A stretch of 64,000 bases of DNA. It comes from Amoebophrya sp. A120 (Eukaryota; Protista; Dinoflagellata). The translations under genes were made by a program, and so were the position numbers. The notes below the pieces were generated by a model. That model was not told the origin of the DNA. It saw nothing but the letters and a program-made list of their open reading frames with translations, and ran no database searches. The stretch covers positions 124,001 to 188,000 of the forward strand of contig CAJINV010000020.1 in NCBI GenBank assembly GCA_905178155.1. The letters are read 5' to 3'. Every line of letters begins with the position of its first letter. Position 1 is the first letter of the stretch. Shown here in pieces: positions 1 to 64,000 of this stretch.

Positions 1-1731
1 ATCATGCACGGACTTGGCGCCCTGCAGCTTTTGCATGCACTGCCTCTGTGGGAGTTGAAAAACACAATTGGTCTCTTTCACCAGAATTTCCTGCAAATTC
101 CACTTGATTTCCTGCAACGAAGCGCCGCAGTCGATGCCTTTCTGCAGGTAAAGACGAAAGCAGTCCTCGCGTGTGGGCTTGCGGTACGGGCGTCCGTGTG
201 GAGCGGGAGTGGTTTTCATTTTTTCCTTCACATTTTCCGTGCAACTTTTGGGGGCCGGAACTGACACTGATGTCACGCGGCCAAACGCTCCTGCTTCATC
301 TAACCTCCTTCGCTTCGGCTCCGTCCCTTCTATCTCGTTCTCATCACCATCAATGCCCGTTGGCACCACCCGCAGGCTACTGGCGCTGTCTACCGTTTTA
401 TCCACATTGGCTACAGGGTGCATAGCAGGTTGTTTGTTGACATCTCCTACCGGAGTCGACAGTTGGCCACCGGTCCCCGCCACGGCACCCGGAGCTGCAG
501 AATGTGTTGACGAGGAGTCTGCGACAGTAGACTCTCCAATCCAAAGTGAATGCTTCACCTCCCAGAACAGGCCAGGATTCCACTGCGCGCCCCGAGCAAC
601 CATGACCGGAATCCCCGGAAACATTTTTTGGAACAAATTGACCTGCTCTACGGTAAAGAAATCGCCGTTCGCAATCAGAGGAAGACAAGAACTTTGAGGG
701 CCTTCTTCTTGTTCCACCTCTAGTTCCTTACCCGGACCTCCAAGATCGGCCTTCAGCAGCGCCAGCAACTTCCCGAACAAGGGCCACCGCGCGGGCTGCT
801 TCGGCCGATCCGGGACGAAGCGCATGTGAATCGCCACGGCGTCTGCGCCGGCTGCCAAGCACTTTTGCACGAGTCGTTTTGTTTTCGTCAGATCCGGGTC
901 CAGCCGGATCTTGCAGGTAACGGACTTCTCCCGCGGCAGATGCGCCCGCAAGTGGCCCACAATCTCCGCCGCGAGGTCCGGCTTTTCGAGCAGCGCCGCG
1001 CCCATGCCGCCCTTCACGCTGAAGCTTTTCGGGCAGCCCATGTTGACGTCAATCCCCGCTACGTCGTTGATGACTACTTGCGCGGCTTGCAGCGCGAGGT
1101 GTTTGTCGCACGTGCCGAGCTGAAAAATGGTCCTGTTCTCCGCAATTTCGGCCCACGTCGTGCGGAAAATGCTCTTCTTGTCGCCCGAATTGCTGTTGTT
1201 GGGCTTCTGCGAGCAGGAGGGGACCAGAGCACCAGCACCTCGGGTTTTGATATTATTTTTCTGCAACCTTTCTGGACTGTTTGAGTTTGAATTCTGCAGA
1301 CCTTGATGTCCACCGCCTTCTACTTCTTCCACGACCTCCTGCTGCGTTAATGCTGCAGCTTCTGCGTCATTTATTTCTGTTGTGCTTTCTGCACAAAAAT
1401 TCTCTGCTCCGACGAAGTATTCCACCAGCCCGGGGTAATGCGGGTTCTCGAAGCGTTGGGCGTAGAGGACGCGCTTGTCGATAATCTCCTCATTGTACAA
1501 AATGTCGCAGCCGAAGTCCCGGCAGACCTGCCGCAGCGGCAGGGTGCTGGCGCGGACCATGGGGGCCAGGATGGTCTGGCAGTTTTGGTACACCGGATGT
1601 TTGATGAAGTTCTGAAACACCATTTTGCGGTTGCACTGGGGCTCAGTAGTACTAGTCACTGACGATGGAGAGGAGGGGGAGGAGGGGAACTTCTGCGCAC
1701 AACTTGAACAACTTTGCGGGGCTTGCTCCAT
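1..1731 (-). CDS. DUS2: tRNA-dihydrouridine synthase, DUS2/Smm1-like (3' end runs off window)
   Basis: Manual translation from ATG 1731: LAPMVRASTLPLR, GIDVNMGCPKSFSVKGGMGAALL, VTCKIRL, PLIANGD, VMVARGAQWNP, all DUS FMN-binding motifs. Absent from the ORF track, probably because it has no stop in the window. Confidence 0.85.
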   Translation of the reverse strand, partial: MEQAPQSCSSCAQKFPSSPSSPSSVTSTTEPQCNRKMVFQNFIKHPVYQNCQTILAPMVRASTLPLRQVCRDFGCDILYNEEIIDKRVLYAQRFENPHYPGLVEYFVGAENFCAESTTEINDAEAAALTQQEVVEEVEGGGHQGLQNSNSNSPERLQKNNIKTRGAGALVPSCSQKPNNSNSGDKKSIFRTTWAEIAENRTIFQLGTCDKHLALQAAQVVINDVAGIDVNMGCPKSFSVKGGMGAALLEKPDLAAEIVGHLRAHLPREKSVTCKIRLDPDLTKTKRLVQKCLAAGADAVAIHMRFVPDRPKQPARWPLFGKLLALLKADLGGPGKELEVEQEEGPQSSCLPLIANGDFFTVEQVNLFQKMFPGIPVMVARGAQWNPGLFWEVKHSLWIGESTVADSSSTHSAAPGAVAGTGGQLSTPVGDVNKQPAMHPVANVDKTVDSASSLRVVPTGIDGDENEIEGTEPKRRRLDEAGAFGRVTSVSVPAPKSCTENVKEKMKTTPAPHGRPYRKPTREDCFRLYLQKGIDCGASLQEIKWNLQEILVKETNCVFQLPQRQCMQKLQGAKSVHD

Positions 1732-2661
1732 GGTATAGTCTATAGTTCGTTGTAGTTGTGCCTTCGGGCGGCGGCAAGTCAAATGGTCATCATGATGCTC
1801 CTGAATTCATGCCTGCTACGTGTTTGTGTGCTGTTCAACACTTCGTTATCGCTTCTGGATGAAATAAACGAAAAGAAGATAAATAAACCTCAACCGAAAT
1901 ACTTAGTCGCGTAAGCCCCTGGCACTGGACATTTGATTGATTTCGCATTTTTCGCTGGAAACGTTCGTATAGTACTGCTGTAATAAAAGCAGTGAACGTG
2001 TATGGCTCCGTAAGGCGCACTGACGGCAGGAGGTGTTCTATTGTACACGAATAAGCATTTCGATGGGAACTCGATTTGGAAAAAAATGGTCGCTTCTGGT
2101 CGAATTCTTCGAAAGGAACCGGAAAATAAAACCAAACTGAGTGCTCTGATCTTCGTGGATCATATTGTTTGTCAAGCGTTCGGATCCACCTTGCGGTCGC
2201 TTGCTTTCCAGTGTGAGCATCAGAAGATCACAGGAGCATTCGAAACGGCATTCTGTTAACATTCATGCAGCTACACTCCTCTGTTGACTGAGTGTCCGAG
2301 ATACAAAATAAACAACTTCAGAGAGGAGGACGCGTGAGAAACAGAAATCTGCTCAAAAGCAGCATCATAACGGACGTTACTTCCGCCGAAAACTTCGCGG
2401 CAACGCTGCACCTCCACAAAGAAAAAGTCATGCTTTATCAGGCCACTATAATAACTCAAAAAATCCAAGTTTCTTCATCACCGCGTGCTTTGAAAAAAGT
2501 GAAATTCATTAACTGCCGCAATCACGCCTGCAGATAACTACTCCAATAGATGAGTTGTACGAAAAATGAGTTCATCATCTACTTGTTGCATGCTTCTCTT
2601 CACCCTGAACACTTGACGCAGCTGCTGTGCCGGATTCATCTTAAACCTCCTGTCCTCTTTC

Positions 2662-5136
2662 TCATTTCTTTGACTTTGCCGGCGCAGATCTGCCCTTCGC
2701 AGTTTTGGTTTTCGACGGGTTCTTCTTGACGGATTTCGGTTCATTTTTCTTCCCCGCCTTGATCACCTTCGTCGAAGCAGGTGGTTCTTTACCGGAACGA
2801 GATTTATTCTTGGAGTGGGAAATAGCGTTCTTTCCGGTCTTACCCTTTTTTTCCGCCTTTTTGCTTTTGTTTTTGGCTGCTTGAGTCCCGGGCAAAGCAC
2901 TGACCTTCTGTTTCTTCTTCGTAGCCGCGGAGGTACCGGAAGAGCGAGAAGTCGAGCCCGACTTCATCGCGCTTTTCATTTTCATCTTTCCCGCAGCTTT
3001 CTTCTTGTTGACCACGCTGCTCCCCTGGGCCGGCTTTTTGGACTTCTTCATCCCGGCAGTTTTTTTCTTGATCTTGGCCCCACCGCCGCCCTGCGCCGGC
3101 GTTTTGGACTTCTTCATTCCCGCAGCTTTCTTCTTGGCCCCACCGCCGCCCTGCGCCGACGTTTTGGACTTCTTCGTTCCCGCACTTGTCTTCTTGGCCC
3201 CACCGCCGCCGGAGGCATCCGCCATATTGGAGTTGTCTTCTTCCCCATCTGCATCGTTGTTTCCCTTCGACGCTGGCGTGTCCTCCGCGTTTTCCTCGTT
3301 GAAGCAATCGATGTTCTCCAGCAAGTGCGCCGGCCACGAGGACACGAACTCCAACCGCATGGAGGAGGCTTCAGTGAACATGCCGCTCGCGTTTTCTACT
3401 TTCGCGACATTCCACTTGTTCAAATCCTGCGCGAAGGCACTGCAATGCTGGATATGCATTGCAAATATCGATCCGGGTCTGGAAGGATGCGACTTCTGAT
3501 GCTGTCTTTGGATCCTACAAAAAATCTGTGCTGCATGACCAGCAAGAGGAGTCGAGTCTGTGCTACGCGGAGAGGGCATTTTTCATACGGAATTATGGGC
3601 ATCAAGATCCAGAAGCACTCTAAAAGTCTGGCCTTGCACTGCCAGCATGGGCCATGCAAAATGTGCGTGACACACCTCGCGCGCTGGATCGATTGCCCCA
3701 CTAGGGCCTCGCGTTCTGGCTACTCCGGGTCCCAATCGCTGGAGGTCGGGACCTGCACCGGCGACAGGCGCTATCCAACCAACCAACCGACCAACACCTG
3801 GCAATCCTCCAGACCCAGACATATTTGCACTTGATAATGGAACATGCCATACATATTCGTCGCCGCCGCGGTGTTCCAGGACTCCAGCGGGTGGTTGAAA
3901 AATGAGCAGCCATAAAACATGCCCCGAAACTCTGTCGCTCCGGAGACATCCCAACCGCTTATGTCCTGATTGAACGAATGGAAGTGCATGAAAAGGTCCG
4001 CCAGGTTTGTGATTTTCGAGCAGTCCCAAATCCGCAGGGGGCCGTAGATCTCCTCGATTTCTTCCCGGGTCTGGTTCAACTTCGCGAGGATCGTCGGGGT
4101 GTCGTCGTGGGGCAACCCTGGTTGATCCGCATTTTCATAATAGTCACTCGGCGTGTGCCAGTGGTCCGAAGCTCCGTCGTTGTCGTCGTCGTAAATTTGA
4201 AACTCAGGCATTCCAAACCCGGTGCCCAATTCCCCCCCTCCTTCACCGTCTTCGTCCAGGAGTTCCGTATGGTAATCCGCGCTGCAGACGACCATGAGTG
4301 CCTTGTGCAAAGCGCGCTTGTTTTCGAAGGCTGCAAACGTCTTCACGAAGTACGAGACTTTTTCCGCAAGAAACGTCGGACTGCTGATGTCCAGCAAATG
4401 GGCATCGGAGTGTAGGAGGCACTTGCCCGCGGCAGGTTGAACACCAGGAGGAGTCGCTTGGTGGTCTCCTTTATGAATTGCAAACATGACTGGGTCTGCT
4501 CAAGCGCACTGTTTGTGGTCATGCACGTTTCGCATGAGCAATGATCTCTGTGGTGTGTGTTCTAGCATCACAGATTTTCTGAAGGCTTATTGATGCCTGC
4601 CCCGCATGCCAGATGCCCTGTCAGCGTAGCAAGAAATGAAGTTCTGTTGCTGCCCACGCAAAAATACAGATTTTTCTCGCATCCAGAGGCAGCATCGCAA
4701 GTCCGTAATTTTCCAGTGGACCCAGACATTATACTTGCATTTGATATCCTTCGCCGCCACCGTGGCCCTGGTCCGCGGCGGCCTTCGACGGCGACGCCTG
4801 CCCGGCTTGTTCGTCCTGAACCTGACCTGGTGCCTCTTCCTCGTCGACAAACAGTTGCACTTGCTCCCATTGCACCTCCCGCCCCGAGGCGGAAACGTGG
4901 GCTTTCTTCGTCCGAAGCGCGTTCGCGATGAGCTGCTTCACGTCCTTCGCGGTGATGGTGGACGAACCAGCGTTCTTCTTGCAGATCGTCCCTAGGTCGA
5001 TTTCCACCGCGCAGTCGGCTCCGGACAGGGCGCTCGGGATCTTCACGACAAAGACAGGGGTGGAGGCAGCACCACCAGCAGTTTTTTGACCGTCCTCAGA
5101 CACGGGGGCCACTCCGCATTCTTTATTTCGGGGCAT
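2662..5136 (-). CDS. DUF285/BspA-like repeat protein, paralog 1, with putative ubiquitin-like N-terminus and Lys-rich tail; interrupted by 2 TIR elements
   Basis: ORFs 4729-5136, 3771-4487 and 2662-3579 join in frame after removing 4472-4746 and 3453-3836 plus one 5-nt DR each (1806 nt, 602 codons). FNQDISGWDVS / FNHPLESWNT repeats. Confidence 0.8.
3030..3210. repeat. ~60-nt coding tandem repeat (AQGGGGAKKKAAGMKKSKTP-like units)
   Basis: TCTTGGCCCCACCGCCGCC recurs near 3072, 3132 and 3192. Confidence 0.85.
3453..3836. mobile_element. TIR introner family A with ~120-bp nested insert
   Basis: TATGCATTGCAAATATCGATCCGGGTCTGGA...TCCAGACCCAGACATATTTGCACTTGATA; DR CTGGA/ATGGA; removal gives MF(Q/H)HCSAF versus MFEGCSAF in paralog 2. 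Confidence 0.9.
4472..4746. mobile_element. TIR introner family A
   Basis: TATGAATTGCAAACATGACTGGGTC...GACCCAGACATTATACTTGCATTTGATA; perfect DR TCCTT; removal gives GEG|DHQ. Confidence 0.9.
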
Positions 5137-5841
5137 GGCGTTCTTGGTGAGTGCGAGATACAGAAAATCAACACGAGAGAAGTGGCCAGAACCAGCGACG
5201 ACTCGATGAGGACGCCAACGTAGAACCTACTATGATGATGACCTGCTTTAAGAACGTTCGAAGGTCTTTCCAAATTCACTAAGAGTAAGTACTTACTTCA
5301 CTACAAGTGAGTTCCAAACGGTAAACCTAAAAGTGAAAGTCACACTCACAACATGATCAGCAACACGAAATAAACGCATAAAAACTACAGCCTAAACTGT
5401 CGTATGGGAAAGAAGCACGTCAGAATTCTAGTGGAGATTCTGAGGATAGGCAAACGCGTTTCAGTGACGAACAAAAGCCAGTAAAGTGATCTTTTTCCGC
5501 CTCTCCGCACAGGGTGGCGCAGGAGTAGTAAGTACTCTATGAGACGACTATCGTGTCACCAACATCTTTCAGAAGTATCCGTAGAAATTCTGTGAAGTAA
5601 GTAGTTTCGCCCATGTCCCTTCTCCGCGTACTCGTCTTCCTGATGCTTCAAAAATGACGAAAGCCGTAGACATCTTCAAGCAAGATCCGATAATTTCGAC
5701 ACTTGCAAATCGTTAAACGCTGGAAAGGAGCTGCTGCTCTCATTTTCGATTTTATTTTCAAAAAAAAATACTTTTACTCCCATAATTCCGCCCTAGTATA
5801 CAGCGCAAACAGATCTTTAGAGAGTATGCCATACAGCTCAA

Positions 5842-8800
5842 TCAAGAAGAGTCTCGCTTTTTCCTTTGTCCAGCACCCTTCCGTCCGGCGTTCGACGTAT
5901 AACCCGCTCAGGTGTTACAATCTCAAACGTTACAATAGAATCTGAGACTTGTCTTGCATGTATGATGAGCATGATCTAGCCAACTCTCATAGGGTTGCGC
6001 ATGACATCAAGTTCCGGAGCTCCAAACCCCACTACAATTTCAATCTGGGGAAATTTGTATTGCAAAAGGTGGAACGCTGTGCGAGTCTGTCATGCCCATC
6101 ATGCAACACAAATTCCAGAATCTATTGCAACGTTTGAGACTGTGACGTTTGAGCAAGTCATACGACGTGCTTTTGCTTTTTCCCCCGGTCTTTTTCGCAG
6201 GCTGCTTGATCTTCCCGTTCCCAGCTGTCTTCGCAGTTTTAGTACCTTGCTTGCCCGTCGCACCAGCAGATCCGACAAGAGCGACCTTCGTTTTTTTCAT
6301 TCCCTTTGATGACATCACACCAGCAGCGGTTTGCTCTTTCTTTGCCACTACGCCCGTCTTCGCGTGCTTGGTTGAACCGGAGCCGCCGGAGCTTTTCTTA
6401 TTCGCAATCTTTTTCATCGTGGTTGCAGTTCGGCTAGATGTAGTAGTGGTAGAGGTTTTCTTCCTGGAGGTTTTCTTGCTGCCCTTCTTCACAACAACCT
6501 TCTTCACCGCGTTGGAGCTGCTGTTCTTCATCGCCGCGCTTTTCATCGCCTTTCCGGCTTTCTTCTTGGCCTTCGCGTCCGCCACGGGCCCACCGTCCTT
6601 CGTGTTCTTCTTTCCCTTGGAGGTGCCCGCTCCTGCAGCGGCCTGCTTCTTGGTCTGCTGCAGATGCTTCGGCAACTTTTCCCGCAGGTGCAGCGGCCAG
6701 GACGCGACGAACTCCGGACGCATAGAGGAGGCATCAGTGAACATTTCGCTCGCGTCTTTTATTCTCGCGACATTCCACTTGTTCAAATCCTGCGCAAATG
6801 CACTGCAACCTTCGAACATGCCAGACATAGTTGTCGCCTTCGCGGTATTCCAGGACTCCAGCGGTTGGTTGAAAAGTTGGCAAGTGTAAAATATGTGCGA
6901 AAAGTCTGTCGCTCCGGAGACATCCCAACCGCTTATGTCCTGATTGAACGAATGGAAGTGCATGAAAAGGAACGCCAGGTCTGCGATTTTCGAGCAGTCC
7001 CAAATCCGCAGGGGGCCGTAGATCTGCTCGATTTCTTCCCGGGTCTGGTTCAACTTCGCGAGCACCTTCGGGGTGTCGTCGTTGTCCGCATTTTCATAAT
7101 AGTCACTCGGCGTGTGCCAGCCTTCGGAAGCTCCGCCGTCCGGATTCGAAATGTGAAACTCACCCATTCCGAACCCGGTGCCCCACTCACTCGTATGTAA
7201 CGCACCGCTGCCGCACGGGCTAAGGAGTTCCGTGTGGTAATCCTCGCTGCAGACGACCATGAGTGCCTTGTGCAAGGCGCGCTTGTTTTCGAAGGGTTCA
7301 AACGTCTTCACGGAGTACGAGAGCTTTTCCGCAAGAAACTTCGAACTGCTGTCCAGCAAATGCGCATCGGAGTGTACAAGGCACTTACCCGCGGCGGGTT
7401 GGACGCCAGGAGGAGTCGCTTGGTGGTCTCCTTTATGAATTGCAAATATGACTGGGTTTGCTTAAGCGCACTGTTTGTCTTTGTGGTCATGCACGACATT
7501 TCGCATGAGCAATGATCTTTGTGGTGTGTGCTCTAGCATCACAGGTTTTCTGAAGGCTTATTGATGCTTGCCCCGCATGCCAGATGCCCCGTCAGCGTAG
7601 CAAGAAATGAAGTTCTGTTGCTGCCCACGCAATACAGATTTTTCTCGCATCCAGAGGCAGCATCACAAGATGGTAATGTTTCAGACCAGGACATTATATT
7701 TGCATTTGATATCCTTGTTCGTTCTGAACCTGACCTGCCTCCTTCTCGTCGACAAACAGTTGCACTTGCTCCCATTGCACCTCCCGCCCCGAGGCGGAAA
7801 CGTGGGCTTTCTGCGCCCGAAACGCGTTCGCGATGAGCTGCTGCACGTCCTTCACCGTAATGGTGGGCGAGCCAGCGGTGTTGCAGATCGTCCGTAGGTC
7901 GATTTCAACCGCGCACTCCGGTCCGGACAGGGCGCTCGGGATCTTCACGGAGGTTTTCTTGTTGCTCTTCTCTAACACAGCAACCTTTTTCATCGCGTTG
8001 GAGCCGCTGCAGCTCGCCGCTGCGCTTTTCATCGCCTTTCCGGCTTTCTTCTCCGCGTGCGCGCTCCCGCCCGTCACCGGCGCGTCGGCTTCGCTGTCCT
8101 TCGTGTTTTTTTTCCCCTTGGCGTCCGCTCCTGCAGCGGCTTCCTCCGCAGCCTGCTGCAGGTGCTTTGGCAACTTTTTCTGCAGGCGCAGTGGCCAGGA
8201 AGCGACGAACTCCGGACGCATACTCTTGCAGGCGTCGTCGAAAACTTTTCCGCTATCATGAAACGCCGTACCACTCGCCTTCACCTTGGACAAGTCCCAC
8301 GAGTTCAGGTCCTGCGCGAAGGCGTTGCACTTGCGGAGCATCCACTGCATATCTGTTACATTCCTGGTGTCCCACGAGCCCAGCGGCTGGTTGAAGACGG
8401 TGCACCCGACGAACATGCAGAACATGCTTGTCACGTTCCTGGTGTCCCACGAGCCCAGCGACTGGCTGAAGGCTTCGCACCCCTCGAAGACACCACTCAT
8501 GTCTTTGACTCTCCCCGTGTCCCACGAGCCCAGCGGCTGGTTGAAGGCCTTGCACCAACGGAACATGCCACCCATGTCTTCGACATTCCTGGTGTCCCAC
8601 GAGTCCAGCGGCTGGTTGAAGGCGTAGCACAACTCGAACATATCACGCATGTCTTTGACTTTCCCCGTGTCCCACGAGCCCAACGGCTGGTTGAAGGCGG
8701 CACACCCCGCAAACATTGCGTTCATGTTTACGGCCTTCGACGTGTCCCAGGCATCTACGAGCTGGTTGAATTTAGCACAATTGCTAAACATATCATGGAA

Positions 8801-9454
8801 ATCGCAGGCACCGCTAACGTCCCAGCCCGAGATATCCCGATTGAACGTGGGGAAATGAGTGAAAAGCAAAGCCAAGCTTTCTACGCGAGAGCAGTCCCAA
8901 ATCCGCAGGGGTCCGTACCGCCCTTCGATCTCCTTCGCTGTTGTTTGCTCCATCACGTGCGCCAGAATCTCCTCATCACGGAGTCTTTCCTCATCCTCAG
9001 GATCAAACCCAGACGGGGTGCGAAAGTGGTCTTGTTCGTCATCTTCATGAAACATGTCCCAGTGGTAGTCCACGCTGCAGATCACCATGAGCGCTTTGTG
9101 CAGTGTGCGCTTGTCTTGGAAGGCCTCAAACGTTTTCACGAAGTACGCGACGTCGTCGGGAAATTCCTGCAAATTCGTCGGAAGCTCGTGGTCGTCAGCC
9201 AGATTCTCGCCGCTGTCGGTCACGATTTGCACTTGCTCCCACTGCACCGGGCGGCCGGTCGGCGATGCGCCGGCCTTCTGCTCTTTAAAAGTTGCCGCAA
9301 TCTGTTCCTTTAATTCTTTCACCGAAATAACCTTTTTGAGCACCAGGGACGGGGAAAGCACCACTTCCACCGCGCAATCAGGTCCCGAAAGCAAATTCGG
9401 GATCTTTAGTACGGCCTTCGAAGTCTCCGGAGGAGACAGGGACGACTTCGACAT
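5842..9454 (-). CDS. Chimeric double DUF285/BspA-like protein (paralog 2; two units fused)
   Basis: ORFs 7694-9454 and 6040-7359 plus a short last exon join in frame after removing 7434-7711 and 5898-6162 plus one DR each (3060 nt, 1020 codons, stop at 5842-5844). 25-aa FNQPLGSWDT repeats. Confidence 0.75.
5898..6162. mobile_element. TIR introner family B
   Basis: TATAACCCGCTCAGGTGTTACAATCTCAAACGTTACAATAGA...TCTATTGCAACGTTTGAGACTGTGACGTTTGAGCAAGTCATA; perfect DR CGACG. Confidence 0.9.
7434..7711. mobile_element. TIR introner family A (same insertion as 4472-4746, co-duplicated)
   Basis: Near-identical to 4472-4746, same DR TCCTT at the homologous codon. Confidence 0.9.
8330..8830. repeat. 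75-nt coding tandem repeats (DUF285 units)
   Basis: GTGTCCCACGAG(C/T)CCA(G/A)CG recurs every 75 nt; same array at ~10790-11270. Confidence 0.9.
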
Positions 9455-9994
9455 ACTTTATTTTTCGCGTGAACTTTTTCTAAAGATCGCGCAACAAGTT
9501 TCTACCTACTAATTCGCTTGTCAGAACTCTTCAAATTTTTCTTGCGAAGTGTACATTCTGCTTTGTGCAGCTGCCGCTGCCCGGCTCCTGCCAGTCTCTC
9601 ATACAAGAAGAGAAAAAGCAACCGCAAGTCTAAGGTCAACTACACAGCCTCGATTATTACGCTTCACCTTTATGTTTATCTTGAGTCACGACAACATTGT
9701 TGAGAATAAGAAAAGCACGCGGCTGTCCTTTTTGTGTGGATTCATTCAACACTATCTTTTCTATCACACAGAACAACATCCTTCAGGGAATATGTGACAG
9801 GGACAAGACAACTGACACTCTTACGTGCGTCATCTTGGCAAAAAAAAATCCGCCAAATGGAGTACTTATAGCGACCCTGCAACAATTTAAACTAGAGGCA
9901 CACGCTCACGCACAGGCAGTGGTATAATCATTTGAAGTTTCAGTTCACACCATACTTCACAGCGACGACAACCATGATCATTCTCGACTGGATC

Positions 9995-10490
9995 TCAGCC
10001 CAGCAGGTCCCTGGTTGTCTTCCTCCGTTTGCGTCGCAGTTCCTCAGAATCACTGGACGAGGCATCATCTTCCACGATGAAGTCGTCAGCGGCCGTCCGC
10101 GGTTTTCGCTTTGCGGCCCCCTTCGCCTTGCTGGCCTTCGCCTTTCCTGTAGTCCCACGACCCGCGGCCCCCGCCGCTTTGCTTGCTTTATTTGCATTTC
10201 CCACCGACGTTGGCGGCGGTTTTTTCATCCCCGAGTGTAGCTTAGAGGTTCCCGCACATGCAGAAACAAGTTGTGGAGGCACATGATCACCCACAGCAAC
10301 TTGCATTTGCATAGAAGCTGCTGCTCCTGCTGTCCCGCCTGGCCCTTGTTGAAGGTGGGTCCCCAGCAAAGCACTCGTCTCGGACCGTTTTCGCTGGGCC
10401 GCGGAGGCCTTCGCCGCCCGGGCGGCCGCACCACCGCCGGGCAAAATGATTTTCCCAGGGTCCAGCGGAGGCATGTTTTTGGCCGGGTAG
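9995..10490 (-). pseudogene. Duplicated 3' fragment of the large gene ending at 12687
   Basis: MPPLDPGKIILPGGG...RKTTRDLLG is nearly identical to 12687-13182; the upstream side is paralog-3 tail sequence. Confidence 0.75.
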
Positions 10491-10549
10491 TCTTCTCCGC
10501 ATGCGCCTTCGCGCGCGTTACCGGTGCGTCGGGTTCGCTGTCCTTCGTG

Positions 10550-12173
10550 TTAGTTTTTCTTCCCCTTGGCACCCGCTCCTGCAGCGGCTTCCTCCACAGT
10601 CTGCTGCAGGCGCTGTGGCAACTTTTTCTGCAGGCGCCGTGGCCAGGACGCGACGAACTCCGGACGCATACTCTTGCAGGCGGCGTCGAAAACTTTTCCG
10701 CTATCATGAAACGACTTCACCTTGGACAAGTCCCACGAGTTCAGGTCCTGCGCGAAGGCGTTGCACTTGCAGAGCATCCACTGTATATCTGTTACATTCC
10801 TGGTGTCCCACGAGCCCAGCGGCTGGTTGAAGACGGTGCACCCGACGAACATGCTGCTCACGCTTGTCACATTCCTGGTGTCCCACGAGCCCAACGACTG
10901 GTTGAAGGCTTTGCACCCCTCGAAGACACTAGTCATGTTTTTGACTCTCCCCGTGTCCCACGAGCCCAGCGGCTGGTTGAAAGCCTTGCACTCACAGAAC
11001 ATGCGACCCATGTTCTCGACATTCCTGGTGTCCCACGAGTCCAGCGGCTGGTTGAAGACGTCGCACAACTCGAACATACCACGCATGTCTTCGACTTTCC
11101 CCGTGTCCCACAAGCCCAACGGCTGGTTGAAGGCGGTACACAGGGAAAACATCCTGTTCATGTTCACGGCCTTCGACGTGTCCCAGGCATCTAGGGGCTG
11201 GTTGAATTTATAACACTCCCTAAACATATCATGGAAATCGGAGGCACCGCTAACGTCCCAGCCCGAGATATCCCGATTGAACGTGAGGAAATCAGTGAAG
11301 AGCAAAGCCAGGCTTTCTACGCGAGAGCAGTCCCAAATCCGCAGGGGTCCGTACCGCCCTTCGATCTCCTTAGCTGTTGTCTGCTCCATGACGTGCGCCA
11401 GAATCTCCCCCGTGCTCTGCTGTAGTCCTTCTTCAGGATCAAACCCAGACGGGGTGCGAAAGTGGTCTTGTTCGTCATCTTCATCAAACATGTCCTGCGC
11501 ATCCAGGTAGTAGTCCTCGCTGCAGATCACCATGAGCGCTTTGCTCAGTGCGCGCTTGTCCTCGAAGGCCTCGAACGTTTTCACAAAGTACGCGACGTCG
11601 TCGGGAAATTCCAGCAAATTCGTTGGAAGCTCGTGGTCGTTGGCCAGAGTCTCACCGCTGTCGGCCAACACGATTTGCACCTGCTCCCACTGTATGCATT
11701 GCAAACGTGTCTGGGTCTGAAAGAACATTGCATAGACTTTTATATGCTCTACTGACAGGAAAGAGAGATCTGTACATGCATGTTGAGCTACCTAGCTATT
11801 TCGTTTCTGTAATGCAAAAACGCAGTTTCTCATGCAGTTTGCGCTAGACCTAGTCGCTCAGAAACTTGTCATGCGCGCCCCCATATCGGAGGTTGCTTAT
11901 GCTTCGCAAATTTGCATCGCGATCAACTCTACAGACCCAGACATATTTGCAATGCATACACTGCACCGGGCGGCCGGTCGGCGATGCGTGGGCTTTCTGC
12001 TCTTTAAACGTTGCCGCGATCTGTTCCTTCAGTTCCTTTACCGACATAACATTTTTGAGCACCAAGGACGGCGAAAGCACTACTTCGACCGCGCAATCAG
12101 GCCCCGAAAGCAAGTTCGGGATCTTTAGCACGGCCTTCGAAGTATCCGGAGGGGACAAGGACGACTTCGACAT
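10550..12173 (-). CDS. DUF285/BspA-like protein, paralog 3 (tail truncated by early stop)
   Basis: ORFs 11850-12173 and 10550-11728 join (PVQ|WEQVQ) after removing 11693-11958 plus one DR (451 codons). A 4-nt insertion relative to paralog 2 creates the stop after GKKN. Confidence 0.8.
11693..11958. mobile_element. TIR introner family A
   Basis: TATGCATTGCAAACGTGTCTGGGTCTG...CAGACCCAGACATATTTGCAATGCATA; perfect DR CACTG; empty site with a single CACTG at 9240-9244. Confidence 0.95.
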
Positions 12174-12686
12174 ACTTTATTTTGAGTGTGAGCTTTTTCT
12201 GATCGCGCAGCAAATTTCTACCTACTAATTCGCTTGTGAAAACTCTTCAAATTTTGCTTGCAATCTTTACACTCTGCGTTGTGCAGCTGCCGCTGCCCGA
12301 CTCCTGCCAGTCTCTCATACAAGAAAAGCAGAAGCAACCGCAAGTCTAAGGTCAATTACACAGCTTCATCTTTATCTTGAGTCAAGACGACATTGTTGAG
12401 AATAAGAAAAGCACGCGGCTGTCCTTTTTGTGTGGTTTCATTCAACACTATCTTTTCTATCACACAGAAGAACATCCTTCAATGAAAGAACATGTGACAG
12501 GGACAAGACAACTGACACGCTTACGTCATCTTGGCAAAAATCCGCCAAATGGAGTACTTATAGCGACCCTGCAACAATTTAAACTACAGGCACACGGCCG
12601 CGCACAGGCAGTGATATAATCATTTGAGGTTTCAGTTCACACCATACTTCACAGCGACGACAACCATGATCATTCTCAACTGGATC

Positions 12687-15600
12687 TCACCCCAGCAGGT
12701 CCCTCGTTGTCTTCCTCCGTTTGCGTCGTAGTTCCTCAGAATCACTGGACGAGGCATCATCTTCCACGATGAAGTCGTCAGCGGCCGTCCGCGGTTTTCG
12801 CTTTGCGGCCCCCTTCGCCTTGCTGGCCTTCGCCTTTCCTGTAGTCCCACGACCCGCGGCCCCCGCCGCTTTGCTTGCTTTATTTGCATTTCCCCCCGAC
12901 GTTGGCGGCGGTTTTTTCATCCCCGAGTGTAGCTTAGATGTTCCCGCAGATGCAGAAACAAGTTGTGGAGGCTGCACATGATCACCCGCAGCAACTTTCT
13001 GCATAGAAGCTGCTGCACCTGCTGTGCCGGCTGCACCTTGTTGTAGGTGGCTCCCCAGCAAACCACTCGTCTCGGACCGTTTCCGCTGGGCGGCGGAGGC
13101 CTTCGCCGCCCTGGCGGCCGCACCACCGCCGGGCAAAATGATTTTTCCCGGGTCCAGCGGAGGCATGTTTTTGGCCGGGTAGTTGTTATCCGGAACTTCC
13201 GGGGCGCCCCGAATTCGCAAAATGGGCTTGCTGCGAGCCACCGCCGAGGAGGCTTGTTTTGCTGGACCGGGGGGGACATCATGAGCAGCTGCACCGGGCT
13301 TCATCCCGCCTCTCTCCGTCTGGTTGTTCATCGCCGTGTTGTTCTTCCCAGGCAGCGTGATCCTGCCCACCTGCAGGCTCAACTGCTGGTGCAGCGGTTG
13401 TTGCGCTTCTCCCGCCCCGCCCCGACCTGCGGTCGCGCGCAGGTGGGTCTCCACCGAGCGGCGCTGCGACTCGTGCTCGAGCGCTAGGTTTGCGCGGTCA
13501 ATCTCGGATCCGAGTCGGTTGCCCCAGGCTTTGCTCCCGGCGGCCAGGGAGCGCTTCGGCTGATGCTGCTGCGTGTAGTTCTTATTTCCGTGGTGCTGGG
13601 CGTCGAGGGTGTTGTTCTGGAAGGTGAAAGGTTCCCGTCTGATCAATGCTGCATTTTGCTGATGTTGGTCACCAACACTTATGTCGAACAGCGGACGCAC
13701 GGCGGACTCGACCTCTTGCTCCAGTTCATTCGGCGTGGGAGAGATCATGTGGTGAATGCGCGCGTCAATCACGTTTCCATTTGCATCCCTCAGCGGCGCA
13801 CCAGCAGCTTCATGGAGGTTCTTGAAGTTGTTTTGCTGGTGGTGCGACTGGGCACTAGAAGTACCAGGTTTGGTATTCTGGTGCGCAGAAGAGCTGCTGT
13901 TTCCCGTCGGGAGAAGATGTTGAACTGCAGCGCCTCTTGGGGACGCGGCGCCGCGCCCTCCTGCGCCGGAAATTGGTATCCCAGGGTGCTGGTGGGCCAG
14001 CACTCCAACTGCGCTACTAGCAGGTGGCTGGCCAAACTTTTCCCGAAACGCTTCTTCGCGATCCAGGCCAGGTTTCGCTTCCTGCAGGAACTTTTGCCAC
14101 ACGTGCTTGGAAAAGTAGTCTTCCATACTTTCCGGCGCGTCTAGGATATTGATATCCTCGTCGATGGTACTGCTGTTTGCTGGCAGGGAGAAACTACTAC
14201 TACTACCTAGATCCACAAACCGCACGAACCCCGCCCGGAAATCCGAGAGAAATTGCGCCTCGGGGGGCAGGATCTCGCCCAACCGGTGTGGCGAAAGTCC
14301 CGAGTTCGACGCGAATTGCGCGGCGGAGGGACCACGGTCCGCCGCCTTCAAGTCGTGGGAGGTGCCGGTGTCGTTGGCAGCTTTCGAAAGTACAGCCTTA
14401 CTAGTACTACCGGATGAATGTTGCAGCATCTCCTCCTTGCTCAACAACATTCTGTGCTGGTGCGCGGCTCCGGTGGACCTCGCAGCAGTCGCGGCGCCGA
14501 GCTTCCCGAGGTAGTGGAGCACCGCGCCCGTCGCGCGGTCGCAGACCAGACAGAGATGCAGCAGAAACCGCCCTGCGGCCCGCCACATCGGCAGGCGGTA
14601 CCGGTCGTACAGCGTCCGCCACTGCGCCTTGAATGCCGCCTTGAGCTCTGCAGTGCCGGCGTCGTACCGGCTTTCCGCGCTGCGCAGCACCTTTCTGAAC
14701 GCCCGCCTCCTCGCCTTGTTGAAGCGGGCTACCTCGGCTTCGTGAAGACGAGCAGTGCCGATCGTTGCAAACAACATACTGTTTGAACCAGTGGAGTTCG
14801 GTGACTTCGCGTCGGGATTTTGCTTTTCCTGGCTTTCCATTTGTTTTGCCAAAAGTTCGCGCAGTTCCTGTTGCAAAGCCACACGCTCGACCAGCTCGTT
14901 ATGGTTCTCGAGGAGAAAGTGCCGCTGTTGCGGCCGCGGACTGCGCAGAACGTGTACCCGCTGCACGTGCTGGAGGCTGGCGGTGCTATCAAGTGGTTTG
15001 CTCGGATTTTTTTCTTTCAGGTCGCCCACGGCGCTAGTGTTCGATGTCGCACCACCTAGTAGTTGTGCTTGTACAGGACCAACTGCAGCACCTCCACCAA
15101 CCTGTTCCAGAGCCGGCGTGAGGGGCGGCGAGTCGATGGAGGGTTGCACAACCCCCGCGCGCCCTGAAAACAGCATGTGTTGCAGGACATGATCTGAGAT
15201 ATCCGGGTACCAAATCCCCCGACTGGCCAAGTGGTGCTGCTGCTCCTGCTGGAGAGCCACGCTGTTGTTATTCCCCGTGGCCCCACCGCCGCGTTTACTG
15301 GACCGCGCCGTCTGCGGCCCCTCGTCAGCCGAGGCGGCCGCACTCGAGCCCCGCGCACTTCGACCGCCGACCGAGCGCCGATCGGATTGGCGGTGGCGGA
15401 GGTTGAGGTCCCCTTGCTGCAGTTCATCCTCGGCGCCGCTGCTAGAAGAGAACACGGCCTTCGCGGATGCGAACTCCCGCTTGGCATACCACTCCTTCTT
15501 GCGCGCTCGCTGCGAATCCGAGTCCGACGACAGGTCTGAATGTTCCGAGCTGGTGCGCCGAGCCGAGGAGGACGAGGTACTGATTCCGTCCGAGGAGGTG

Positions 15601-18600
15601 AAGTCGGAGTCGCTCTCCGAATCTTCCGACGACGAGGAAAATTCGTGCTTCGAACTACGGGCGCTCCTGCTGGAAAGAACGTCGTGCTTGCTTGTTGTAG
15701 TTCCGGCTTTAACGATGGATGCACTCGTCGCTCTTCCCCTAGTACCCACTCTACCACTGTTCTTCTTGCTTCCACCATTTCTGGTCGTCTTCTTCGATGC
15801 TTTTGCGCGGTACTTGACGCGCAACAGCTTCCCCGGGATTTTCGCGGCGCCGCGCTTCATCAGAAAAAAGCGGATCAGTTCCTGTTCGTAGCAAAGCTCG
15901 TAATCTACCTTGAGCAACTCAAGAAATTGCGCGATCAGGCTCACTGCGATTTCGGCAAGGCCCAATTGGTGCTCGGGGGCTAGGGTGCTTCTATTCGAAT
16001 CAGTGCAGGACACGAGAGAATCCACAACCTGGAACAACAGGGGGAAGTTTCGCAACCAGCAGGTCTGCCAGTCACACACGAGCGAATTCGAGAGCCACTC
16101 AAGGGCCAGTCTGCGCGCAGGAAGTCCTGCGTCGTGGGGAAGCAGGGAAAGAACGGGATTTTTTTCGGAAGAAGAAGGATTTAGTACTCCCGTAGTTGCT
16201 AGCGATGCTGCTGCGCCGCCTTTTTGGTGAAAATCGTCGTGACCTGCGACCATGAGCTGGCGTGCTGTAGCGATGACGGCACTTTCGACGAATAGTTGTG
16301 TGATATTTTTCGTGGTCGCGGTTGGAATCTCTGTGTCTTTCTTTGTGCCTTCGGTTATACTATCAGGACCGCGTCGCTGAAGCTTCTGCGGTAAATTCAG
16401 AACCTCCTGCTCCTGTGCCAATAACATGGATTCGTAAAACCGAATCGTAGCTACGACGTAAACCGCCTCTCGCGTTGAGCGATCCGGAAACCAGGGCGGA
16501 ATCTCCTCGCTATCCCGTACAAGTAGGCTGCTTCCAGAAACAAACTCTTTGACTAACAGACCGGCCAAGTTCAAATCGCTTTCCACAAATCGAATAAAAG
16601 CCTCTGCTGTCTGCTGCATTTTACCCGCAGGGGACGACGTTGTGTCTTTTCCTTTTCCCTGCTGCAATTCCTTCTTATTTTCCTCGGTCATCAGCGCGTC
16701 TAAATCGAAGCTTGCTTGGTGCTTCAGCGGAACCGGGCTCTTCTTGTTCGGGGCCTTTGAAAGAACCCCGGCGGAGGTTCTCGACGCAGTAGTAGCAGTT
16801 CCGAGCAAAACGATCTTCGCTTCTTGCTCCGCCGACAACGGCTGCACTTCGCTGGCCAGAATCGCCTTTACGTCCGAAGCGCTCGGCCGCTTTGGCAAGT
16901 CAACAGCGGATGGCGACTGTACCCCGTTCATCTTCTCATCGACCAGTGATGTATTTTGGCCCGCCGCAACCGCGCCTGCTTCTCCCGTACTAGCCTGCTC
17001 TACTAGCGCAGGCGGTTGCATTGCGGTCAGCAGTTTCCCTTGCAGGTTGTGGAAATCCAGCAGCCAGGCCACGGAAAGGAGCGCCTTCACCAAGGGCAAG
17101 CCGGTTATCAGCATTTGGATTTGGTGCGCACCGTCATTACCATTCCAAACTCGCCAAGTATGGATTGCAAAAATGTCTGGGTCTGGAGTGTAATGCTGGT
17201 CTTGCATTCCAATTCCTGTGAAATCTGTATTGCGTGACCAAGAACAGTGGTGGCTCCTTATGTCCTCATACAAAAACGCAGAGTCTCATGCGGAGTTCGT
17301 ATGAGAAGGCGTGCTGTAATCTTGTCATGCTTTCCTACATAAGGAAGTGAATTCCTCTTGCACATTTTAGCATCACAAATTTCCAGACCCAGACATCTTT
17401 ACATTTCGTACCAAGTGAGACACTGCAACATGGGTTCCACCAGCCACTCGCGGTGCCCGATGGCCTCACGCAGCGTCTCGTTGCCGCTCTGCTGCAGGGC
17501 CTTCTGCTCCGCGTGGCGCTTTTTCACCTCCTCCAGGTCATTGTTATCGCTGCTGCTTGCCAGCGACGACACCGCGTGCATGATGTAGATGGAATCCGTC
17601 TCCTTGCTGCTTTGCACCGCTGCGGCGCGCCCGTGCCCGCTCTTCGATGTCACCGTGCTGGCCATCGCGCGGACGGGAACCAGCTGCTGGCTCGCACCAT
17701 GCAGCACGTTCGTTGTTCCAGTCGCCCCTGCGTTTGTACCGCGCACGCTGCCAGTAGTCCTGCCGTTTGTAGTGCCATCTGGTCCATTTCCTGGTACACC
17801 GCTACCATAGTTCAGCTGTTGCGCGGCCCCCGCCGCCGTCTTGAGCCTTTTCGACGATCGGTGGTCGTGGTGGTGCCCAGACAAAGCATTATTTTTGTAG
17901 CTTTCTAAACCGCTCCCCGCGTTCTGCCCGCCCGACACGCCGGAGCGAGCGGCCTCGGACGCGAGACCCATGAACGGCGTCACGCCCACACTGGACTCCG
18001 CCTCCTTCTTGACTGTCTGCTTCTGCAGCAAGGAACGCACTATACACTGCAAACATGTGGTCTGAATCAGGAAAGCTGCAAATTTCTCATGCTGCCATTG
18101 AATTCTACGAAAATTTGTGTTGTATGAACAGCACGCAAGTTGATTTCGCTGCACAACTACAAGACGGCATTTCTCATGCGAGGTAGGCATCACGAAGCTC
18201 CCGGCAACTCTGTGATGTTACGGCATACATCACAGACGTTGTGCGTTAGGTAGAAAGTGCATGACAAATTTCTGCATTTGCGAGAGGACTACATGTTTGC
18301 ATTAGATACGCACGCGCTCGTCCGGCGTGATCCGCTCCGACACCCGCTGTTTTGCCTCCAACTCGTTATATTGCGTCAAATTCGCGGTGTTCAGCTTCAA
18401 AGTCGATGTACGGTTTTGCTGCTGCTGCGAGGTGGATCCGTGCGCCTGCCGCGCCAGTTGTGAATGTCCTCCTCCTCCTGCATGGAGACTGCGACTCCCG
18501 TGTTCGCTGTCCAGGAACGACAAGTGCCCGTCGTCCGAAAGGCGCTCACGGTCCTCCTCCTCGAAGGGAAGAGCAACTTCCTGCCCGATGTCGTCGACGT

Positions 18601-21600
18601 CGTAGAAGGGCAGTAGGGGCGGCAATCCGTGCAACTTTTCCTCTTCGTCCTCGTCCTCGACGACAATGTGAGCGTTCGCCGCTTCGACCGGTGCGTTGTA
18701 ATTGTAGCTGTATTCCTCGTCGTCAAACGAACTGAATTCCTGGTCCTCCATCGACTTCAATCGCTTCAAGGTGCTGGTGTTGTTGTTCTTCATCTCGCTA
18801 GAAGTACTTTGCTTCATGTTGATGTTCTGGCCACTTTGGCTCTGATTTTCAACAACATCAAAGGGTGTTGCATCAAGTAGATCTACTTCGCGCTCGCCCG
18901 GACCGGGCGGTACCTGCATGATCGGGTTTTCCAAAAGTTTGTCCTTTTCGTTCATTATAACCTGCTCAGGTCGTGTTACAATCTCAAACGTTACAATAGA
19001 GTCTGGAAATCTGTGATGCAAGAGCTGCATGATCTAGCCAAGTCCCATCGGATTGCGCATGACAAGTTTCGGAGTCCGCAACCGCACTACAATCTGGCGA
19101 AATTTGTATTGCAGAAACGGGAATGCTGTCCGAGTCTATCATGCTCGTCATGCAATACAAAATCCAGATTCTATTGTAACGTTTGAGATTGTAACGTTTG
19201 AGCAGGTCATATTCATTTTCTCGATCTTCTCGATTTGCAGGTCGTCGTCTATCCTGTGTAAAAACGTCCCCACACCAGAGTCAAGATGGGGAATCTGCTA
19301 GACAAATCAGCCAACTTTGCTTGTTTGGCATGACAAGTTTGTCCGCGTAGTGTACTCCTGTTTAGTTACTTAAGAAGCATCACAGATCTAGCATAGAATG
19401 CTGACTCTAGCATCACATACTCCAAAACCCGACTGGAAAATGCTTCGCATAGGGCTCCGCATAAGAAACTTTTTTGGCATGCGGAATTGCATCACAACTA
19501 TGGGGTGGGGACGTTTTTACTCAGAATATCGTCGTCATCGTCCTCATCCTCCTCATCTGCGGTGAACTTCGACGAGGAACTAGAGCTGGATCTATTACCA
19601 CTTTTCGGCGACATAATTGGAATTGCGTTGCTGGTGGGAGATAAAATTTTCTTCTCCAACTTGTTCTCCTTTGTTCCAGGCTTGCCGAAGAAGAAAGCTG
19701 GATCCAGATCGAACGACTCCACTCGTTCCGCGACAGTGGCCGGAAAGAACTGGTCGCGGGTCGTGTTCATGCTTTGTCCAGCACCGGAAACAAAATCATG
19801 CTTGGAAGTTGTACTAGTAGCTCCTCCTGTTGGATTCGAAGTCTGATTGAGAACTTTCGACGACGACCGCCCTTGCAGCTGGTGCATTTCCGCGACCAGA
19901 GCGTCATATCAAATGCAAAAGTGTCTGGGTCTGGATGATTGCAACTTGTCATGCTAAATCTGAATCAGGCAAAAAACTGTGTTGCATGATTGCCAGAAGT
20001 TGTGCACTTTTGACCCAATCGAGAGGCAGTCTCTCATGCAGGATAGGCATTAGAAAGGTCCCGCAGAATCTGTCATGCTATGTCCTACATACCAGACTTC
20101 ATGGGTCATGGCAAATCTGCATGACAAATCTGGCAATCTTCCCGACCCAGACATTTTTGCAATCCATACGTCATACAACGTGACGAAGTCGGCTTCCGGG
20201 CGGCGAACGCGGAAATACCGGCGCTTCAGCCCGGCGACGAGCGGCTGCTCTCGTTGCTCGATCTGCTGGTTGTTCTCCACCGCTTTTTATGAAGTCACAA
20301 AATACAAAAAGGTGACAGGTAAAAACCTCGAATATAATCGAAATCCCGCAGTTTTATTTTGCCAATTTTGGTTGTTGGGAGGTGGTTTTTGGAAAGTAGG
20401 GGGGTTGGTTTATTTCGGGAGGTGTTTTTTTTTGTCGACGGGCAAAGAACCTACTGACACCGAGAGGAAGGCGCTTCGGTTTCCAGATGAAGGCGATTCA
20501 ATTTCTAGACGAAGGCAACTGAGTTTCCAGATGAAGGCAATTCAATTTGCCGACTAAGGCGCTCAATCTGCCAAATTTGGTTTTGAAGAGCTGATTTCTG
20601 CGCTCGCGTTTTTTGTTGTAAACGAAAAAAACCTTACAGAGACCTAGACCCCTGCAGAAGTCCTTGACCTTACAGAGACCTAGACAGAAGTTGCCGTGCA
20701 GAAGTCCTTGAGCTTTCTCCAGAATTCGCTGACTTCCCTGCGCATCTGCACCGAAACCCGCAAGCACCTTCGCAGAGAGCATTTGCTCACGGATCGCGGT
20801 GAAAAAGCTTCGCGCTGGGTTGTGGTGAAAAGGGCGATCCCGTTTTCGGTGAGGATGGCTTAGGTTTTTCCGATGTTTGGCTAAGGACTCAGCGCCGTGA
20901 AAAAGCTCACTCGGGCGCTGGTGCTCATGCGTTTTGTAGGCGGAGGCCTGATCTCAGTAAGCTGCTTTTTCGTTTATAAAAAAGAAAACGAACGCAAAAG
21001 CCGCTGGCTTTTCCGTTCGTATTCTTGGTTTTCGAGAGGTGGCCAACCTCTCGAAAACCGAAGTCGGCAGATTGAATCACCTTGGTCGGCAAATCGAATC
21101 GCCTTAGTCGGGAAATTGAGTGGCCTTTTTCTCGGTGTTAGTAAGTTGTTTTTCCGCCTACAAAAAAAAAATAGCGGCCGGAAAACAGCCTCCCTACCTT
21201 CCCAAAACCACCTCCCGAAAACCGAAATCGGCGAAATAAAACTGCGAGATTTCGACTCTATTCAGGAAATTTACCTGTCCCCTTTTTGTATTTTGTGCGT
21301 TCATACCGCTTTTGTTCGCAGCGCAAGCGGCTGCTCTCGTTGCTCGATCTGCTGGTTGTTCTCCACCGCTTTTGTTTACAGCTTGGATGGCCATTAGATT
21401 TCTCTGCGGTGAATTTCGCGTGATTTTAGGGGTCTGCACGAATTTGATAGGTGGCGCTGCGAATATTATATTTTCTCCCGGAAATATCGACATCCACCCG
21501 ACGGAATAGTCGTAGCGACGTAAGTTCCAAAAGGCTTCCGGTGGTGGCGGAATTTTTCCAGCAAAAAAAAGACCGGGATGGGGCGCCTCAGTGTGTAGTT

Positions 21601-24600
21601 GTCATTGTCATTGTCAGCGCCCCACCCTTAGGATGATGGGTTGCGAAATAGCTTCGCGCAGTTGCTTTTGTTTTCTAAATGCTTCGGATGGCTTGTCGGG
21701 CTCGGGCGCCTGATCTGTCAGACGCCTTCTCTGCTGCGGCAAGTCATAGCAATTCAATGCCTCGCGCGGCCTTGTGGCGTGCTTGCATTTTGTTGGTTTT
21801 GTATTTGTGCGTGCATGCGCCAAATGTTTCGTATTTTCTGAAGCAAATGCGCGGTGATCGTTTTGAGTGTGGTTCTCCGACTCCGGTGAATTTAGAAATG
21901 AATGCAAAATGAGTGTTGATTTGGTGATGGTCTGGAATCCAGAATCAGGTCGGGGTGAATTTAGGAAATCACAAAAAATTCCTAAATTCACCGCCCACCA
22001 ATTTCTAAATTCACCGCCAAACTCACCGATCGCAGCATACCATCGGTAAAGGGGGTACTTTAAAGCGGGTTTTTCGCGCGAAACAGCACGGCACTCCACA
22101 TCGCGATTTTGTTGTCCAAAATTGAAACGCTGAAGTTGAACTGTTAAGAAGGAAAGGATAAAGTCATGAAACCACCAAAAGACTTGCTTCGCGAAAAAAG
22201 GCGCGGAAAAATGTGGTAGGTTGGGCGTTGCCGGGACGGGGATTGCAATCAATGTCAGGGAGCCGTGGTGACGAGCCCCGTGTCGCCATCACCTCTATTT
22301 GTGCTAGGCCTTGCCCCGTGAACCATAACCACCCGAAAGACCGGCCCCGCGATTCTATGCCACCTCTAAAATCACTCGAAATTCACCGCCCCTATATCTA
22401 ATGGGCGTCCAAGCTGTAAGCTTGCTCTCGTTGCTCGCCCTGCTGGTTGTTCTCCACCGCTTTTGCTCGCAGCGCGTGATTTTGCAGGTTATTTCGGTTG
22501 AGCGCGGCGGCCATTTGACCCTTTGGGTTGTTCTTACCACTGTTGTTGCTGTTCGCGTTATTTCTGGACAGCTGCGTGCTATCACGACCACGACCCTGCA
22601 CAGAATTTGTTGTTCCGATTGCTTGGACCGCGGCTAGTTTCAGGGTCTGGCCGGCGTGTGGAAGATGGGGTTCATCTCTGCCCGTCTTGATGTCGTTGTT
22701 CAAAAATTCCCCTTGTAGTTCCCCTGTCTGTTTGTTGTTTTTACCCACCTGTTGTAGTTGTGCTGAGGAGGAAGAATGTGCTCCCACGACCGCGCTGTCC
22801 GATGTGTAGTCTTCGTCGCTGGTCCCATCGTCAAACACTTTGGAACTCGAGCGGGTCCGGTTTTGTCCCCTCTTGCTGGACGCTTTCGCGTTGCTGTCGT
22901 CCTCGTTGTCAGGCGGCGACTGCAGCTGGAGCGATCGCAGTCCGGGCGAGGACTTATTCTTCTCGGAATCTTCGTCTTCATCGCTCGTCAGTTCCAGGCT
23001 GCTACGCGACGTGGACCGGGATCTGGGCCGCCGATGATGATGAACCGCGCCGGAAGTGGTTTTCTTCGCCTGTTTCGAGGTATTACTCCTGCCCGAGCGA
23101 TTGGTAGTAGTCAACTTCGCCGAATGGGGCTGGTGCTCGACATAATCGTGTTGGTTTTGTCCTTTTTTGCTACTAATTGCGTTTTCTTTTTCGTCGATTT
23201 TATTTCCCTTGCCAGCATTTTTGCTGTTCATCACAACCTCAGCTGTAGTTCCACCTTGATGTTGCAGCGCAATGTTGCTGCTCGTCCCCACAACGGCACC
23301 TCCAGTACCTCCTCTTCCCCTCCTCCTTCCGCTCTTCGAGCCCCCTACGGAGTTATCGTCGCCCTGCTCGGAAACCGAAGCGCCCCCCGCGGCCGTGCTG
23401 GTGCCTCCGCGACCGCCCGCTTTGTTCAAAAATTCTTCGTCGCCCACCTCGGATAATACGGAGGGAAGCGCCCAGCTGGCCAACATGTCTTCTATCACGG
23501 GGAATTTGGAGCCGATGATGCCGATCTTGAGCACCAGCAGGAAACAGTTCGCGTCGATGGTGAGCATGTCCATCACTTGCAGCAAAAACTTCTTCAGATT
23601 CTGCCGCACCTGCAGTCGGTAGGTTTCGATCTTCCGCCGCCGCCGCTCCTCGAACTGCTCGCTGGTCACTTCGTACTCCTCCTCCCCGGGGAGCAAGAGC
23701 TCGGAATCTGCAAAATCCTCTTGCTCGATGTCGGAATCTATATGCATTGCAGAAGTATCAGTACTGGAATAAATGGCAATACAAATTCTCCCAAGACGAG
23801 AAAAAATGTAATTTGTAATGCTGATTTGCATTAGGCCATAGATCTGTCATGCATAACTGCTATTAGTAAGTACGTACGAGTACGATACTTATTTTATTGC
23901 GATTCATAATTCAAGTAGTCGTCCCAAAAGTCGTTGTTGAACGAGCCAACTCCCAGCGCGGCTGCGGTGTTTTGCAGTAAATGCGCGCCGGCTGCATAAT
24001 TTTTCTGCTCCGGGTCCCCGACAACCCCTCCGAGCGGCACGAGCGACCCGGTGGTGGTGGTTTTATACGGGACCGTGACCCGCCCGATGGTTGTCCAACA
24101 CAAGTGGTACAGCGCGACTTGCAGGTACAAACAGGCCCAGCTGTTGTGCCGGTTGTTCTCTTTCAAGAAGCGGATCATCTCGTTGCCGAGGATCTCCTTC
24201 AACTGTTCCGATTCGAAGATTTTTTGCTGCTGATAAAATTGCATCTTCTTGCTCTGCTTGTTCCTGTGTCTTTCAATTTTCGACGTTCTGAGGTTAATGT
24301 TGTTCCCCGTCGCCTGACCCGTGAAGTGGTTACCGGATGAACTAGACGAAGTGGTCAGGAACAACTCCGCCCCCGCGGGGATGCAACCGAGACTGTGGTC
24401 TTGGAAGTAGACGTTGTCGAACAAAATGTCGAATTTCCGGCTGCGCACCAAGGACGCCAGAAACTTGCGGCACGTGCGGGTGAACACCAGGTAGTTCTGG
24501 CTGGCGTTCAGAGACAACTCCGTTTGCCCGGTCTCGGCCAAAAACTCCAGCATCGCGGTGATCAGGCGGCTGGTGTTTTCCCCCGACCGGTCCAGCGTCA

Positions 24601-25600
24601 GAATAGCGTCGCGAAACTCCGGGACATTGAGAAATTGCTGAAACCAAACGGGCGTGGTCCACGCGTTTAACGGGAAGGACCGGGGGGTCTTGTTGTGCTG
24701 CTGGTAGTACTCCAAATCTAACGGCGCCTTCAGCCCCTTGAACAGGGGGGAGTCCTTCGCTTCGCTCTTCATCTTGCTCCCCACGGCCGCGTCGTCGATA
24801 GGAACCGCGCCGAGGTGACCGTAGAACCCCTTCTGGCCCTTGTCCGGGCGAAAATTCCGGACCAAGCTGTCGCCCAGCTCCTCGCGGAATCGGTGCGTGC
24901 TCTGCATCTTGGCGGTGTCGACGATTCGTTGTTTCTCCAGCTGGTAGTCCATCTGCGTCATCTTTGTCGTGCCAGCGTCGAGGTGGAGGGTACTATCACC
25001 GACGTCTTTACTATTACCGGCTGCTGCTCCACTTGTTCCACCTCTATTCGGGGATTTCACGTCAGTCGTAGCGCCGGCCCCCAGTGTTGATCCTGCTCCA
25101 GTTGACTTCAAGGCTCTTGTACTCAAAGCTGCGGCGACGCCAGCTGCGCCGAACAAACCGGCTGGTGCGCCCCCGCTGCCCGCGTGTTGTAGTTCATCAT
25201 CTTGTTCCCCGCCGAAAAAGAGTGAGTCCCACTTGGCCAGCGGTTTCAACAGGTGCAAATGCCGGTGGTCCCGCAAACTGTTCTCCATCAGGGCGGCCCG
25301 CACCGGATTCCGCTCCCGCCGCCTTCCGAACCGCGCTGCACTAGTGTAGTACGATGACACGACACCAGCACCCGCAGACTGGTCGTAGTTGCCGTACTTA
25401 CGAAAGAGCTCGTCGACCGACTGCCCGCTGGTGTCCAGTAAATCTTTCGCGTAGACGGACAGACGCTGGAATGAGGCAGGTTGATGTTGCCTGCCATTCT
25501 TATTACCGGACGAGTTGTAGTTCATTCCGCTTCTCGAACCAGAAGACCCGCCGGCCTGCAGATTGTGCGGCCGGTGCGATGTCGACGATTCGCCGAGCAT
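12687..25600 (-). CDS. Very large low-complexity hypothetical protein (~3,100 aa) split by 8 TIR elements; 5' end uncertain
   Basis: Removing 8 elements (3584 nt in total) from the 12914-nt span leaves 9330 nt in one frame. Junctions include CLTW|RVWN, ERVR|SLLQ, EKMN|EKDK, LYD|ALVAE. The 21376-22418 boundary was chosen to fit the frame. Confidence 0.7.
17159..17410. mobile_element. TIR introner family A
   Basis: TATGGATTGCAAAAATGTCTGGGTCTGG...CCAGACCCAGACATCTTTACATTTCGTA; DR CCAAG. Confidence 0.9.
18041..18308. mobile_element. TIR introner family A (diverged)
   Basis: TATACACTGCAAACATGTGG...ACATGTTTGCATTAGATA; DR CGCAC. Confidence 0.85.
18956..19211. mobile_element. TIR introner family B
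   Basis: TATAACCTGCTCAGG...TTTGAGCAGGTCATA; DR TTCAT; homologous to 5898-6162. Confidence 0.9.
19250..19528. mobile_element. TIR introner family C
   Basis: TATCCTGTGTAAAAACGTCCCCAC...GTGGGGACGTTTTTACTCAGAATA; DR TCGTC. Confidence 0.9.
19907..20168. mobile_element. TIR introner family A
   Basis: TATCAAATGCAAAAGTGTCTGGGTC...GACCCAGACATTTTTGCAATCCATA; DR CGTCA. Confidence 0.9.
20288..21305. mobile_element. ~1-kb long-TIR (Foldback/MULE-like architecture) non-autonomous element inside an exon
   Basis: TATGAAGTCACAAAATACAAAAAGGTGACAGGTAAA mirrored by TTTACCTGTCCCCTTTTTGTATTTTGTGCGTTCATA; imperfect TIR ~340 bp with ~22-nt subrepeats; 8-nt DR CCGCTTTT. Confidence 0.9.
21377..22418. mobile_element. 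~1-kb TIR element, second type, no clear short DR
   Basis: TACAGCTTGGATGGCCATTAGAT...ATCTAATGGGCGTCCAAGCTGTA, ~60-bp TIR; internal GGTGAATTT/AAATTCACC repeats. Confidence 0.85.
23741..23908. mobile_element. Short TIR introner family F (degenerate)
   Basis: TATGCATTGCAGAAGTATCAGTAC...GTACGATACTTATTTTATTGCGATTCATA; DR 3/5 (ATCTA/ATTCA); frame restored. Confidence 0.7.
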
Positions 25601-27241
25601 TTTTGCCGCGTACTAAGGAGCTACTAGAAGATAACACGACAGCACCTAGCGACACTTTCTTTTCGATTTCTTTGTCCTGGCACCCGCTTTGACTAGACGC
25701 TGTGCAAGCAGGCCCCCGGATCGTAGAAGCTGGGCAACACCAGCCGCGGGTGTAGTTCTCGGACGCCGTGCTGGGTCCAGCTGTGGTGCTCCATTACGGT
25801 CCGTCAGCTGCTCGGAATGGCGGGTAGACCTCCTTCATTCCTGGCAATGTGACTTGCTGCAGGATGAAAAAGGATGGCGCCGAAACGAGAATGGCTTTTC
25901 CTCTTCCGGTCGCCTCTCGTAAGAATGACCATCTTTATCTTTTGCTTTGCTCGGTCTAAGCGTGAAATACGGTGGTTGAAAAGAGTTGCGCAAGAAACGA
26001 ATTCTGAGTTGGTATTCGTCAAGAAAGTTGATGCTCAATAAATCACGTTAGACCACTAGCACACGTAGTTACTTATCTAGAAGTAGTTCCTGGATTAAAA
26101 TAAGCAAGCGGTATCCGGTATCTTTCGCCGAGCATCGTACTTACTTTCCGCTTTCTCATCTACGTCGGGGTAACGAAGACTATGCTGGAGATCATCCAGG
26201 TGCGTAGTTATTCTAGTAGAACTAGAAGACTGATCCATCGTGGCAATAGAACGGCGCCTAGGGAGTAATAGTAATACTGAAGTAGTGGTGTAGAGCATTA
26301 TTTTTAGCAGACTGAGTACCTCGGTTGCAGCATCTTTCTCCCTCGAGATGGATCTTCCTCCTGTACTAGGTCATAGCACCTACTAGTTGTCAGTATGCTC
26401 CTTTTGGTAGTCAGTCATCTCTGTCATGTGTAGGATGAGCTTGAGAGCAAGGATCTCGAAAACGTTCCTTCCGAAGGAACTCGGCGAGAAACACTAGTGC
26501 AAGACAGGGCCGCGAATATTAAGACCCGACATCCCATCGCAACCCGTCCCCGAGAAAAATGACGCAAGCCCGCGACGAAGGTTGTCCGTGTTGGTCGCCA
26601 GGAGTACTGCTTGTCTCTTTCTTGTTTTTGGCTCTTTAGTGCAGTTGTTCAACATCCTGTAAGTGTACATCAACATACCATGGCAAAAATTGCGCGTGGT
26701 TCGTCGTGTTTCTTTTTCTTATGCTGGCGAAGCTGTAAGTAGTACCACTCCTTTTACGCGGCCCGCAAGTTGAAGACTTTTGCACTTCGTGGTTTGGTTC
26801 CTACGAAAGTAATTGTTTGAAACCTGCGTTGTTCACTACAGCAAGTTAAAAGTCGTAATTCACGCTTTTTCAGCTCGGCGTCAGCAAGGTCCGTTTTCCA
26901 TTCCCTTTCAACTTTTACAGTTCAAAATAACACTGCTGACAAAAATCGAAACTATGAAAGATTTAATGGTTGTCCACTTCAGTTACTTTGCTATACCGAA
27001 ATAAATCATGCCAACGTTCACTTTTACGCGAAAGCCTTTGGAATTCTCTCTAAATATTCTTCCCAACGATAACTGCTTGTGGGTTGTACTTGCTCCTGCG
27101 ATAAATGTCTATAATCAGATAGATGAAACGTGAAGATTCAAAAATGACTTCTCGAAACGACTTCGAAACTTATCGAACCTACGTTGTAGTTTGTGAGCCA
27201 TTCATTAACTAGTACCCGAGTAGGAGGACCACTACACGACC

Positions 27242-30200
27242 TTACGCTTTGTACTTCTTTTCGGGCGAGTCCGGTTTGGGCGCGACCTTCTTTTTCGCGG
27301 GCAGTGGCGCCGGTTTTTCCCCGGGCTTCACGTATTCCGGATTCTTCTCAAAGGTTTCTTCCTTCTCCTCCACCCGGTCCTTTGCCTTTTCGTAGTTCTT
27401 GGACCAGTCGAGATCGGTCGGGTCCGGCTTCGCGTCCCCCTCGTTCAAGGGGTTGGTGCGGGTTCCTGTGTGGATCATGAAGATCTTCGTGTGAACAATT
27501 CAATCAAATTTTGATGTGCTGGCTAGTATCCGTACATTTTTCAATCACTCGAATAACTGCATAAAGTTTATTTCCCTCATACCGGTGCTGCCGTGCTATG
27601 CTATGCTATACCGTGCCACTCCGCGCTGAGCATCTCCCACATGGCGACGGTGGAGAATATCAAATGTAAAAATGTCTGGGTCTGGAAGATTGCGAGATTT
27701 GTCGTGCTAGTCTGGCATGACTCTGCACTCTGTATTGCGTGGCCACCAAGAGGTCTTCTTGCTTGTCATGCAAAAGCGCAGTTTCTCATGCGCAATACGC
27801 ATCACAGAAGCACGAACAAACCTGTCATGCTTGGCGGCGCATTACAGAGCACTTATTGTTCACGGACTTGCATCACAAGTTTCCAGACCCAGACATTTTT
27901 GCATTCGATAGAGAACGCGAGGCGCTTATTCTTGTCGTCCTTCAAGTCATCGAATTCTGCGACGACCTTGAACAATGTCTTCAGTTTGTCATCCTCGGTT
28001 CGTGTAGTTTCGCCGGTCACGTCGACAACATAGCTGTTTGGCAAATGGAAACGATTTCTGCATAGCTAGATATTTAGAAAAATCCATCCGGGTGGAAACG
28101 ACAGCATTACACCTTCCCTTCATCATACTCAAAACGGTGTACCCCTGAAAAGCGGCAGCCGCACGGCTTACACGATCACAAACGTTATGTGTCAGTATAC
28201 TCGATGGGTTCTCCTTCCGGCGTCATCCAGTGACCCGGGGTCCACTATGAAATGTAAAAATGTCTGGGTCTGGGAGAGCGCATTTTAGAACACAGAAAAA
28301 TTCTCACGCATGGGGGATTTGTCATGCGGATTCGGCATTGCGGAAGCTTCTCGAAACCTGTGATGCTAGAGCTTCCATGCCAGACCTTCTGTGTCATGCA
28401 GAAACAGCATGACTCTTCCAGACCCAGACATTTTTGCATTTGATATCCACCTGACCTTGACCAGTCTCTGACTCGGGATCGGCTCGTACTTGCAGCAGGC
28501 ACAGCAGGGTAGGCAGCACCCGCAAAACGCCGTGAAGGGTCCTGCGCAGGGCGCCACGCACTTCCCGCACATCCCGGTCGGCGAACAGCACGCGTCCGCG
28601 CAGCAGAGCTTCAGTCCGGGTCCGCTACAGCAGGCCGGCTGTCCCGGGGGCGGCGGCGCACAGCAGTAGCACGGCCCGTTCTCGCAGGCACCGCCGGGCG
28701 CGCAAAACGGAATTCCGCACTGCAGGGCGAGCTGCATCAAAAACCCGGGCTTGCCACAGAAACCATTCGGCGCACAGCATTGGGTGGAGCCGAGACCTGT
28801 GAAAAAAATGTGTTTGTAAAGTAGTACTTGTAAATGATGCTGATGGACGATGAAAATAACGGTGCGGCGTTGTTGAAGAAGTGTCGGGGGATTCATTGAC
28901 AGGTGGAAAACAAGCAGCAGCTCTGAAAATAAAATGCTCAACTGTTTGCAATAAACTGGAGGAAACGACCAAAAGAAAATAACTGTAGCTCCGTGGAGCC
29001 TGTAGCTCCTGCAAAGAAATGATAAAACAAAAACACCTTGACAGCACTTTAATTCGCCAAACCAGTCCGGTTTGCCCTTGGGACAGCAGCCCCCGGGTCC
29101 GCACATTTGACCCTCCAAGTGGCAGGCCGGCATGCCGCCCGGACAGCAGCCGGTGGCGCTGCAGCACCCCTCACCCTCGCAGCACGGCAAGCTGCCGCAG
29201 CCAGGCGGTGGCTCCACTGGTTCTGCCGGACGGCGGAGCGCGTACCTGGGAAGAGAAAGATTCGATGATCATACATAATGATGCATGTGGGCAGCGAAAT
29301 CAAGTGCACCAGAAGATAATTCATCGCGCCGGTTGGGGTTGGAGAAGCACTTGCACGACACTTCTGACACTGCCATGAATGTCGGTGAAAGAAAAAAGTC
29401 CTCCCAAAAAAATATCGTAAATCACGATCGTACTTACATCTTACTTCATGTTTTTCTCTCCGTCATCCACGCGGTACAGTACCACGTCCTGCGTCGGGTC
29501 TCCGCCTCCTCCGAGGCAGGGGCACAGCGGTTGCGGGGGCGGGGGCACTTCGTTCAGGCTTCCGAGCACTTTTCCGTTGTACAAAACCTTTACCAAGCAG
29601 CTCCCGTCCTTCTTGGCGCCCAGCCTGCGGTGATAGATACGACAACGAGGATGAAAATCAACATGAAGATGAAACCAGAGCATAGCTGGACATGCAAAAG
29701 AATAATTTTTAGCGCGTTCATCTTCGAGAAATTGTATGTAAATCTACGTTTTTACCCGATCATCCCCATCAAGCCGCCACCTTGCTTCTCGGCCCATTCG
29801 TACGTCAACTTGTTCCCGTCCGCGTCCTTAAACTCAAAAGTCGTCTCCAATTTTCCCTCGAGCTCCTGGATCAGGCGATCGCACTCTTCCATGGCCATCC
29901 GGGCCTGCGCCAGCTTCTTTTCGTCCTCTGTTACGCGTTGTAGATGTAGAAATTAACAGCTGCACCACGACGTGTGAATAAATCAACAATGATGGCTCAA
30001 GCTGCTAACGGCTGCCGCTGCACAAAGGCAAACCCCACTTTTGCTCACGAAAAAAACAGCAGTTATAATTGCATTTATCCTTCTCGCGAAGATGAAGGAT
30101 AAGTGGCGCGAAGATGAAAAGTAACGGATGAAAGTGGCGGGTATATTCAAGCAGAAGTATTCAAGCAGATAGATCACTACTATTCAAGTAGAAGTACTTT

Positions 30201-32396
30201 TGTCGCCTCCCTTCGCGTCCTTCTCCAATTTGGCGCGCTCGCGCTGCTTGTTCGCGATTTTCTGCATGATACCCTCGTTGATTCCGCCCGTTTTGGTGAA
30301 GACTTCCCCCATGAAGTTCACCGTGGTTTTTCCCACTGTCATCTGATTCATGCCAAACACGATATCCTCCTTTGTCATCCGCAGTGCGTTGTCCTCCCCG
30401 TCGTCGACGGCACCGCCGGCGCCCGGCGCGGGCTTGTTCATACCCCCTGACTTCAGCGCGGCCTTCCGCGCGGCGACAAACAAAAAATCGGCGGAAACTG
30501 TAGTTTTGTCTACTAAAAGTGGTTTTCTGGCTGTACTAGCTGTTAGATGTATTTAGTGTGTGACAGCTTCTACATGGTGCTGAACATGCTGGTATGCACT
30601 TGTGTGACGCCTCTACGTAGATTGCTACCAAAAAATCGCATATCAGTACAGCATCTTCCCCTTGCCGTCATCCACCCGCCAGTACACCTCGTCTTTGCCG
30701 TCGGCTTCCTTCTTACCGCCGCACGGGCAACACCCTGCCTTTTTGGCGTTCATATGCATTGCAAAAATGTCTGGGTCTGGAAAGAGAAAGTTGTCATGCT
30801 ACAACATGAGTCACGAAATGACTAGAGTAGGCAGCCAAGCATGACAAAGTTTTGAACGGTCCTGCGGTGCTTAAAACGCATGAGAAAATGCGTCTTTGCA
30901 TGACACAGAACGAGCACTAGTATTCCTCAACGCGCATATACAGAGTTTGGGAGCAACATGGGAGTTCAGCATTACAAGTCTGGCATCCTACTTCGAGACC
31001 CAGACATATTTGCACTTGATAGTTCATCGGGTTCGACAACGCGCCCAGCAGTTCGCCGTTGTGAAACACCTTGTTTTTGGTCATGATTCAAGTAAACTCC
31101 TCCACCACATCGTGTCCATCTCCTCGCGGATAAACAACAAACTTTTTCTCATTTATGAACAATAATTCAACATTCAACTATACGTCGACCTGCTAGATAA
31201 ACTTCTTTCAAAAGTTCTCTACCTTCACCTGCACCACGCTTCCTTCGTCTTTGACCCACTCGTACTTCAGCGTGTTTCCTTTCGCGTCCTTAAACTCGAA
31301 GGTCGTTTCCAACTTTTGCTCGAGGGCCGCGATTTCCATCTTCAGCTGCATGGTCTTATCGTCGCCCTCCTTCTTACCGTTTCCCTTCTTCTTCAGCTCG
31401 GCCTGTTTCACCTTCAGCGCCTGGGCAAGCCCTTCGTTCAGGCCCCCGGACCGCTCGTAGCGCTCCCCCATAAATTCCACGCTGGTCTTGCCTTGTTGGA
31501 TAATGACAGGTTTTTGGTTGGAGACAGATAGGAAATACAGGTACAGCCCAGGTGATGATGAATAAAGAGGAAGAAAAAGTATAAGCCATCCACTCTGGTT
31601 CTCTTCTCACTTTATTTCAAAAACGATTCAAGGTCACGAATCCACTCAAATCAATCTCACCGACGCTGATTCCACTGGCGCTCGCGACGATTTCCTCTTT
31701 GCACACCCGGAGTTCCCCGTCGTCGCCCAGCGCGGCGCGGCTCGCCTGCCGGCACTTCAAGCAGGTGCCGCACCGCTTGTCCGGGAGATTTCCGCGGAGG
31801 TACTGGAGCATCAGCAACTTTTTCTCGGGCGGCAGGGAGCCGCAAACCATTTCCAAGTCGTCGTACAAAACCGATTTTTTGGCTTCTTCTTCACCCTCCT
31901 TCTTCTCGCCGGAGAGCAGAGTGGGCAGCGCGCCCTCGCCGTCCGGGCCGGCTGTGTGCGACCTGAGACAAGGGGGTGTTGCAGAGCTACTTCCATTGTA
32001 TTTTTTGCACCGTCGTGTCCTCGTGTTTCATCATCAAATCCTCGTATAAAACAAAAACAGTTCGATGCGTATTTACCCTTCCTGCCATCTGCTGCAGCTC
32101 GCGCTGCTAGTTGCTGAACCGCTCATCTGCTCCAACGCCGGGGCCTGCATCGGAAAAGCCCGGGGACCTGCTCTGCTGGTGCAGAGGCTCGTCCGCCCGA
32201 GAAGCGCACCAACGAGCGCGCTCTCTTCCACCACGGGCTGGCCCGGAGCACCTTGCGCGGCTGCGTAGGGGCAATCCTGATTGACCTCTGCGTCTCTGGC
32301 GAGCTTGAAGGTGACCGGCGCCAGTCCTCCGGAGGGATTCTCGGCAGGCCCGTCCCGCATCGTCTCCCCGAACAGCGGGGGGAATAGCATCTTCAT
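27242..32396 (-). CDS. Multi-exon hypothetical protein(s) with an internally duplicated domain and a Cys/Gly/Pro-rich region; may be 1-2 genes
   Basis: Paired exons (KLETTFEFKDA twice; KVFHNGELLG / KVLYNGKVLG; RVDDG twice), Cys-rich exons 28450-29245, canonical GT-AG intron 28797-29036, and three family A elements. Confidence 0.5.
27658..27910. mobile_element. TIR introner family A
   Basis: TATCAAATGTAAAAATGTCTGGGTCTGGAA...TTCCAGACCCAGACATTTTTGCATTCGATA; DR GAGAA. Confidence 0.95.
28246..28445. mobile_element. TIR introner family A (short)
   Basis: Family A TIRs; DR TCCAC; right ~145 bp nearly identical to 52111-52360. Confidence 0.95.
30753..31021. mobile_element. TIR introner family A
   Basis: Family A TIRs; DR GTTCA; removal gives SNPMN|AKKAG. 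Confidence 0.9.
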
Positions 32397-33339
32397 CTCG
32401 TGTCGTCCGGAAAAACTGCAGCAACAGGAGGAACGAATACCGAATACGAAGACGCTGCCTCAGATCAGAAGAAAATGTACATGATAATGAAGAGGTAAAG
32501 CAAAAAATAAAACTGCGCTCCCGTTCCTTATTCTCAGCCGGAATGGAACGGTCGTATCGAGAAAAAAAAACGAAAAAATTGTGTACTTAAAAACTCATGG
32601 AGAAGTACTTGCAAAAAGGAACATCAAATACATAGAAATAGAACTACTTCACGCCATCACGCGAAAAAAATCGCTCAAAAAATTACCCGCTTCCGCGAGC
32701 ATTCACCCCACCGACCAGACACCCCCAAGAAATCCCTTCCGCTAGCCAAAAAAAAAAAAGAAGCTCCCTCAGCGAAAAAAAGCTCTCAAGTAGAATAGGT
32801 TCAGACTTATCCCGGAATCCCAGTACCCATTGCAGCACCGTCCGGTCTTACTGTGCTACCACAAGTTCTGATTTTTGTCGATGGATAACTTCCGTGTCCG
32901 TTTTTGCAACCTTACCAACACAATGTAGCCGCGGCTATCCCTGCGCCCTGCAGCTGGATTTTATATCAGAAGATAAAGCAACGAAAAGGAAAAAAGAAGC
33001 AGGTAGAGAGAACAAGGTCGGTCAGTTCAATTAATGATCCGCCGACAACGTGCCACATGGAGCACATCTCAGGTACTGCAGCAAAGGCGTCGCAAGAAGA
33101 TCATCCCGCTCTGCAGTGCCTCAGTCCTGCAAGAGGTTTGTCTTTCATCTTTCCACGCGACGACTACGCTACCACGTGATTGTTGTCTACTGTGTCAGTA
33201 TGATCTTTTTTTTTGTCCGAGATTCTATGTTTTTCCCTGCGTCAACAAACGCCAGACAAACACTGTCGATTTCGTTCCATGTGTGCGAAAATACAGCGTC
33301 GCTCCTGGTCGTCTAGTACTGGCTGTCGCACATCACTTT

Positions 33340-36111
33340 TCAGAACCGCTGGTCCTTTCCCTGGGCAAAACAGACGTAGGGCAGCAGTCCGACCCACTGC
33401 ACGGCGGCGGACAGGAGAAAAATGGTGTAAAAGTTGTTGTCCAACAGTGCGACGCTCCAGTTGCCAAACACCCCGCTGGTGGCCGCGATCGCGTTTCCAA
33501 TCGACATCAAGTGCGCGTCGTACTGATTCGGGGACAGGTCCGTGTAGCCGGCAATAAAGCCCGGGAAAGTGAAGGCGCCCAACGCGGTCATTAGACAAAT
33601 CAGCACGCAGCAGTGCAGAGCCGTGAAGGCGACCCCAAACTGGTCTTGCGTTTTGTTCTCGTCGACGTCTGCGTCTGCTTCTGAGTGCGGTACGATTTTT
33701 TTCGTGATCGATTCCGTGCTTTTAGATTGTGAGTTTACTGTAGAACTGGTTGTAGCGGTTCCTCGACTTGCGGGTCCCCAGTGCGGCAGCACTTCTTGCG
33801 TCTCGTCCGTTATTTCCTGTTCTTCTTTCTTCTGAACTTCTTTCTTCAGGAACCAACTTTCGACGTTGTTTTCGCGGCCCCTTGTTTCTACTCCTGCTGT
33901 CTCCCCCAGCCTCCACGATGTTGAAACTGTCGGGGCAGCAGCCGCGCTCGCAGAGGGCGGTATTGAATGAGGATCAAGATGAACATCAGCTGTGCTGCTC
34001 AACAATGAAGGCACACTTTTGATGTTGACACGGTCGGTAATCTCAGCAGCCGTAGTAGTTTCAAGCGGTCGTATTCTCGTCGAAATTCCAGCTACGTTCG
34101 TCGTTACACTGGTCGTCCGTAGTTCAGGCGAAGTCGCGGACAAGAGCGCCAACACGACGAAGCAAACACTGCAGCCGCCGTTCGCGATCGCGGTCCAAAT
34201 GTATCGGAGTGCAAAACTCCCCCTCACCCTCATTTGTACTGCATGAGCAGCAATACAAGCGTCTGCAGGAATGCAGTTTTTCCATGCCAAATCTGCACAG
34301 GATTGCAGTGCTATTTGGGCTGCCAGAACTTGTCATGCAAACAGTGCCAAGAGGCAGAGACCGGACTTGCTATTTTGCATGACAAATGAGGAAGACAGAA
34401 GGGCGGTGTTGTGCACTCTCATAAAATTCGGCGCACCGCCGTGCAGGTAAGCAGGCGGGAGCTGACGCAGTAGTCCGCGAGAAAGCCGATCGGCCCGGTG
34501 CAGAGGATGAGCGCGATGTACGGTGCCACGCTGAGGAACCCCAGTTGTGCGTAGGGCACGTGAAACCGCTCCTCGTAGAACGAGGGCATCACGCTGATGA
34601 CGAGGTACCAGCCCCAGTTGTAGCAGGTGTGCGCGTATCAAATGCAAAAATGTCTGGGTCTGGGAGGATGGAACTTGTGATGCGCCCTGTGGGTTACACA
34701 AAAATCTGCGTTGCGTGATCACCAAAAGATCTCTTTTTTTGACCAACACGAGCGGGAGTTTCTCATGCAGGATAAGCAGGATAGAGACGTCGCAGAATCT
34801 GTCATGCTAGGCCCTGCATTCCAGACCTCATGGGGCATGGAAAATATGCATGACAAGTCTGCATTCTTCCAGACCCAGACACTTTTGCATTTGGTAGCGC
34901 GAACCAGTTCACGATGAAGGGAACATTTGTCAGAATTTTTTTCCACGGAACCGGAGGCTGGCGAAGATTCGTACCAGTCGCTGTCGTCGTGGTGGTAATG
35001 ATCATATCACCTGCATCTCCGAGAAATCCGCCCTCACTTCCAAAGTTCCCCCTCACCGCTGGGGTCGTCGTGCTGTCTCGCGTGCTTCCCGAGTCCACCG
35101 AACTTGTGGCGTCCGCGTCAATAAGTGCGGTCGCGGCCTTGGGGACCAATTCCCTCCCTGTCGTGCCCGACGTCGTAGTTTGTTCCGAGAAGTTCTGCTG
35201 CAGTACCCACTGTTTCTCCGCCTCGGACATGTTGCGTGCGAGCCAGCCGGCGCGCGACCGCACCGTGTCACTGGCGAAAAACGTGAAAAACCGCAGCCAC
35301 ACGAGCCCCAGCACCGCGGAGAAGTAGAAGATGGACTGCCAGCCGAGCGCGGTCGCCAGCAGGGGACAGACCAGCATGGCGAGGATGTTCCCGATCGGCT
35401 CGCCCGCGAAGCTCCAGGCCCACGCGCGAGACCGTTCCTGCTGCGGCACCCAGCTGGAGATCAGCGCCGTCTGCGCGGGGAAATTCATGCCCTCGCAGAT
35501 GCCGATGAAAACCCGCGCTAGGAAAACGCCGAGGGGGAAATGCGTTTCGTCCCCGCGTTGTCCGTCCAGGTGGTACAGGGGGATGATCAGCATGGACACC
35601 AGAGACCAGAGGAACACCGCCCAGCACAGCAGCCGTTTCGGGCCGTACCGGGCGGCCAGCGAGCCCGCGAACATCTGCAGCGCCGGGTAGCCGAAGAAAA
35701 ACCCGGCCAGCACCGCGGACGCGGCCGTGGACCCGGGGGTGTACATAAAAACCTATCGAATGCAAAAATGTCTGGGTCTGGAAGAATGCATGTTTGTCAT
35801 GCTTGTCTGGCATGACTCTGAAATCTGTCATGCACGTTACCCAAGAGCTCAACTTTTCTGTGATGCAGGAACGCAGTTTGTCATGCAGAATAGGCAACAC
35901 CTAGAAGTCCAGAAACTTGTCATGCTGAGCCAGCATTCGTGGCCTCATCATGAGACGCCACCCAGCATCACAAGTTTCCAGACCCAGACATTTTTACATT
36001 TGATAAAACCACAGCCATGCTCATATTCGCCCGCGCCAGGTACAGACAGGTGTTGCAGAACGTGAGCAGGCCGATGAAGCCCACGCGGTACCGGGTCGGG
36101 GCCGCGGACAT
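33340..36111 (-). CDS. MFS anion:cation symporter (SLC17/sialin-like)
   Basis: YLARANMSMAVV, FFFGYPALQMFAGSLAARYGPK, RVFIGICEGMNFPA, W.P..ERSR, WFA|HTCYNWGWY; in frame after removing 3 elements (674 codons). Confidence 0.85.
34202..34423. mobile_element. TIR introner family D
   Basis: TATCGGAGTGCAAAAC...GTTGTGCACTCTCATA; DR AAATG/AAATT; removal gives VRRI|WTAIA. Confidence 0.8.
34636..34896. mobile_element. TIR introner family A
   Basis: Family A TIRs; DR GCGCG. Confidence 0.95.
35754..36005. mobile_element. TIR introner family A
   Basis: Family A TIRs; DR AAACC. Confidence 0.95.
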
Positions 36112-36585
36112 GGTCGTTCTTTCTTGGGATGAAGAGAAATGGGATCGGTTGTTAGTATTGTACCACTCTACGTCTAGTCGTATTTATCGAAGAAGATATC
36201 TATGTACTTACTTACCCTTAGTTTTCTGCCGTCGTGGTTACCGTATGCTTTCCAAAGCAGCCAGGAGAGCAAAACTCGCTAAGCTGCGCGCTTCATCTCG
36301 CATCAACTCGGTAGCAGCATTGAAGCACCTCATCCTTGTCTCACAATAGACACATCGACATCTGGTCTTTTTAGTCAACGAGAAAAAAATATCAGCAACT
36401 ACCAGCAGCTCTTATACGTCGCCAATAAAAACGACAAATCCGCGAACGCTACGCCGATGTGTGAAAGACCGGCACAGTCGCTGAGAGATCAAGTGCGTTT
36501 TCCGCAACATATCATTGCCATTCACTTCTTGCTCCACTTATCAACATGTGCGCTCACTTTTTTGTACATAGTTTCTGTAGTTGAG

Positions 36586-38439
36586 TCAGCTTTTTACAGC
36601 TGCGATAAACTCAGCTAGGCCGTCGGGCGTGAAATCTGGCTGCATCCCATGTCCCAAGTTTGCAATCAGACGTGCGTCGCCGAATTCCGCTCGCATCTTG
36701 CGCACCTCTGCGGCGATGGTTCCGGTGCCCACAGCATAGAGCACCGCCGGATCCAGGTTGCCCTGCAGCGTCTTGGACGGACAGGCTTTGCGCGCGTAGC
36801 TGGGCGTCTGCTTCCAACTGACGCCGACCACGTCGTACAGACTGTCTTCCCAGTAGTGCAGGGGTGCGTCCTTCGCGAAGATGGTCAGCAGAGCTGGGAA
36901 GGGCAGTTCGTTTTCAACTTTTGGAAAAACTAGAGCTCATCGGGGTGAGTACTATTTGGAACACCTACGAGAAAGCTCTAACTCTACTCGTGAGCATATG
37001 CCTTGGAGTTGAATCATACAGCGCACAAAGATCCTCGAGTCTATTGCAATCCCAATCTACTTCCTTAGGAACAACCAGAATCTCTTCGACGTTCCATAGT
37101 AAGTACTTACCTTCGGGTCGTGCCGCTTTGACCGACTTCGCGATGCGCTTCAGCTCGGGAACCATCAGTTCGTCAAATAGCTTCGGTGGACACTCCCCGG
37201 CATTGGTGTCAAAGACCTGCAGCAGGCTGGCACCAGCGTCAAACTGGGCGATGAGGTAGTCAATGATCACGTCCGTGATTGCTGTTTTTTCGTTTTCTAG
37301 GTAAGTACTCATTCTTCAAGGGAATGACTTTTAGTGGTTGCGCATACTGGTACAAAATTGTGAAAACTCCCAAGTCAACAAGGAGTCAACTGGCAACTTT
37401 ATTTGTTTTGAAGTCCTTCCCCTACAGCAGCAAATCGAAGAAATCCAAATGCAAAACTCCTCCCAAGAACCTGTCATGACTTTCACCGCTGCCTCTCGGT
37501 GGAGGTATAGCCACTTCCGTGCGAGACTCCATGTCTTCGAGCCACCGCCCTCTATCATGTATGCGAGCAGAGTCCAGGGCGCACCACTGAAACCGATTAC
37601 CGGTACCTGTGGTGAGTTTCATGATCAAGGCCAGTCTTCTCGTGTTCACCTGGCATATTACTGCATCAATCCCGATAAAAAAAAAGCAGTCTGTCAGACG
37701 AGAAACAGCGCACAACTATTTTGCTTTTGAGTCGGACAAAGCCGTGCATTTCTTGCTGCGCTGAACCAGAGTTGGCAACACGAGGACCTCCTTGCTGCAT
37801 AAAAAGTTTTCTCCGGCGAAGTAGAAAAGAGCCGTTCTACAGATCTATTCAAACCTTGTCCCCGACACGCAAGTGTGTCCAGTGTATGGCGTCAAAAACG
37901 TAGCCTAATTTCTCCTCCACGTCGGGTCGCAGCGTCAGGTACTCGGCTATTTTCTCCGGCGACTCGAGGGGTTGGTGAAAGGTGGGGCCCTTGCCGGGGA
38001 CCATTTCGCAGGGCATGCCCATGGCGACGGGGATCACCAGAATGTCGCTGAAAATGATCACCGCGTCCAAGTCCGGGGCGAACCGGTCCAGCGGCTGCAC
38101 GGTCACCTCCGCCGCGAGCTTCGGCGTTTTGCACACCTCGAAAAATGAACTGAGGGACCGCACCTGCTTGAACTCCGGTAGGTAGCGGCCCGCCTGGCGC
38201 ATCGCCCAAACCGGAATTTTGCCGCTCGAAGACGATTTCCCGCCCGCAACGTCGAGCAAGCTGCGGTTCGCGGGGGTTGGACGGTGTTTGAAATTTCTCC
38301 GTATTTCGGTGAGATTCGACGGGGGGGCGGGCATTTCCGAATCCGTGCGTGCCCTTTTCGCGGGCGGATGCCCGGGTTCCGCCGCGATGGTGGAGGCGGG
38401 CTGGTCTGAGCCCGCTGCTGGGGCCGTTACTGCGGTCAT
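36586..38439 (-). CDS. hemE: Uroporphyrinogen decarboxylase, with conventional introns
   Basis: [64 protein letters not shown]; e.g. GT-AG intron 37607-37854. Confidence 0.93.
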
Positions 38440-39047
38440 GATGCCGGCGTACGGCAGTCGTTTCGTTCAGTGGAAAATTACTCAAATCCAAATGTAAAAA
38501 CTCCACCGCGGCATTAAGAAACAAAAAAACATTTACAGATACAGCCGCAAGCTTTTGAGAAGATAAGAAGCAGCTTTGAAAAAAGATCGGACAAGGCTCG
38601 TGATGTTTCTCCAGGGCGTGCACTGATCTAATGCCTTTCCCCAGCGCCTGCAGCTGTGACAAAAGGTCGAGCAAGACTCCCGGTCGCGAGGATCCTTTCA
38701 CTTCACGTTCACCACCGTCAATACCGCAATCCATTTCCAGAAAACAACAAAAAAGAAAACACAAACCAACGCGCAAATGTCAAATCCATGAAAGCGGTGA
38801 CGAACCATACTAGAACATGCACGTTGGTTGACGAGTACTACAATACATGCCAGTTTTACTGATCACGGAAAGCGTCCCGGCATGTCGTCTCTTCATGTAT
38901 TCATTCGCGCTTCACTTTGTACAGCGCGTAATCACTTCGCATATAACACTTTTACGGCTCCCTTCGAAGTTTTATCACTGTCGCTGCCGAATTCTAAGCA
39001 GCATCGAAACAGTCAGAGACAAGAATGAAAAATGCAAAATTTCGGCT

Positions 39048-42000
39048 TCACGTATTCATTTCAACGTCACGAGTCCCAAGAAAGGCACAGCTGTTGATCC
39101 CAAGATGCGTCGTAGATGAAAAGCCGCTACCTGGTCGTTGGAACTTCTGGCTGGCAATGAAGTTCGGCGGTTGAAGTTTATTTTGCACAGTTTTACAGTT
39201 ACTGGTCACGGCTGCCTGTAGTTCTTGGCGAGAAGCGGACTGCTCTACTTGCAGGCTCGTACAATTCCTACCGGTAGTCACGTCCTGTGGCTGCAAGGTC
39301 GGAGGCCCCCCAAGTTCGGCACGCGACGCCGCGTTTTTACCACGGAGTTGTAGAGGCATGAAGACGCTCGTACTTCTTGTGGTCTGTATGTTGCAGCTAC
39401 CGGTGCTCAGAGACAAGACAGCAGATGTTGGTCCTGCAAGGGAGCAATTGCTCGCGGTTTTACCAGCACTCCCACCGGTACCGCCCACAACCCCAACCTG
39501 CGCGGTTAACACGACCCCCTTCCGCGACGTCGGGGGTGGGGAGCAGTGGGCGGGCACCTTGGCGCTGTGAAAGCCGGTTTGACACGGAGACGTCGGCCGC
39601 GTCGTGTTTGCAGAGGAGGAGGACGACGGTTTTGTGGCCAAAACAAAACTCCCATTTGCGCTGTTTGGCGAGCTTCTACTGTTTGATGTAGATGTTGCGA
39701 GAATCTTATTGGCTTTTGGTTTTGAAATATTAAAGTAGGGCAGTGCCTGCTGGAACAGACCTTGTTGCTGATCATGCCCCGCTCCGGCAACGTGCTGCCG
39801 CACGCGTAGCGCTGGTGATGGGAAGGGAACAGGCTGAGCAGTTCTACTTCCTCCCAGCTGCGGCATGGAGGCGGTGAGGTCTACTTGTTGCGTGGGACTA
39901 CTGCTGAAAAGCATCAAACCGGGCGATGGGCTCTGCTCGCAGCGGAATCTCGGAGCTGCAAGTAGAGAGACTTCTTCCACGGCACGGGCGCAATCTTGCT
40001 CCACTTGTCCTACAGGTCTTGCAGCAGGCACTGCGGTGGATACAACGCGCTCAGCAGCCGCCTCTCCAACATGTTCAGGACCGGCTAGCAGCTGCTGCTC
40101 TTCATGATCTACTCCTGCTTGTCGTTCACGTTCAGATATATTAAACGTTTGCTCTCGCTCGCCTCCATTTCGCTGCAGATCCGCAGCCTCTACTCGTGGA
40201 GATAATTGTTGCGACCGGGGAGCTACAAGGGCACTTGTAACGACCCCGCTTGTACTATTGCCACCGGAGGTGCCCGTCCCCTGTTTCTTGCCGTTCGACA
40301 TCAAAATTGCACAACGGGTGGAGGAAGATGATTTACCAGAGCCGGCCGCCGCGCTTTTGGCCCACTTCAGGGCAGACAGGATCTGTTGGCTGGTTTTGAT
40401 GTTGTGCTCGTGGCGGCGGTACTGCTGTCCCAGAGCCGGACTTCTCGTTCGGCGGGGCGACACTCTGCTGCAGCTCCGGTCGAGGACACTGACGCTATTA
40501 CCTAAGCTGCGGATCGAAGAGGTGGCACAGTCGGGGTCAGAGGTACCTGCGAAGTAGAGGAGGGAATTACTAGTTGGAGATACATAGTACTGACGCGACA
40601 ATAATGTTGAAAGAATCCACAAAAATGATGCCAGTCGAAACGGAGTCACGACACTTTGACAGGATTTCTATATTTGAATGATATGCAACCCACATCAGGA
40701 ACAAAAGCTCCAACAAAAGTACGGTCCTGCTGCAGGCGCATGGACGCTTGACTCTGTGCCGCCGGCGTACTGCTGGCGTGCGTATCGATCCTGTTCAGTG
40801 CGCTGCCGACTGAGGAAGCCCGCCGCTGCTGCAGGGGCTGGTACTGCTGGTTAGGGTGGTCGTGGGCTGCAAGATGAAAACACGACGACGACGATGACGA
40901 CGACGACGCACCAGGCTGGTAAAATAAAGGGTTGCGTGACGATTGGGATAATGCTGATGTCCCGCGCTGTTGTGCAACCGCGGGGCAGCTTTCCTGCGGC
41001 GTCCGCGCAGACACCAGGATCCGGGACTCTTCGCAGTACTGGATCCGGTACTCGAGTCGAGGATGAAAAAACTGTGGTAGTCTAGGTGTCTTGGGGTAAA
41101 AGCATGACAAATTTGCTCCGCATGACAGAGAAATCCTGTCATGCACAGCTAGTAAGTACGTGAAAAGGTGTATGAAAACAGGACACTAGGGCTGGCCAGC
41201 GTGACAAGTGCTGTAACTGTGTTGCATATACTTACAGTTTACAGACTTACACCTACACAGTTCAATTTCTCTTGCATAACTCGTCGAGTCGCTTGGCCGC
41301 CTCCGCCTCTTTCTGCTGGGACAAAGCCACATGCTCTTCCAACTGCGTCATGCGGGTTTCCTGGTCCTTGGACACGCGCCCCAGCTCGGCACACAGACTC
41401 TCCTTCTCCTCCAGAATGGTCGAACTGTTTTGATCATTGTATAACTGGCTCACTACTTGGGAGAATGCCATTGCGTAAGTGTGAGGAAAAATCCTTTCGT
41501 GGATGATGAATGGTCTATCATCTTCTTACAAAAAGAAAAAACAAAGACAAAAGGAAGGTGATAAAGCACTGCTCGCGAAAAAAATAATATCACGCAAACT
41601 CCTTTATTCTGTATGGTACAAGTTCTGCTTTTCCTTCAGCATGCGGCCCAGTTGCCTCCGCAGCCGCACTACCTCCTCGCTGCGGTACGAAAGTTCAGCC
41701 TCCAGTTCCGGCACGCGACGTTCCAATTTCTGCAACAGGTCCCATTTCTGCCGCTGCTGCTCCCGGCAACTCGCGCCAGGGGACACGCGCTGGTGGGTCA
41801 CGGCGCCTCCACCTGCAGGAGTCGTTTTACGCAAGAACATTTTGGAGGACGCCGGCGAGACATTGTTGTAGCGCAGATTTTGATCTTCAAGATTGAGCGA
41901 CGAACCTGCAATTTCGCAAGTAGGATCGGTAGGCAGATTGGTAAAGACAAAATCATTAGATGGCAGCTGCCCTGCGATGACTGCAGTACGCGATCCGCCT

Positions 42001-43560
42001 CCGTCATTTTCCTCAACACGGCGAGCCCCAGTAGTACTAAACGGGGACAGCGGTCGCCTGCCCGCGCCGGCGAAGGGGCTCAGCGCTCGGTTTTTGCGAT
42101 GGAAGCTGTGCGGGGGCGTGCTCGCGGTTCGCACAAGGGGCTTCTGCGTCAACACATGCTGACTGTCTTGTTTCGCCGCCTGCGCCAGGCGGGGAGAGCA
42201 GAAGACTCCGTGCTGCCTAGGCGAGGTGCCGGAGTTCTTTTTGCTCCGCTGCGGCGGCCCTCGCGAACAAAGGTGCAACAACTTGTTGGCGACAACATTA
42301 TTCGCCTGCGCAGCGTGCTGTTTTGCTTCGTGAGGGTCCTGATTTCCACCTGCTGCGCGATCTTCTAGACGAGCAACAACATCTACGTTGCCCGACCCCG
42401 CGCCACGACCCGCTGGCCCCACGGTTAATATGACGCTCTCCTCCTCTGGGAGTTCGGTCTGCACGGAGGCATCGTCACATTGGAGGGCGACTTTTTGTTG
42501 ATCCACTTCCTGTTGTTGACTTTGCGCTGCACCAACCGAAACCGAGCCTGACCCTGTTGACTCGTGGTCCTCGGGGCTGCAATTTGGTACCTTCAACGCC
42601 CCACATGTATGATCACTCGCATCGCAGGTACTCGCCGTTCCTTCTTTCAGCGGTGTACTTGACGCGAGTGGTAGTACAACCGGAGGACCAGCGTCGACAA
42701 CTTCTTTCGCGACAGAACTACGCCCAGCACCGACAGGAGGGGCAGTCTGAAAAGAGTGCGCCTCCTGTGGGGATAGGTTCGCATTCGCTCCATCGAATGT
42801 TCTTACCGCTGTGCCCCACGACCTGGAAGCTCTTTTTGAAACGCCTTTGCCAGAACCACCGGCGCTCGAAGCGGTAGGACCTCCTCCACCTGCAGAGTGG
42901 TCGTAAAAATTGTTCCAGGTCAGAGACGCTCCCGTTGTTCCCTCGATGTTACTCGGTGATGTTGTATCCCGACGGAACAGCAGGGTAGGCGTTCGCAAAT
43001 TATACCCGGCGGAGGGAGGACTCAGCGCACTTGTCGGCCGGTTGCTCTGTAGGTCGTCGACATTGGAGGACCTGCAACGACGATTTAATACGGTTTTCCA
43101 ATTCTTGATGTTTGGTGCCTCCTTCGATGTCAATCTCAATACTTGCGTTCCACATTCTCCTCATATCATTGACCTTCTTTCCAGATGAAAACTGCGAAAA
43201 CACTGCAGACTTTTCCTTTTCCTTTGCTCACATTAATCGGTTTCTCTCTAAACGTGTGGTTGACCTTGAGCCGCAGGCTGACGACGCAATCATATTCATT
43301 TACCTGTGTCGACCTGCGTGGAAATCCAAAAAAACGTTCCCGGGAGCAGCTGCAGCACCAACAGCGGCAGAAGAGGAACTAGCAGAAACAGGATTCGCCT
43401 CCTTACTCCGGAACAATTCCAGCGGCGGCTCCGAAATTCCACAAGAGGACCTCGGACCGGCAACGGCCAACGTATCGCGCCACGCTCGCAAGACAAATTT
43501 CGCACGCCAATAACTTGCATCTGCCTGCTCTCGGGCAAGCAACACCGGAATGGTCATCTT
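39048..43560 (-). CDS. Multi-exon low-complexity/coiled-coil hypothetical protein; boundaries uncertain
   Basis: Long minus ORFs 41604-43139, 41262-41471, 40646-41146 and 39048-40649; RLDE|YRIQY restored across 41055-41278. Confidence 0.5.
41055..41278. mobile_element. TIR introner family E (left end degenerate, lacks TA)
   Basis: GAAAAAACTGTGG...CTACACAGTTCAATTTCTCTTGCATA; DR ACTCG. Confidence 0.75.
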
Positions 43561-46035
43561 GATGTTTTCGTGTTGCGTGGAAGCATAGTACTTTCACACG
43601 GATGGAGAAAAATGAAAAAGAAAATCGGGAAAAAGGTAAAAACGAGACCACGACCACCGACGTACTTTTATGCAAATTCGGTGGTGCGACAAGACCGACG
43701 GTGAAAAAGCAAGTCGTTGGGGTAACTGCGGCGGAACGGCCGAAAAAATCTCAGACCGCAAAAACGCAAAATTGATTCCTTTCATTCCATGCTGTTCCTT
43801 GGTGACATCAAATGCGTCCATCCCGAACGAAACTGTGGATCTTCTCGTCGAGCCAACACCGAACAAAAGCGAAGAGTGTGATATGGTGAAGCCAACCTCA
43901 GCTGATGGGCCGACGTGGAGCAGATCTCTTTGCAAAAAAAAACAAAAAAGCGAAGGCCGTTTTTTGTTTTTGCCATCAAACAGGCCTGGAGAACAACAAC
44001 CACTCAACGCCAATTGCCGTGCTTCGTGGTCGTGTCCGGAAAACATCACAAGGATGCTTGCTCGCATGATTTCCCGGGCTCTTCAACAAGCAATTGCAAT
44101 GCCCCACCCTCCGAGGTTAGAATACCACGGAAGACTTTCTTCATGTGGATAAGAAATGTTCTCACACGTCATTTCATCTGCCAGCCTGCAGCGCAAAAGG
44201 AGAGAGATCTTGCAGTGCCTCCAGTACACTCGTCTGTCGGTTGCAGCTCAAGGAAGATGCGACAGGTTGAGAGTGAGACACCGGTCCTCCACTTACCTAG
44301 GAAATAAAATTTATCTGCGAGCACGTAAAAGCAGACCAAGGTCACAGTTAGCTTTACATTAGTGCCAAATTCTGGTGTCTACTAGTACGTCTACTACGTT
44401 CCCCCGATGGCTTGTAACTAGGAAAATATGAGCTCGCTGAAATTACATGCATGTTCTTTGCGTTTCGGCATCCGTCATAGAAGTGCTGGAGCTACACTGG
44501 CTGGTAGAGAAGAATGACATCTACTTCGGAGCTGTTTTTAAATGGTAGACAGCGAGAAACGAGGAAGCAGGTATGATATTTCGCGACCGAGCTACAGCTA
44601 GCACTTGCTTCCTTGTTATGCTGCATACATCGACATCCCCGTGGTCGTCGTCAGGAACTTCTAAGGTAAAATTTTATCTACTTTGTTTACACCTGGATCT
44701 TTTACATCAATCCAGTTTCGCTGTCCTCTGATAACAGGCAAATGCGGTTATCTTCTTTGTTTCAAAATCGCAAAATGGGGTATAAAAAATGCAGACCTGA
44801 GGCTGCAACCTGGTAGTTCCAAATTTACATAATTGCATCTACTGACGTCGGCTTCTCCTGTCGGGTTTTACTACAGTTGCAGGAGAACTTTTATTTTGAC
44901 GGTCGTGAGGGAGAGGGTGAGGGGTTTGCATATGATACAATTCCAACCTGTAAAAAATGTACTTCTTGCAAAAAAAAAAAAACTTTGGTCTACATTTTGG
45001 GTGTGTAAACCTGAAGCCTGTCTTCAGTGATACCATTAACATCAAGTACATATCACTTTACGGCAGTGTCTTAGTGTCCTAGAACCAACATCACCTCTTC
45101 CATGCTAGCCGGAAAATGGTACCATTGGGCAGCTGTCCAGGAGAAAACAAAGCCCACGTAGTTCTCACCTTCGTGGCAGGCTCTGAGATAGCGAGAGCGT
45201 GTAAACGATCTGAAGCGAGTCACCCAGACGTGCAGGAGCCTACTACTTGAAAAACTTTTTTTGATGCAGTCTATCCATATCTCTTGAAACTAGTACTAAA
45301 CAAAACTATTTGCAGTAATTCTTCTCTCTTTCACATTACGTTCGTAATGGTCTTCGCAACTATCCTTCGCGAAACAATACATCTGACACCACTGCCAGCG
45401 ACTTTCTGCGACACGGCACCAGTCTTCAGTACTGCCCCCTTTTTACCTCACATTTGGAATTTCGCAACGTCAAAATTTGCAACTTCACTCCCAAGACAGA
45501 AACAGTCCAAATTTGTTTTATCGATGTTTGGAGCGAAATAATGGAAACTCAATCCATTGAGTACTCGGTCTCAATCTACTTTTGACTGGCATAATCTAAA
45601 TCTATTCTACTTCACATTAGTGCTGACTGCAGAAACACGAATGCACTATCGACCACTCCGGCACGCCCCCGTTTCGACATCTTCCAGAAGCGGCATTCGG
45701 TTTTGTAATGCACGTCGTTCAATAAATTGAAATTTCATGTGGTGAGTACTTAAGTACATAGTTCATCAGTACATTGATGTCATATTGTAATCCACCTCGT
45801 CCTCGTCCTCTGATGCGTCCCCGGCCTGGTCCACGTGGCTGAGCGGCGTCAGGTCGGGATCAACATCGTGGCTGTCCTCGTTTCTAGCGTTTAATCCCCC
45901 GCCCAGACTATGCGAGATAAAAACTGTGTCTGTGGAGATGCAACAAAAGCAAAAACAGTTACACAACTTGCCATGCCAGACGGCCACAAAGTCCTCTCTT
46001 TTATTTTCATCGCGTACTAGCCACGCATTACAGAT

Positions 46036-49000
46036 CTACTGTGTCACGTACAGACAAATTTGTTGTATGCTGTCAGCGCACACGCACACAGTTTTGTGTC
46101 CTGGATACGGCTGTTGACTGACATTTTTGCACCCGCTCCCGTCCAGTCCCGCGGCCCCGAACGCGACACTGTTCAAGCCCTTGCGGCTACTGGTAAAGCT
46201 GTTTCGATCGTTGTGGCGGAGAGACCACTGCGAGCAGCACCGCAGTTGGTCGATCAGATCCGACACCTCGTCCACGTCATGGAGAAAATACTTCGCCTTC
46301 GAGGGCTTCTGCCCCACCGTACAGGAGAAGAAAGCTGGACGATGTTTAGAAGTATGCAGAGCTGCATATGGTTTCTATTCTACCCACGACGAGACGAATT
46401 TCCTAATGCAAGTACTACTTGTCGAAGCGCTATGATCAACACCAGTACACGAGCCTCAGCCATAATCAAAATTCTTACCACTCCGCTTTCCGCCCCCATG
46501 GCCCGTAGCACTGTCGCCGAGCTGGCAGAGCCCGCCGATGACGCTGCCGGACCGCTGTGTGTGCTGCCGAAACGTGGCGTTTGCGGAAGCCGACTCGGAA
46601 TTCTCCGAAGCTTCGTCCGTCGTACTGCCCCCATCCCGCAGTGTGCAGTCGTCGCGCCGAATGTCGTTGATCTGCGGTATTCAAATGGGTGACGTAGTCG
46701 ACGTGTCGTGTGATGCGAAACCAAACACTTCTTCGAGATCACAAAGGGTGATTTTTGTTTTCAACTTGTGTAGATCGAGTCTCACCTTCATCGCCCTAGA
46801 AAACGTAGCTAACGTTGTAACCGGCGACCGAAATCAATAAATGCACTTTTCCAGCAGCAGAAAAGGCCAACTACTGATCATGATCTGTTTAAAAGTTTCT
46901 TCGCTTCTTTTGTACCACTTGGAACATGTCTTCGTCCGACCGGTCGTCCCCGATGCACAGTACAAAGTCCGGGTCTCCGCGGATGTTGGAGATTTTGCTC
47001 AAAATTTTCTTCACGGCCTCGCCCTTATTCACCCCGGCCAGCTTGACCTCGATGTAGCCCTTGCCCTCCACAATCTCGACGGGGAACCCGAACATGAACT
47101 CCCGCAAATGCTGCGACAGCTCCTTCGCCTGCCACCGCCCGAACTCCGGGTCCGAGTCCCGGTACTGCCACACGAGCGCGGACCCCTTGTTCTCAATGTA
47201 CGATCCCTGCGTGCGGTGCACGTAGTGCTTCAGCAGCTCGAACGCGATCTTCTTCCAGGTTTCGATCCCGGTACTAGCTCCCCCCGCGGCCCCCCCGGCG
47301 CCGGCGCTGGCGGCCGCCTGCGCGGCGCCCGGCGAGGAGGCGGCGGAGGTGGTCTGGCTGCACAGCTGCGGGTGGCTCCGCGTGACGTACCAGTCGTGTC
47401 CGGAAATCGCGGGCAGGCGGTAGCACCACCCGTGCTCCGCCGCGAGGCCGATGTCCGGCACGGAGGCGAACCAGGTCTCCATCTGCACTTTCGAACGGCC
47501 GCTGATCACCACGATGATGTTCTTCGGGTCCCGCTGCAGCTCGCGGAGACACTCGAGCACCGACGCGCGGGGCGGCGCGCCCTTGCTGTGCAGCTCCTCG
47601 GCGCACGAGCACGCGGACTGCTGCCGCGTGCGCGAGTACAGGTTCCGCAGGTCCGGCGCCAGCGTGCCCTCGTTGTCAAAAAAGAAGACGCGGGAGGTGC
47701 GGCTGTTGCGGTAGGCGTGCAACTATCATCTGAGAAAAACTGCCACCACGTTCCATTCCTCCGCTCAAAGAAGAAGAATTGTCACGCGACGTCGTGAATC
47801 GTGCGTGTATTGCAAGACGGCAAGAAGTAAAGGAGCCAGGCTTTTTTATTGCAGGCTGCAATTATTTGTCATGCTGCTCATGGCAGTTTGTTCGAGTTTC
47901 TGCCCGTTTGGCTTTTGTGATCACATCAAATGATCATGCCTACGGTACAATCCCCCTTTGAACATTCAGTCAAAACCCGCGGCAGCAGTTTTTCCACGTT
48001 CATACCACCACCTCGTCCGTGTCGAGCTTGCAGAACCCGGCCTGCAGGGACATGACCCGCACGGTGTTGCCGAACCCGTATTTGATGTAGGTGCGGTCGT
48101 CGGGTTTCCGTGCGGCCCGCAGGTCCTGCAGGAAGGCGACCGCCCAGTTGAGTAGCGTGTGGTCTTTGATGTATTCCATGTCCTTGGAAAATCGCTCCTC
48201 CATGTCCACCGGGCTGCTGCGGCACATGCGGTCGCAGGCAGCGATCACCTGCGGGGTGTTCCATGGGTTGATCTGGACCGCGCCCTGGAGCACGCGTGAA
48301 CACCCCGTGAACTCAGACAGGATCATGCCGCACTTGCGCGCGGGCGCCGCATCGCGGTGGCAGGCGAGAAACTCGAAGGGACCGAGATTCAGCCCGTCGC
48401 GGACCTGCGTGTCGAGGAGAACGTTTGCGTTCTATGCATTGCAAATATGTCTGGGTCTGGAAGGTTCTAAACTTGTCATGCGGATTCTGGAGCGTGCAAA
48501 AATCTGTGTTGCGTAACCCGCTATTAAAGCTACCAACTTCTTGCCACACGAAAGGTGAACATTTCTGATGCGGCTTAGGCATTCAGACACTCTTGCAAAA
48601 TTTGTGATGCTTTTGGGTGCAGCATTCCAAATTCTGTGATCTACGAGACACATGACAAATCTCGTATTATCTTCATCCCGACTCAGACATACTTATTCAC
48701 TTTTGATACGTTCCGGTACAGGGCGATCTTCTCGTCCCGCTCAACCTCGTCGATGATCAGCAACACGTGCGTGCCGTATGTCGCATTTACGTCGTCCACC
48801 AGGCCCCGGATGGTGTCCTCCAAGCGCGCGGACTATCAAATGGAAAAAAGCAGGCAGGTCAATATATTTGTAATGGAAAAATAAATACACAAGGAAAATC
48901 TGTACTGCATATCCTAAACAGCACGCTAAGGGCCCGCCCATGACAGATTTTTCTGTCTTTTTATTTTTGCATTACAAATTTGCCCTGCCTGCTTTTTTCT

Positions 49001-52000
49001 GGGGGATACGGACCCTTCCTTGACTAGCGAGCTGTTCGAGGGGTACACGCACTGCACGAGCAGTATCCTGTGCAAAAGTATCGCACTCGTAGTAATTGCA
49101 ATCATGCATTACAAATAATTTTCTTAAGGTGAATCCGCATTACAAATTCATTTCTAATGCTGAGGAAATTTGTGATGCATTTATACAAGTACGATACTTT
49201 TGCAATGCATAAGCAGGACGTTGTGACGGTACTTGGGGAACTCCTGCAAAAACGTCTTCCACATCCGCAGCTTCAGCATCACGCCGGCCAGCGCGTCGCA
49301 CCGGTCCAGACCCGCGAAGATGGTCTGGTGCGGGTACTGCTCGCGGAGCGACAGCAGTAATTTCAGGTGCCGGCTCTTTCGCCGCGTGCTGGCCGTCGCG
49401 GGGGTCGGCAGGTGGCGGAACGTCGCCATGGACTGTGACCGTCCCAGCGCGACCGGCCCGGCCGCGCCGCCGGACATCAGCGTCCCGTCGCGCAGCAGGC
49501 TGCCGCCCTGGCTGCAAAGCGAGGACGCGGAGCTGCTGCTGGGCAGCATGGCAATGTACTGGTTGGGCACGGTCACGTGGAAGTTGTTCCCGCGCACGTT
49601 GCCGAGCAGCGTGTTCGCGCGGCGGAGCGGCTCGGGCGAGGCGGTCCCCGAGGACTTGCTCAGGTCGTTCTGCGGCGACAGCGCCTCCGCAACGTCCTCC
49701 TCGGCGATCTTGGGCAGTGTGTGCCCGTTTTCGCTTACGGGGATAGACGACCGCTCACTACTGCGGCTGCAGTGGTCCAGGACGGACGACTTGCGCTCGG
49801 GCAGACCGTATGCATTGGTGCAAAAGTATAATCGCACAACTAGTAAAGTATACGTCGCATCACAAATTTTTCCAAGAAAAGAATTATGCGATTTGTCATG
49901 CTGATTTCCCTTAGTTGATAAAATTTGTCGTGCAAGACGGCGATTAGTACGACGACGTGTACGATATTTTTGCACTGCATAGCCCGCATCGCGGCGAGTC
50001 CTCCAATTCGTACTCTACCGAGGCCCGCGCGGGGGCGGAACTTGTCAATTCGTCTGGGGACAGGGAGTGCGAGTCCGTCGCGCTCCACTCGTCCTCTGCG
50101 AGCGGCGTCTATGCAAGAAAAAGATACTCGTGTAAGTGGTAAGTCTGTAGTGCAGAAAAAGCAATCCAATCACACTTGTCATGCCAGACAGCCAGAAAGT
50201 CCCCTGCTTTTGATATGCGTTAGCGTTTTCACGCACTAGTCATTTTATCTAATATGCAGAGCATCAAATTTGTCATGCTGTCAGCATTCCACGAGTTACA
50301 CGACTACCACAGGTTTTTTTCCGGATAGCGTCTGCTGCACTTGCACCGCCTTTCCGTCCGGTACGCTTTGTTCCTGCTCCTCGTCAGTGCTGCTCCTACT
50401 CGCCGTAATCCGGTCGGAAGTCGCGACAATGCCGGCGGTGTTGGCCGGCGCGATATTAGCCGTAGTTGTACTACTGGTGCCAGCACCAGCTGCCGAGGTA
50501 GACTTAGCGGGTGCGGCCACACCACAAGATGATGTTTTGTTCCCCACAGCACTCGCGACCGTGGTCCCGGCGACCACTCCATCCTCGATCGCAGCTGCGG
50601 ACTTGCTCTCTAGCTTTCGCTTCTCCTCATCTGCCTCCAGAGCCGCTTTCAGATCAACGAGGTTGTTCGCTGCCTGCGCCACCTCGTGCACGTTCACCAT
50701 CACGTGACTCACCTTGATCATCACCTGCCGTCCATGGTAGTCCACCGCCATCTGTCCCGAGGGGAGAAACTGGTAGTCGAGGCCGACGATGCGCTTCACC
50801 GTGACGAAAAATTTCCGCACATACTCGAAAAACTGGAACCTGGGTTAAAGATAGAGGATTCTCAATGGTATATTGAAATTCTCGCCTGCTTCCTGTTCAT
50901 GTTTATGATCACCCACGAGTTATTTCTTGCTGTACTTATCCCCAGCCCCACGCCTAAGCGGTAGAAGTTTGAAAGTTTTCTTCTCGCGTACTACAGTAGC
51001 TCGAGAGCACGACAAAAAGCGGCCAATTACCCGATCAAATCGGCGCACAGCATGGCCCGCAGCAGCTCCTCCCGCACCGCGAGGCAGCGGAAGATGTCGC
51101 TGCTGGGAAAGGGCGTGTGGAGATACAGGCCGATGTTCGCCTTCCGAATCTTGCGCGTCAGGTACTGCGGCAGCAGGAGCAGGTGGTAGTCCTGGATCCA
51201 AAAAAAGTCTGTGTGGTGCGAGGTGCGGATGATGACGTCTGCGAAGCACAAATTGATGCGCTGGTAGGACACCCACAGGTCCTCCAGCGTGCTGTGTGCG
51301 CGGTTCGGCGAGGGACTGCCCCACGTGCCATTCTCCGATGCGCCGCTGTGGTTTAGCCGCACCACCTCGTGCAGGATGGGCCACAGGATCTGCTGGCAAA
51401 AATTCATATAGTTGTCGAATTCCTCGCGCGGAAGAAACACCGGAATGCAGTCGTACTGGAAAAGCAGGTCAGACACCTGATTTTGAATGCATTTTTCATT
51501 TATTCCGTGCGTTAATGTTGTCTGTTCAACTTGCCGAAAGAACTTAAGAGCGATCATGCACAACCATTCCTAACTGTTCGAAACGGCGAGCAAGCGCTTC
51601 ATTCGCCTGCGTGCTGAAGAGTTCTTTTTATTCTGGAAACACCTTTAGCTTGTTGATCGACCAAAGCTACAGCAAGCACCTGTCTTTTCTCGTACTCGGA
51701 CTCGATGTGCACGCCGGGCCAGCCGACGCAGAGCAGCCTGAACCGTGCTTTCTATCAAGTGCAAAAGTGTCTAGGTCTGGAAGAGTGAAACTTGCAATTA
51801 TGCTGTCTACGGATTCTAAAAATATCTGTGTTGCATGAGCAGGAAGAGGAGTCAGTTCCTGGCACGCGGAGAGGGCATTTGTCATGCGTATATTAGCATC
51901 AAGAAGGTCTCAAAAACTCTGTGATGCTAGCACCAGCATAACAGACCTGATGCGTCATGCAAAATGTGCACGACAAGTCCCGACTCTTCCAGACCCAGAT

Positions 52001-54528
52001 ATTTTTACAGTTGATACTTTCCCCGCGCGCACATTTTGGTGCAACGTCGGAATCAGGTTCGCTTTCGACTCCGTCACCGCCCACGTGCCCTCCTTGGTCT
52101 TCGTGACCTTTATCAAATGTAAAAATGTCTGGGTCTGGAAGAATGCAACTTGTAATGCGTATTTCAGAACACAGAAAAGTCTCTCATGCATACGTAGCAA
52201 AAGCTCCCACTTTTTGCCAGCAAAATAGGGGACTTGTCATGCGGATTCGGCATTGCGGAAGGTTCTCGAAACCTGTCATGCTAGAGCTTCCATGCCAGAC
52301 CTTCTGTGTCATGCAAAAACAGCATGACTCTTCCAGACCCAGACATTTTTACAATTGATAACCTTGAGCGGCAGCTGAAACGCGATCACCATCACGGTGT
52401 CGCCCGGTCCGAGGTCCGCGTCGTCGTTTTCCTCCTTCAGTTTTTGCAAGATCGGATCGTCGTTCCAGAGATCGCCCTCGTTCAGGTCAAACCCGTCCTC
52501 GTTCTCGAAATTACCCTCGACCGACGAGAGCCGCCCGTCTTCCGAGTGATTTACGTGGGTATTGCCCCGGTGAATCACCGGCGCGGACCCCGCCGGCTGC
52601 AGGGAACGCAACATGCCGCCCTGGGTAGCAGCTGTGCTGCCATGGTTGTACCTACTTCTGCTGGTGGGGTGAAACTGCTGTGTGGCAGCTGCCCCATAGC
52701 TCTGCTGGTTCAAGCTGTAACTCGACGGCCCTTGTGATCCTGCCGAGGAAAAACCTCCGCCGAACGTTGTTCTGTGCAGCGGCCCAGCTCCGAACGACGT
52801 AGTTCCACCCCGCAGCTTGCTGCTGCTTAGGCTGTGCTGGTTATGCAGTCCTCTTATGCCACTTCTTGCGGTTGAGCTGTTGCCCGCCGCCGTGTGGAGC
52901 CCTGCTAAAGTAGTAGAACTGCCAGTAGACGCAGAAGTCGCGTTTCCGAAGCCAAGAAGCTGCTGTCCTGGCTTGTTGGCATTCATATTTCTTGGCTGCA
53001 TATTATTGTTGCCCGCCTGATTCGTGCGCACTCCCAAAGCACTACTCTTGAGCGGCTTGAGTTGCGTTCGTCCGTTCCCCACGGCCATATGCACCAAGTG
53101 GTATGAGCCGTCGAGCTGATCGAACACCGGCTCGGGGCTGTGGCCCCGGGCTGGGTCGTCGTCTGTCGTTGGCGCGCTGTCGCAGCTGCTCGCCCGCGCT
53201 GCCGCGGTTGTGGCACTCGAGGACGCGGCGCGCGATCGAGGCGGCTCGGTGCTGGCCTCGGAGGTGCGACAGAGCGGGTGGGTTCCTGTTAACTTCGCGT
53301 CCGGCTGCTCTACTGCGGTCAGCAACTTGGAAAAGTTCCGGAACCACCCCTCGTCATCCTCCACCGTCATCTCTTGCCCGCTCGGCCGCAGCGTGTACCG
53401 GTGCGCATCCAGCCACCTCACCCGAGTCACTTTCATTTCCGAGTCATCGCTGTTGTTCTCAGGAACACGGTCTTGAAGATGTTGAAACGTGCTGCTTGTA
53501 CTAGCTGCTGCTGCGCTCGATGTAGTGGCACGACCAGCTTCACCACACATCACTCTCCGACTCGCGTCTGTCGTAGACGAAATACCGCTGCCACCGCTGT
53601 TCCCATCCTGCCGCGTCTGCTCTTCACGAAGACCGTTGACAGCCTGATTTCCACCCGGCGTGCAGGTTGATCCCGTACTACTCCCCGGGACGAGGTCCTC
53701 ACGGCCGCGCGAGGATCCGAAAAAGGAATTCCACACGGACGCAAGGAAACCCGGGTCGCTGCCCCCGTCCGCTGCAACCGCGTCGGAACCCGGGGAGGCG
53801 GAACAATGCTCGCTTGTTTTGGGCACGGCCTCCTCCACAATGTATTGGTATTCTACCCTGTGGAGCGTGTAGTTTTACTCCAGAATGCAGATGATACCAT
53901 CTTTCCATTATCGCACCCAGGCTAAATGTGCTGGTGGCGTCGTCCAACTGTTGTCCTACTTACATCAGCAACCCATGCAAAGTAATGCAGATGAGTACCA
54001 GGTATACTTCAATATTGTCGTGCCACCAGCCCCTATCGATCAACAGCAGAATAACGAGAAACGAAGGCAGAGCAAGTGCTAACGATGAATTTGAATACAC
54101 TCGAAGCGCACCACAAGCTGAGAAGACAGAAACAAATACGTTTCGCCCAGCGGCAAATGCACGGGATCGTTGCTGATCCAGCACGGGAAATAGTTTGGGT
54201 TGGTGTGGAGCTCGAGTGCGAGGTCCGGGTCCCACGATCCCAACTGCGGCGTGGACCCGACCAGCTTCACGCGCACGTTTTGGCTCTCTTCGTACTTGAA
54301 GCGGAAAAAGCATCTTGTGGTTGGCAACCGCGAGGAAGAGCTGCTGGTCTGCGGGATTGCAGCACCCCCAGAAGCTGTCGGTGACGCCTGGGCGGTCGGC
54401 GTCGTCGCGGCAGTTCCCGGGGCGGTCCCGAATGCCAACGCAGTGTAGGAACTCTGGCCGCCCGGTGTAGTGGCAGTCTCATCCGCCGACCCAACCGGAG
54501 AGGGCTGCTGCTGCACAACCACCTGCAT
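46036..54528 (-). CDS. CBM20-containing trehalose-6-phosphate synthase/phosphatase (GT20 + HAD phosphatase)
   Basis: CBM20 (KLVGSTPQLGSWDP); CVGWPG, FWIQDYHLLLLP, LYLHTPFPSS, RDGLNL, ILSEFTG, FFDNEGTL, CIGDDRSDEDMF, TVGQKPSKAKY; 8 TIR elements plus conventional introns; ends approximate. Confidence 0.9.
47724..48004. mobile_element. TIR introner family H (degenerate)
   Basis: TATCATCTGAGAAAAACTGCC...GCAGTTTTTCCACGTTCATA; DR 3/5; frame restored. Confidence 0.7.
48433..48708. mobile_element. TIR introner family A
   Basis: DR CGTTC; removal gives ALYRN|ANVLLDTQVRDGLNL. Confidence 0.9.
48834..49008. mobile_element. TIR introner family G
   Basis: TATCAAATGGAAAAAAGCAGGCAGG...CCTGCCTGCTTTTTTCTGGGGGATA; DR CGGAC. 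Confidence 0.85.
49064..49211. mobile_element. TIR introner family F
   Basis: TATCCTGTGCAAAAGTATCGCAC...GTACGATACTTTTGCAATGCATA; DR AGCAG; removal gives NVLL|VQCVYP. Confidence 0.85.
49809..49981. mobile_element. TIR introner family F
   Basis: TATGCATTGGTGCAAAAGTATAATCGCAC...GTACGATATTTTTGCACTGCATA; DR GACCG/GCCCG. Confidence 0.85.
50110..50327. mobile_element. TIR introner family E
   Basis: TATGCAAGAAAAAG...CACAGGTTTTTTTCCGGATA; DR GCGTC. Confidence 0.8.
51753..52016. mobile_element. TIR introner family A
   Basis: DR CTTTC; removal gives AGK|ARFRLLCVGWPG; interior homologous to 3453-3836. Confidence 0.9.
52111..52360. mobile_element. TIR introner family A
   Basis: Family A TIRs; DR ACCTT (AAGGT on the sense strand). 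Confidence 0.95.
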
Positions 54529-55403
54529 CGCGCAGGAGTTGTGGCTTCCTCGTGGAAACAAGCTATTTTGAAGATGCAAGAAGAACGAACGGCGTGCTGT
54601 CGAAAGTTCTACTAGGTGCAAGCAAATGAAACTCCCGCAGAGGCCCTCGAGGACGTCGGCTGTGGTCACAGCCGCAAGTTGCTTTAGTGAAGATCGGCCG
54701 TCCTGGGAGTATTGAGCAGCCGTGCCGTGCTTCCTACTCTAACAACTGTACCAAGACAAAGAAGAGTTGTAATTCAAACAAAAGAAATTCAAATTTTCTT
54801 TCAGGTCGCGAAAATCATAAAAGCAAGTCTTTGAAAAAAGGAGTTCCTCTGAGTAAATAGATTTTTTTACGCACGACAGCCACAAAGAAACCATGCACGA
54901 ACAAAACGATCCTGTGCATTATAGCGTTTTCAATTATCCCACATTGATTTTTCAACGACTACCGTCTTCAAGATCGTCTTCACTTCAGGGCGCGATTGAC
55001 AACAAAATGGATAATATGCCGGCGTCCGTTGTTGGCAGAAATGATAAAGCTGCAGGATATCATCGATGAGGAAGTACAACTAGACTTTTCCGTTTCGTAT
55101 GAGTCTGTGCGAGACTACGCGAGTTTCGGAAAGAAGCGGGCACAAGTGGACCAAAGATGAACACAAGTACTTCTTAACAAACACGACATGGTAACTACGT
55201 ACATTTGGGGCCAAGTTGTTCTTCCCAAATGTGGAGATGTCGTGTGTAAAATTTTTTTTCTCTACTTCCCTGAAGATGGGCCACGAAGGTGAAAAATAAA
55301 TATAAAAGAGGAGCCCCCCGATGTCAGAGACAATGACAAACATCGACTGATACTACTGTGCAGCCAGTAACATCAAGAAACAGCCACCCTTTCTTCCTCG
55401 TCC

Positions 55404-58400
55404 TCACTCCGTTCCGCTGACGAGGCAGCCCATGTTTTTTGCGACGGTGAGGACGGAATTCCAGTGCGGGTCTTCGGCCAGCAGGTTGGAAAACGCGCCA
55501 ATTACCACCATGCCGTCCTGCGCGCGGCTCAGCGCCACGTTCAACCGCTTTTCGTCCCGGAGAAACCCGATGGCCGCCGTGCGCACGCAAGAGATGATGA
55601 TCACGCGCTTCTCGCTGCCCTGAAAGTACTCTGCGGTACCCACTTCAATGTCGCCGAGGTACACCTCCCCGCTCTCGGAGAGGTTCATCAACTTCTGCTG
55701 GATCCACTTCACCTACGGTATGGAAGAAAAATTGGAAAAAACTGCTTCACCGTGTGCAATTAAGTAGGTTCAAAAGCAGGGGATTCAAAAACGGAAATTT
55801 CGAATGAGTCAAAGACTGCTTTTTAGTCTGCTTCGCCGATTATGGTGCAAAAAAGGACACTCACACTTCATGTTTCATGCTTATTCTGCTCCAGCAAAGA
55901 GCTCGCGTCGCATATTTTTACACGTACTTATGCCGGACTCGTCACATGGACCGCCGTGGTGCAAAATTTTCGTCACAGTGAAGCCGGGCGTTTTTCATAC
56001 GATATGAGCGTCGTAGAACGTGATCACACCAATATCATGAGGAAAAATGCCCCCTCCCCATATCGAAACGAAGTGTCTGATGCTGGATTTCCATACACAA
56101 ATCAGCTTTGTCTTGCAGTGGAGGAATGCAGGCATATGGCAAGCCTCAGCCGAGAGGTTTTGACGTAGGCGCCTAGCATGACAAACGTGCATGCTCTGAG
56201 CCAAACAGCATCACAAACCGCCTGAAAAATGCGAAACGCTTTCTGGACTTGCCTTCTTGCAAGACAGACAGGATTTGAGGTCACAAATGCGCATCACAAA
56301 TTTTCAGACGGATACGTTTTCGATATGGGGAGGGGGGATTTTTCCTTTTGATAACCAATGTCCTTGGTGCGGACATGCTGCGTTACCTCGTGGAGAACGT
56401 ATGAAACCAAAAATTTGGATTTGTAGAATGCAGTTCATCGTGCCATCGCTTCGCCGGCCTTCTTACGTCATGCACAGGAAAATTTTCCTCGTTCCTTGTA
56501 AAAGTTTTGCTCCACAGGGTCAAGTCGAATTACCTTATCTATGTATTCCAGAACAAAAAGCGCAAACCAGAAGCGGCAAACCAGAAGTAGCGGCAAAAAT
56601 GACAGTCACTGCAATCACGAACCCCCAAAGAACTCCCTCTGCGTACGATGTACTCGCAAACCAGGTGCGCCTCCAGCTGGTTGATGTAGCTCTGCTGTAC
56701 TTTTTCCTCCTTATGGCTCTGCTCCTCCCCGCCCAGGTCATGGAATAGTGCGGGCTGGCCGGTGGCGCGAAACCGCACGACGGTCTTCTCTCGGTCGGAC
56801 ATGGGTTTCAGCAGATTGCCGTAAAACACGTTCCACAGCCGGGTCAAGTCCGGGTGCGACCGGAAGGTCTTCGTCAGGAAGTAGATCTTTTCGTTCACCT
56901 GCGCCGGGGGGCCACCGCGAGCTGCAGATGAAACACTCGCGTTCAGCCGCAGCAGTTCCCGGCGGCGATGTTCCGCGCGGATACGCTCGGAGGCCAGGCG
57001 CTCCAGCATGCTGATGTTCAGCTGCAGCTGCTCGGCCTGCTGCTCTATCAAATGCAAATATGTCTGGGTCTGGAAACTTGTAATGCTGAGTGACGTAGTA
57101 AGTATGTCGTAGAGGCCACAGATGATAGCTCAGCATGACAAGCTTCTGAGCTTCTAAGTGTTGCCCATTCTGCGTGACAACCTGCGCTTCTGCATCACAG
57201 AAAAATAAGGCTTTTGGGTAACGTGCATGACAGACTTAAGGGTCTTGCTAGCCTAGCATGACAAACCTTGCACTTTTCCAGACCCAGACATATTTGCGCT
57301 GGATATGCTCCAGCACCGTCGGCCGCAGCTGCTTGTGGTCCCCGCACAGCACCACCCGGGCCCGGCGGGGGTTCAGCGCCAGCGGCACGTAGGCGTCGGG
57401 CTCCGTGCACTGCCCGGCCTCGTCCACGATGACCAGGTCGGGCACGAACACCACCGGGTTGATGGCCTTTTTTGCCGCCGAGTCGAAGAACGTGGGAAGG
57501 TTTCCCGCGGCGGTCGCCGTGGTCACCAGGACCCGGTGCGTGCTTTTGATGTCGTAACTGTCGCACGTGCTGTACTGGAGCATCATGCTGTGCTATCGAA
57601 AGAAAAAAGTTCGCCATAGTCAACTCAAGAAGCTGCAGGATTTGCATCACAAATTCTTCTACGCATCACAGCTTTTGCTTGTCTTGCACAACCACAAGGG
57701 AACCCCCGTATGACTACATTCGACTGTGATGCATGGCTAGTACGCATGACAGACAATTTTGTATTGCAACAGTGCGCATTGGTGATCGTGACGAACTTTT
57801 TCCTTTTGAATATGTGCCGCACGCACTCCTCCTTCTGCGCGAGCTCGTCCTCGCTCGGGTTTGCAGGGTCCAGCATGTCCGGTATCTCCGGAAAGTGGGT
57901 CTCCAGGTAGTGCTGGCGGGCGCGCGAGTTGACGCGGATCAGGTCCTTGGTCTGCAGACCGATCTTCTTCGCCAGTCCGACCAGCAGCAGGTCCGCGGCC
58001 TTGTTGGAGGGCGCGCACACCATCACCTTCACGTCGGGTAGGTGCTTCAGCACCTTCCACAGCGCGCACAGCAGCGTGAACGACTTGCCCGTCCCCGGCG
58101 GACCCCAGACCAGCATGGGGTTGCCGAAGCTGCAGTCCTCGGACAGGACACCCTGCACCACCTCCAGCTGCTCCGGATTCAGGCACGCGCGCAGGTTGTC
58201 GCAGATCGCGTCGCGGCACTGCTGCAGGGTCAGCGCGATTTTCCGGCTCACCTGCAGCTGCTCGTACTTCTCCAAATCTGTCAGCTCGGGTGGTTGGCTA
58301 GGGGTCGTCGTGTCCTCCTCAGTCATCTCGGGGTTCTTGCCCTGGCTGTCCGTGTTTTCATGCTCATCTGCAGGGTCAAAAGCGTCGGCGTTCGCGCCTC

Positions 58401-60550
58401 GCTCACCTACACTCCGCGGCGTTCCCTCCAGTAGAGATCCGGATGAAGACCGCTGGTGTACCTCTTCTTCCTCCGTCGCACCAGTACTACTCGCACCACG
58501 TCGACTGGAACCATCATTGTGAAGGAGCTGCTCTTTCTTCGACGCATCCGCTTTGCGCGACGAGGAACCTTTCTGGTGCCAGTCCTCGGGCGCGCAGTCT
58601 ATGGCGATGTGCCGCTTGCGCCACTGGCCGCGGGGCACGACGAAATCGACCAGCACATCCTTCCGCCCGCGCAAGTGGTGGCAGTCCCCCACCCCCTCCA
58701 GCCACAGCGTGACGGTGCCCGCGGGTTTTTCGTTTTCCACCGCATCGAGTAAAACGGCGCCGGTGGGCGTCAGATTGCGCGGCACCCGGACCGGCACGTT
58801 GCCCTCCATGTCGCTCAACTTCTGGATGGCCAGTTGCTCCCGCACCGCGGCGTCCGCGAGGGACGTCAGACTGCTGGGCCCGAAGGACGTGGCCCCAGCT
58901 CCGGCGGCTTGCTCAGCGTCATCGGTACCGCTTTGCGACGTCAAGGAATCTTCATCTGTAGTAGAAGAAGCTGTGCCTTCATCTTCTGTGCTAGGGGGTA
59001 GTCGCGCTGCACTAGACTCCTGTAATTGCTCCGCGCGTCTTCGCGTCGCCACGGTCGTGGACTCTAGCGTGCGGACGAAGTCGCGCCATTCCGGCGTTTG
59101 GCTCCACACCCGCACTATGCAAGAAAAAAACTGTGTAAGTGTAACTCTGTAATGCAGAACATGCCAGAGAGTTACGCCTCTCATGCCAGACACGCACAAA
59201 GTCCTCTTTCCATGTGTGTTTTCCCTTACCAGCCACGCATGACAGGTTTTCTCTACCATGTAGAGCAAATCTGTGATGCTGTTAGCCAAAGAAAGTTACA
59301 CTAACACAGTTTTTTTCTTGGATACGCACCTGGATCTTCTCGATCTCGCCCCGCTTGCCCTCCTTCACGTCCTGCGCCCGCGCGTGGCCGCTGGAGGTGA
59401 CTTTCCCGCCGAAATTCCGCGCGTCCAGTGCGCGCGGCTCGCGCAGCCGGCTCTGCGCCACGATCTTGCCCAGCACCGACGGCGCGACCGCCACCGCCTG
59501 CCCGCCGCGCACCTGCTTGTCGCCGTCCTCCGTGTTTTTAGCGTCGGTCGTCTCCAGCCGCCCGGCCTCCTCCTGGACGTGCTGCAACAGCCGCTTTTCC
59601 ACGTCGGACACGTACCCGGCCCGCGCATCGAGTGCAAAAATGTCTTTGCGTCTGGAAACGTGCGACCTTGTGAGGCGTTTTGCTGAAGATCATGATCAGA
59701 TTCACTTTCACACAAGAAACATCTGCCTTCCATCGGTTGCAAAAGATGCCCGATTCTGGCCATCCTGAGCAAGGACTTCTCGTGCAGAATTCTAGGACTT
59801 GCCAACGGACTGGAGACCTCCCTGATGTAACGACTCTAAAACCCTGCAACACGACCCCAAACCGCTCTGCGTGGGGTGGCAGTGTGTCAATGTGATGAAA
59901 GAACTGCATGACAAACAACTTCGGCGGACGATGTTCCATACCCAGACACTTTTTTCCACTGAATACAGCCGCACCTTGAGCGAATTCGTCTCGGCGTCCA
60001 CGTGGATCACGCGCGCCCGCATGGTGTTCAGCCTCTCGTCGATCGTCTTCTGCTGCGCACTTTCGTCCACCCAGATCGCCTCGTGCCACCGCCGCTTCAC
60101 CATCTCGCGCCACCGCAGCGTCCCCCGAGCCTCCCGCAACCGCACCTGGTGTGCCGAGGGACCCAGGTGCAGGTACTCCAGCGGAAGCAGGTACTTGTTC
60201 TGCGCAATCCCCGCGAGGGGCTGGTGCGAATCTTTTTCTTTCGTAACTTCTGGACCGGCGTCCCTGTCTTGATTCTGGTGTGGGCTCCTGCGAAGGTACA
60301 ATTCATGACTACTAGTTGTAGTAGAGCCCGTGCTGGTCGTGTCAGTTGAACGAGAGGAAGACGAAGGTGAGTTCCCAGTGTACGTCGGTGTCGGGGCACT
60401 TTTCGTAGCTGCGGTGGTCGGCCCCGTCGTGGTGCGCAGGTATGCCGCAGTCGACGGCGCGGTACCAGCATGTGGCTGCGGGTATCTGCTCAGCTTTGGT
60501 GCCGCCGCGCTACTAGAGGACGAGAAGAAACACGAGCGACAACGCTTCAT
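55404..60550 (-). CDS. Superfamily 1 RNA helicase, Upf1/MOV10-like
   Basis: VWGPPGTGKS, VCAPSNKAAD, IVDEAGQ, LCGDHKQL, FRSHP, IGVITFY, GTAEYFQGSEK, RLNVALSRA; in frame after removing 7 insertions (~1078 codons). Confidence 0.88.
55714..56004. mobile_element. Atypical TA-bounded TIR insertion without a usable 5-nt DR
   Basis: TACGGTATG...CATACGATA ends plus a GCTTCAC(C/T)GTG inverted match; exact removal gives YDAQVKW. Confidence 0.6.
56033..56353. mobile_element. TIR introner family I
   Basis: TATCATGAGGAAAAATGCCCCCTCCCCATATCGAAA...TTTCGATATGGGGAGGGGGGATTTTTCCTTTTGATA; DR ACCAA; removal gives KDIG|VITFY. Confidence 0.9.
56400..56645. other. Non-canonical intron, possibly a highly degenerate introner
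   Basis: TA at both ends, weak TIR, only a CGT overlap; removal gives CEYI|VLHE. Confidence 0.5.
57046..57305. mobile_element. TIR introner family A
   Basis: DR TGCTC; removal gives PTVLE|QQAEQ. Confidence 0.9.
57594..57812. mobile_element. TIR introner family J
   Basis: TATCGAAAGAAAAAAGTTCG...CGAACTTTTTCCTTTTGAATA; DR TGTGC. Confidence 0.85.
59116..59324. mobile_element. TIR introner family E
   Basis: TATGCAAGAAAAAAACTGTGTAAGTGTAAC...GTTACACTAACACAGTTTTTTTCTTGGATA; DR CGCAC. Confidence 0.92.
59626..59965. mobile_element. TIR introner family A (degenerate; left end CA instead of TA)
   Basis: CATCGAGTGCAAAAATGTCT...CCCAGACACTTTTTTCCACTGAATA; DR 3/5; removal gives KVRL|AGYVSD. Confidence 0.75.
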
Positions 60551-60870
60551 CTTCTGGATAATTTACTTCTTACGTGAGACGAGCGGGAAAGATTTGTAAA
60601 TAATATCGACCTTGCTCTAGTAGCAAAACCCGAGGACTCGCCGCGTTTTCTGTCTATTGAGAAGCGACTCCGTGTTGATTATATCCCAGAATCACTTCTT
60701 GCCGAAAGAGACATGCGACTGCAGATGGCTTGCTAGAGCCGGTCTCTCATCGCTCATTTCTACGTGCAGCGGCGCACACAAATACCGTATGAATGTGTCC
60801 TTCCACTTGCGAAAAAAAAGACTGCTGCAGCCATCCATGCTGAGCGAAGCTATGTTCGTAGGCAACAATT

Positions 60871-63312
60871 TCAAACAGGATTGCTCAATAGATCGATGTG
60901 TAGATCTACTGCTGGGCGAGCATAAAGGACCATCATAATCGCGTCCAAAAATTCCTTTGCGTTTGTAGACCGTCGACTGAAGGAACTACGAAAGTCTGTT
61001 GAACAAGTGCACTTCGAAAGGTCATCGGGTCTTTCCTGTATCACGTGCTTTCCGCCTGCACAATTCGCGTTCTCGCCGTCCGCAGCCCGAGCACAGGTGC
61101 CTATGCGTTCGCGAAGAAAGAAAGTGATGCGGTCTCGTTCTTCCGCCGCGCGCCGTGAACCACCCGCCTTAGCCGGCATACTTACTTCAGGCCCGCCTCC
61201 TTTTTCGCCTTGGCTGTCGCTCCATTTGTTCGACGAAAAGGTGGTCCTGGCCACCCTGTCTGTCCGCGCCAAACGCCGCCTTTGCGCGGTTCTTTTGGCG
61301 ACCGCTGATTGAGACGGCAGTATTTCCACGTAGTTTCCCCTGATCATCCTCGTCCTCACCGCTGCTCGTACCTCCTTCGGAGCCGAACGATTCTCCGTCC
61401 GAATCTGCTTCCAAGCTGGCTTCGATCATCGCCAGCTGCGCGGCGGTCAGACTGTTCTCATCGTCTTTTATGAGAGTGCAAGAAAACTCGTCCCCCTCAC
61501 TTCCCTATGGATAGGCTATCCATTGTTTGAAATGCGAGAAATGTGGTTTCCGCATGACACTTCTTCCACGCACCGAATAGAGCAGTACTGGTGTTCCCGG
61601 TTCCGCAACTTGTGATGCCAACGGTAAAAGAAGGCCTTGAAGTGGATTTCGATTTGCGATACTTTGCATGACAAGTGAGGGGGAGTCGTGCTCTTTCCTA
61701 TCTTCGTCGTCGAAGTCGATGGCGTTCCCGTCGGCGTCGCAACCGTTGAAGGCGATGAGGTGGGGCAGCGCGGCGAACACCTCCACGCGGCGGTGTTCGT
61801 CGCTTTCGTATCCTATGTAAAAACGTCCCCACCCCATAGTCAAGATGGGGCATTGGCTAGACAAATCCACAAGTTTTGGCTGTCTTGCATGACAGATTTG
61901 GACTCGTAGCGTAGTGCTGTTTGAGCTAGCTCAGCAGCATCACAGACCCTGTATATAATGCTGATTGGAGCATGACAAATTGCAAAACACGATTGGATTT
62001 GGAAAATGCTTCTCATGGGGCTCCGCATGAGAAACAATTTCAGCATGCAGATTTGCAATACAACTATGGCGTGGGGACGTTTTTACATAGGATATTTCGA
62101 ACTCGAGCAGCATGTCGCACTCCAGCACGCGCAACTGCGGGAGTTGCTGAAGGTACGGCGCGATGTCCTGTGCAAAAGAGGTGATATTGACGCAGCGGTC
62201 CACGCTCAGGTGAAATAACCGCGGAAAAGCCTGTTCTTGCGACCCCTCCTGCACCGCCAGAAAATCCAACGTCGTCAAGGGATTGGCAGAAAGGTCAAGA
62301 ACCTGGTGCGCGTCGTGCGGGGTAGGAAAATAAGAATAACGTACGGAAGATGATGTCGAAACTACTTGGATATTGATTTTTTCTTTTTGTAGCAACATTC
62401 TATTATTTCCCGCTCGCGTAGTCTTTCTAGTGGAAGTTATGCTTCCGTCGTAGGATTCCAACTTGCCAGTGCTTTACTTGGAGCAAGAAGCTGTACCAAC
62501 CCGAAACAAAGAGAACAAGATACACAACCCTATCCTGTCATTACCACGAGATTTTCTGCCGCCTCTTCCCAAGCTCGCGGCGGCGCCACTTCCCGTAGAT
62601 GGCAGTTGGTGATGGCCAGAGCACGGAGCTTCGGGCACTTTTTCTTCAGTACGCCCCATTCTGCGAGCGAGTCGTTATGATGGTATGGCACGAGGAATTG
62701 TTGTACCCTATTTCGGCATGATCTACTTCTTCTGTACTCTGATTTAGCTGTTTAAATAAACCAAACGATCGTCCTGGTAATTCAGTGCTAAATCCCTGTG
62801 GTAAGCACCAAATCCAAATGCAGAATGAGTTGTTGCGGACGACACTGATTTTATGCAACCGAGCCAGGTCTTCGTGGTCTTTCGCGGGCAGCAGATTTTC
62901 CCCGTATCCGTACAAACCGTTTCCCCCGCAAATCGACGCTCTCCACGTCCGCAAGCACCGGTGTGTCAGTTCCTTGCTCGAGGCGCAGCAAAGCATGCTC
63001 GCTAAAGAAATACTCGTCAAGAAGCTCGGACAGGGCCCTGGGAAGTTGCTGCTGTAGCATCTTCTCCGGCTGCGCTTCCGGTGCATATGCAGTCCCAGGA
63101 TGAACAGGACGCTGCTGCGCGGCAGTAGTTGCGGCCCGAAGATGTAGATGTTGAACAACCGGATTGTTCATCGGTATTGGCACACCCCTAATATGTTGCG
63201 GCGGCTGCATGTAAGAAGTCCCGGGCGCGAAAGGAGGACGGTGCCCGCTGCTAGAAGATGCCGATGCCTTCCCAAACGGAAATCCACCAGAAACCGCGTT
63301 CTCGCCTCCCAT
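60871..63312 (-). CDS. Leucine-rich-repeat protein with LRRcap-like motif; exon structure and ends uncertain
   Basis: VLDLSANPL, LPQLRVLE, FE|SDEHRRVEVFAALPHLIAFNG; two TIR elements; apparent frameshift near 62920. Confidence 0.55.
61469..61700. mobile_element. TIR introner family D
   Basis: TATGAGAGTGCAAG..TCCCCCTCACTT...AAGTGAGGGGGA..TTCCTA; DR TCTTT/TCTTC; frame restored (DDED|DENSL). Confidence 0.75.
61809..62094. mobile_element. TIR introner family C
   Basis: TATCCTATGTAAAAACGTCCCCAC...GTGGGGACGTTTTTACATAGGATA (perfect 24-nt TIR); DR TTTCG; homologous to 19250-19528. Confidence 0.95.
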
Positions 63313-64000
63313 CTTGATGGTGAGTCATTTAACTCGCCACGGTATGAAACGCCTTGGGCCTGTAAGTGTGAAATCAAAATATATCCAACGAGAAAATACG
63401 AACAAATAATGCTCCAAAAAGCTGAGGGTGAATATACAACGCTATAGTCAGTTTCTCCATTAGCTGCGGTACGTGTGCTAATGAGGTCCTTGGCTTGATC
63501 TACGTTTCACCTGACGGGCAGGTTGTCCGATACGAAACAGAAAAGGCAATATGCGATCCTGATTGACAGTTTTTTTCTTTTACCAGTATGAATTCTGAGC
63601 AGGGCTGCACCTGTCACAAACAATGACCAAAGCGACAGACCTCGCCGGGAGGGTGCGTTGAATTGCAGGCGATTGGAAATGTTGGTGATCCACACACTAC
63701 TATCTAAATATTGCATTAGTGCTTCGACTTTTTTGCTTTCCAACAATACTAGCAGAATATAGGTGGACTCAGGGTCCACGTGGGACAAACAGCAACTGAA
63801 ACTCCACACACGGAGATGGAGGCTCTCTCTTCACATAAAGAAAAGTAATTCCAAAGCCCCCGTTCTGCTGAATGGATGCAAATAGGCCGCGCCAAGAAAA
63901 GGCTTGACTTTCTTCGATGTACTTTTCGAGATACGCAAACGTGACAGGCCCCACGTCAACGATGGGAACCGGAACGAACGCTCGATTACAAGGACGACCC

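What the first reader, a model, noticed from the sequence alone, without database searches (positions are those of the whole stretch)
3448..62099. A system of TA-bounded, 5-nt-DR TIR elements that must be precisely excised from exons without GT-AG signals
Seen: 33 elements of 148-384 bp interrupt ORFs with the layout DR5-TA-TIR...TIR-TA-DR5. Deleting the element plus one DR restores frame and conserved motifs (WFA|HTCYNWG in the MFS gene, ALYRN|ANVLL..RDGLNL in TPS, KDIG|VITFY in the helicase). Sense-strand DRs have no consensus (TTCTC, CGCGC, CTGCT, GCACA, CGAAA...). For almost all of them, no junction position inside the DR gives both GT and AG. Established: introners with inverted and direct repeats and non-canonical ends are described in Amoebophrya, with the splicing mechanism unresolved to my knowledge. 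Inference: excision is guided by the TIR stem and TA termini rather than by U1/U2-type splice signals.
Basis: partly seen in the sequence, partly recalled or inferred. Interest (0 to 1): 0.92.

Follow-up and report, generated by a model that had tools for sequence, protein, structure and literature searches.

The report
Hairpin transposon introns with fixed cut
In the marine parasite Amoebophrya A120, small hairpin-ended transposons interrupt genes and are absent from spliced RNA contigs without normal splice signals, an intron class published in 2021; here the cut likely falls at one fixed position beside the hairpin, which would narrow the open question of how they are spliced.

Summary
I found 35 elements of 148-384 nt, 33 with TA at both ends and 26 with an exact 5-nt duplication; GT-AG is possible in 3 of 35. 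The window is Amoebophrya sp. A120 (100% protein matches), and these are the introner elements of Farhat et al. 2021, TAT-N7-AAA ends included, so the system is already known. One RNA-like assembly ends at the predicted junction at 5 of 5 visible element borders, while DNA contigs run through the elements. Empty paralogous sites show the 5 nt are a target duplication. Additions not found in the text I read: family members sit in both orientations, and diverged duplications point to one cut register, 1 nt before the 5' TA and 4 nt after the 3' TA. That rests on three informative sites plus weak support. It keeps U+2/A+3 of a spliceosomal donor, so a relaxed, U1-less spliceosome guided by the hairpin is my best guess; an SOS-like ligase route is the rival. 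The scan noted similar elements in other dinoflagellate genomes, none on this one.

The parts
3453..3836 (-). Introner in a BspA/DUF285 gene; duplication differs at sense position 5 (register k<=4)
   Evidence: A120 protein P0316 has Q; empty paralogous site near 6810
4472..4746 (-). Introner, exact 5-nt duplication; sister copy of 7434 at the same site of a paralogue
   Evidence: P0316 reads across
5898..6162 (-). Introner of a second TIR type (same family as 18956), exact duplication
   Evidence: P0317 reads across
7434..7711 (-). Introner, exact duplication
   Evidence: P0317
11693..11958 (-). Introner, exact duplication; the paralogue at 9210-9280 has the empty site with one copy of the 5-mer
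17159..17410 (-). Introner, exact duplication
18041..18308 (-). Introner, exact duplication
18956..19211 (-). Introner of the second TIR type, exact duplication
19250..19528 (-). Introner (family of 61809), exact duplication
19907..20168 (-). Introner, exact duplication
23741..23908 (-). Older introner, 2 mismatches in the duplication
27658..27910 (-). Introner, exact duplication
28246..28445 (-). Introner (95% like 52111 over 104 nt), exact duplication
30753..31021 (-). Introner, exact duplication
34202..34423 (-). Introner in the MFS-type gene, 1 mismatch (sense position 1)
34636..34896 (-). Introner in the MFS-type gene (WFA|HTCY), exact duplication
35754..36005 (-). Introner in the MFS-type gene; opposite orientation to its relative 57046
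41055..41278 (-). Introner with one altered end, exact duplication
45909..46107 (-). Older introner, 3 mismatches; RNA contig piece ends at 45903 (k>=4, excludes the available GC-AG register)
47724..48004 (-). Introner in TPS/TPP gene, 2 mismatches (positions 2, 5); homologues favour k=2-4
48433..48708 (-). Introner in TPS (ALYRN|ANVLL), exact duplication
48834..49008 (-). Introner in TPS, exact duplication
49064..49211 (-). Shortest introner (148 nt) in TPS, exact duplication
49809..49981 (-). Introner in TPS, 1 silent mismatch (position 4)
50110..50327 (-). Introner in TPS; RNA contig piece starts at 50328
51753..52016 (-). Introner in TPS; removal needed for contig length 605 = 605
52111..52360 (-). 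Introner in TPS; RNA contig piece starts at 52361
55719..56004 (-). Older introner in the helicase gene, 3 mismatches; k<=3 gives a stop codon; RNA piece ends at 55713
56033..56353 (-). Introner in the helicase gene (KDIG|VITFY), exact duplication
57046..57305 (-). Introner in the helicase gene; opposite orientation to 35754
57594..57812 (-). Introner in the helicase gene, exact duplication
59116..59324 (-). Introner in the helicase gene, exact duplication
59626..59965 (-). Older introner with one altered end, 2 mismatches
61469..61700 (-). Introner, 1 mismatch (position 1); RNA piece ends at 61463
61809..62094 (-). Introner with a perfect 22-nt TIR; retention does not fit the contig length

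Best explanation
These are the Amoebophrya A120 introner elements: non-coding TIR elements that sit in exons in either orientation with a 5-bp target duplication and are missing, with one copy of the duplication, from spliced RNA contigs; the cut likely lies 1 nt before the 5' TA and 4 nt after the 3' TA, and is likely made by a relaxed, U1-less spliceosome that uses the predicted terminal hairpin as its ruler. Shown: layout, target duplication, presence in DNA, absence from one RNA-like assembly, both orientations. Inferred from three sites plus weak support: the single register (k=4 of the 5 duplicated bases kept from the first copy), with 1+4 = 5 explaining scarless removal. Inferred only: mobilisation by an unidentified cut-and-paste transposase, the ruler role of the stem, and the catalyst. 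My odds: identity and RNA-level removal about 0.95, fixed k=4 about 0.7, spliceosome as catalyst about 0.5.
For: Organism: TPS exon and BspA exon are 100% identical to A120 proteins. Target duplication: empty paralogous sites for 11693 and 3453; 164 of 222 paired elements in loci L001-L136 have exact 5-nt repeats, and lengths 3, 4, 6, 7, 8 occur 1, 1, 0, 1, 1 times. RNA level: X3 contig pieces stop at 52361, 50328, 61463, 55713 and 45903, each the leftmost junction predicted for element+5 nt. The unseen middle of one contig is 605 nt, equal to the prediction. DNA run X1 spans elements with 0 gaps. Frames: 62 of 66 confident sites in L001-L136 agree with element+5; collinear with the A25 orthologue at 3 of 4 TPS junctions, the fourth in a variable stretch. 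Register: 45909 and 55719 need k>=4 (contig ends; a stop codon for k<=3 at 55719). 3453 needs k<=4 (Q in transcript-based model P0316). 47724 leans to k=2-4 (H or Q in Amoebophrya homologues). All nine 'predominant' A120 motifs of Farhat Table S4 have T second, and the A25 ones start TT with IRs starting TTA. Stem: median z -5.8, 32 of 35 below -2, three GT-AG introns near 0. Orientation 19:13, 10:11, 11:7 in the three largest families. Spliceosome: 83 of 89 proteins found and U1 snRNA undetected in A120/A25, U1 present in an Amoebophrya with canonical introns; precedent in Fritillaria (abstract).
Against: RNA support is one run labelled 'RNA?' and held as contigs, with only piece ends visible; no read-level junction and no intermediate was seen. 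The register rests on three sites and assumes all elements share it; the k<=4 limit comes from one annotated protein. The codon-likelihood test on 13 other sites peaks at k=4 in only 1282 of 2000 bootstraps. Table S4 motifs may reflect aligner choices. Against a spliceosome: no base bias at intron +1 (C31 G27 A33 T20, n=111), any 3' dinucleotide, no strand-asymmetric 5-mer beyond |z| 2.8 among 305 tested, so no branch or pyrimidine signal was found; the donor would lie next to a strong stem. Strand calls in L001-L136 come from a codon model and may hold errors. No autonomous partner among 6 long paired elements (longest ORF 224 aa, in a doubtful pair).
Confidence: 0.5

Rival explanations
1. 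Same elements and register, but removal is non-spliceosomal: a nuclease cuts beside the paired TIRs and a ligase such as RTCB joins the exons, a precise counterpart of SOS splicing.
For: Orientation independence and no strand-specific signal. No terminal base requirement. Strong end-to-end pairing. SOS splicing is triggered by ITR pairing and rarely uses GU-AG (PMC12779559).
Against: SOS splicing is imprecise and leaves indels, whereas these junctions restore conserved motifs without indels. The register keeps N-U-A, and U1 loss goes with these introns. AKAP17A, CAAP1 and RTCB were not looked for in A120.
Confidence: 0.3
2. The cut is not fixed: the machinery picks any usable register inside the duplication, so different elements use different k.
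For: Farhat Fig. 3 legend calls splice sites 'variable' relative to the hairpin. 26 of 35 sites cannot show their register. Only three sites constrain it firmly.
Against: Where near-canonical options exist they are not taken: GC-AG (k=1) at 45909 is excluded by the contig end, and an AG end (k=5) at 3453 is not used in P0316. All informative sites are compatible with k=4.
Confidence: 0.15
3. The elements are excised from DNA in the expressing stage, like ciliate TA-bounded IESs.
For: TA at both ends in 33 of 35.
Against: DNA contigs of X1 run through 45909, 47724, 49809, 50110, 55719, 57594, 59626 and 61469 without gaps at flank-level depth, though contigs drop rare variants. The product keeps the 5-mer and loses both TAs, whereas IES excision leaves one TA (recalled).
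Confidence: 0.03

Closest known systems
Introner elements (IEs) of Amoebophrya sp. A120 (Farhat et al. 2021, PMC7789003; sections 10-12, 16, 25, passages, supplement legends and Table S4 read; figures not seen)
   Same: Same organism, IR starting TAT + 7 loose nt + AAA, DR of 3-5 nt (5 bp in the Fig. S19 legend), about 240 nt, non-canonical ends, RNA-seq supported, hairpin proposed.
   Different: The text leaves the border 'unknown' or 'variable' and does not mention element orientation. Here the duplication is fixed at 5 nt and proven by empty sites, orientation is mixed, and the register is likely k=4. Figs 3 and S19-S23 may already show part of this.
A120 introner families in Gozashti et al. 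2025 (PMC12130899; passages and 19 of 58 A120 rows of Dataset S7 seen)
   Same: Mostly 'TIR DNA', superfamily unknown, many non-canonical ends.
   Different: Automated TSD calls in the rows seen vary from 2 to 5 nt and the mechanism is given as co-opting or carrying splice sites; no fixed register in those rows.
SOS splicing (Zhao et al. 2025, PMC12779559; abstract, part 1 of 4 of the main text, discussion read)
   Same: DNA transposons removed from mRNA, triggered by paired terminal inverted repeats, rarely at GU-AG.
   Different: Imprecise, leaves indels, shown in worm and human cells; Amoebophrya is not mentioned.
Euglena nonconventional introns (Nomura et al. 2025, PMC12501133; abstract, introduction and one passage read)
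   Same: Non-GT-AG introns with paired ends, flanking direct repeats and unequal spacers between stem and cut (3 nt at 5', 5-6 nt at 3').
   Different: Need a CDG..CH'G motif and a purine after the cut; here the ends are TAT..ATA with 1 and 4 nt spacers and a free exon base.
Fritillaria borealis non-canonical introns (passages of review PMC11282704; abstract of bioRxiv 10.1101/2025.08.15.670264)
   Same: MITE-derived TIR introns handled by an altered U2 spliceosome.
   Different: Retain preferred ends (AG-AC, AG-AT); here the ends are free apart from the element's TA.

Membership tests
Amoebophrya A120 introner elements (Farhat 2021) | Occurs in Amoebophrya A120 | tested here: met
   100% identity to A120 proteins P0002 and P0316
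Amoebophrya A120 introner elements (Farhat 2021) | Terminal IR starting TAT, 7 loose nt, then 3 or more A | tested here: met
   Position counts over 172 elements: T, A, T at 1-3 and A at 11-13 in over 93% at both ends; definition
Amoebophrya A120 introner elements (Farhat 2021) | 3-5 nt direct repeat at the exon border | tested here: met
   5 nt exact in 26 of 35 and 164 of 222
Amoebophrya A120 introner elements (Farhat 2021) | Repeated in families | tested here: met
   113 of 172 fall in 12 families
Amoebophrya A120 introner elements (Farhat 2021) | Removed from RNA at non-GT-AG ends | tested here: met
   5 of 5 visible borders in X3 contigs; GT-AG possible in 3 of 35
Non-autonomous TIR DNA transposon (MITE-like) | TIRs, short, non-coding | tested here: met
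Non-autonomous TIR DNA transposon (MITE-like) | Target site duplication shown by an empty site | tested here: met
   Empty paralogous sites for 11693 and 3453
Non-autonomous TIR DNA transposon (MITE-like) | Autonomous partner with the same TIR (gives the superfamily) | tested here: inconclusive
   None among 6 paired elements over 420 nt; no whole genome held
U2-type spliceosomal intron | GT/GC-AG ends | tested here: not met
   (GT-AG possible in 4 of 137)
U2-type spliceosomal intron | Branch point and pyrimidine tract | tested here: inconclusive
   No strand-asymmetric 5-mer in the last 60 nt
U2-type spliceosomal intron | Lariat intermediate, snRNP dependence | not testable with these tools
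   Needs bench work or raw reads of this strain
SOS splicing substrate | Removal depends on ITR pairing | not testable with these tools
   Only consistent: folding, orientation
SOS splicing substrate | Imprecise junctions with indels | tested here: not met
   Junctions seen are exact; minor isoforms would be hidden in contigs
SOS splicing substrate | AKAP17A, CAAP1, RTCB required | not tested
   No A120 proteome to search
Euglena nonconventional intron | N3CDG..CH'G N5-6|R signature | tested here: not met
   Ends are TAT..ATA; signature from the abstract
Ciliate TA-IES (features recalled) | DNA-level excision leaving one TA | tested here: not met
   Elements present in DNA contigs; the product loses both TAs

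The most novel reading that the evidence does not exclude
A120 runs a precise, orientation-blind splicing pathway in which paired transposon ends act as a ruler (1 nt 5', 4 nt 3') matched to the 5-bp target duplication. If a nuclease and ligase do the work rather than the spliceosome, it is a scarless, genome-wide counterpart of SOS splicing serving tens of thousands of introns.
Probability: 0.25. Interest if true: 0.85.

Novelty: already known. Interest (0 to 1): 0.45.

Why it matters
The class is published, but its splicing mechanism is open. A fixed register turns an ambiguous border into a rule (N|TA..TA-NNNN|) that could re-annotate tens of thousands of A120 introns. It would explain why elements with a 5-bp duplication are tolerated in conserved domains, and it separates two testable mechanisms: a relaxed spliceosome against an SOS-like cut-and-ligate route. 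Orientation-blind precise removal would make exonic transposon insertions nearly free for the host.

Tried and rejected
No whole genome is held, so no genome-wide register count or transposase search. Raw RNA runs X9 and X10 covered 2 of 30 bins, only on element sequence at mostly 90-95% likeness, so they say nothing about splicing here. The run search listed no holder on record as RNA; X3 is a guess, which I accept because its contigs also break at GT-AG introns. The joints table was filled by cross-matches between element copies in X1, so only piece ends were usable. Read-level or contig junctions at 47724 and 49809 remain unseen. My first length search missed the natural solution because it ignored a 2-nt shift; corrected. 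The middle exon of contig record 14 has four possible placements. No A120 protein spanning 47724 was found among proteins of 477-2000 aa. At 49809 the mismatch is silent. Among 61 homologues with the motif, the residue at the 47724 junction is variable (H 4, Q 6, D 2), so that site is weak. An AT-bias test for which copy mutated gave no pattern. An element+2 removal (keeping 8 of 10 duplicated bases) also keeps frame but is rejected by contig ends 52361 and 50328 and scores lower at 3 of 4 TPS junctions. I first read 55714-56004 as an element without duplication; the TIR starts at 55719 and the second copy has diverged. Nearby GC-AG at 45909 rejected. Papers: five searches showed no listing that fixes the A120 register or links it to SOS splicing. 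Subscription papers (Roy 2023, Huff 2016, Henriet 2019) were not seen, nor any figures, nor files 13-14 of PMC12130899.
Full report
Observation. A direct scan, a profile scan and an internal-motif scan give a curated set of 35 elements of 148-384 nt, 8,771 nt in all. 99 of 102 internal motif hits fall inside them. 33 of 35 have TA at both ends. The flanking 5-mers are identical in 26 and differ in 9, and no other repeat length is common. A strict version of the layout occurs 23 times against 0-2 in 20 resampled windows. GT-AG can be made at some register in 3 of 35.

Identity. A TPS exon and a BspA exon match Amoebophrya sp. A120 proteins at 100%. Farhat et al. 2021 (PMC7789003) describe A120 introner elements with 8-20 nt inverted repeats that start TAT, have seven loose bases and then three or more A, with direct repeats of 3-5 nt, 29,850 copies and RNA-seq support. 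The Fig. S19 legend shows a 5-bp case. The ends here fit that definition in over 93% of 172 elements. The system is therefore already known. The paper's text leaves the border unknown and the mechanism open. I could not see its figures.

Transposon origin. Two paralogous BspA genes carry empty sites with a single copy of the target, so the 5-mer is an insertion duplication. They hold 222 automatically paired elements, some mispaired: 164 exact 5-nt duplications, 30 with one mismatch, and almost none of other lengths. No autonomous partner was seen among six long pairs.

Removal from RNA. In one search the DNA run X1 runs through eight elements with no gaps. The RNA-like run X3 breaks at GT-AG introns and at every element border shown: 52361, 50328, 61463, 55713 and 45903. 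The tool places ambiguous joints leftmost, which the GT-AG intron at 50840 confirms, and all five ends equal the leftmost junction for element plus 5 nt. The unseen middle of one contig is 605 nt, the predicted value with both inner elements removed. Transcript-based A120 models (method) read across nine elements. Orthologues are collinear across seven, one of them in a variable stretch. Together 19 of 35 elements have such support. In the other assembly 62 of 66 sites with confident frames on both sides agree with element+5 (165 scored). Limits: one run, contigs rather than reads, RNA status a guess; X9 and X10 did not cover exons.

Where the cut lies. Let k be the number of duplicated bases kept from the first (sense) copy. 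At 45909 the contig end allows only k=4 or 5 and excludes an available GC-AG register. At 55719 the contig end says the same, and k<=3 would put a stop in the helicase motif, which a 94%-identical homologue has as YDAQVKW. At 3453 the annotated protein has Q, which needs k<=4 and declines an available AG end. At 47724 Amoebophrya homologues have H or Q, leaning to k=2-4, but the residue varies widely. The only register common to all is k=4: the intron starts N-T-A and ends T-A-N-N-N-N. A codon test on 13 other sites peaks at k=4 weakly (1282 of 2000 bootstraps). All nine predominant A120 motifs in Farhat Table S4 have T second, and A25 introns start TT with repeats starting TTA, which fits but may reflect aligner behaviour.

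What guides it. 32 of 35 elements fold more stably than shuffles (median z -5.8, 25 shuffles each), with the ends paired in most; three GT-AG introns do not. Families occur in both orientations relative to the gene: 19:13, 10:11 and 11:7 in the largest, and 35754 against 57046 within the window. There is no base bias at intron +1 and no strand-specific motif near the 3' end. A symmetric signal, the TIR stem or its TAT, is the simplest guide. This is inference.

Catalyst. I favour a relaxed spliceosome, at about even odds. The register leaves U and A at +2 and +3 as in a normal donor (established knowledge). A120 keeps 83 of 89 spliceosomal proteins but U1 snRNA was not detected, whereas an Amoebophrya with canonical introns has U1. 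Fritillaria gives a precedent (abstract). Against it: no branch signal, free ends and orientation blindness, which recall SOS splicing (PMC12779559). SOS, however, is imprecise and these junctions are not. Euglena introns offer a third analogue with unequal spacers around a paired motif. DNA-level excision is unlikely.

Verdict. Real, correctly described, and already published as a class in this very genome. The modest new content is the fixed 5-bp duplication with empty sites, orientation independence and a likely k=4 register. I found none of these stated in the text I read (searches; figures and subscription papers unseen). Earlier scan notes report similar elements in two other dinoflagellate genomes (untested here) and nothing on this genome. 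Interest 0.45.

Noticed in passing
window 2665-12173: Tandem array of four BspA/DUF285 (PF03382) genes whose listed non-Amoebophrya hits are mostly bacterial or unnamed metagenomic repeat proteins. P0317 maps in pieces across several paralogues and looks like a chimeric gene model.
   Followed up: partly
window 4472-4746 and 7434-7711: The same element (92.5% alike) at the same site in two paralogues, so it inserted before the gene duplication; 3453 and 11693 inserted after it.
   Followed up: partly
all elements, e.g. window 27658-27910: Short internal motifs repeated in both orientations (99 of 102 window hits lie inside elements), shared by unrelated families; possible transposase- or splicing-factor binding sites.
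   Followed up: no
window 5898-6162 and 18956-19211: A second TIR type without the AAA block and with internal tandem repeats, still with TA ends and a 5-nt duplication, and the strongest folds (z about -12).
   Followed up: no
runs X9, X10 on window 48406-49056, 51661-52311, 61426-62076: Raw RNA reads of other samples carry related elements (mostly 90-95% alike) joined to flanks not in this window, with no exon coverage here: the TIR family is transcribed unspliced at some locus in a relative.
   Followed up: no
window 49475 and 45000-49470: The A120 TPS model P0002 stops at 49475, but the frame continues through five more elements into a complete TPP domain collinear with A25 protein P0056: the public model is truncated.
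   Followed up: partly
window 20250-22470: A short piece of coding-like sequence recurs three times in an AT-rich stretch with repeated motifs (seen), perhaps a decayed duplication.
   Followed up: no
L001-L136 and window: Mismatches between the two duplication copies are commonest at sense position 1 (10 of 30; 5 of 16); unexplained, small numbers.
   Followed up: no
whole window: Every gene I translated lies on the minus strand, in line with the co-oriented blocks reported for Amoebophrya.
   Followed up: no

Follow-up and report, generated by a model that had tools for sequence, protein, structure and literature searches.

Introners of Amoebophrya sp. A120 with different terminal repeats share a conserved internal motif that may bind a common mobilising protein

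What do short mobile elements with dissimilar terminal inverted repeats (TIRs) have in common, and why would they keep it? The question is raised by a 64,000-nt stretch of the Amoebophrya sp. A120 genome (contig CAJINV010000020.1, positions 124,001 to 188,000; hereafter the window), for which a sequence-only reading had proposed that unrelated TIR families carry copies of TGT(C/G)ATGC in both orientations. The window contains 77 matches to this 8-bp core, TGTSATGC (49 of TGTCATGC/GCATGACA and 28 of TGTGATGC/GCATCACA), compared with 4.93 on average and at most 12 in 100 shuffles, none of which reached 77. Of these matches, 76 lie within 33 elements (8,282 bp) and one in the remaining 55,718 bp, which bears out the proposal as regards the motif. 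The elements were located with a motif-blind finder that used the ends, the target-site duplication (TSD) and the TIR, and that returned no elements in three shuffled windows. Its output comprised 22 window elements containing 56 of the 77 core matches; a further 11 decayed elements were added by eye, in part led by stray motif matches.

The 8-bp core is real, but the true motif is longer, approximately AAYYTGTVWTGCA (~13 bp), and tolerates TGTAATGC, TGTATTGC and TCTCATGC as variants. A weight-matrix scan of the window gave 118 sites, 114 of them inside elements, with none in the two 1-kb elements and none in 36600-38440 (labelled hemE in the sequence-only reading), in agreement with the rarity that had been claimed outside the elements. 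Across 337 elements, 860 sites were found compared with 16 in shuffles, and this ~50-fold enrichment over shuffles disposes of the objection that there is none. The 315 additional elements on related contigs showed the same motif density as the elements of the window, 10 per kb. Intact elements contain ~4-7 copies, and of the 22 element groups that cannot be aligned in their motif-masked interiors, 20 carry the motif. The motif may resemble ApiAP2 sites; a literature search on this resemblance returned nothing.

The elements are 110-320 bp in total, with TAT..ATA ends, 5-bp target duplications and TIRs of ~30 bp. TAT..ATA was present in 311 of 337 elements, the ends being a search criterion with at most one mismatch permitted. 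An A-tract occupies TIR positions 11-15; at each of positions 11-14, 74-83% of group ends have A. The longest exact flanking repeat was 5 bp in 284 of 337 elements and exactly 6 bp in none, and the TSD length is fixed at 5 bp because the empty site of the element at 11693..11958 survives in a paralogue (~9226-9265). With the motif masked, 48 of 834 between-group pairs scored z > 3. To call the families unrelated was therefore an overstatement, since ends, A-tract and duplication length are common to all and a weak between-group similarity is present. The tip itself (positions 3-15, offset 3) was the best match to the motif (p = 0.010 and 0.028 in two controls), a modest, post hoc result by which the element tip looks like a degenerate, outward-pointing motif copy. 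Depending on the family, the sites close to the ends face either inward or outward, which is unlike a fixed end geometry. Target sites showed no sequence preference and no clear splice-site-like bias. What looked like a family bearing the motif at each tip (L026) proved to be two adjoining elements, and the main TIR pattern had no matches in the viral contigs searched.

These features match those of published introners. In A120, introners have inverted repeats consisting of TAT, seven looser bases and at least three A, are ~240 nt long, lie inside genes, and carry short direct repeats of 3-5 nt at their boundaries (PMC7789003); their removal from mRNA rests on RNA-seq in the same paper. Published family lengths are ~149, 209, 252-260, 278 and 305-321 (PMC7789003; PMC12130899). 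The window elements share the inverted-repeat pattern, direct repeats, genic location and family lengths of the introners described by Farhat et al. (2021) and Gozashti et al. (2025), and to judge from their sequence they correspond to these A120-type introners. The elements are already known; for the motif, no earlier report was found, and the portions of PMC7789003 and PMC12130899 available to us describe neither a shared internal motif nor its spacing or conservation.

The main family is represented in the window by the elements at 17159..17410, 18041..18308 (diverged), 19907..20168, 27658..27910 (seven matrix sites), 28246..28445 (internally shortened) and 34636..34896, and by three decayed copies at 3453..3836 (with an internal insertion, no exact site and one matrix site), 4482..4746 and 7434..7711; the latter two occupy the same insertion site in paralogous genes, and homology places the start of the 4482 element at 4472. 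An element at 30753..31021 has the main TIR and a different interior. The element at 5898..6162, with two exact and four matrix sites, has a different TIR, of a type shared with 18956..19211. Further families are those of 150 bp (23741..23908, decayed), 210 bp (41055..41278, decayed; 59116..59324), 216 bp (34202..34423; a decayed element resembling this type at 61469..61700), 279 bp (19250..19528, with four exact sites all on the same strand; 61809..62094) and 321 bp (56033..56353). The 252-bp family member at 57046..57305 is oriented oppositely to the element at 35754, and the host genes of both are on the minus strand. An old, decayed element lies at 59626..59965, and another element (57594..57812) lies in a helicase-like gene (AAA_11/AAA_12).

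Eight elements interrupt one trehalose-6-phosphate synthase/phosphatase gene on the minus strand, and consecutive pieces of this gene still match Pfam and homologues. They are located at 47724..48004, 48433..48708, 48834..49008 (175 bp, no exact site, one matrix site), 49064..49211 (150-bp family), 49809..49981 (decayed), 50110..50327 (210-bp type), and 51753..52016 and 52111..52360 (both main-family). Removing the element plus 5 bp gave the best junction in 5/8 cases, a tie in 1/8 and no signal in 2/8. The top homologues were from Amoebophrya, and one tested window exon gave 72, 57 and 45% matches to A25 and A120 proteins.

The arrangement of sites is clearest in the 252-bp type element at 35754..36005, which has TAT..ATA ends, a 5-bp TSD and six exact sites. 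The plus-strand sites at 35795..35802 (offset 41), 35826..35833 (31 bp on), 35859..35866 (33 bp further), 35879..35886 and 35918..35925 start precisely where they had been reported, and we additionally found a sixth, inverted site on the minus strand (35965..35972), 33 bp from the right end. A same-strand pair at 30-33 bp occurred in 10.1 of 15 scored groups (weighted), compared with a null mean of 2.3 and a maximum of 6.1 in 300. The preferred distance of 31-33 bp recurs in groups with non-alignable interiors, and its origin in tandem repeats was rejected, spacer identity being 31% (44 pairs). Periodicity of site distances was significant overall, with a best period of 10.5 bp; we do not claim it, because p rises to 0.107 once the 29-34 bp distances are dropped. 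Of the helical-turn spacings that had been suggested, those of 31-33 bp stand, and those of 20 and 39 bp are unsupported.

Constraint on the motif core is similar in strength to that on the terminal TAT and is greatest on propagating lineages. Mismatches to consensus were 3.5-fold lower in the core (360/7,872, 4.6%) than in the spacers (4,366/27,363, 16.0%). In trees of 333 copies, 0.45% of core and 2.83% of spacer positions changed on internal branches, compared with 3.57% and 9.66% on terminal branches (internal-versus-terminal contrast, p = 6e-9). The core/spacer ratio was 0.16 on internal and 0.37 on terminal branches (terminal range 0.37-0.40; context-matched, 0.17 and 0.39), and the internal ratio was the lower in 14 of 16 subfamilies; in a 370-copy set, two near-identical duplicates were kept and slightly inflate the internal-branch counts. 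The terminal TAT behaved in parallel (0.20% internal, 3.57% terminal). Among four candidate pairs at the same site, two were near-identical duplicates and one was false; the single real pair differed at 1/36 core and 6/124 spacer positions. Constraint after insertion is possible, given the protection remaining on terminal branches, where G6 changed in only 1.07%, and the slower rise of core changes in TSD-damaged copies (+1.6 points, compared with +3.6 for spacers).

This conservation leaves very little room for the motif being a functionless ancestral remnant, the reading that the shared ends and TSD length and the 48/834 similar between-group pairs would favour. Common ancestry by itself is refuted by a core conserved beyond the spacers, which on internal branches has 6-fold fewer changes than they do, a difference that persists when context-matched; in addition, site positions remain constant across subfamilies though their spacers have diverged. 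Readings at the level of RNA fare little better. Element orientation relative to the host transcript was 90:77 (p = 0.35), insertions of a family whose sites all lie on one strand (55:0) were split 9:8, and core mismatch was 4.83% and 4.52% on the two transcript strands (p = 0.61); one family showed a 12:3 orientation skew. This independence from the host transcript argues against a single-stranded RNA signal. A splicing signal was considered since the reverse strand of the motif, GCAUNAC, is presumably branch-point-like and lies 33-45 nt from the end; in main-family elements GCA..ACA is found close to the 3' end of the transcript whichever way the element lies, and 142 of 207 oriented elements contain both strands' forms. 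However, in 79 of the 207 no sense-strand site falls 18-70 nt ahead of the 3' end, conservation depends on neither strand nor 3' position (p = 0.46), the candidate branch A is kept no better in sense (8.1% v 6.0%), and one-strand families insert in both directions. Spliceosomal branch-point identity was rejected on these grounds, and we regard a single-stranded splicing signal as very improbable. Mutual pairing of the sites in RNA or single-stranded DNA, suggested by some family interiors that fold better than shuffles (z down to -7.5), is largely refuted: mostly one-strand families fold weakly (z -1.0 to -2.8) and yet keep all sites, and the same sequence recurs across families with no covariation.

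Two further alternatives were weighed. The sites could be an internal promoter or packaging signal of elements copied through an RNA intermediate and a retrotransposon integrase; a 5-bp TSD together with TA..TA ends is reminiscent of LTR-type integration, A120 family 38 shows Copia/Gypsy homology, and selection on propagating lineages is also compatible. Long TIRs in place of direct repeats, both-strand sites in family-specific patterns and the absence of any Rfam match in the window make it improbable. Alternatively, a host DNA-binding protein may mark the elements for precise co-transcriptional removal, or organise chromatin, with only marked elements surviving in exons. Strand symmetry suits any DNA-level factor, and the eight elements in a gene whose pieces still match homologues, the unbiased target sites, the residual protection on terminal branches, the slower rise of core changes in TSD-damaged copies and the intact sites in TIR-less introns (e.g. 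L057:457-567) are all in keeping with such marking. On the other side, constraint is greater on internal branches, the exonic copies 3453, 4482 and 48834 retain at most one matrix site, and most plain introns lack the motif (present in 3/29 in loci and 0/7 in the window, counts kept small by a crude HMM that fused short exons into long non-coding segments). Exonic copies kept the motif no better than non-coding ones (core/spacer ratio 0.36 in 143 copies and 0.32 in 23), a weak comparison because the positive control, TIR protection, also failed to show. We consider a host marker of this kind unlikely.

The reading that we favour, with a probability of about 0.6, is that the copies of the motif act together as sites, arrayed in double-stranded DNA, at which a single mobilising protein common to the families binds. 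The sequence-only reading had proposed one trans-acting factor; a common site is supported by enrichment, conservation and spacing, and mobilisation at the DNA level appears more probable than chromatin or RNA excision. One mobiliser reading the motif would account for its retention in all families despite their different TIRs. The protein is probably an integrase-like DDE transposase (of Ginger or IS3EU/GingerRoot type), or a cofactor of one, and would bind the tip as well as the inner sites. Sites separated by three helical turns would lie on one face of the helix, which could help to bring the element ends together before cutting. Lineages losing sites would cease spreading, and decay of single copies could follow their insertion. 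Positions 16-30 of the TIR, which are family-specific, would have a separate role, possibly in the hairpin that has been suggested for excision from RNA. Counted against the model are the residual protection on terminal branches and in TSD-damaged copies, the mixed end-proximal direction, the 12:3 skew and the ~8-fold enrichment of strong sites outside recognisable elements (40 compared with ~5), where 24 of 44 have no element end nearby and several fall in TIR-less GT-AG-like introns. No transposase or other motif binder was found in ~0.43 Mb, and a search of the same extent for long elements revealed no coding element; among long elements, L027:105-1208 alone clearly combines TAT..ATA ends and a 5-bp TSD, and a listing of its ORFs contains no convincing one. 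Farhat et al. found no transposase in A120 (PMC7789003).

Comparable arrays are known. In Emigrant/Lemi1 MITEs, the transposase binds subterminal repeats in which a portion of the TIR is reproduced, and such repeats are also cited for CACTA, hAT and Sleeping Beauty (PMC1636448). The internal repeats described here are similar in that Emigrant/Lemi1-type repeats resemble part of the TIR, occur in both orientations and are bound in an arrangement-dependent manner; here the internal motif is tip-like (post hoc) and conserved on transposing lineages (0.16 internal, 0.37 terminal). They differ in that one motif is common to groups whose TIRs differ and whose interiors cannot be aligned, occurs throughout the element and shows 31-33 bp spacing. 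Mu and Tn7 likewise duplicate 5 bp, and each of their ends has an asymmetric array of several sites bound by the transposase; these systems are bacterial, with TG..CA ends, compared with TAT..ATA here, and with longer sites, and the likeness is one of description only. A120 family 38 carries the label Ginger; its TSD is 5 bp long and its termini are TA/TA (PMC12130899 supplement). Ginger and IS3EU/GingerRoot elements share TA..TA termini and TIRs with the elements here, whereas the IS3EU/GingerRoot TSD is usually 6 bp (PMC10045372, PMC6839031) and GingerRoot TIRs are 100-150 bp. With a TSD of 5 bp in 284/337 elements and of 6 bp in none, membership in IS3EU/GingerRoot was not assigned.

Farhat et al. 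reported 29,850 introners in 1,954 families, making up 17% of the A120 assembly, with U1 snRNA undetected and no common splice signal (PMC7789003). A motif common to the families suggests one machine, not thousands of family-specific ones. It can serve as a defined bait for isolating that machine, with single-base changes at T5, G6 and C7 as null mutants, and as a signature by which introners that have decayed, and their autonomous partners, could be located in the genomes of Syndiniales. More speculatively, and with rather low probability, one protein may read the 13-bp code in either direction on tens of thousands of introners, mobilising them and also flagging them for precise, splice-site-independent removal from transcripts. 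If true, intron definition in this lineage would be written in DNA, replacing the U1 snRNA reported as undetected.

Elements were collected with a motif-blind finder, whose criteria were element ends, target duplication and inverted-repeat score, and which made no use of the motif, the TGTSATGC-type word within TAT..ATA introner-like elements. It picked out 22 elements from the window, whereas three shuffled windows gave zero. A scan with the TIR of the main family provided an independent sample of at least 178 loci and at least 365,708 unique bp, biased toward that family. The contigs of these loci carry the same element families (identity up to 95%) and yielded at least 315 additional motif-blind elements, giving 337 in all, with TAT..ATA ends in 311 and an exact 5-bp repeat in 284. 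An empty site in a paralogue fixed the target duplication at 5 bp. According to PMC7789003, A120 introners begin with TAT, followed by seven less strict bases and an A-run, and are bounded by short direct repeats; the elements fit this description, and their presumed removal from mRNA is taken from the introner data published there.

Eight elements lie within one CBM20-trehalose-6-phosphate synthase/phosphatase gene (window 46156-54400, minus strand), and for one of its exons the three best matches are proteins of Amoebophrya A25 and A120 (72, 57 and 45% identity), with no identical protein among the matches. Excising the element plus 5 bp gave the best junction to homologues in five of the eight and a tie in one; the other two lie in unconserved sequence. 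An AAA_11/AAA_12 helicase-like gene (55400-60560, minus strand) holds five elements. At the target sites of 175 oriented elements, read in the sense of the transcript, neither the duplication nor its surroundings showed a clear base bias like that of splice sites, and the 5' and 3' arms had identical profiles; element removal does not appear to depend on a fixed dinucleotide. A tandem array of minus-strand paralogous genes at ~2700-12180, with ~75-78-bp internal repeats and lysine-rich tails, varies in element content between copies. Two adjacent motif-free 1-kb TIR elements, 20288-21305 (TAT..ATA ends, yet an 8-bp duplication and 124-nt arms) and 21376-22419 (TTA..TAA ends), are both placed in a ~40-bp stretch occurring three times.

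The four 8-mers (both TGTSATGC variants, either orientation) occur 77 times in the 64-kb window, compared with a mean of 4.93 and a maximum of 12 in dinucleotide shuffles. The 22 motif-blind elements (5,496 bp) contain 56 exact sites, and 76 of the 77 fall inside 8,282 bp once 11 decayed elements, picked by eye and partly guided by stray motif matches, are included (33 elements). The full motif is about AAYYTGTVWTGCA, with T0, T2, T5, G6 and C7 near-invariant. With a weight matrix, 114 of 118 window sites were within elements; a further decayed 210-bp-type element outside the list of 33 (45908-46107) carries a matrix site at 46025. The window scan gave no matrix site in the two 1-kb elements or in 36600-38440, labelled hemE by the sequence-only reading, which had seen the motif only rarely in the conventional introns of hemE and in the 1-kb elements; that reading had also placed the five same-strand sites of the type example, 35754-36005, exactly. 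Across the 337 elements there were 860 sites, compared with 16 in shuffles; site density was 10.35 per kb for elements of the loci and 10.19 per kb for those of the window.

Once TIRs had been trimmed off and motifs masked, 44 representatives fell into 22 groups without interior alignment above z=6, and a motif site was present in 20; one of the two motif-less groups is probably a false element. Residual similarity remained in 48 of 834 between-group pairs (z above 3), and every group has TAT, a C or G at position 4 and an A-tract over positions 11-15, whereas positions 16-30 vary. The earlier claim that unrelated TIR families share the motif holds for the sharing but overstates the unrelatedness; the families read best as a single superfamily whose interiors have diverged.

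In 14 subfamilies of at least seven copies, differences from consensus affected 4.6% of core cells (motif positions), 16.0% of spacer cells (interior between sites) and 9.2% of TIR cells. Trees were built for 16 subfamilies with at least eight copies (333 of 370 homology-collected copies). Core and spacer changes were 3.57% and 9.66% on tip branches and 0.45% and 2.83% on internal branches (Fisher p=6e-9); tips combine post-insertion decay with unsampled transposition rounds and so do not isolate post-insertion selection. Context-matched core/spacer ratios were 0.39 for tips and 0.17 for internal branches. The ratio was lower on internal branches in 14 of 16 subfamilies. Terminal TAT changed at 3.57% (tips) and 0.20% (internal), intact ends being partly a selection criterion. 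The motif is thus maintained in the same way as the element termini, chiefly on copy-producing lineages. Both the enrichment over background and the excess conservation over flanks to which the sequence-only reading had looked are present. Non-coding copies in the loci look younger (spacer tip rate 6.8%, 23 copies, compared with 9.8% in 143 exonic copies), perhaps through faster loss.

A host strand could be assigned to 207 of the 337 elements, with agreement in 162 of 181 pairs from the same locus; all 18 called window elements lie in minus-strand hosts. Orientation relative to the transcript was 90:77 (p=0.35, 167 subfamily-assigned copies). One family, whose 55 exact sites all lie on a single strand, inserted 9:8, and another was skewed 12:3. 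Motif conservation was independent of the transcribed strand (4.83% and 4.52%, p=0.61), the two TIR arms were conserved equally, and in 79 of 207 elements no branch-point-like site lay close to the 3' end; a branch-point-like role was rejected. Strand-neutral orientation and conservation, with the missing branch-point-like sites, therefore favour recognition as double-stranded DNA. In the 210-bp family (e.g. 59116-59324), TIR positions 11-28 of the two arms change jointly and keep complementarity, since of the double changes seen in 24 copies (19 types) 66 are complementary and 17 are not, relatedness uncontrolled; this suggests selection for pairing or arm-to-arm copying.

Of 15 scored groups, 10.1 (weighted) have same-strand pairs at 30-33 bp; 300 randomisations gave 2.3 on average and 6.1 at most. 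The best period was 10.5, with p=0.107 after dropping 29-34 bp distances; of the proposed multiples of a helical turn, the 30-33 bp preference stands and general periodicity is not supported. Paired spacers share 31% identity, so the spacing does not come from a decayed tandem repeat. By descriptive counts, divergent pairs concentrate at 35 bp and convergent ones at 46-49 bp. As background comparisons, Mu and Tn7 ends have a 5-bp duplication and several transposase-binding sites each, and the motif may resemble a branch point or ApiAP2 sites.

Scored on the element tip, the reverse strand of the motif peaked at position 3 (mean -2.75; runner-up -10.7), a match noticed post hoc that outscores permutations of the end columns (p=0.010) and of the matrix (p=0.028); in one group the tip itself is a site of full strength. 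This tip-like internal motif matches the pattern of Emigrant/Lemi1, whose transposase binds subterminal repeats copying part of the TIR (PMC1636448). IS3EU/GingerRoot has similar TA..TA termini, but its TSD is 6 bp (PMC10045372 and PMC6839031) and here 5 bp. A120 family 38, labelled Ginger in PMC12130899, has integrase-region homology, a 5-bp TSD and TA/TA termini. The elements would behave as MITEs of a transposon with an integrase-like enzyme, minus the 6-bp TSD of IS3EU/GingerRoot. A long-element search of the window and loci found no element coding for a mobiliser, the proposed protein moving the elements, and Farhat et al. (PMC7789003) report none in A120, which counts against the mobiliser reading. 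One 1,104-bp TAT..ATA element (L027:105-1208, on a related contig) has a 5-bp TSD and motif sites grouped near one end; its remainder, repetitive and rich in GC, shows no convincing ORF.

The motif might instead mark elements for a host factor, the second-ranked and rather unlikely reading. Several results speak against the mobiliser reading. In TSD-damaged copies, core differences rose from 3.1 to 4.6% and spacers from 7.8 to 11.4%, a core rise below neutral-decay expectation. Outside element footprints, exact motifs numbered 58 (14 expected) and strong sites 40 (about 5 expected). Five such regions were read: three resemble decayed elements and two are GT-AG-like introns in which the TIR is slight or absent. 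GT-AG-like introns of this kind with intact sites are L057:457-567 (weakly alignable to the 112-bp family), 1320-1555 and 2465-2608, L022 ~4765-4890 and L043:1731-1890; some motif-bearing ones begin G+TAT, as if an element end had turned canonical donor. Against a host role, most plain introns lack the motif (carried by 3 of 29 in the loci and 0 of 7 in the window), and exonic copies showed no extra motif protection over non-coding ones, in a comparison that failed its TIR control. The single trans-acting factor proposed earlier agrees with enrichment, conservation and 30-33 bp spacing, and we favour, at a probability of roughly 0.6, a shared predicted binding array for the mobiliser.

No account of a motif shared between the interiors of Amoebophrya introners came up in the accessible literature, including the accessible parts of PMC7789003, PMC12130899, PMC10045372, PMC6839031, PMC1636448, PMC11282704 and PMC11453091, and nothing there contradicts the sequence-only reading's suspicion of novelty; figures such as S19 and S25 of PMC7789003 might show one. 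Motif-sequence terms gave 0 matches in the accessible PMC12130899 supplement, whose A120 table was considered for 41 of 58 rows. The motif is real and selected and, as far as these sources extend, apparently unreported; the class of elements carrying it, the A120-type introners, is already known.
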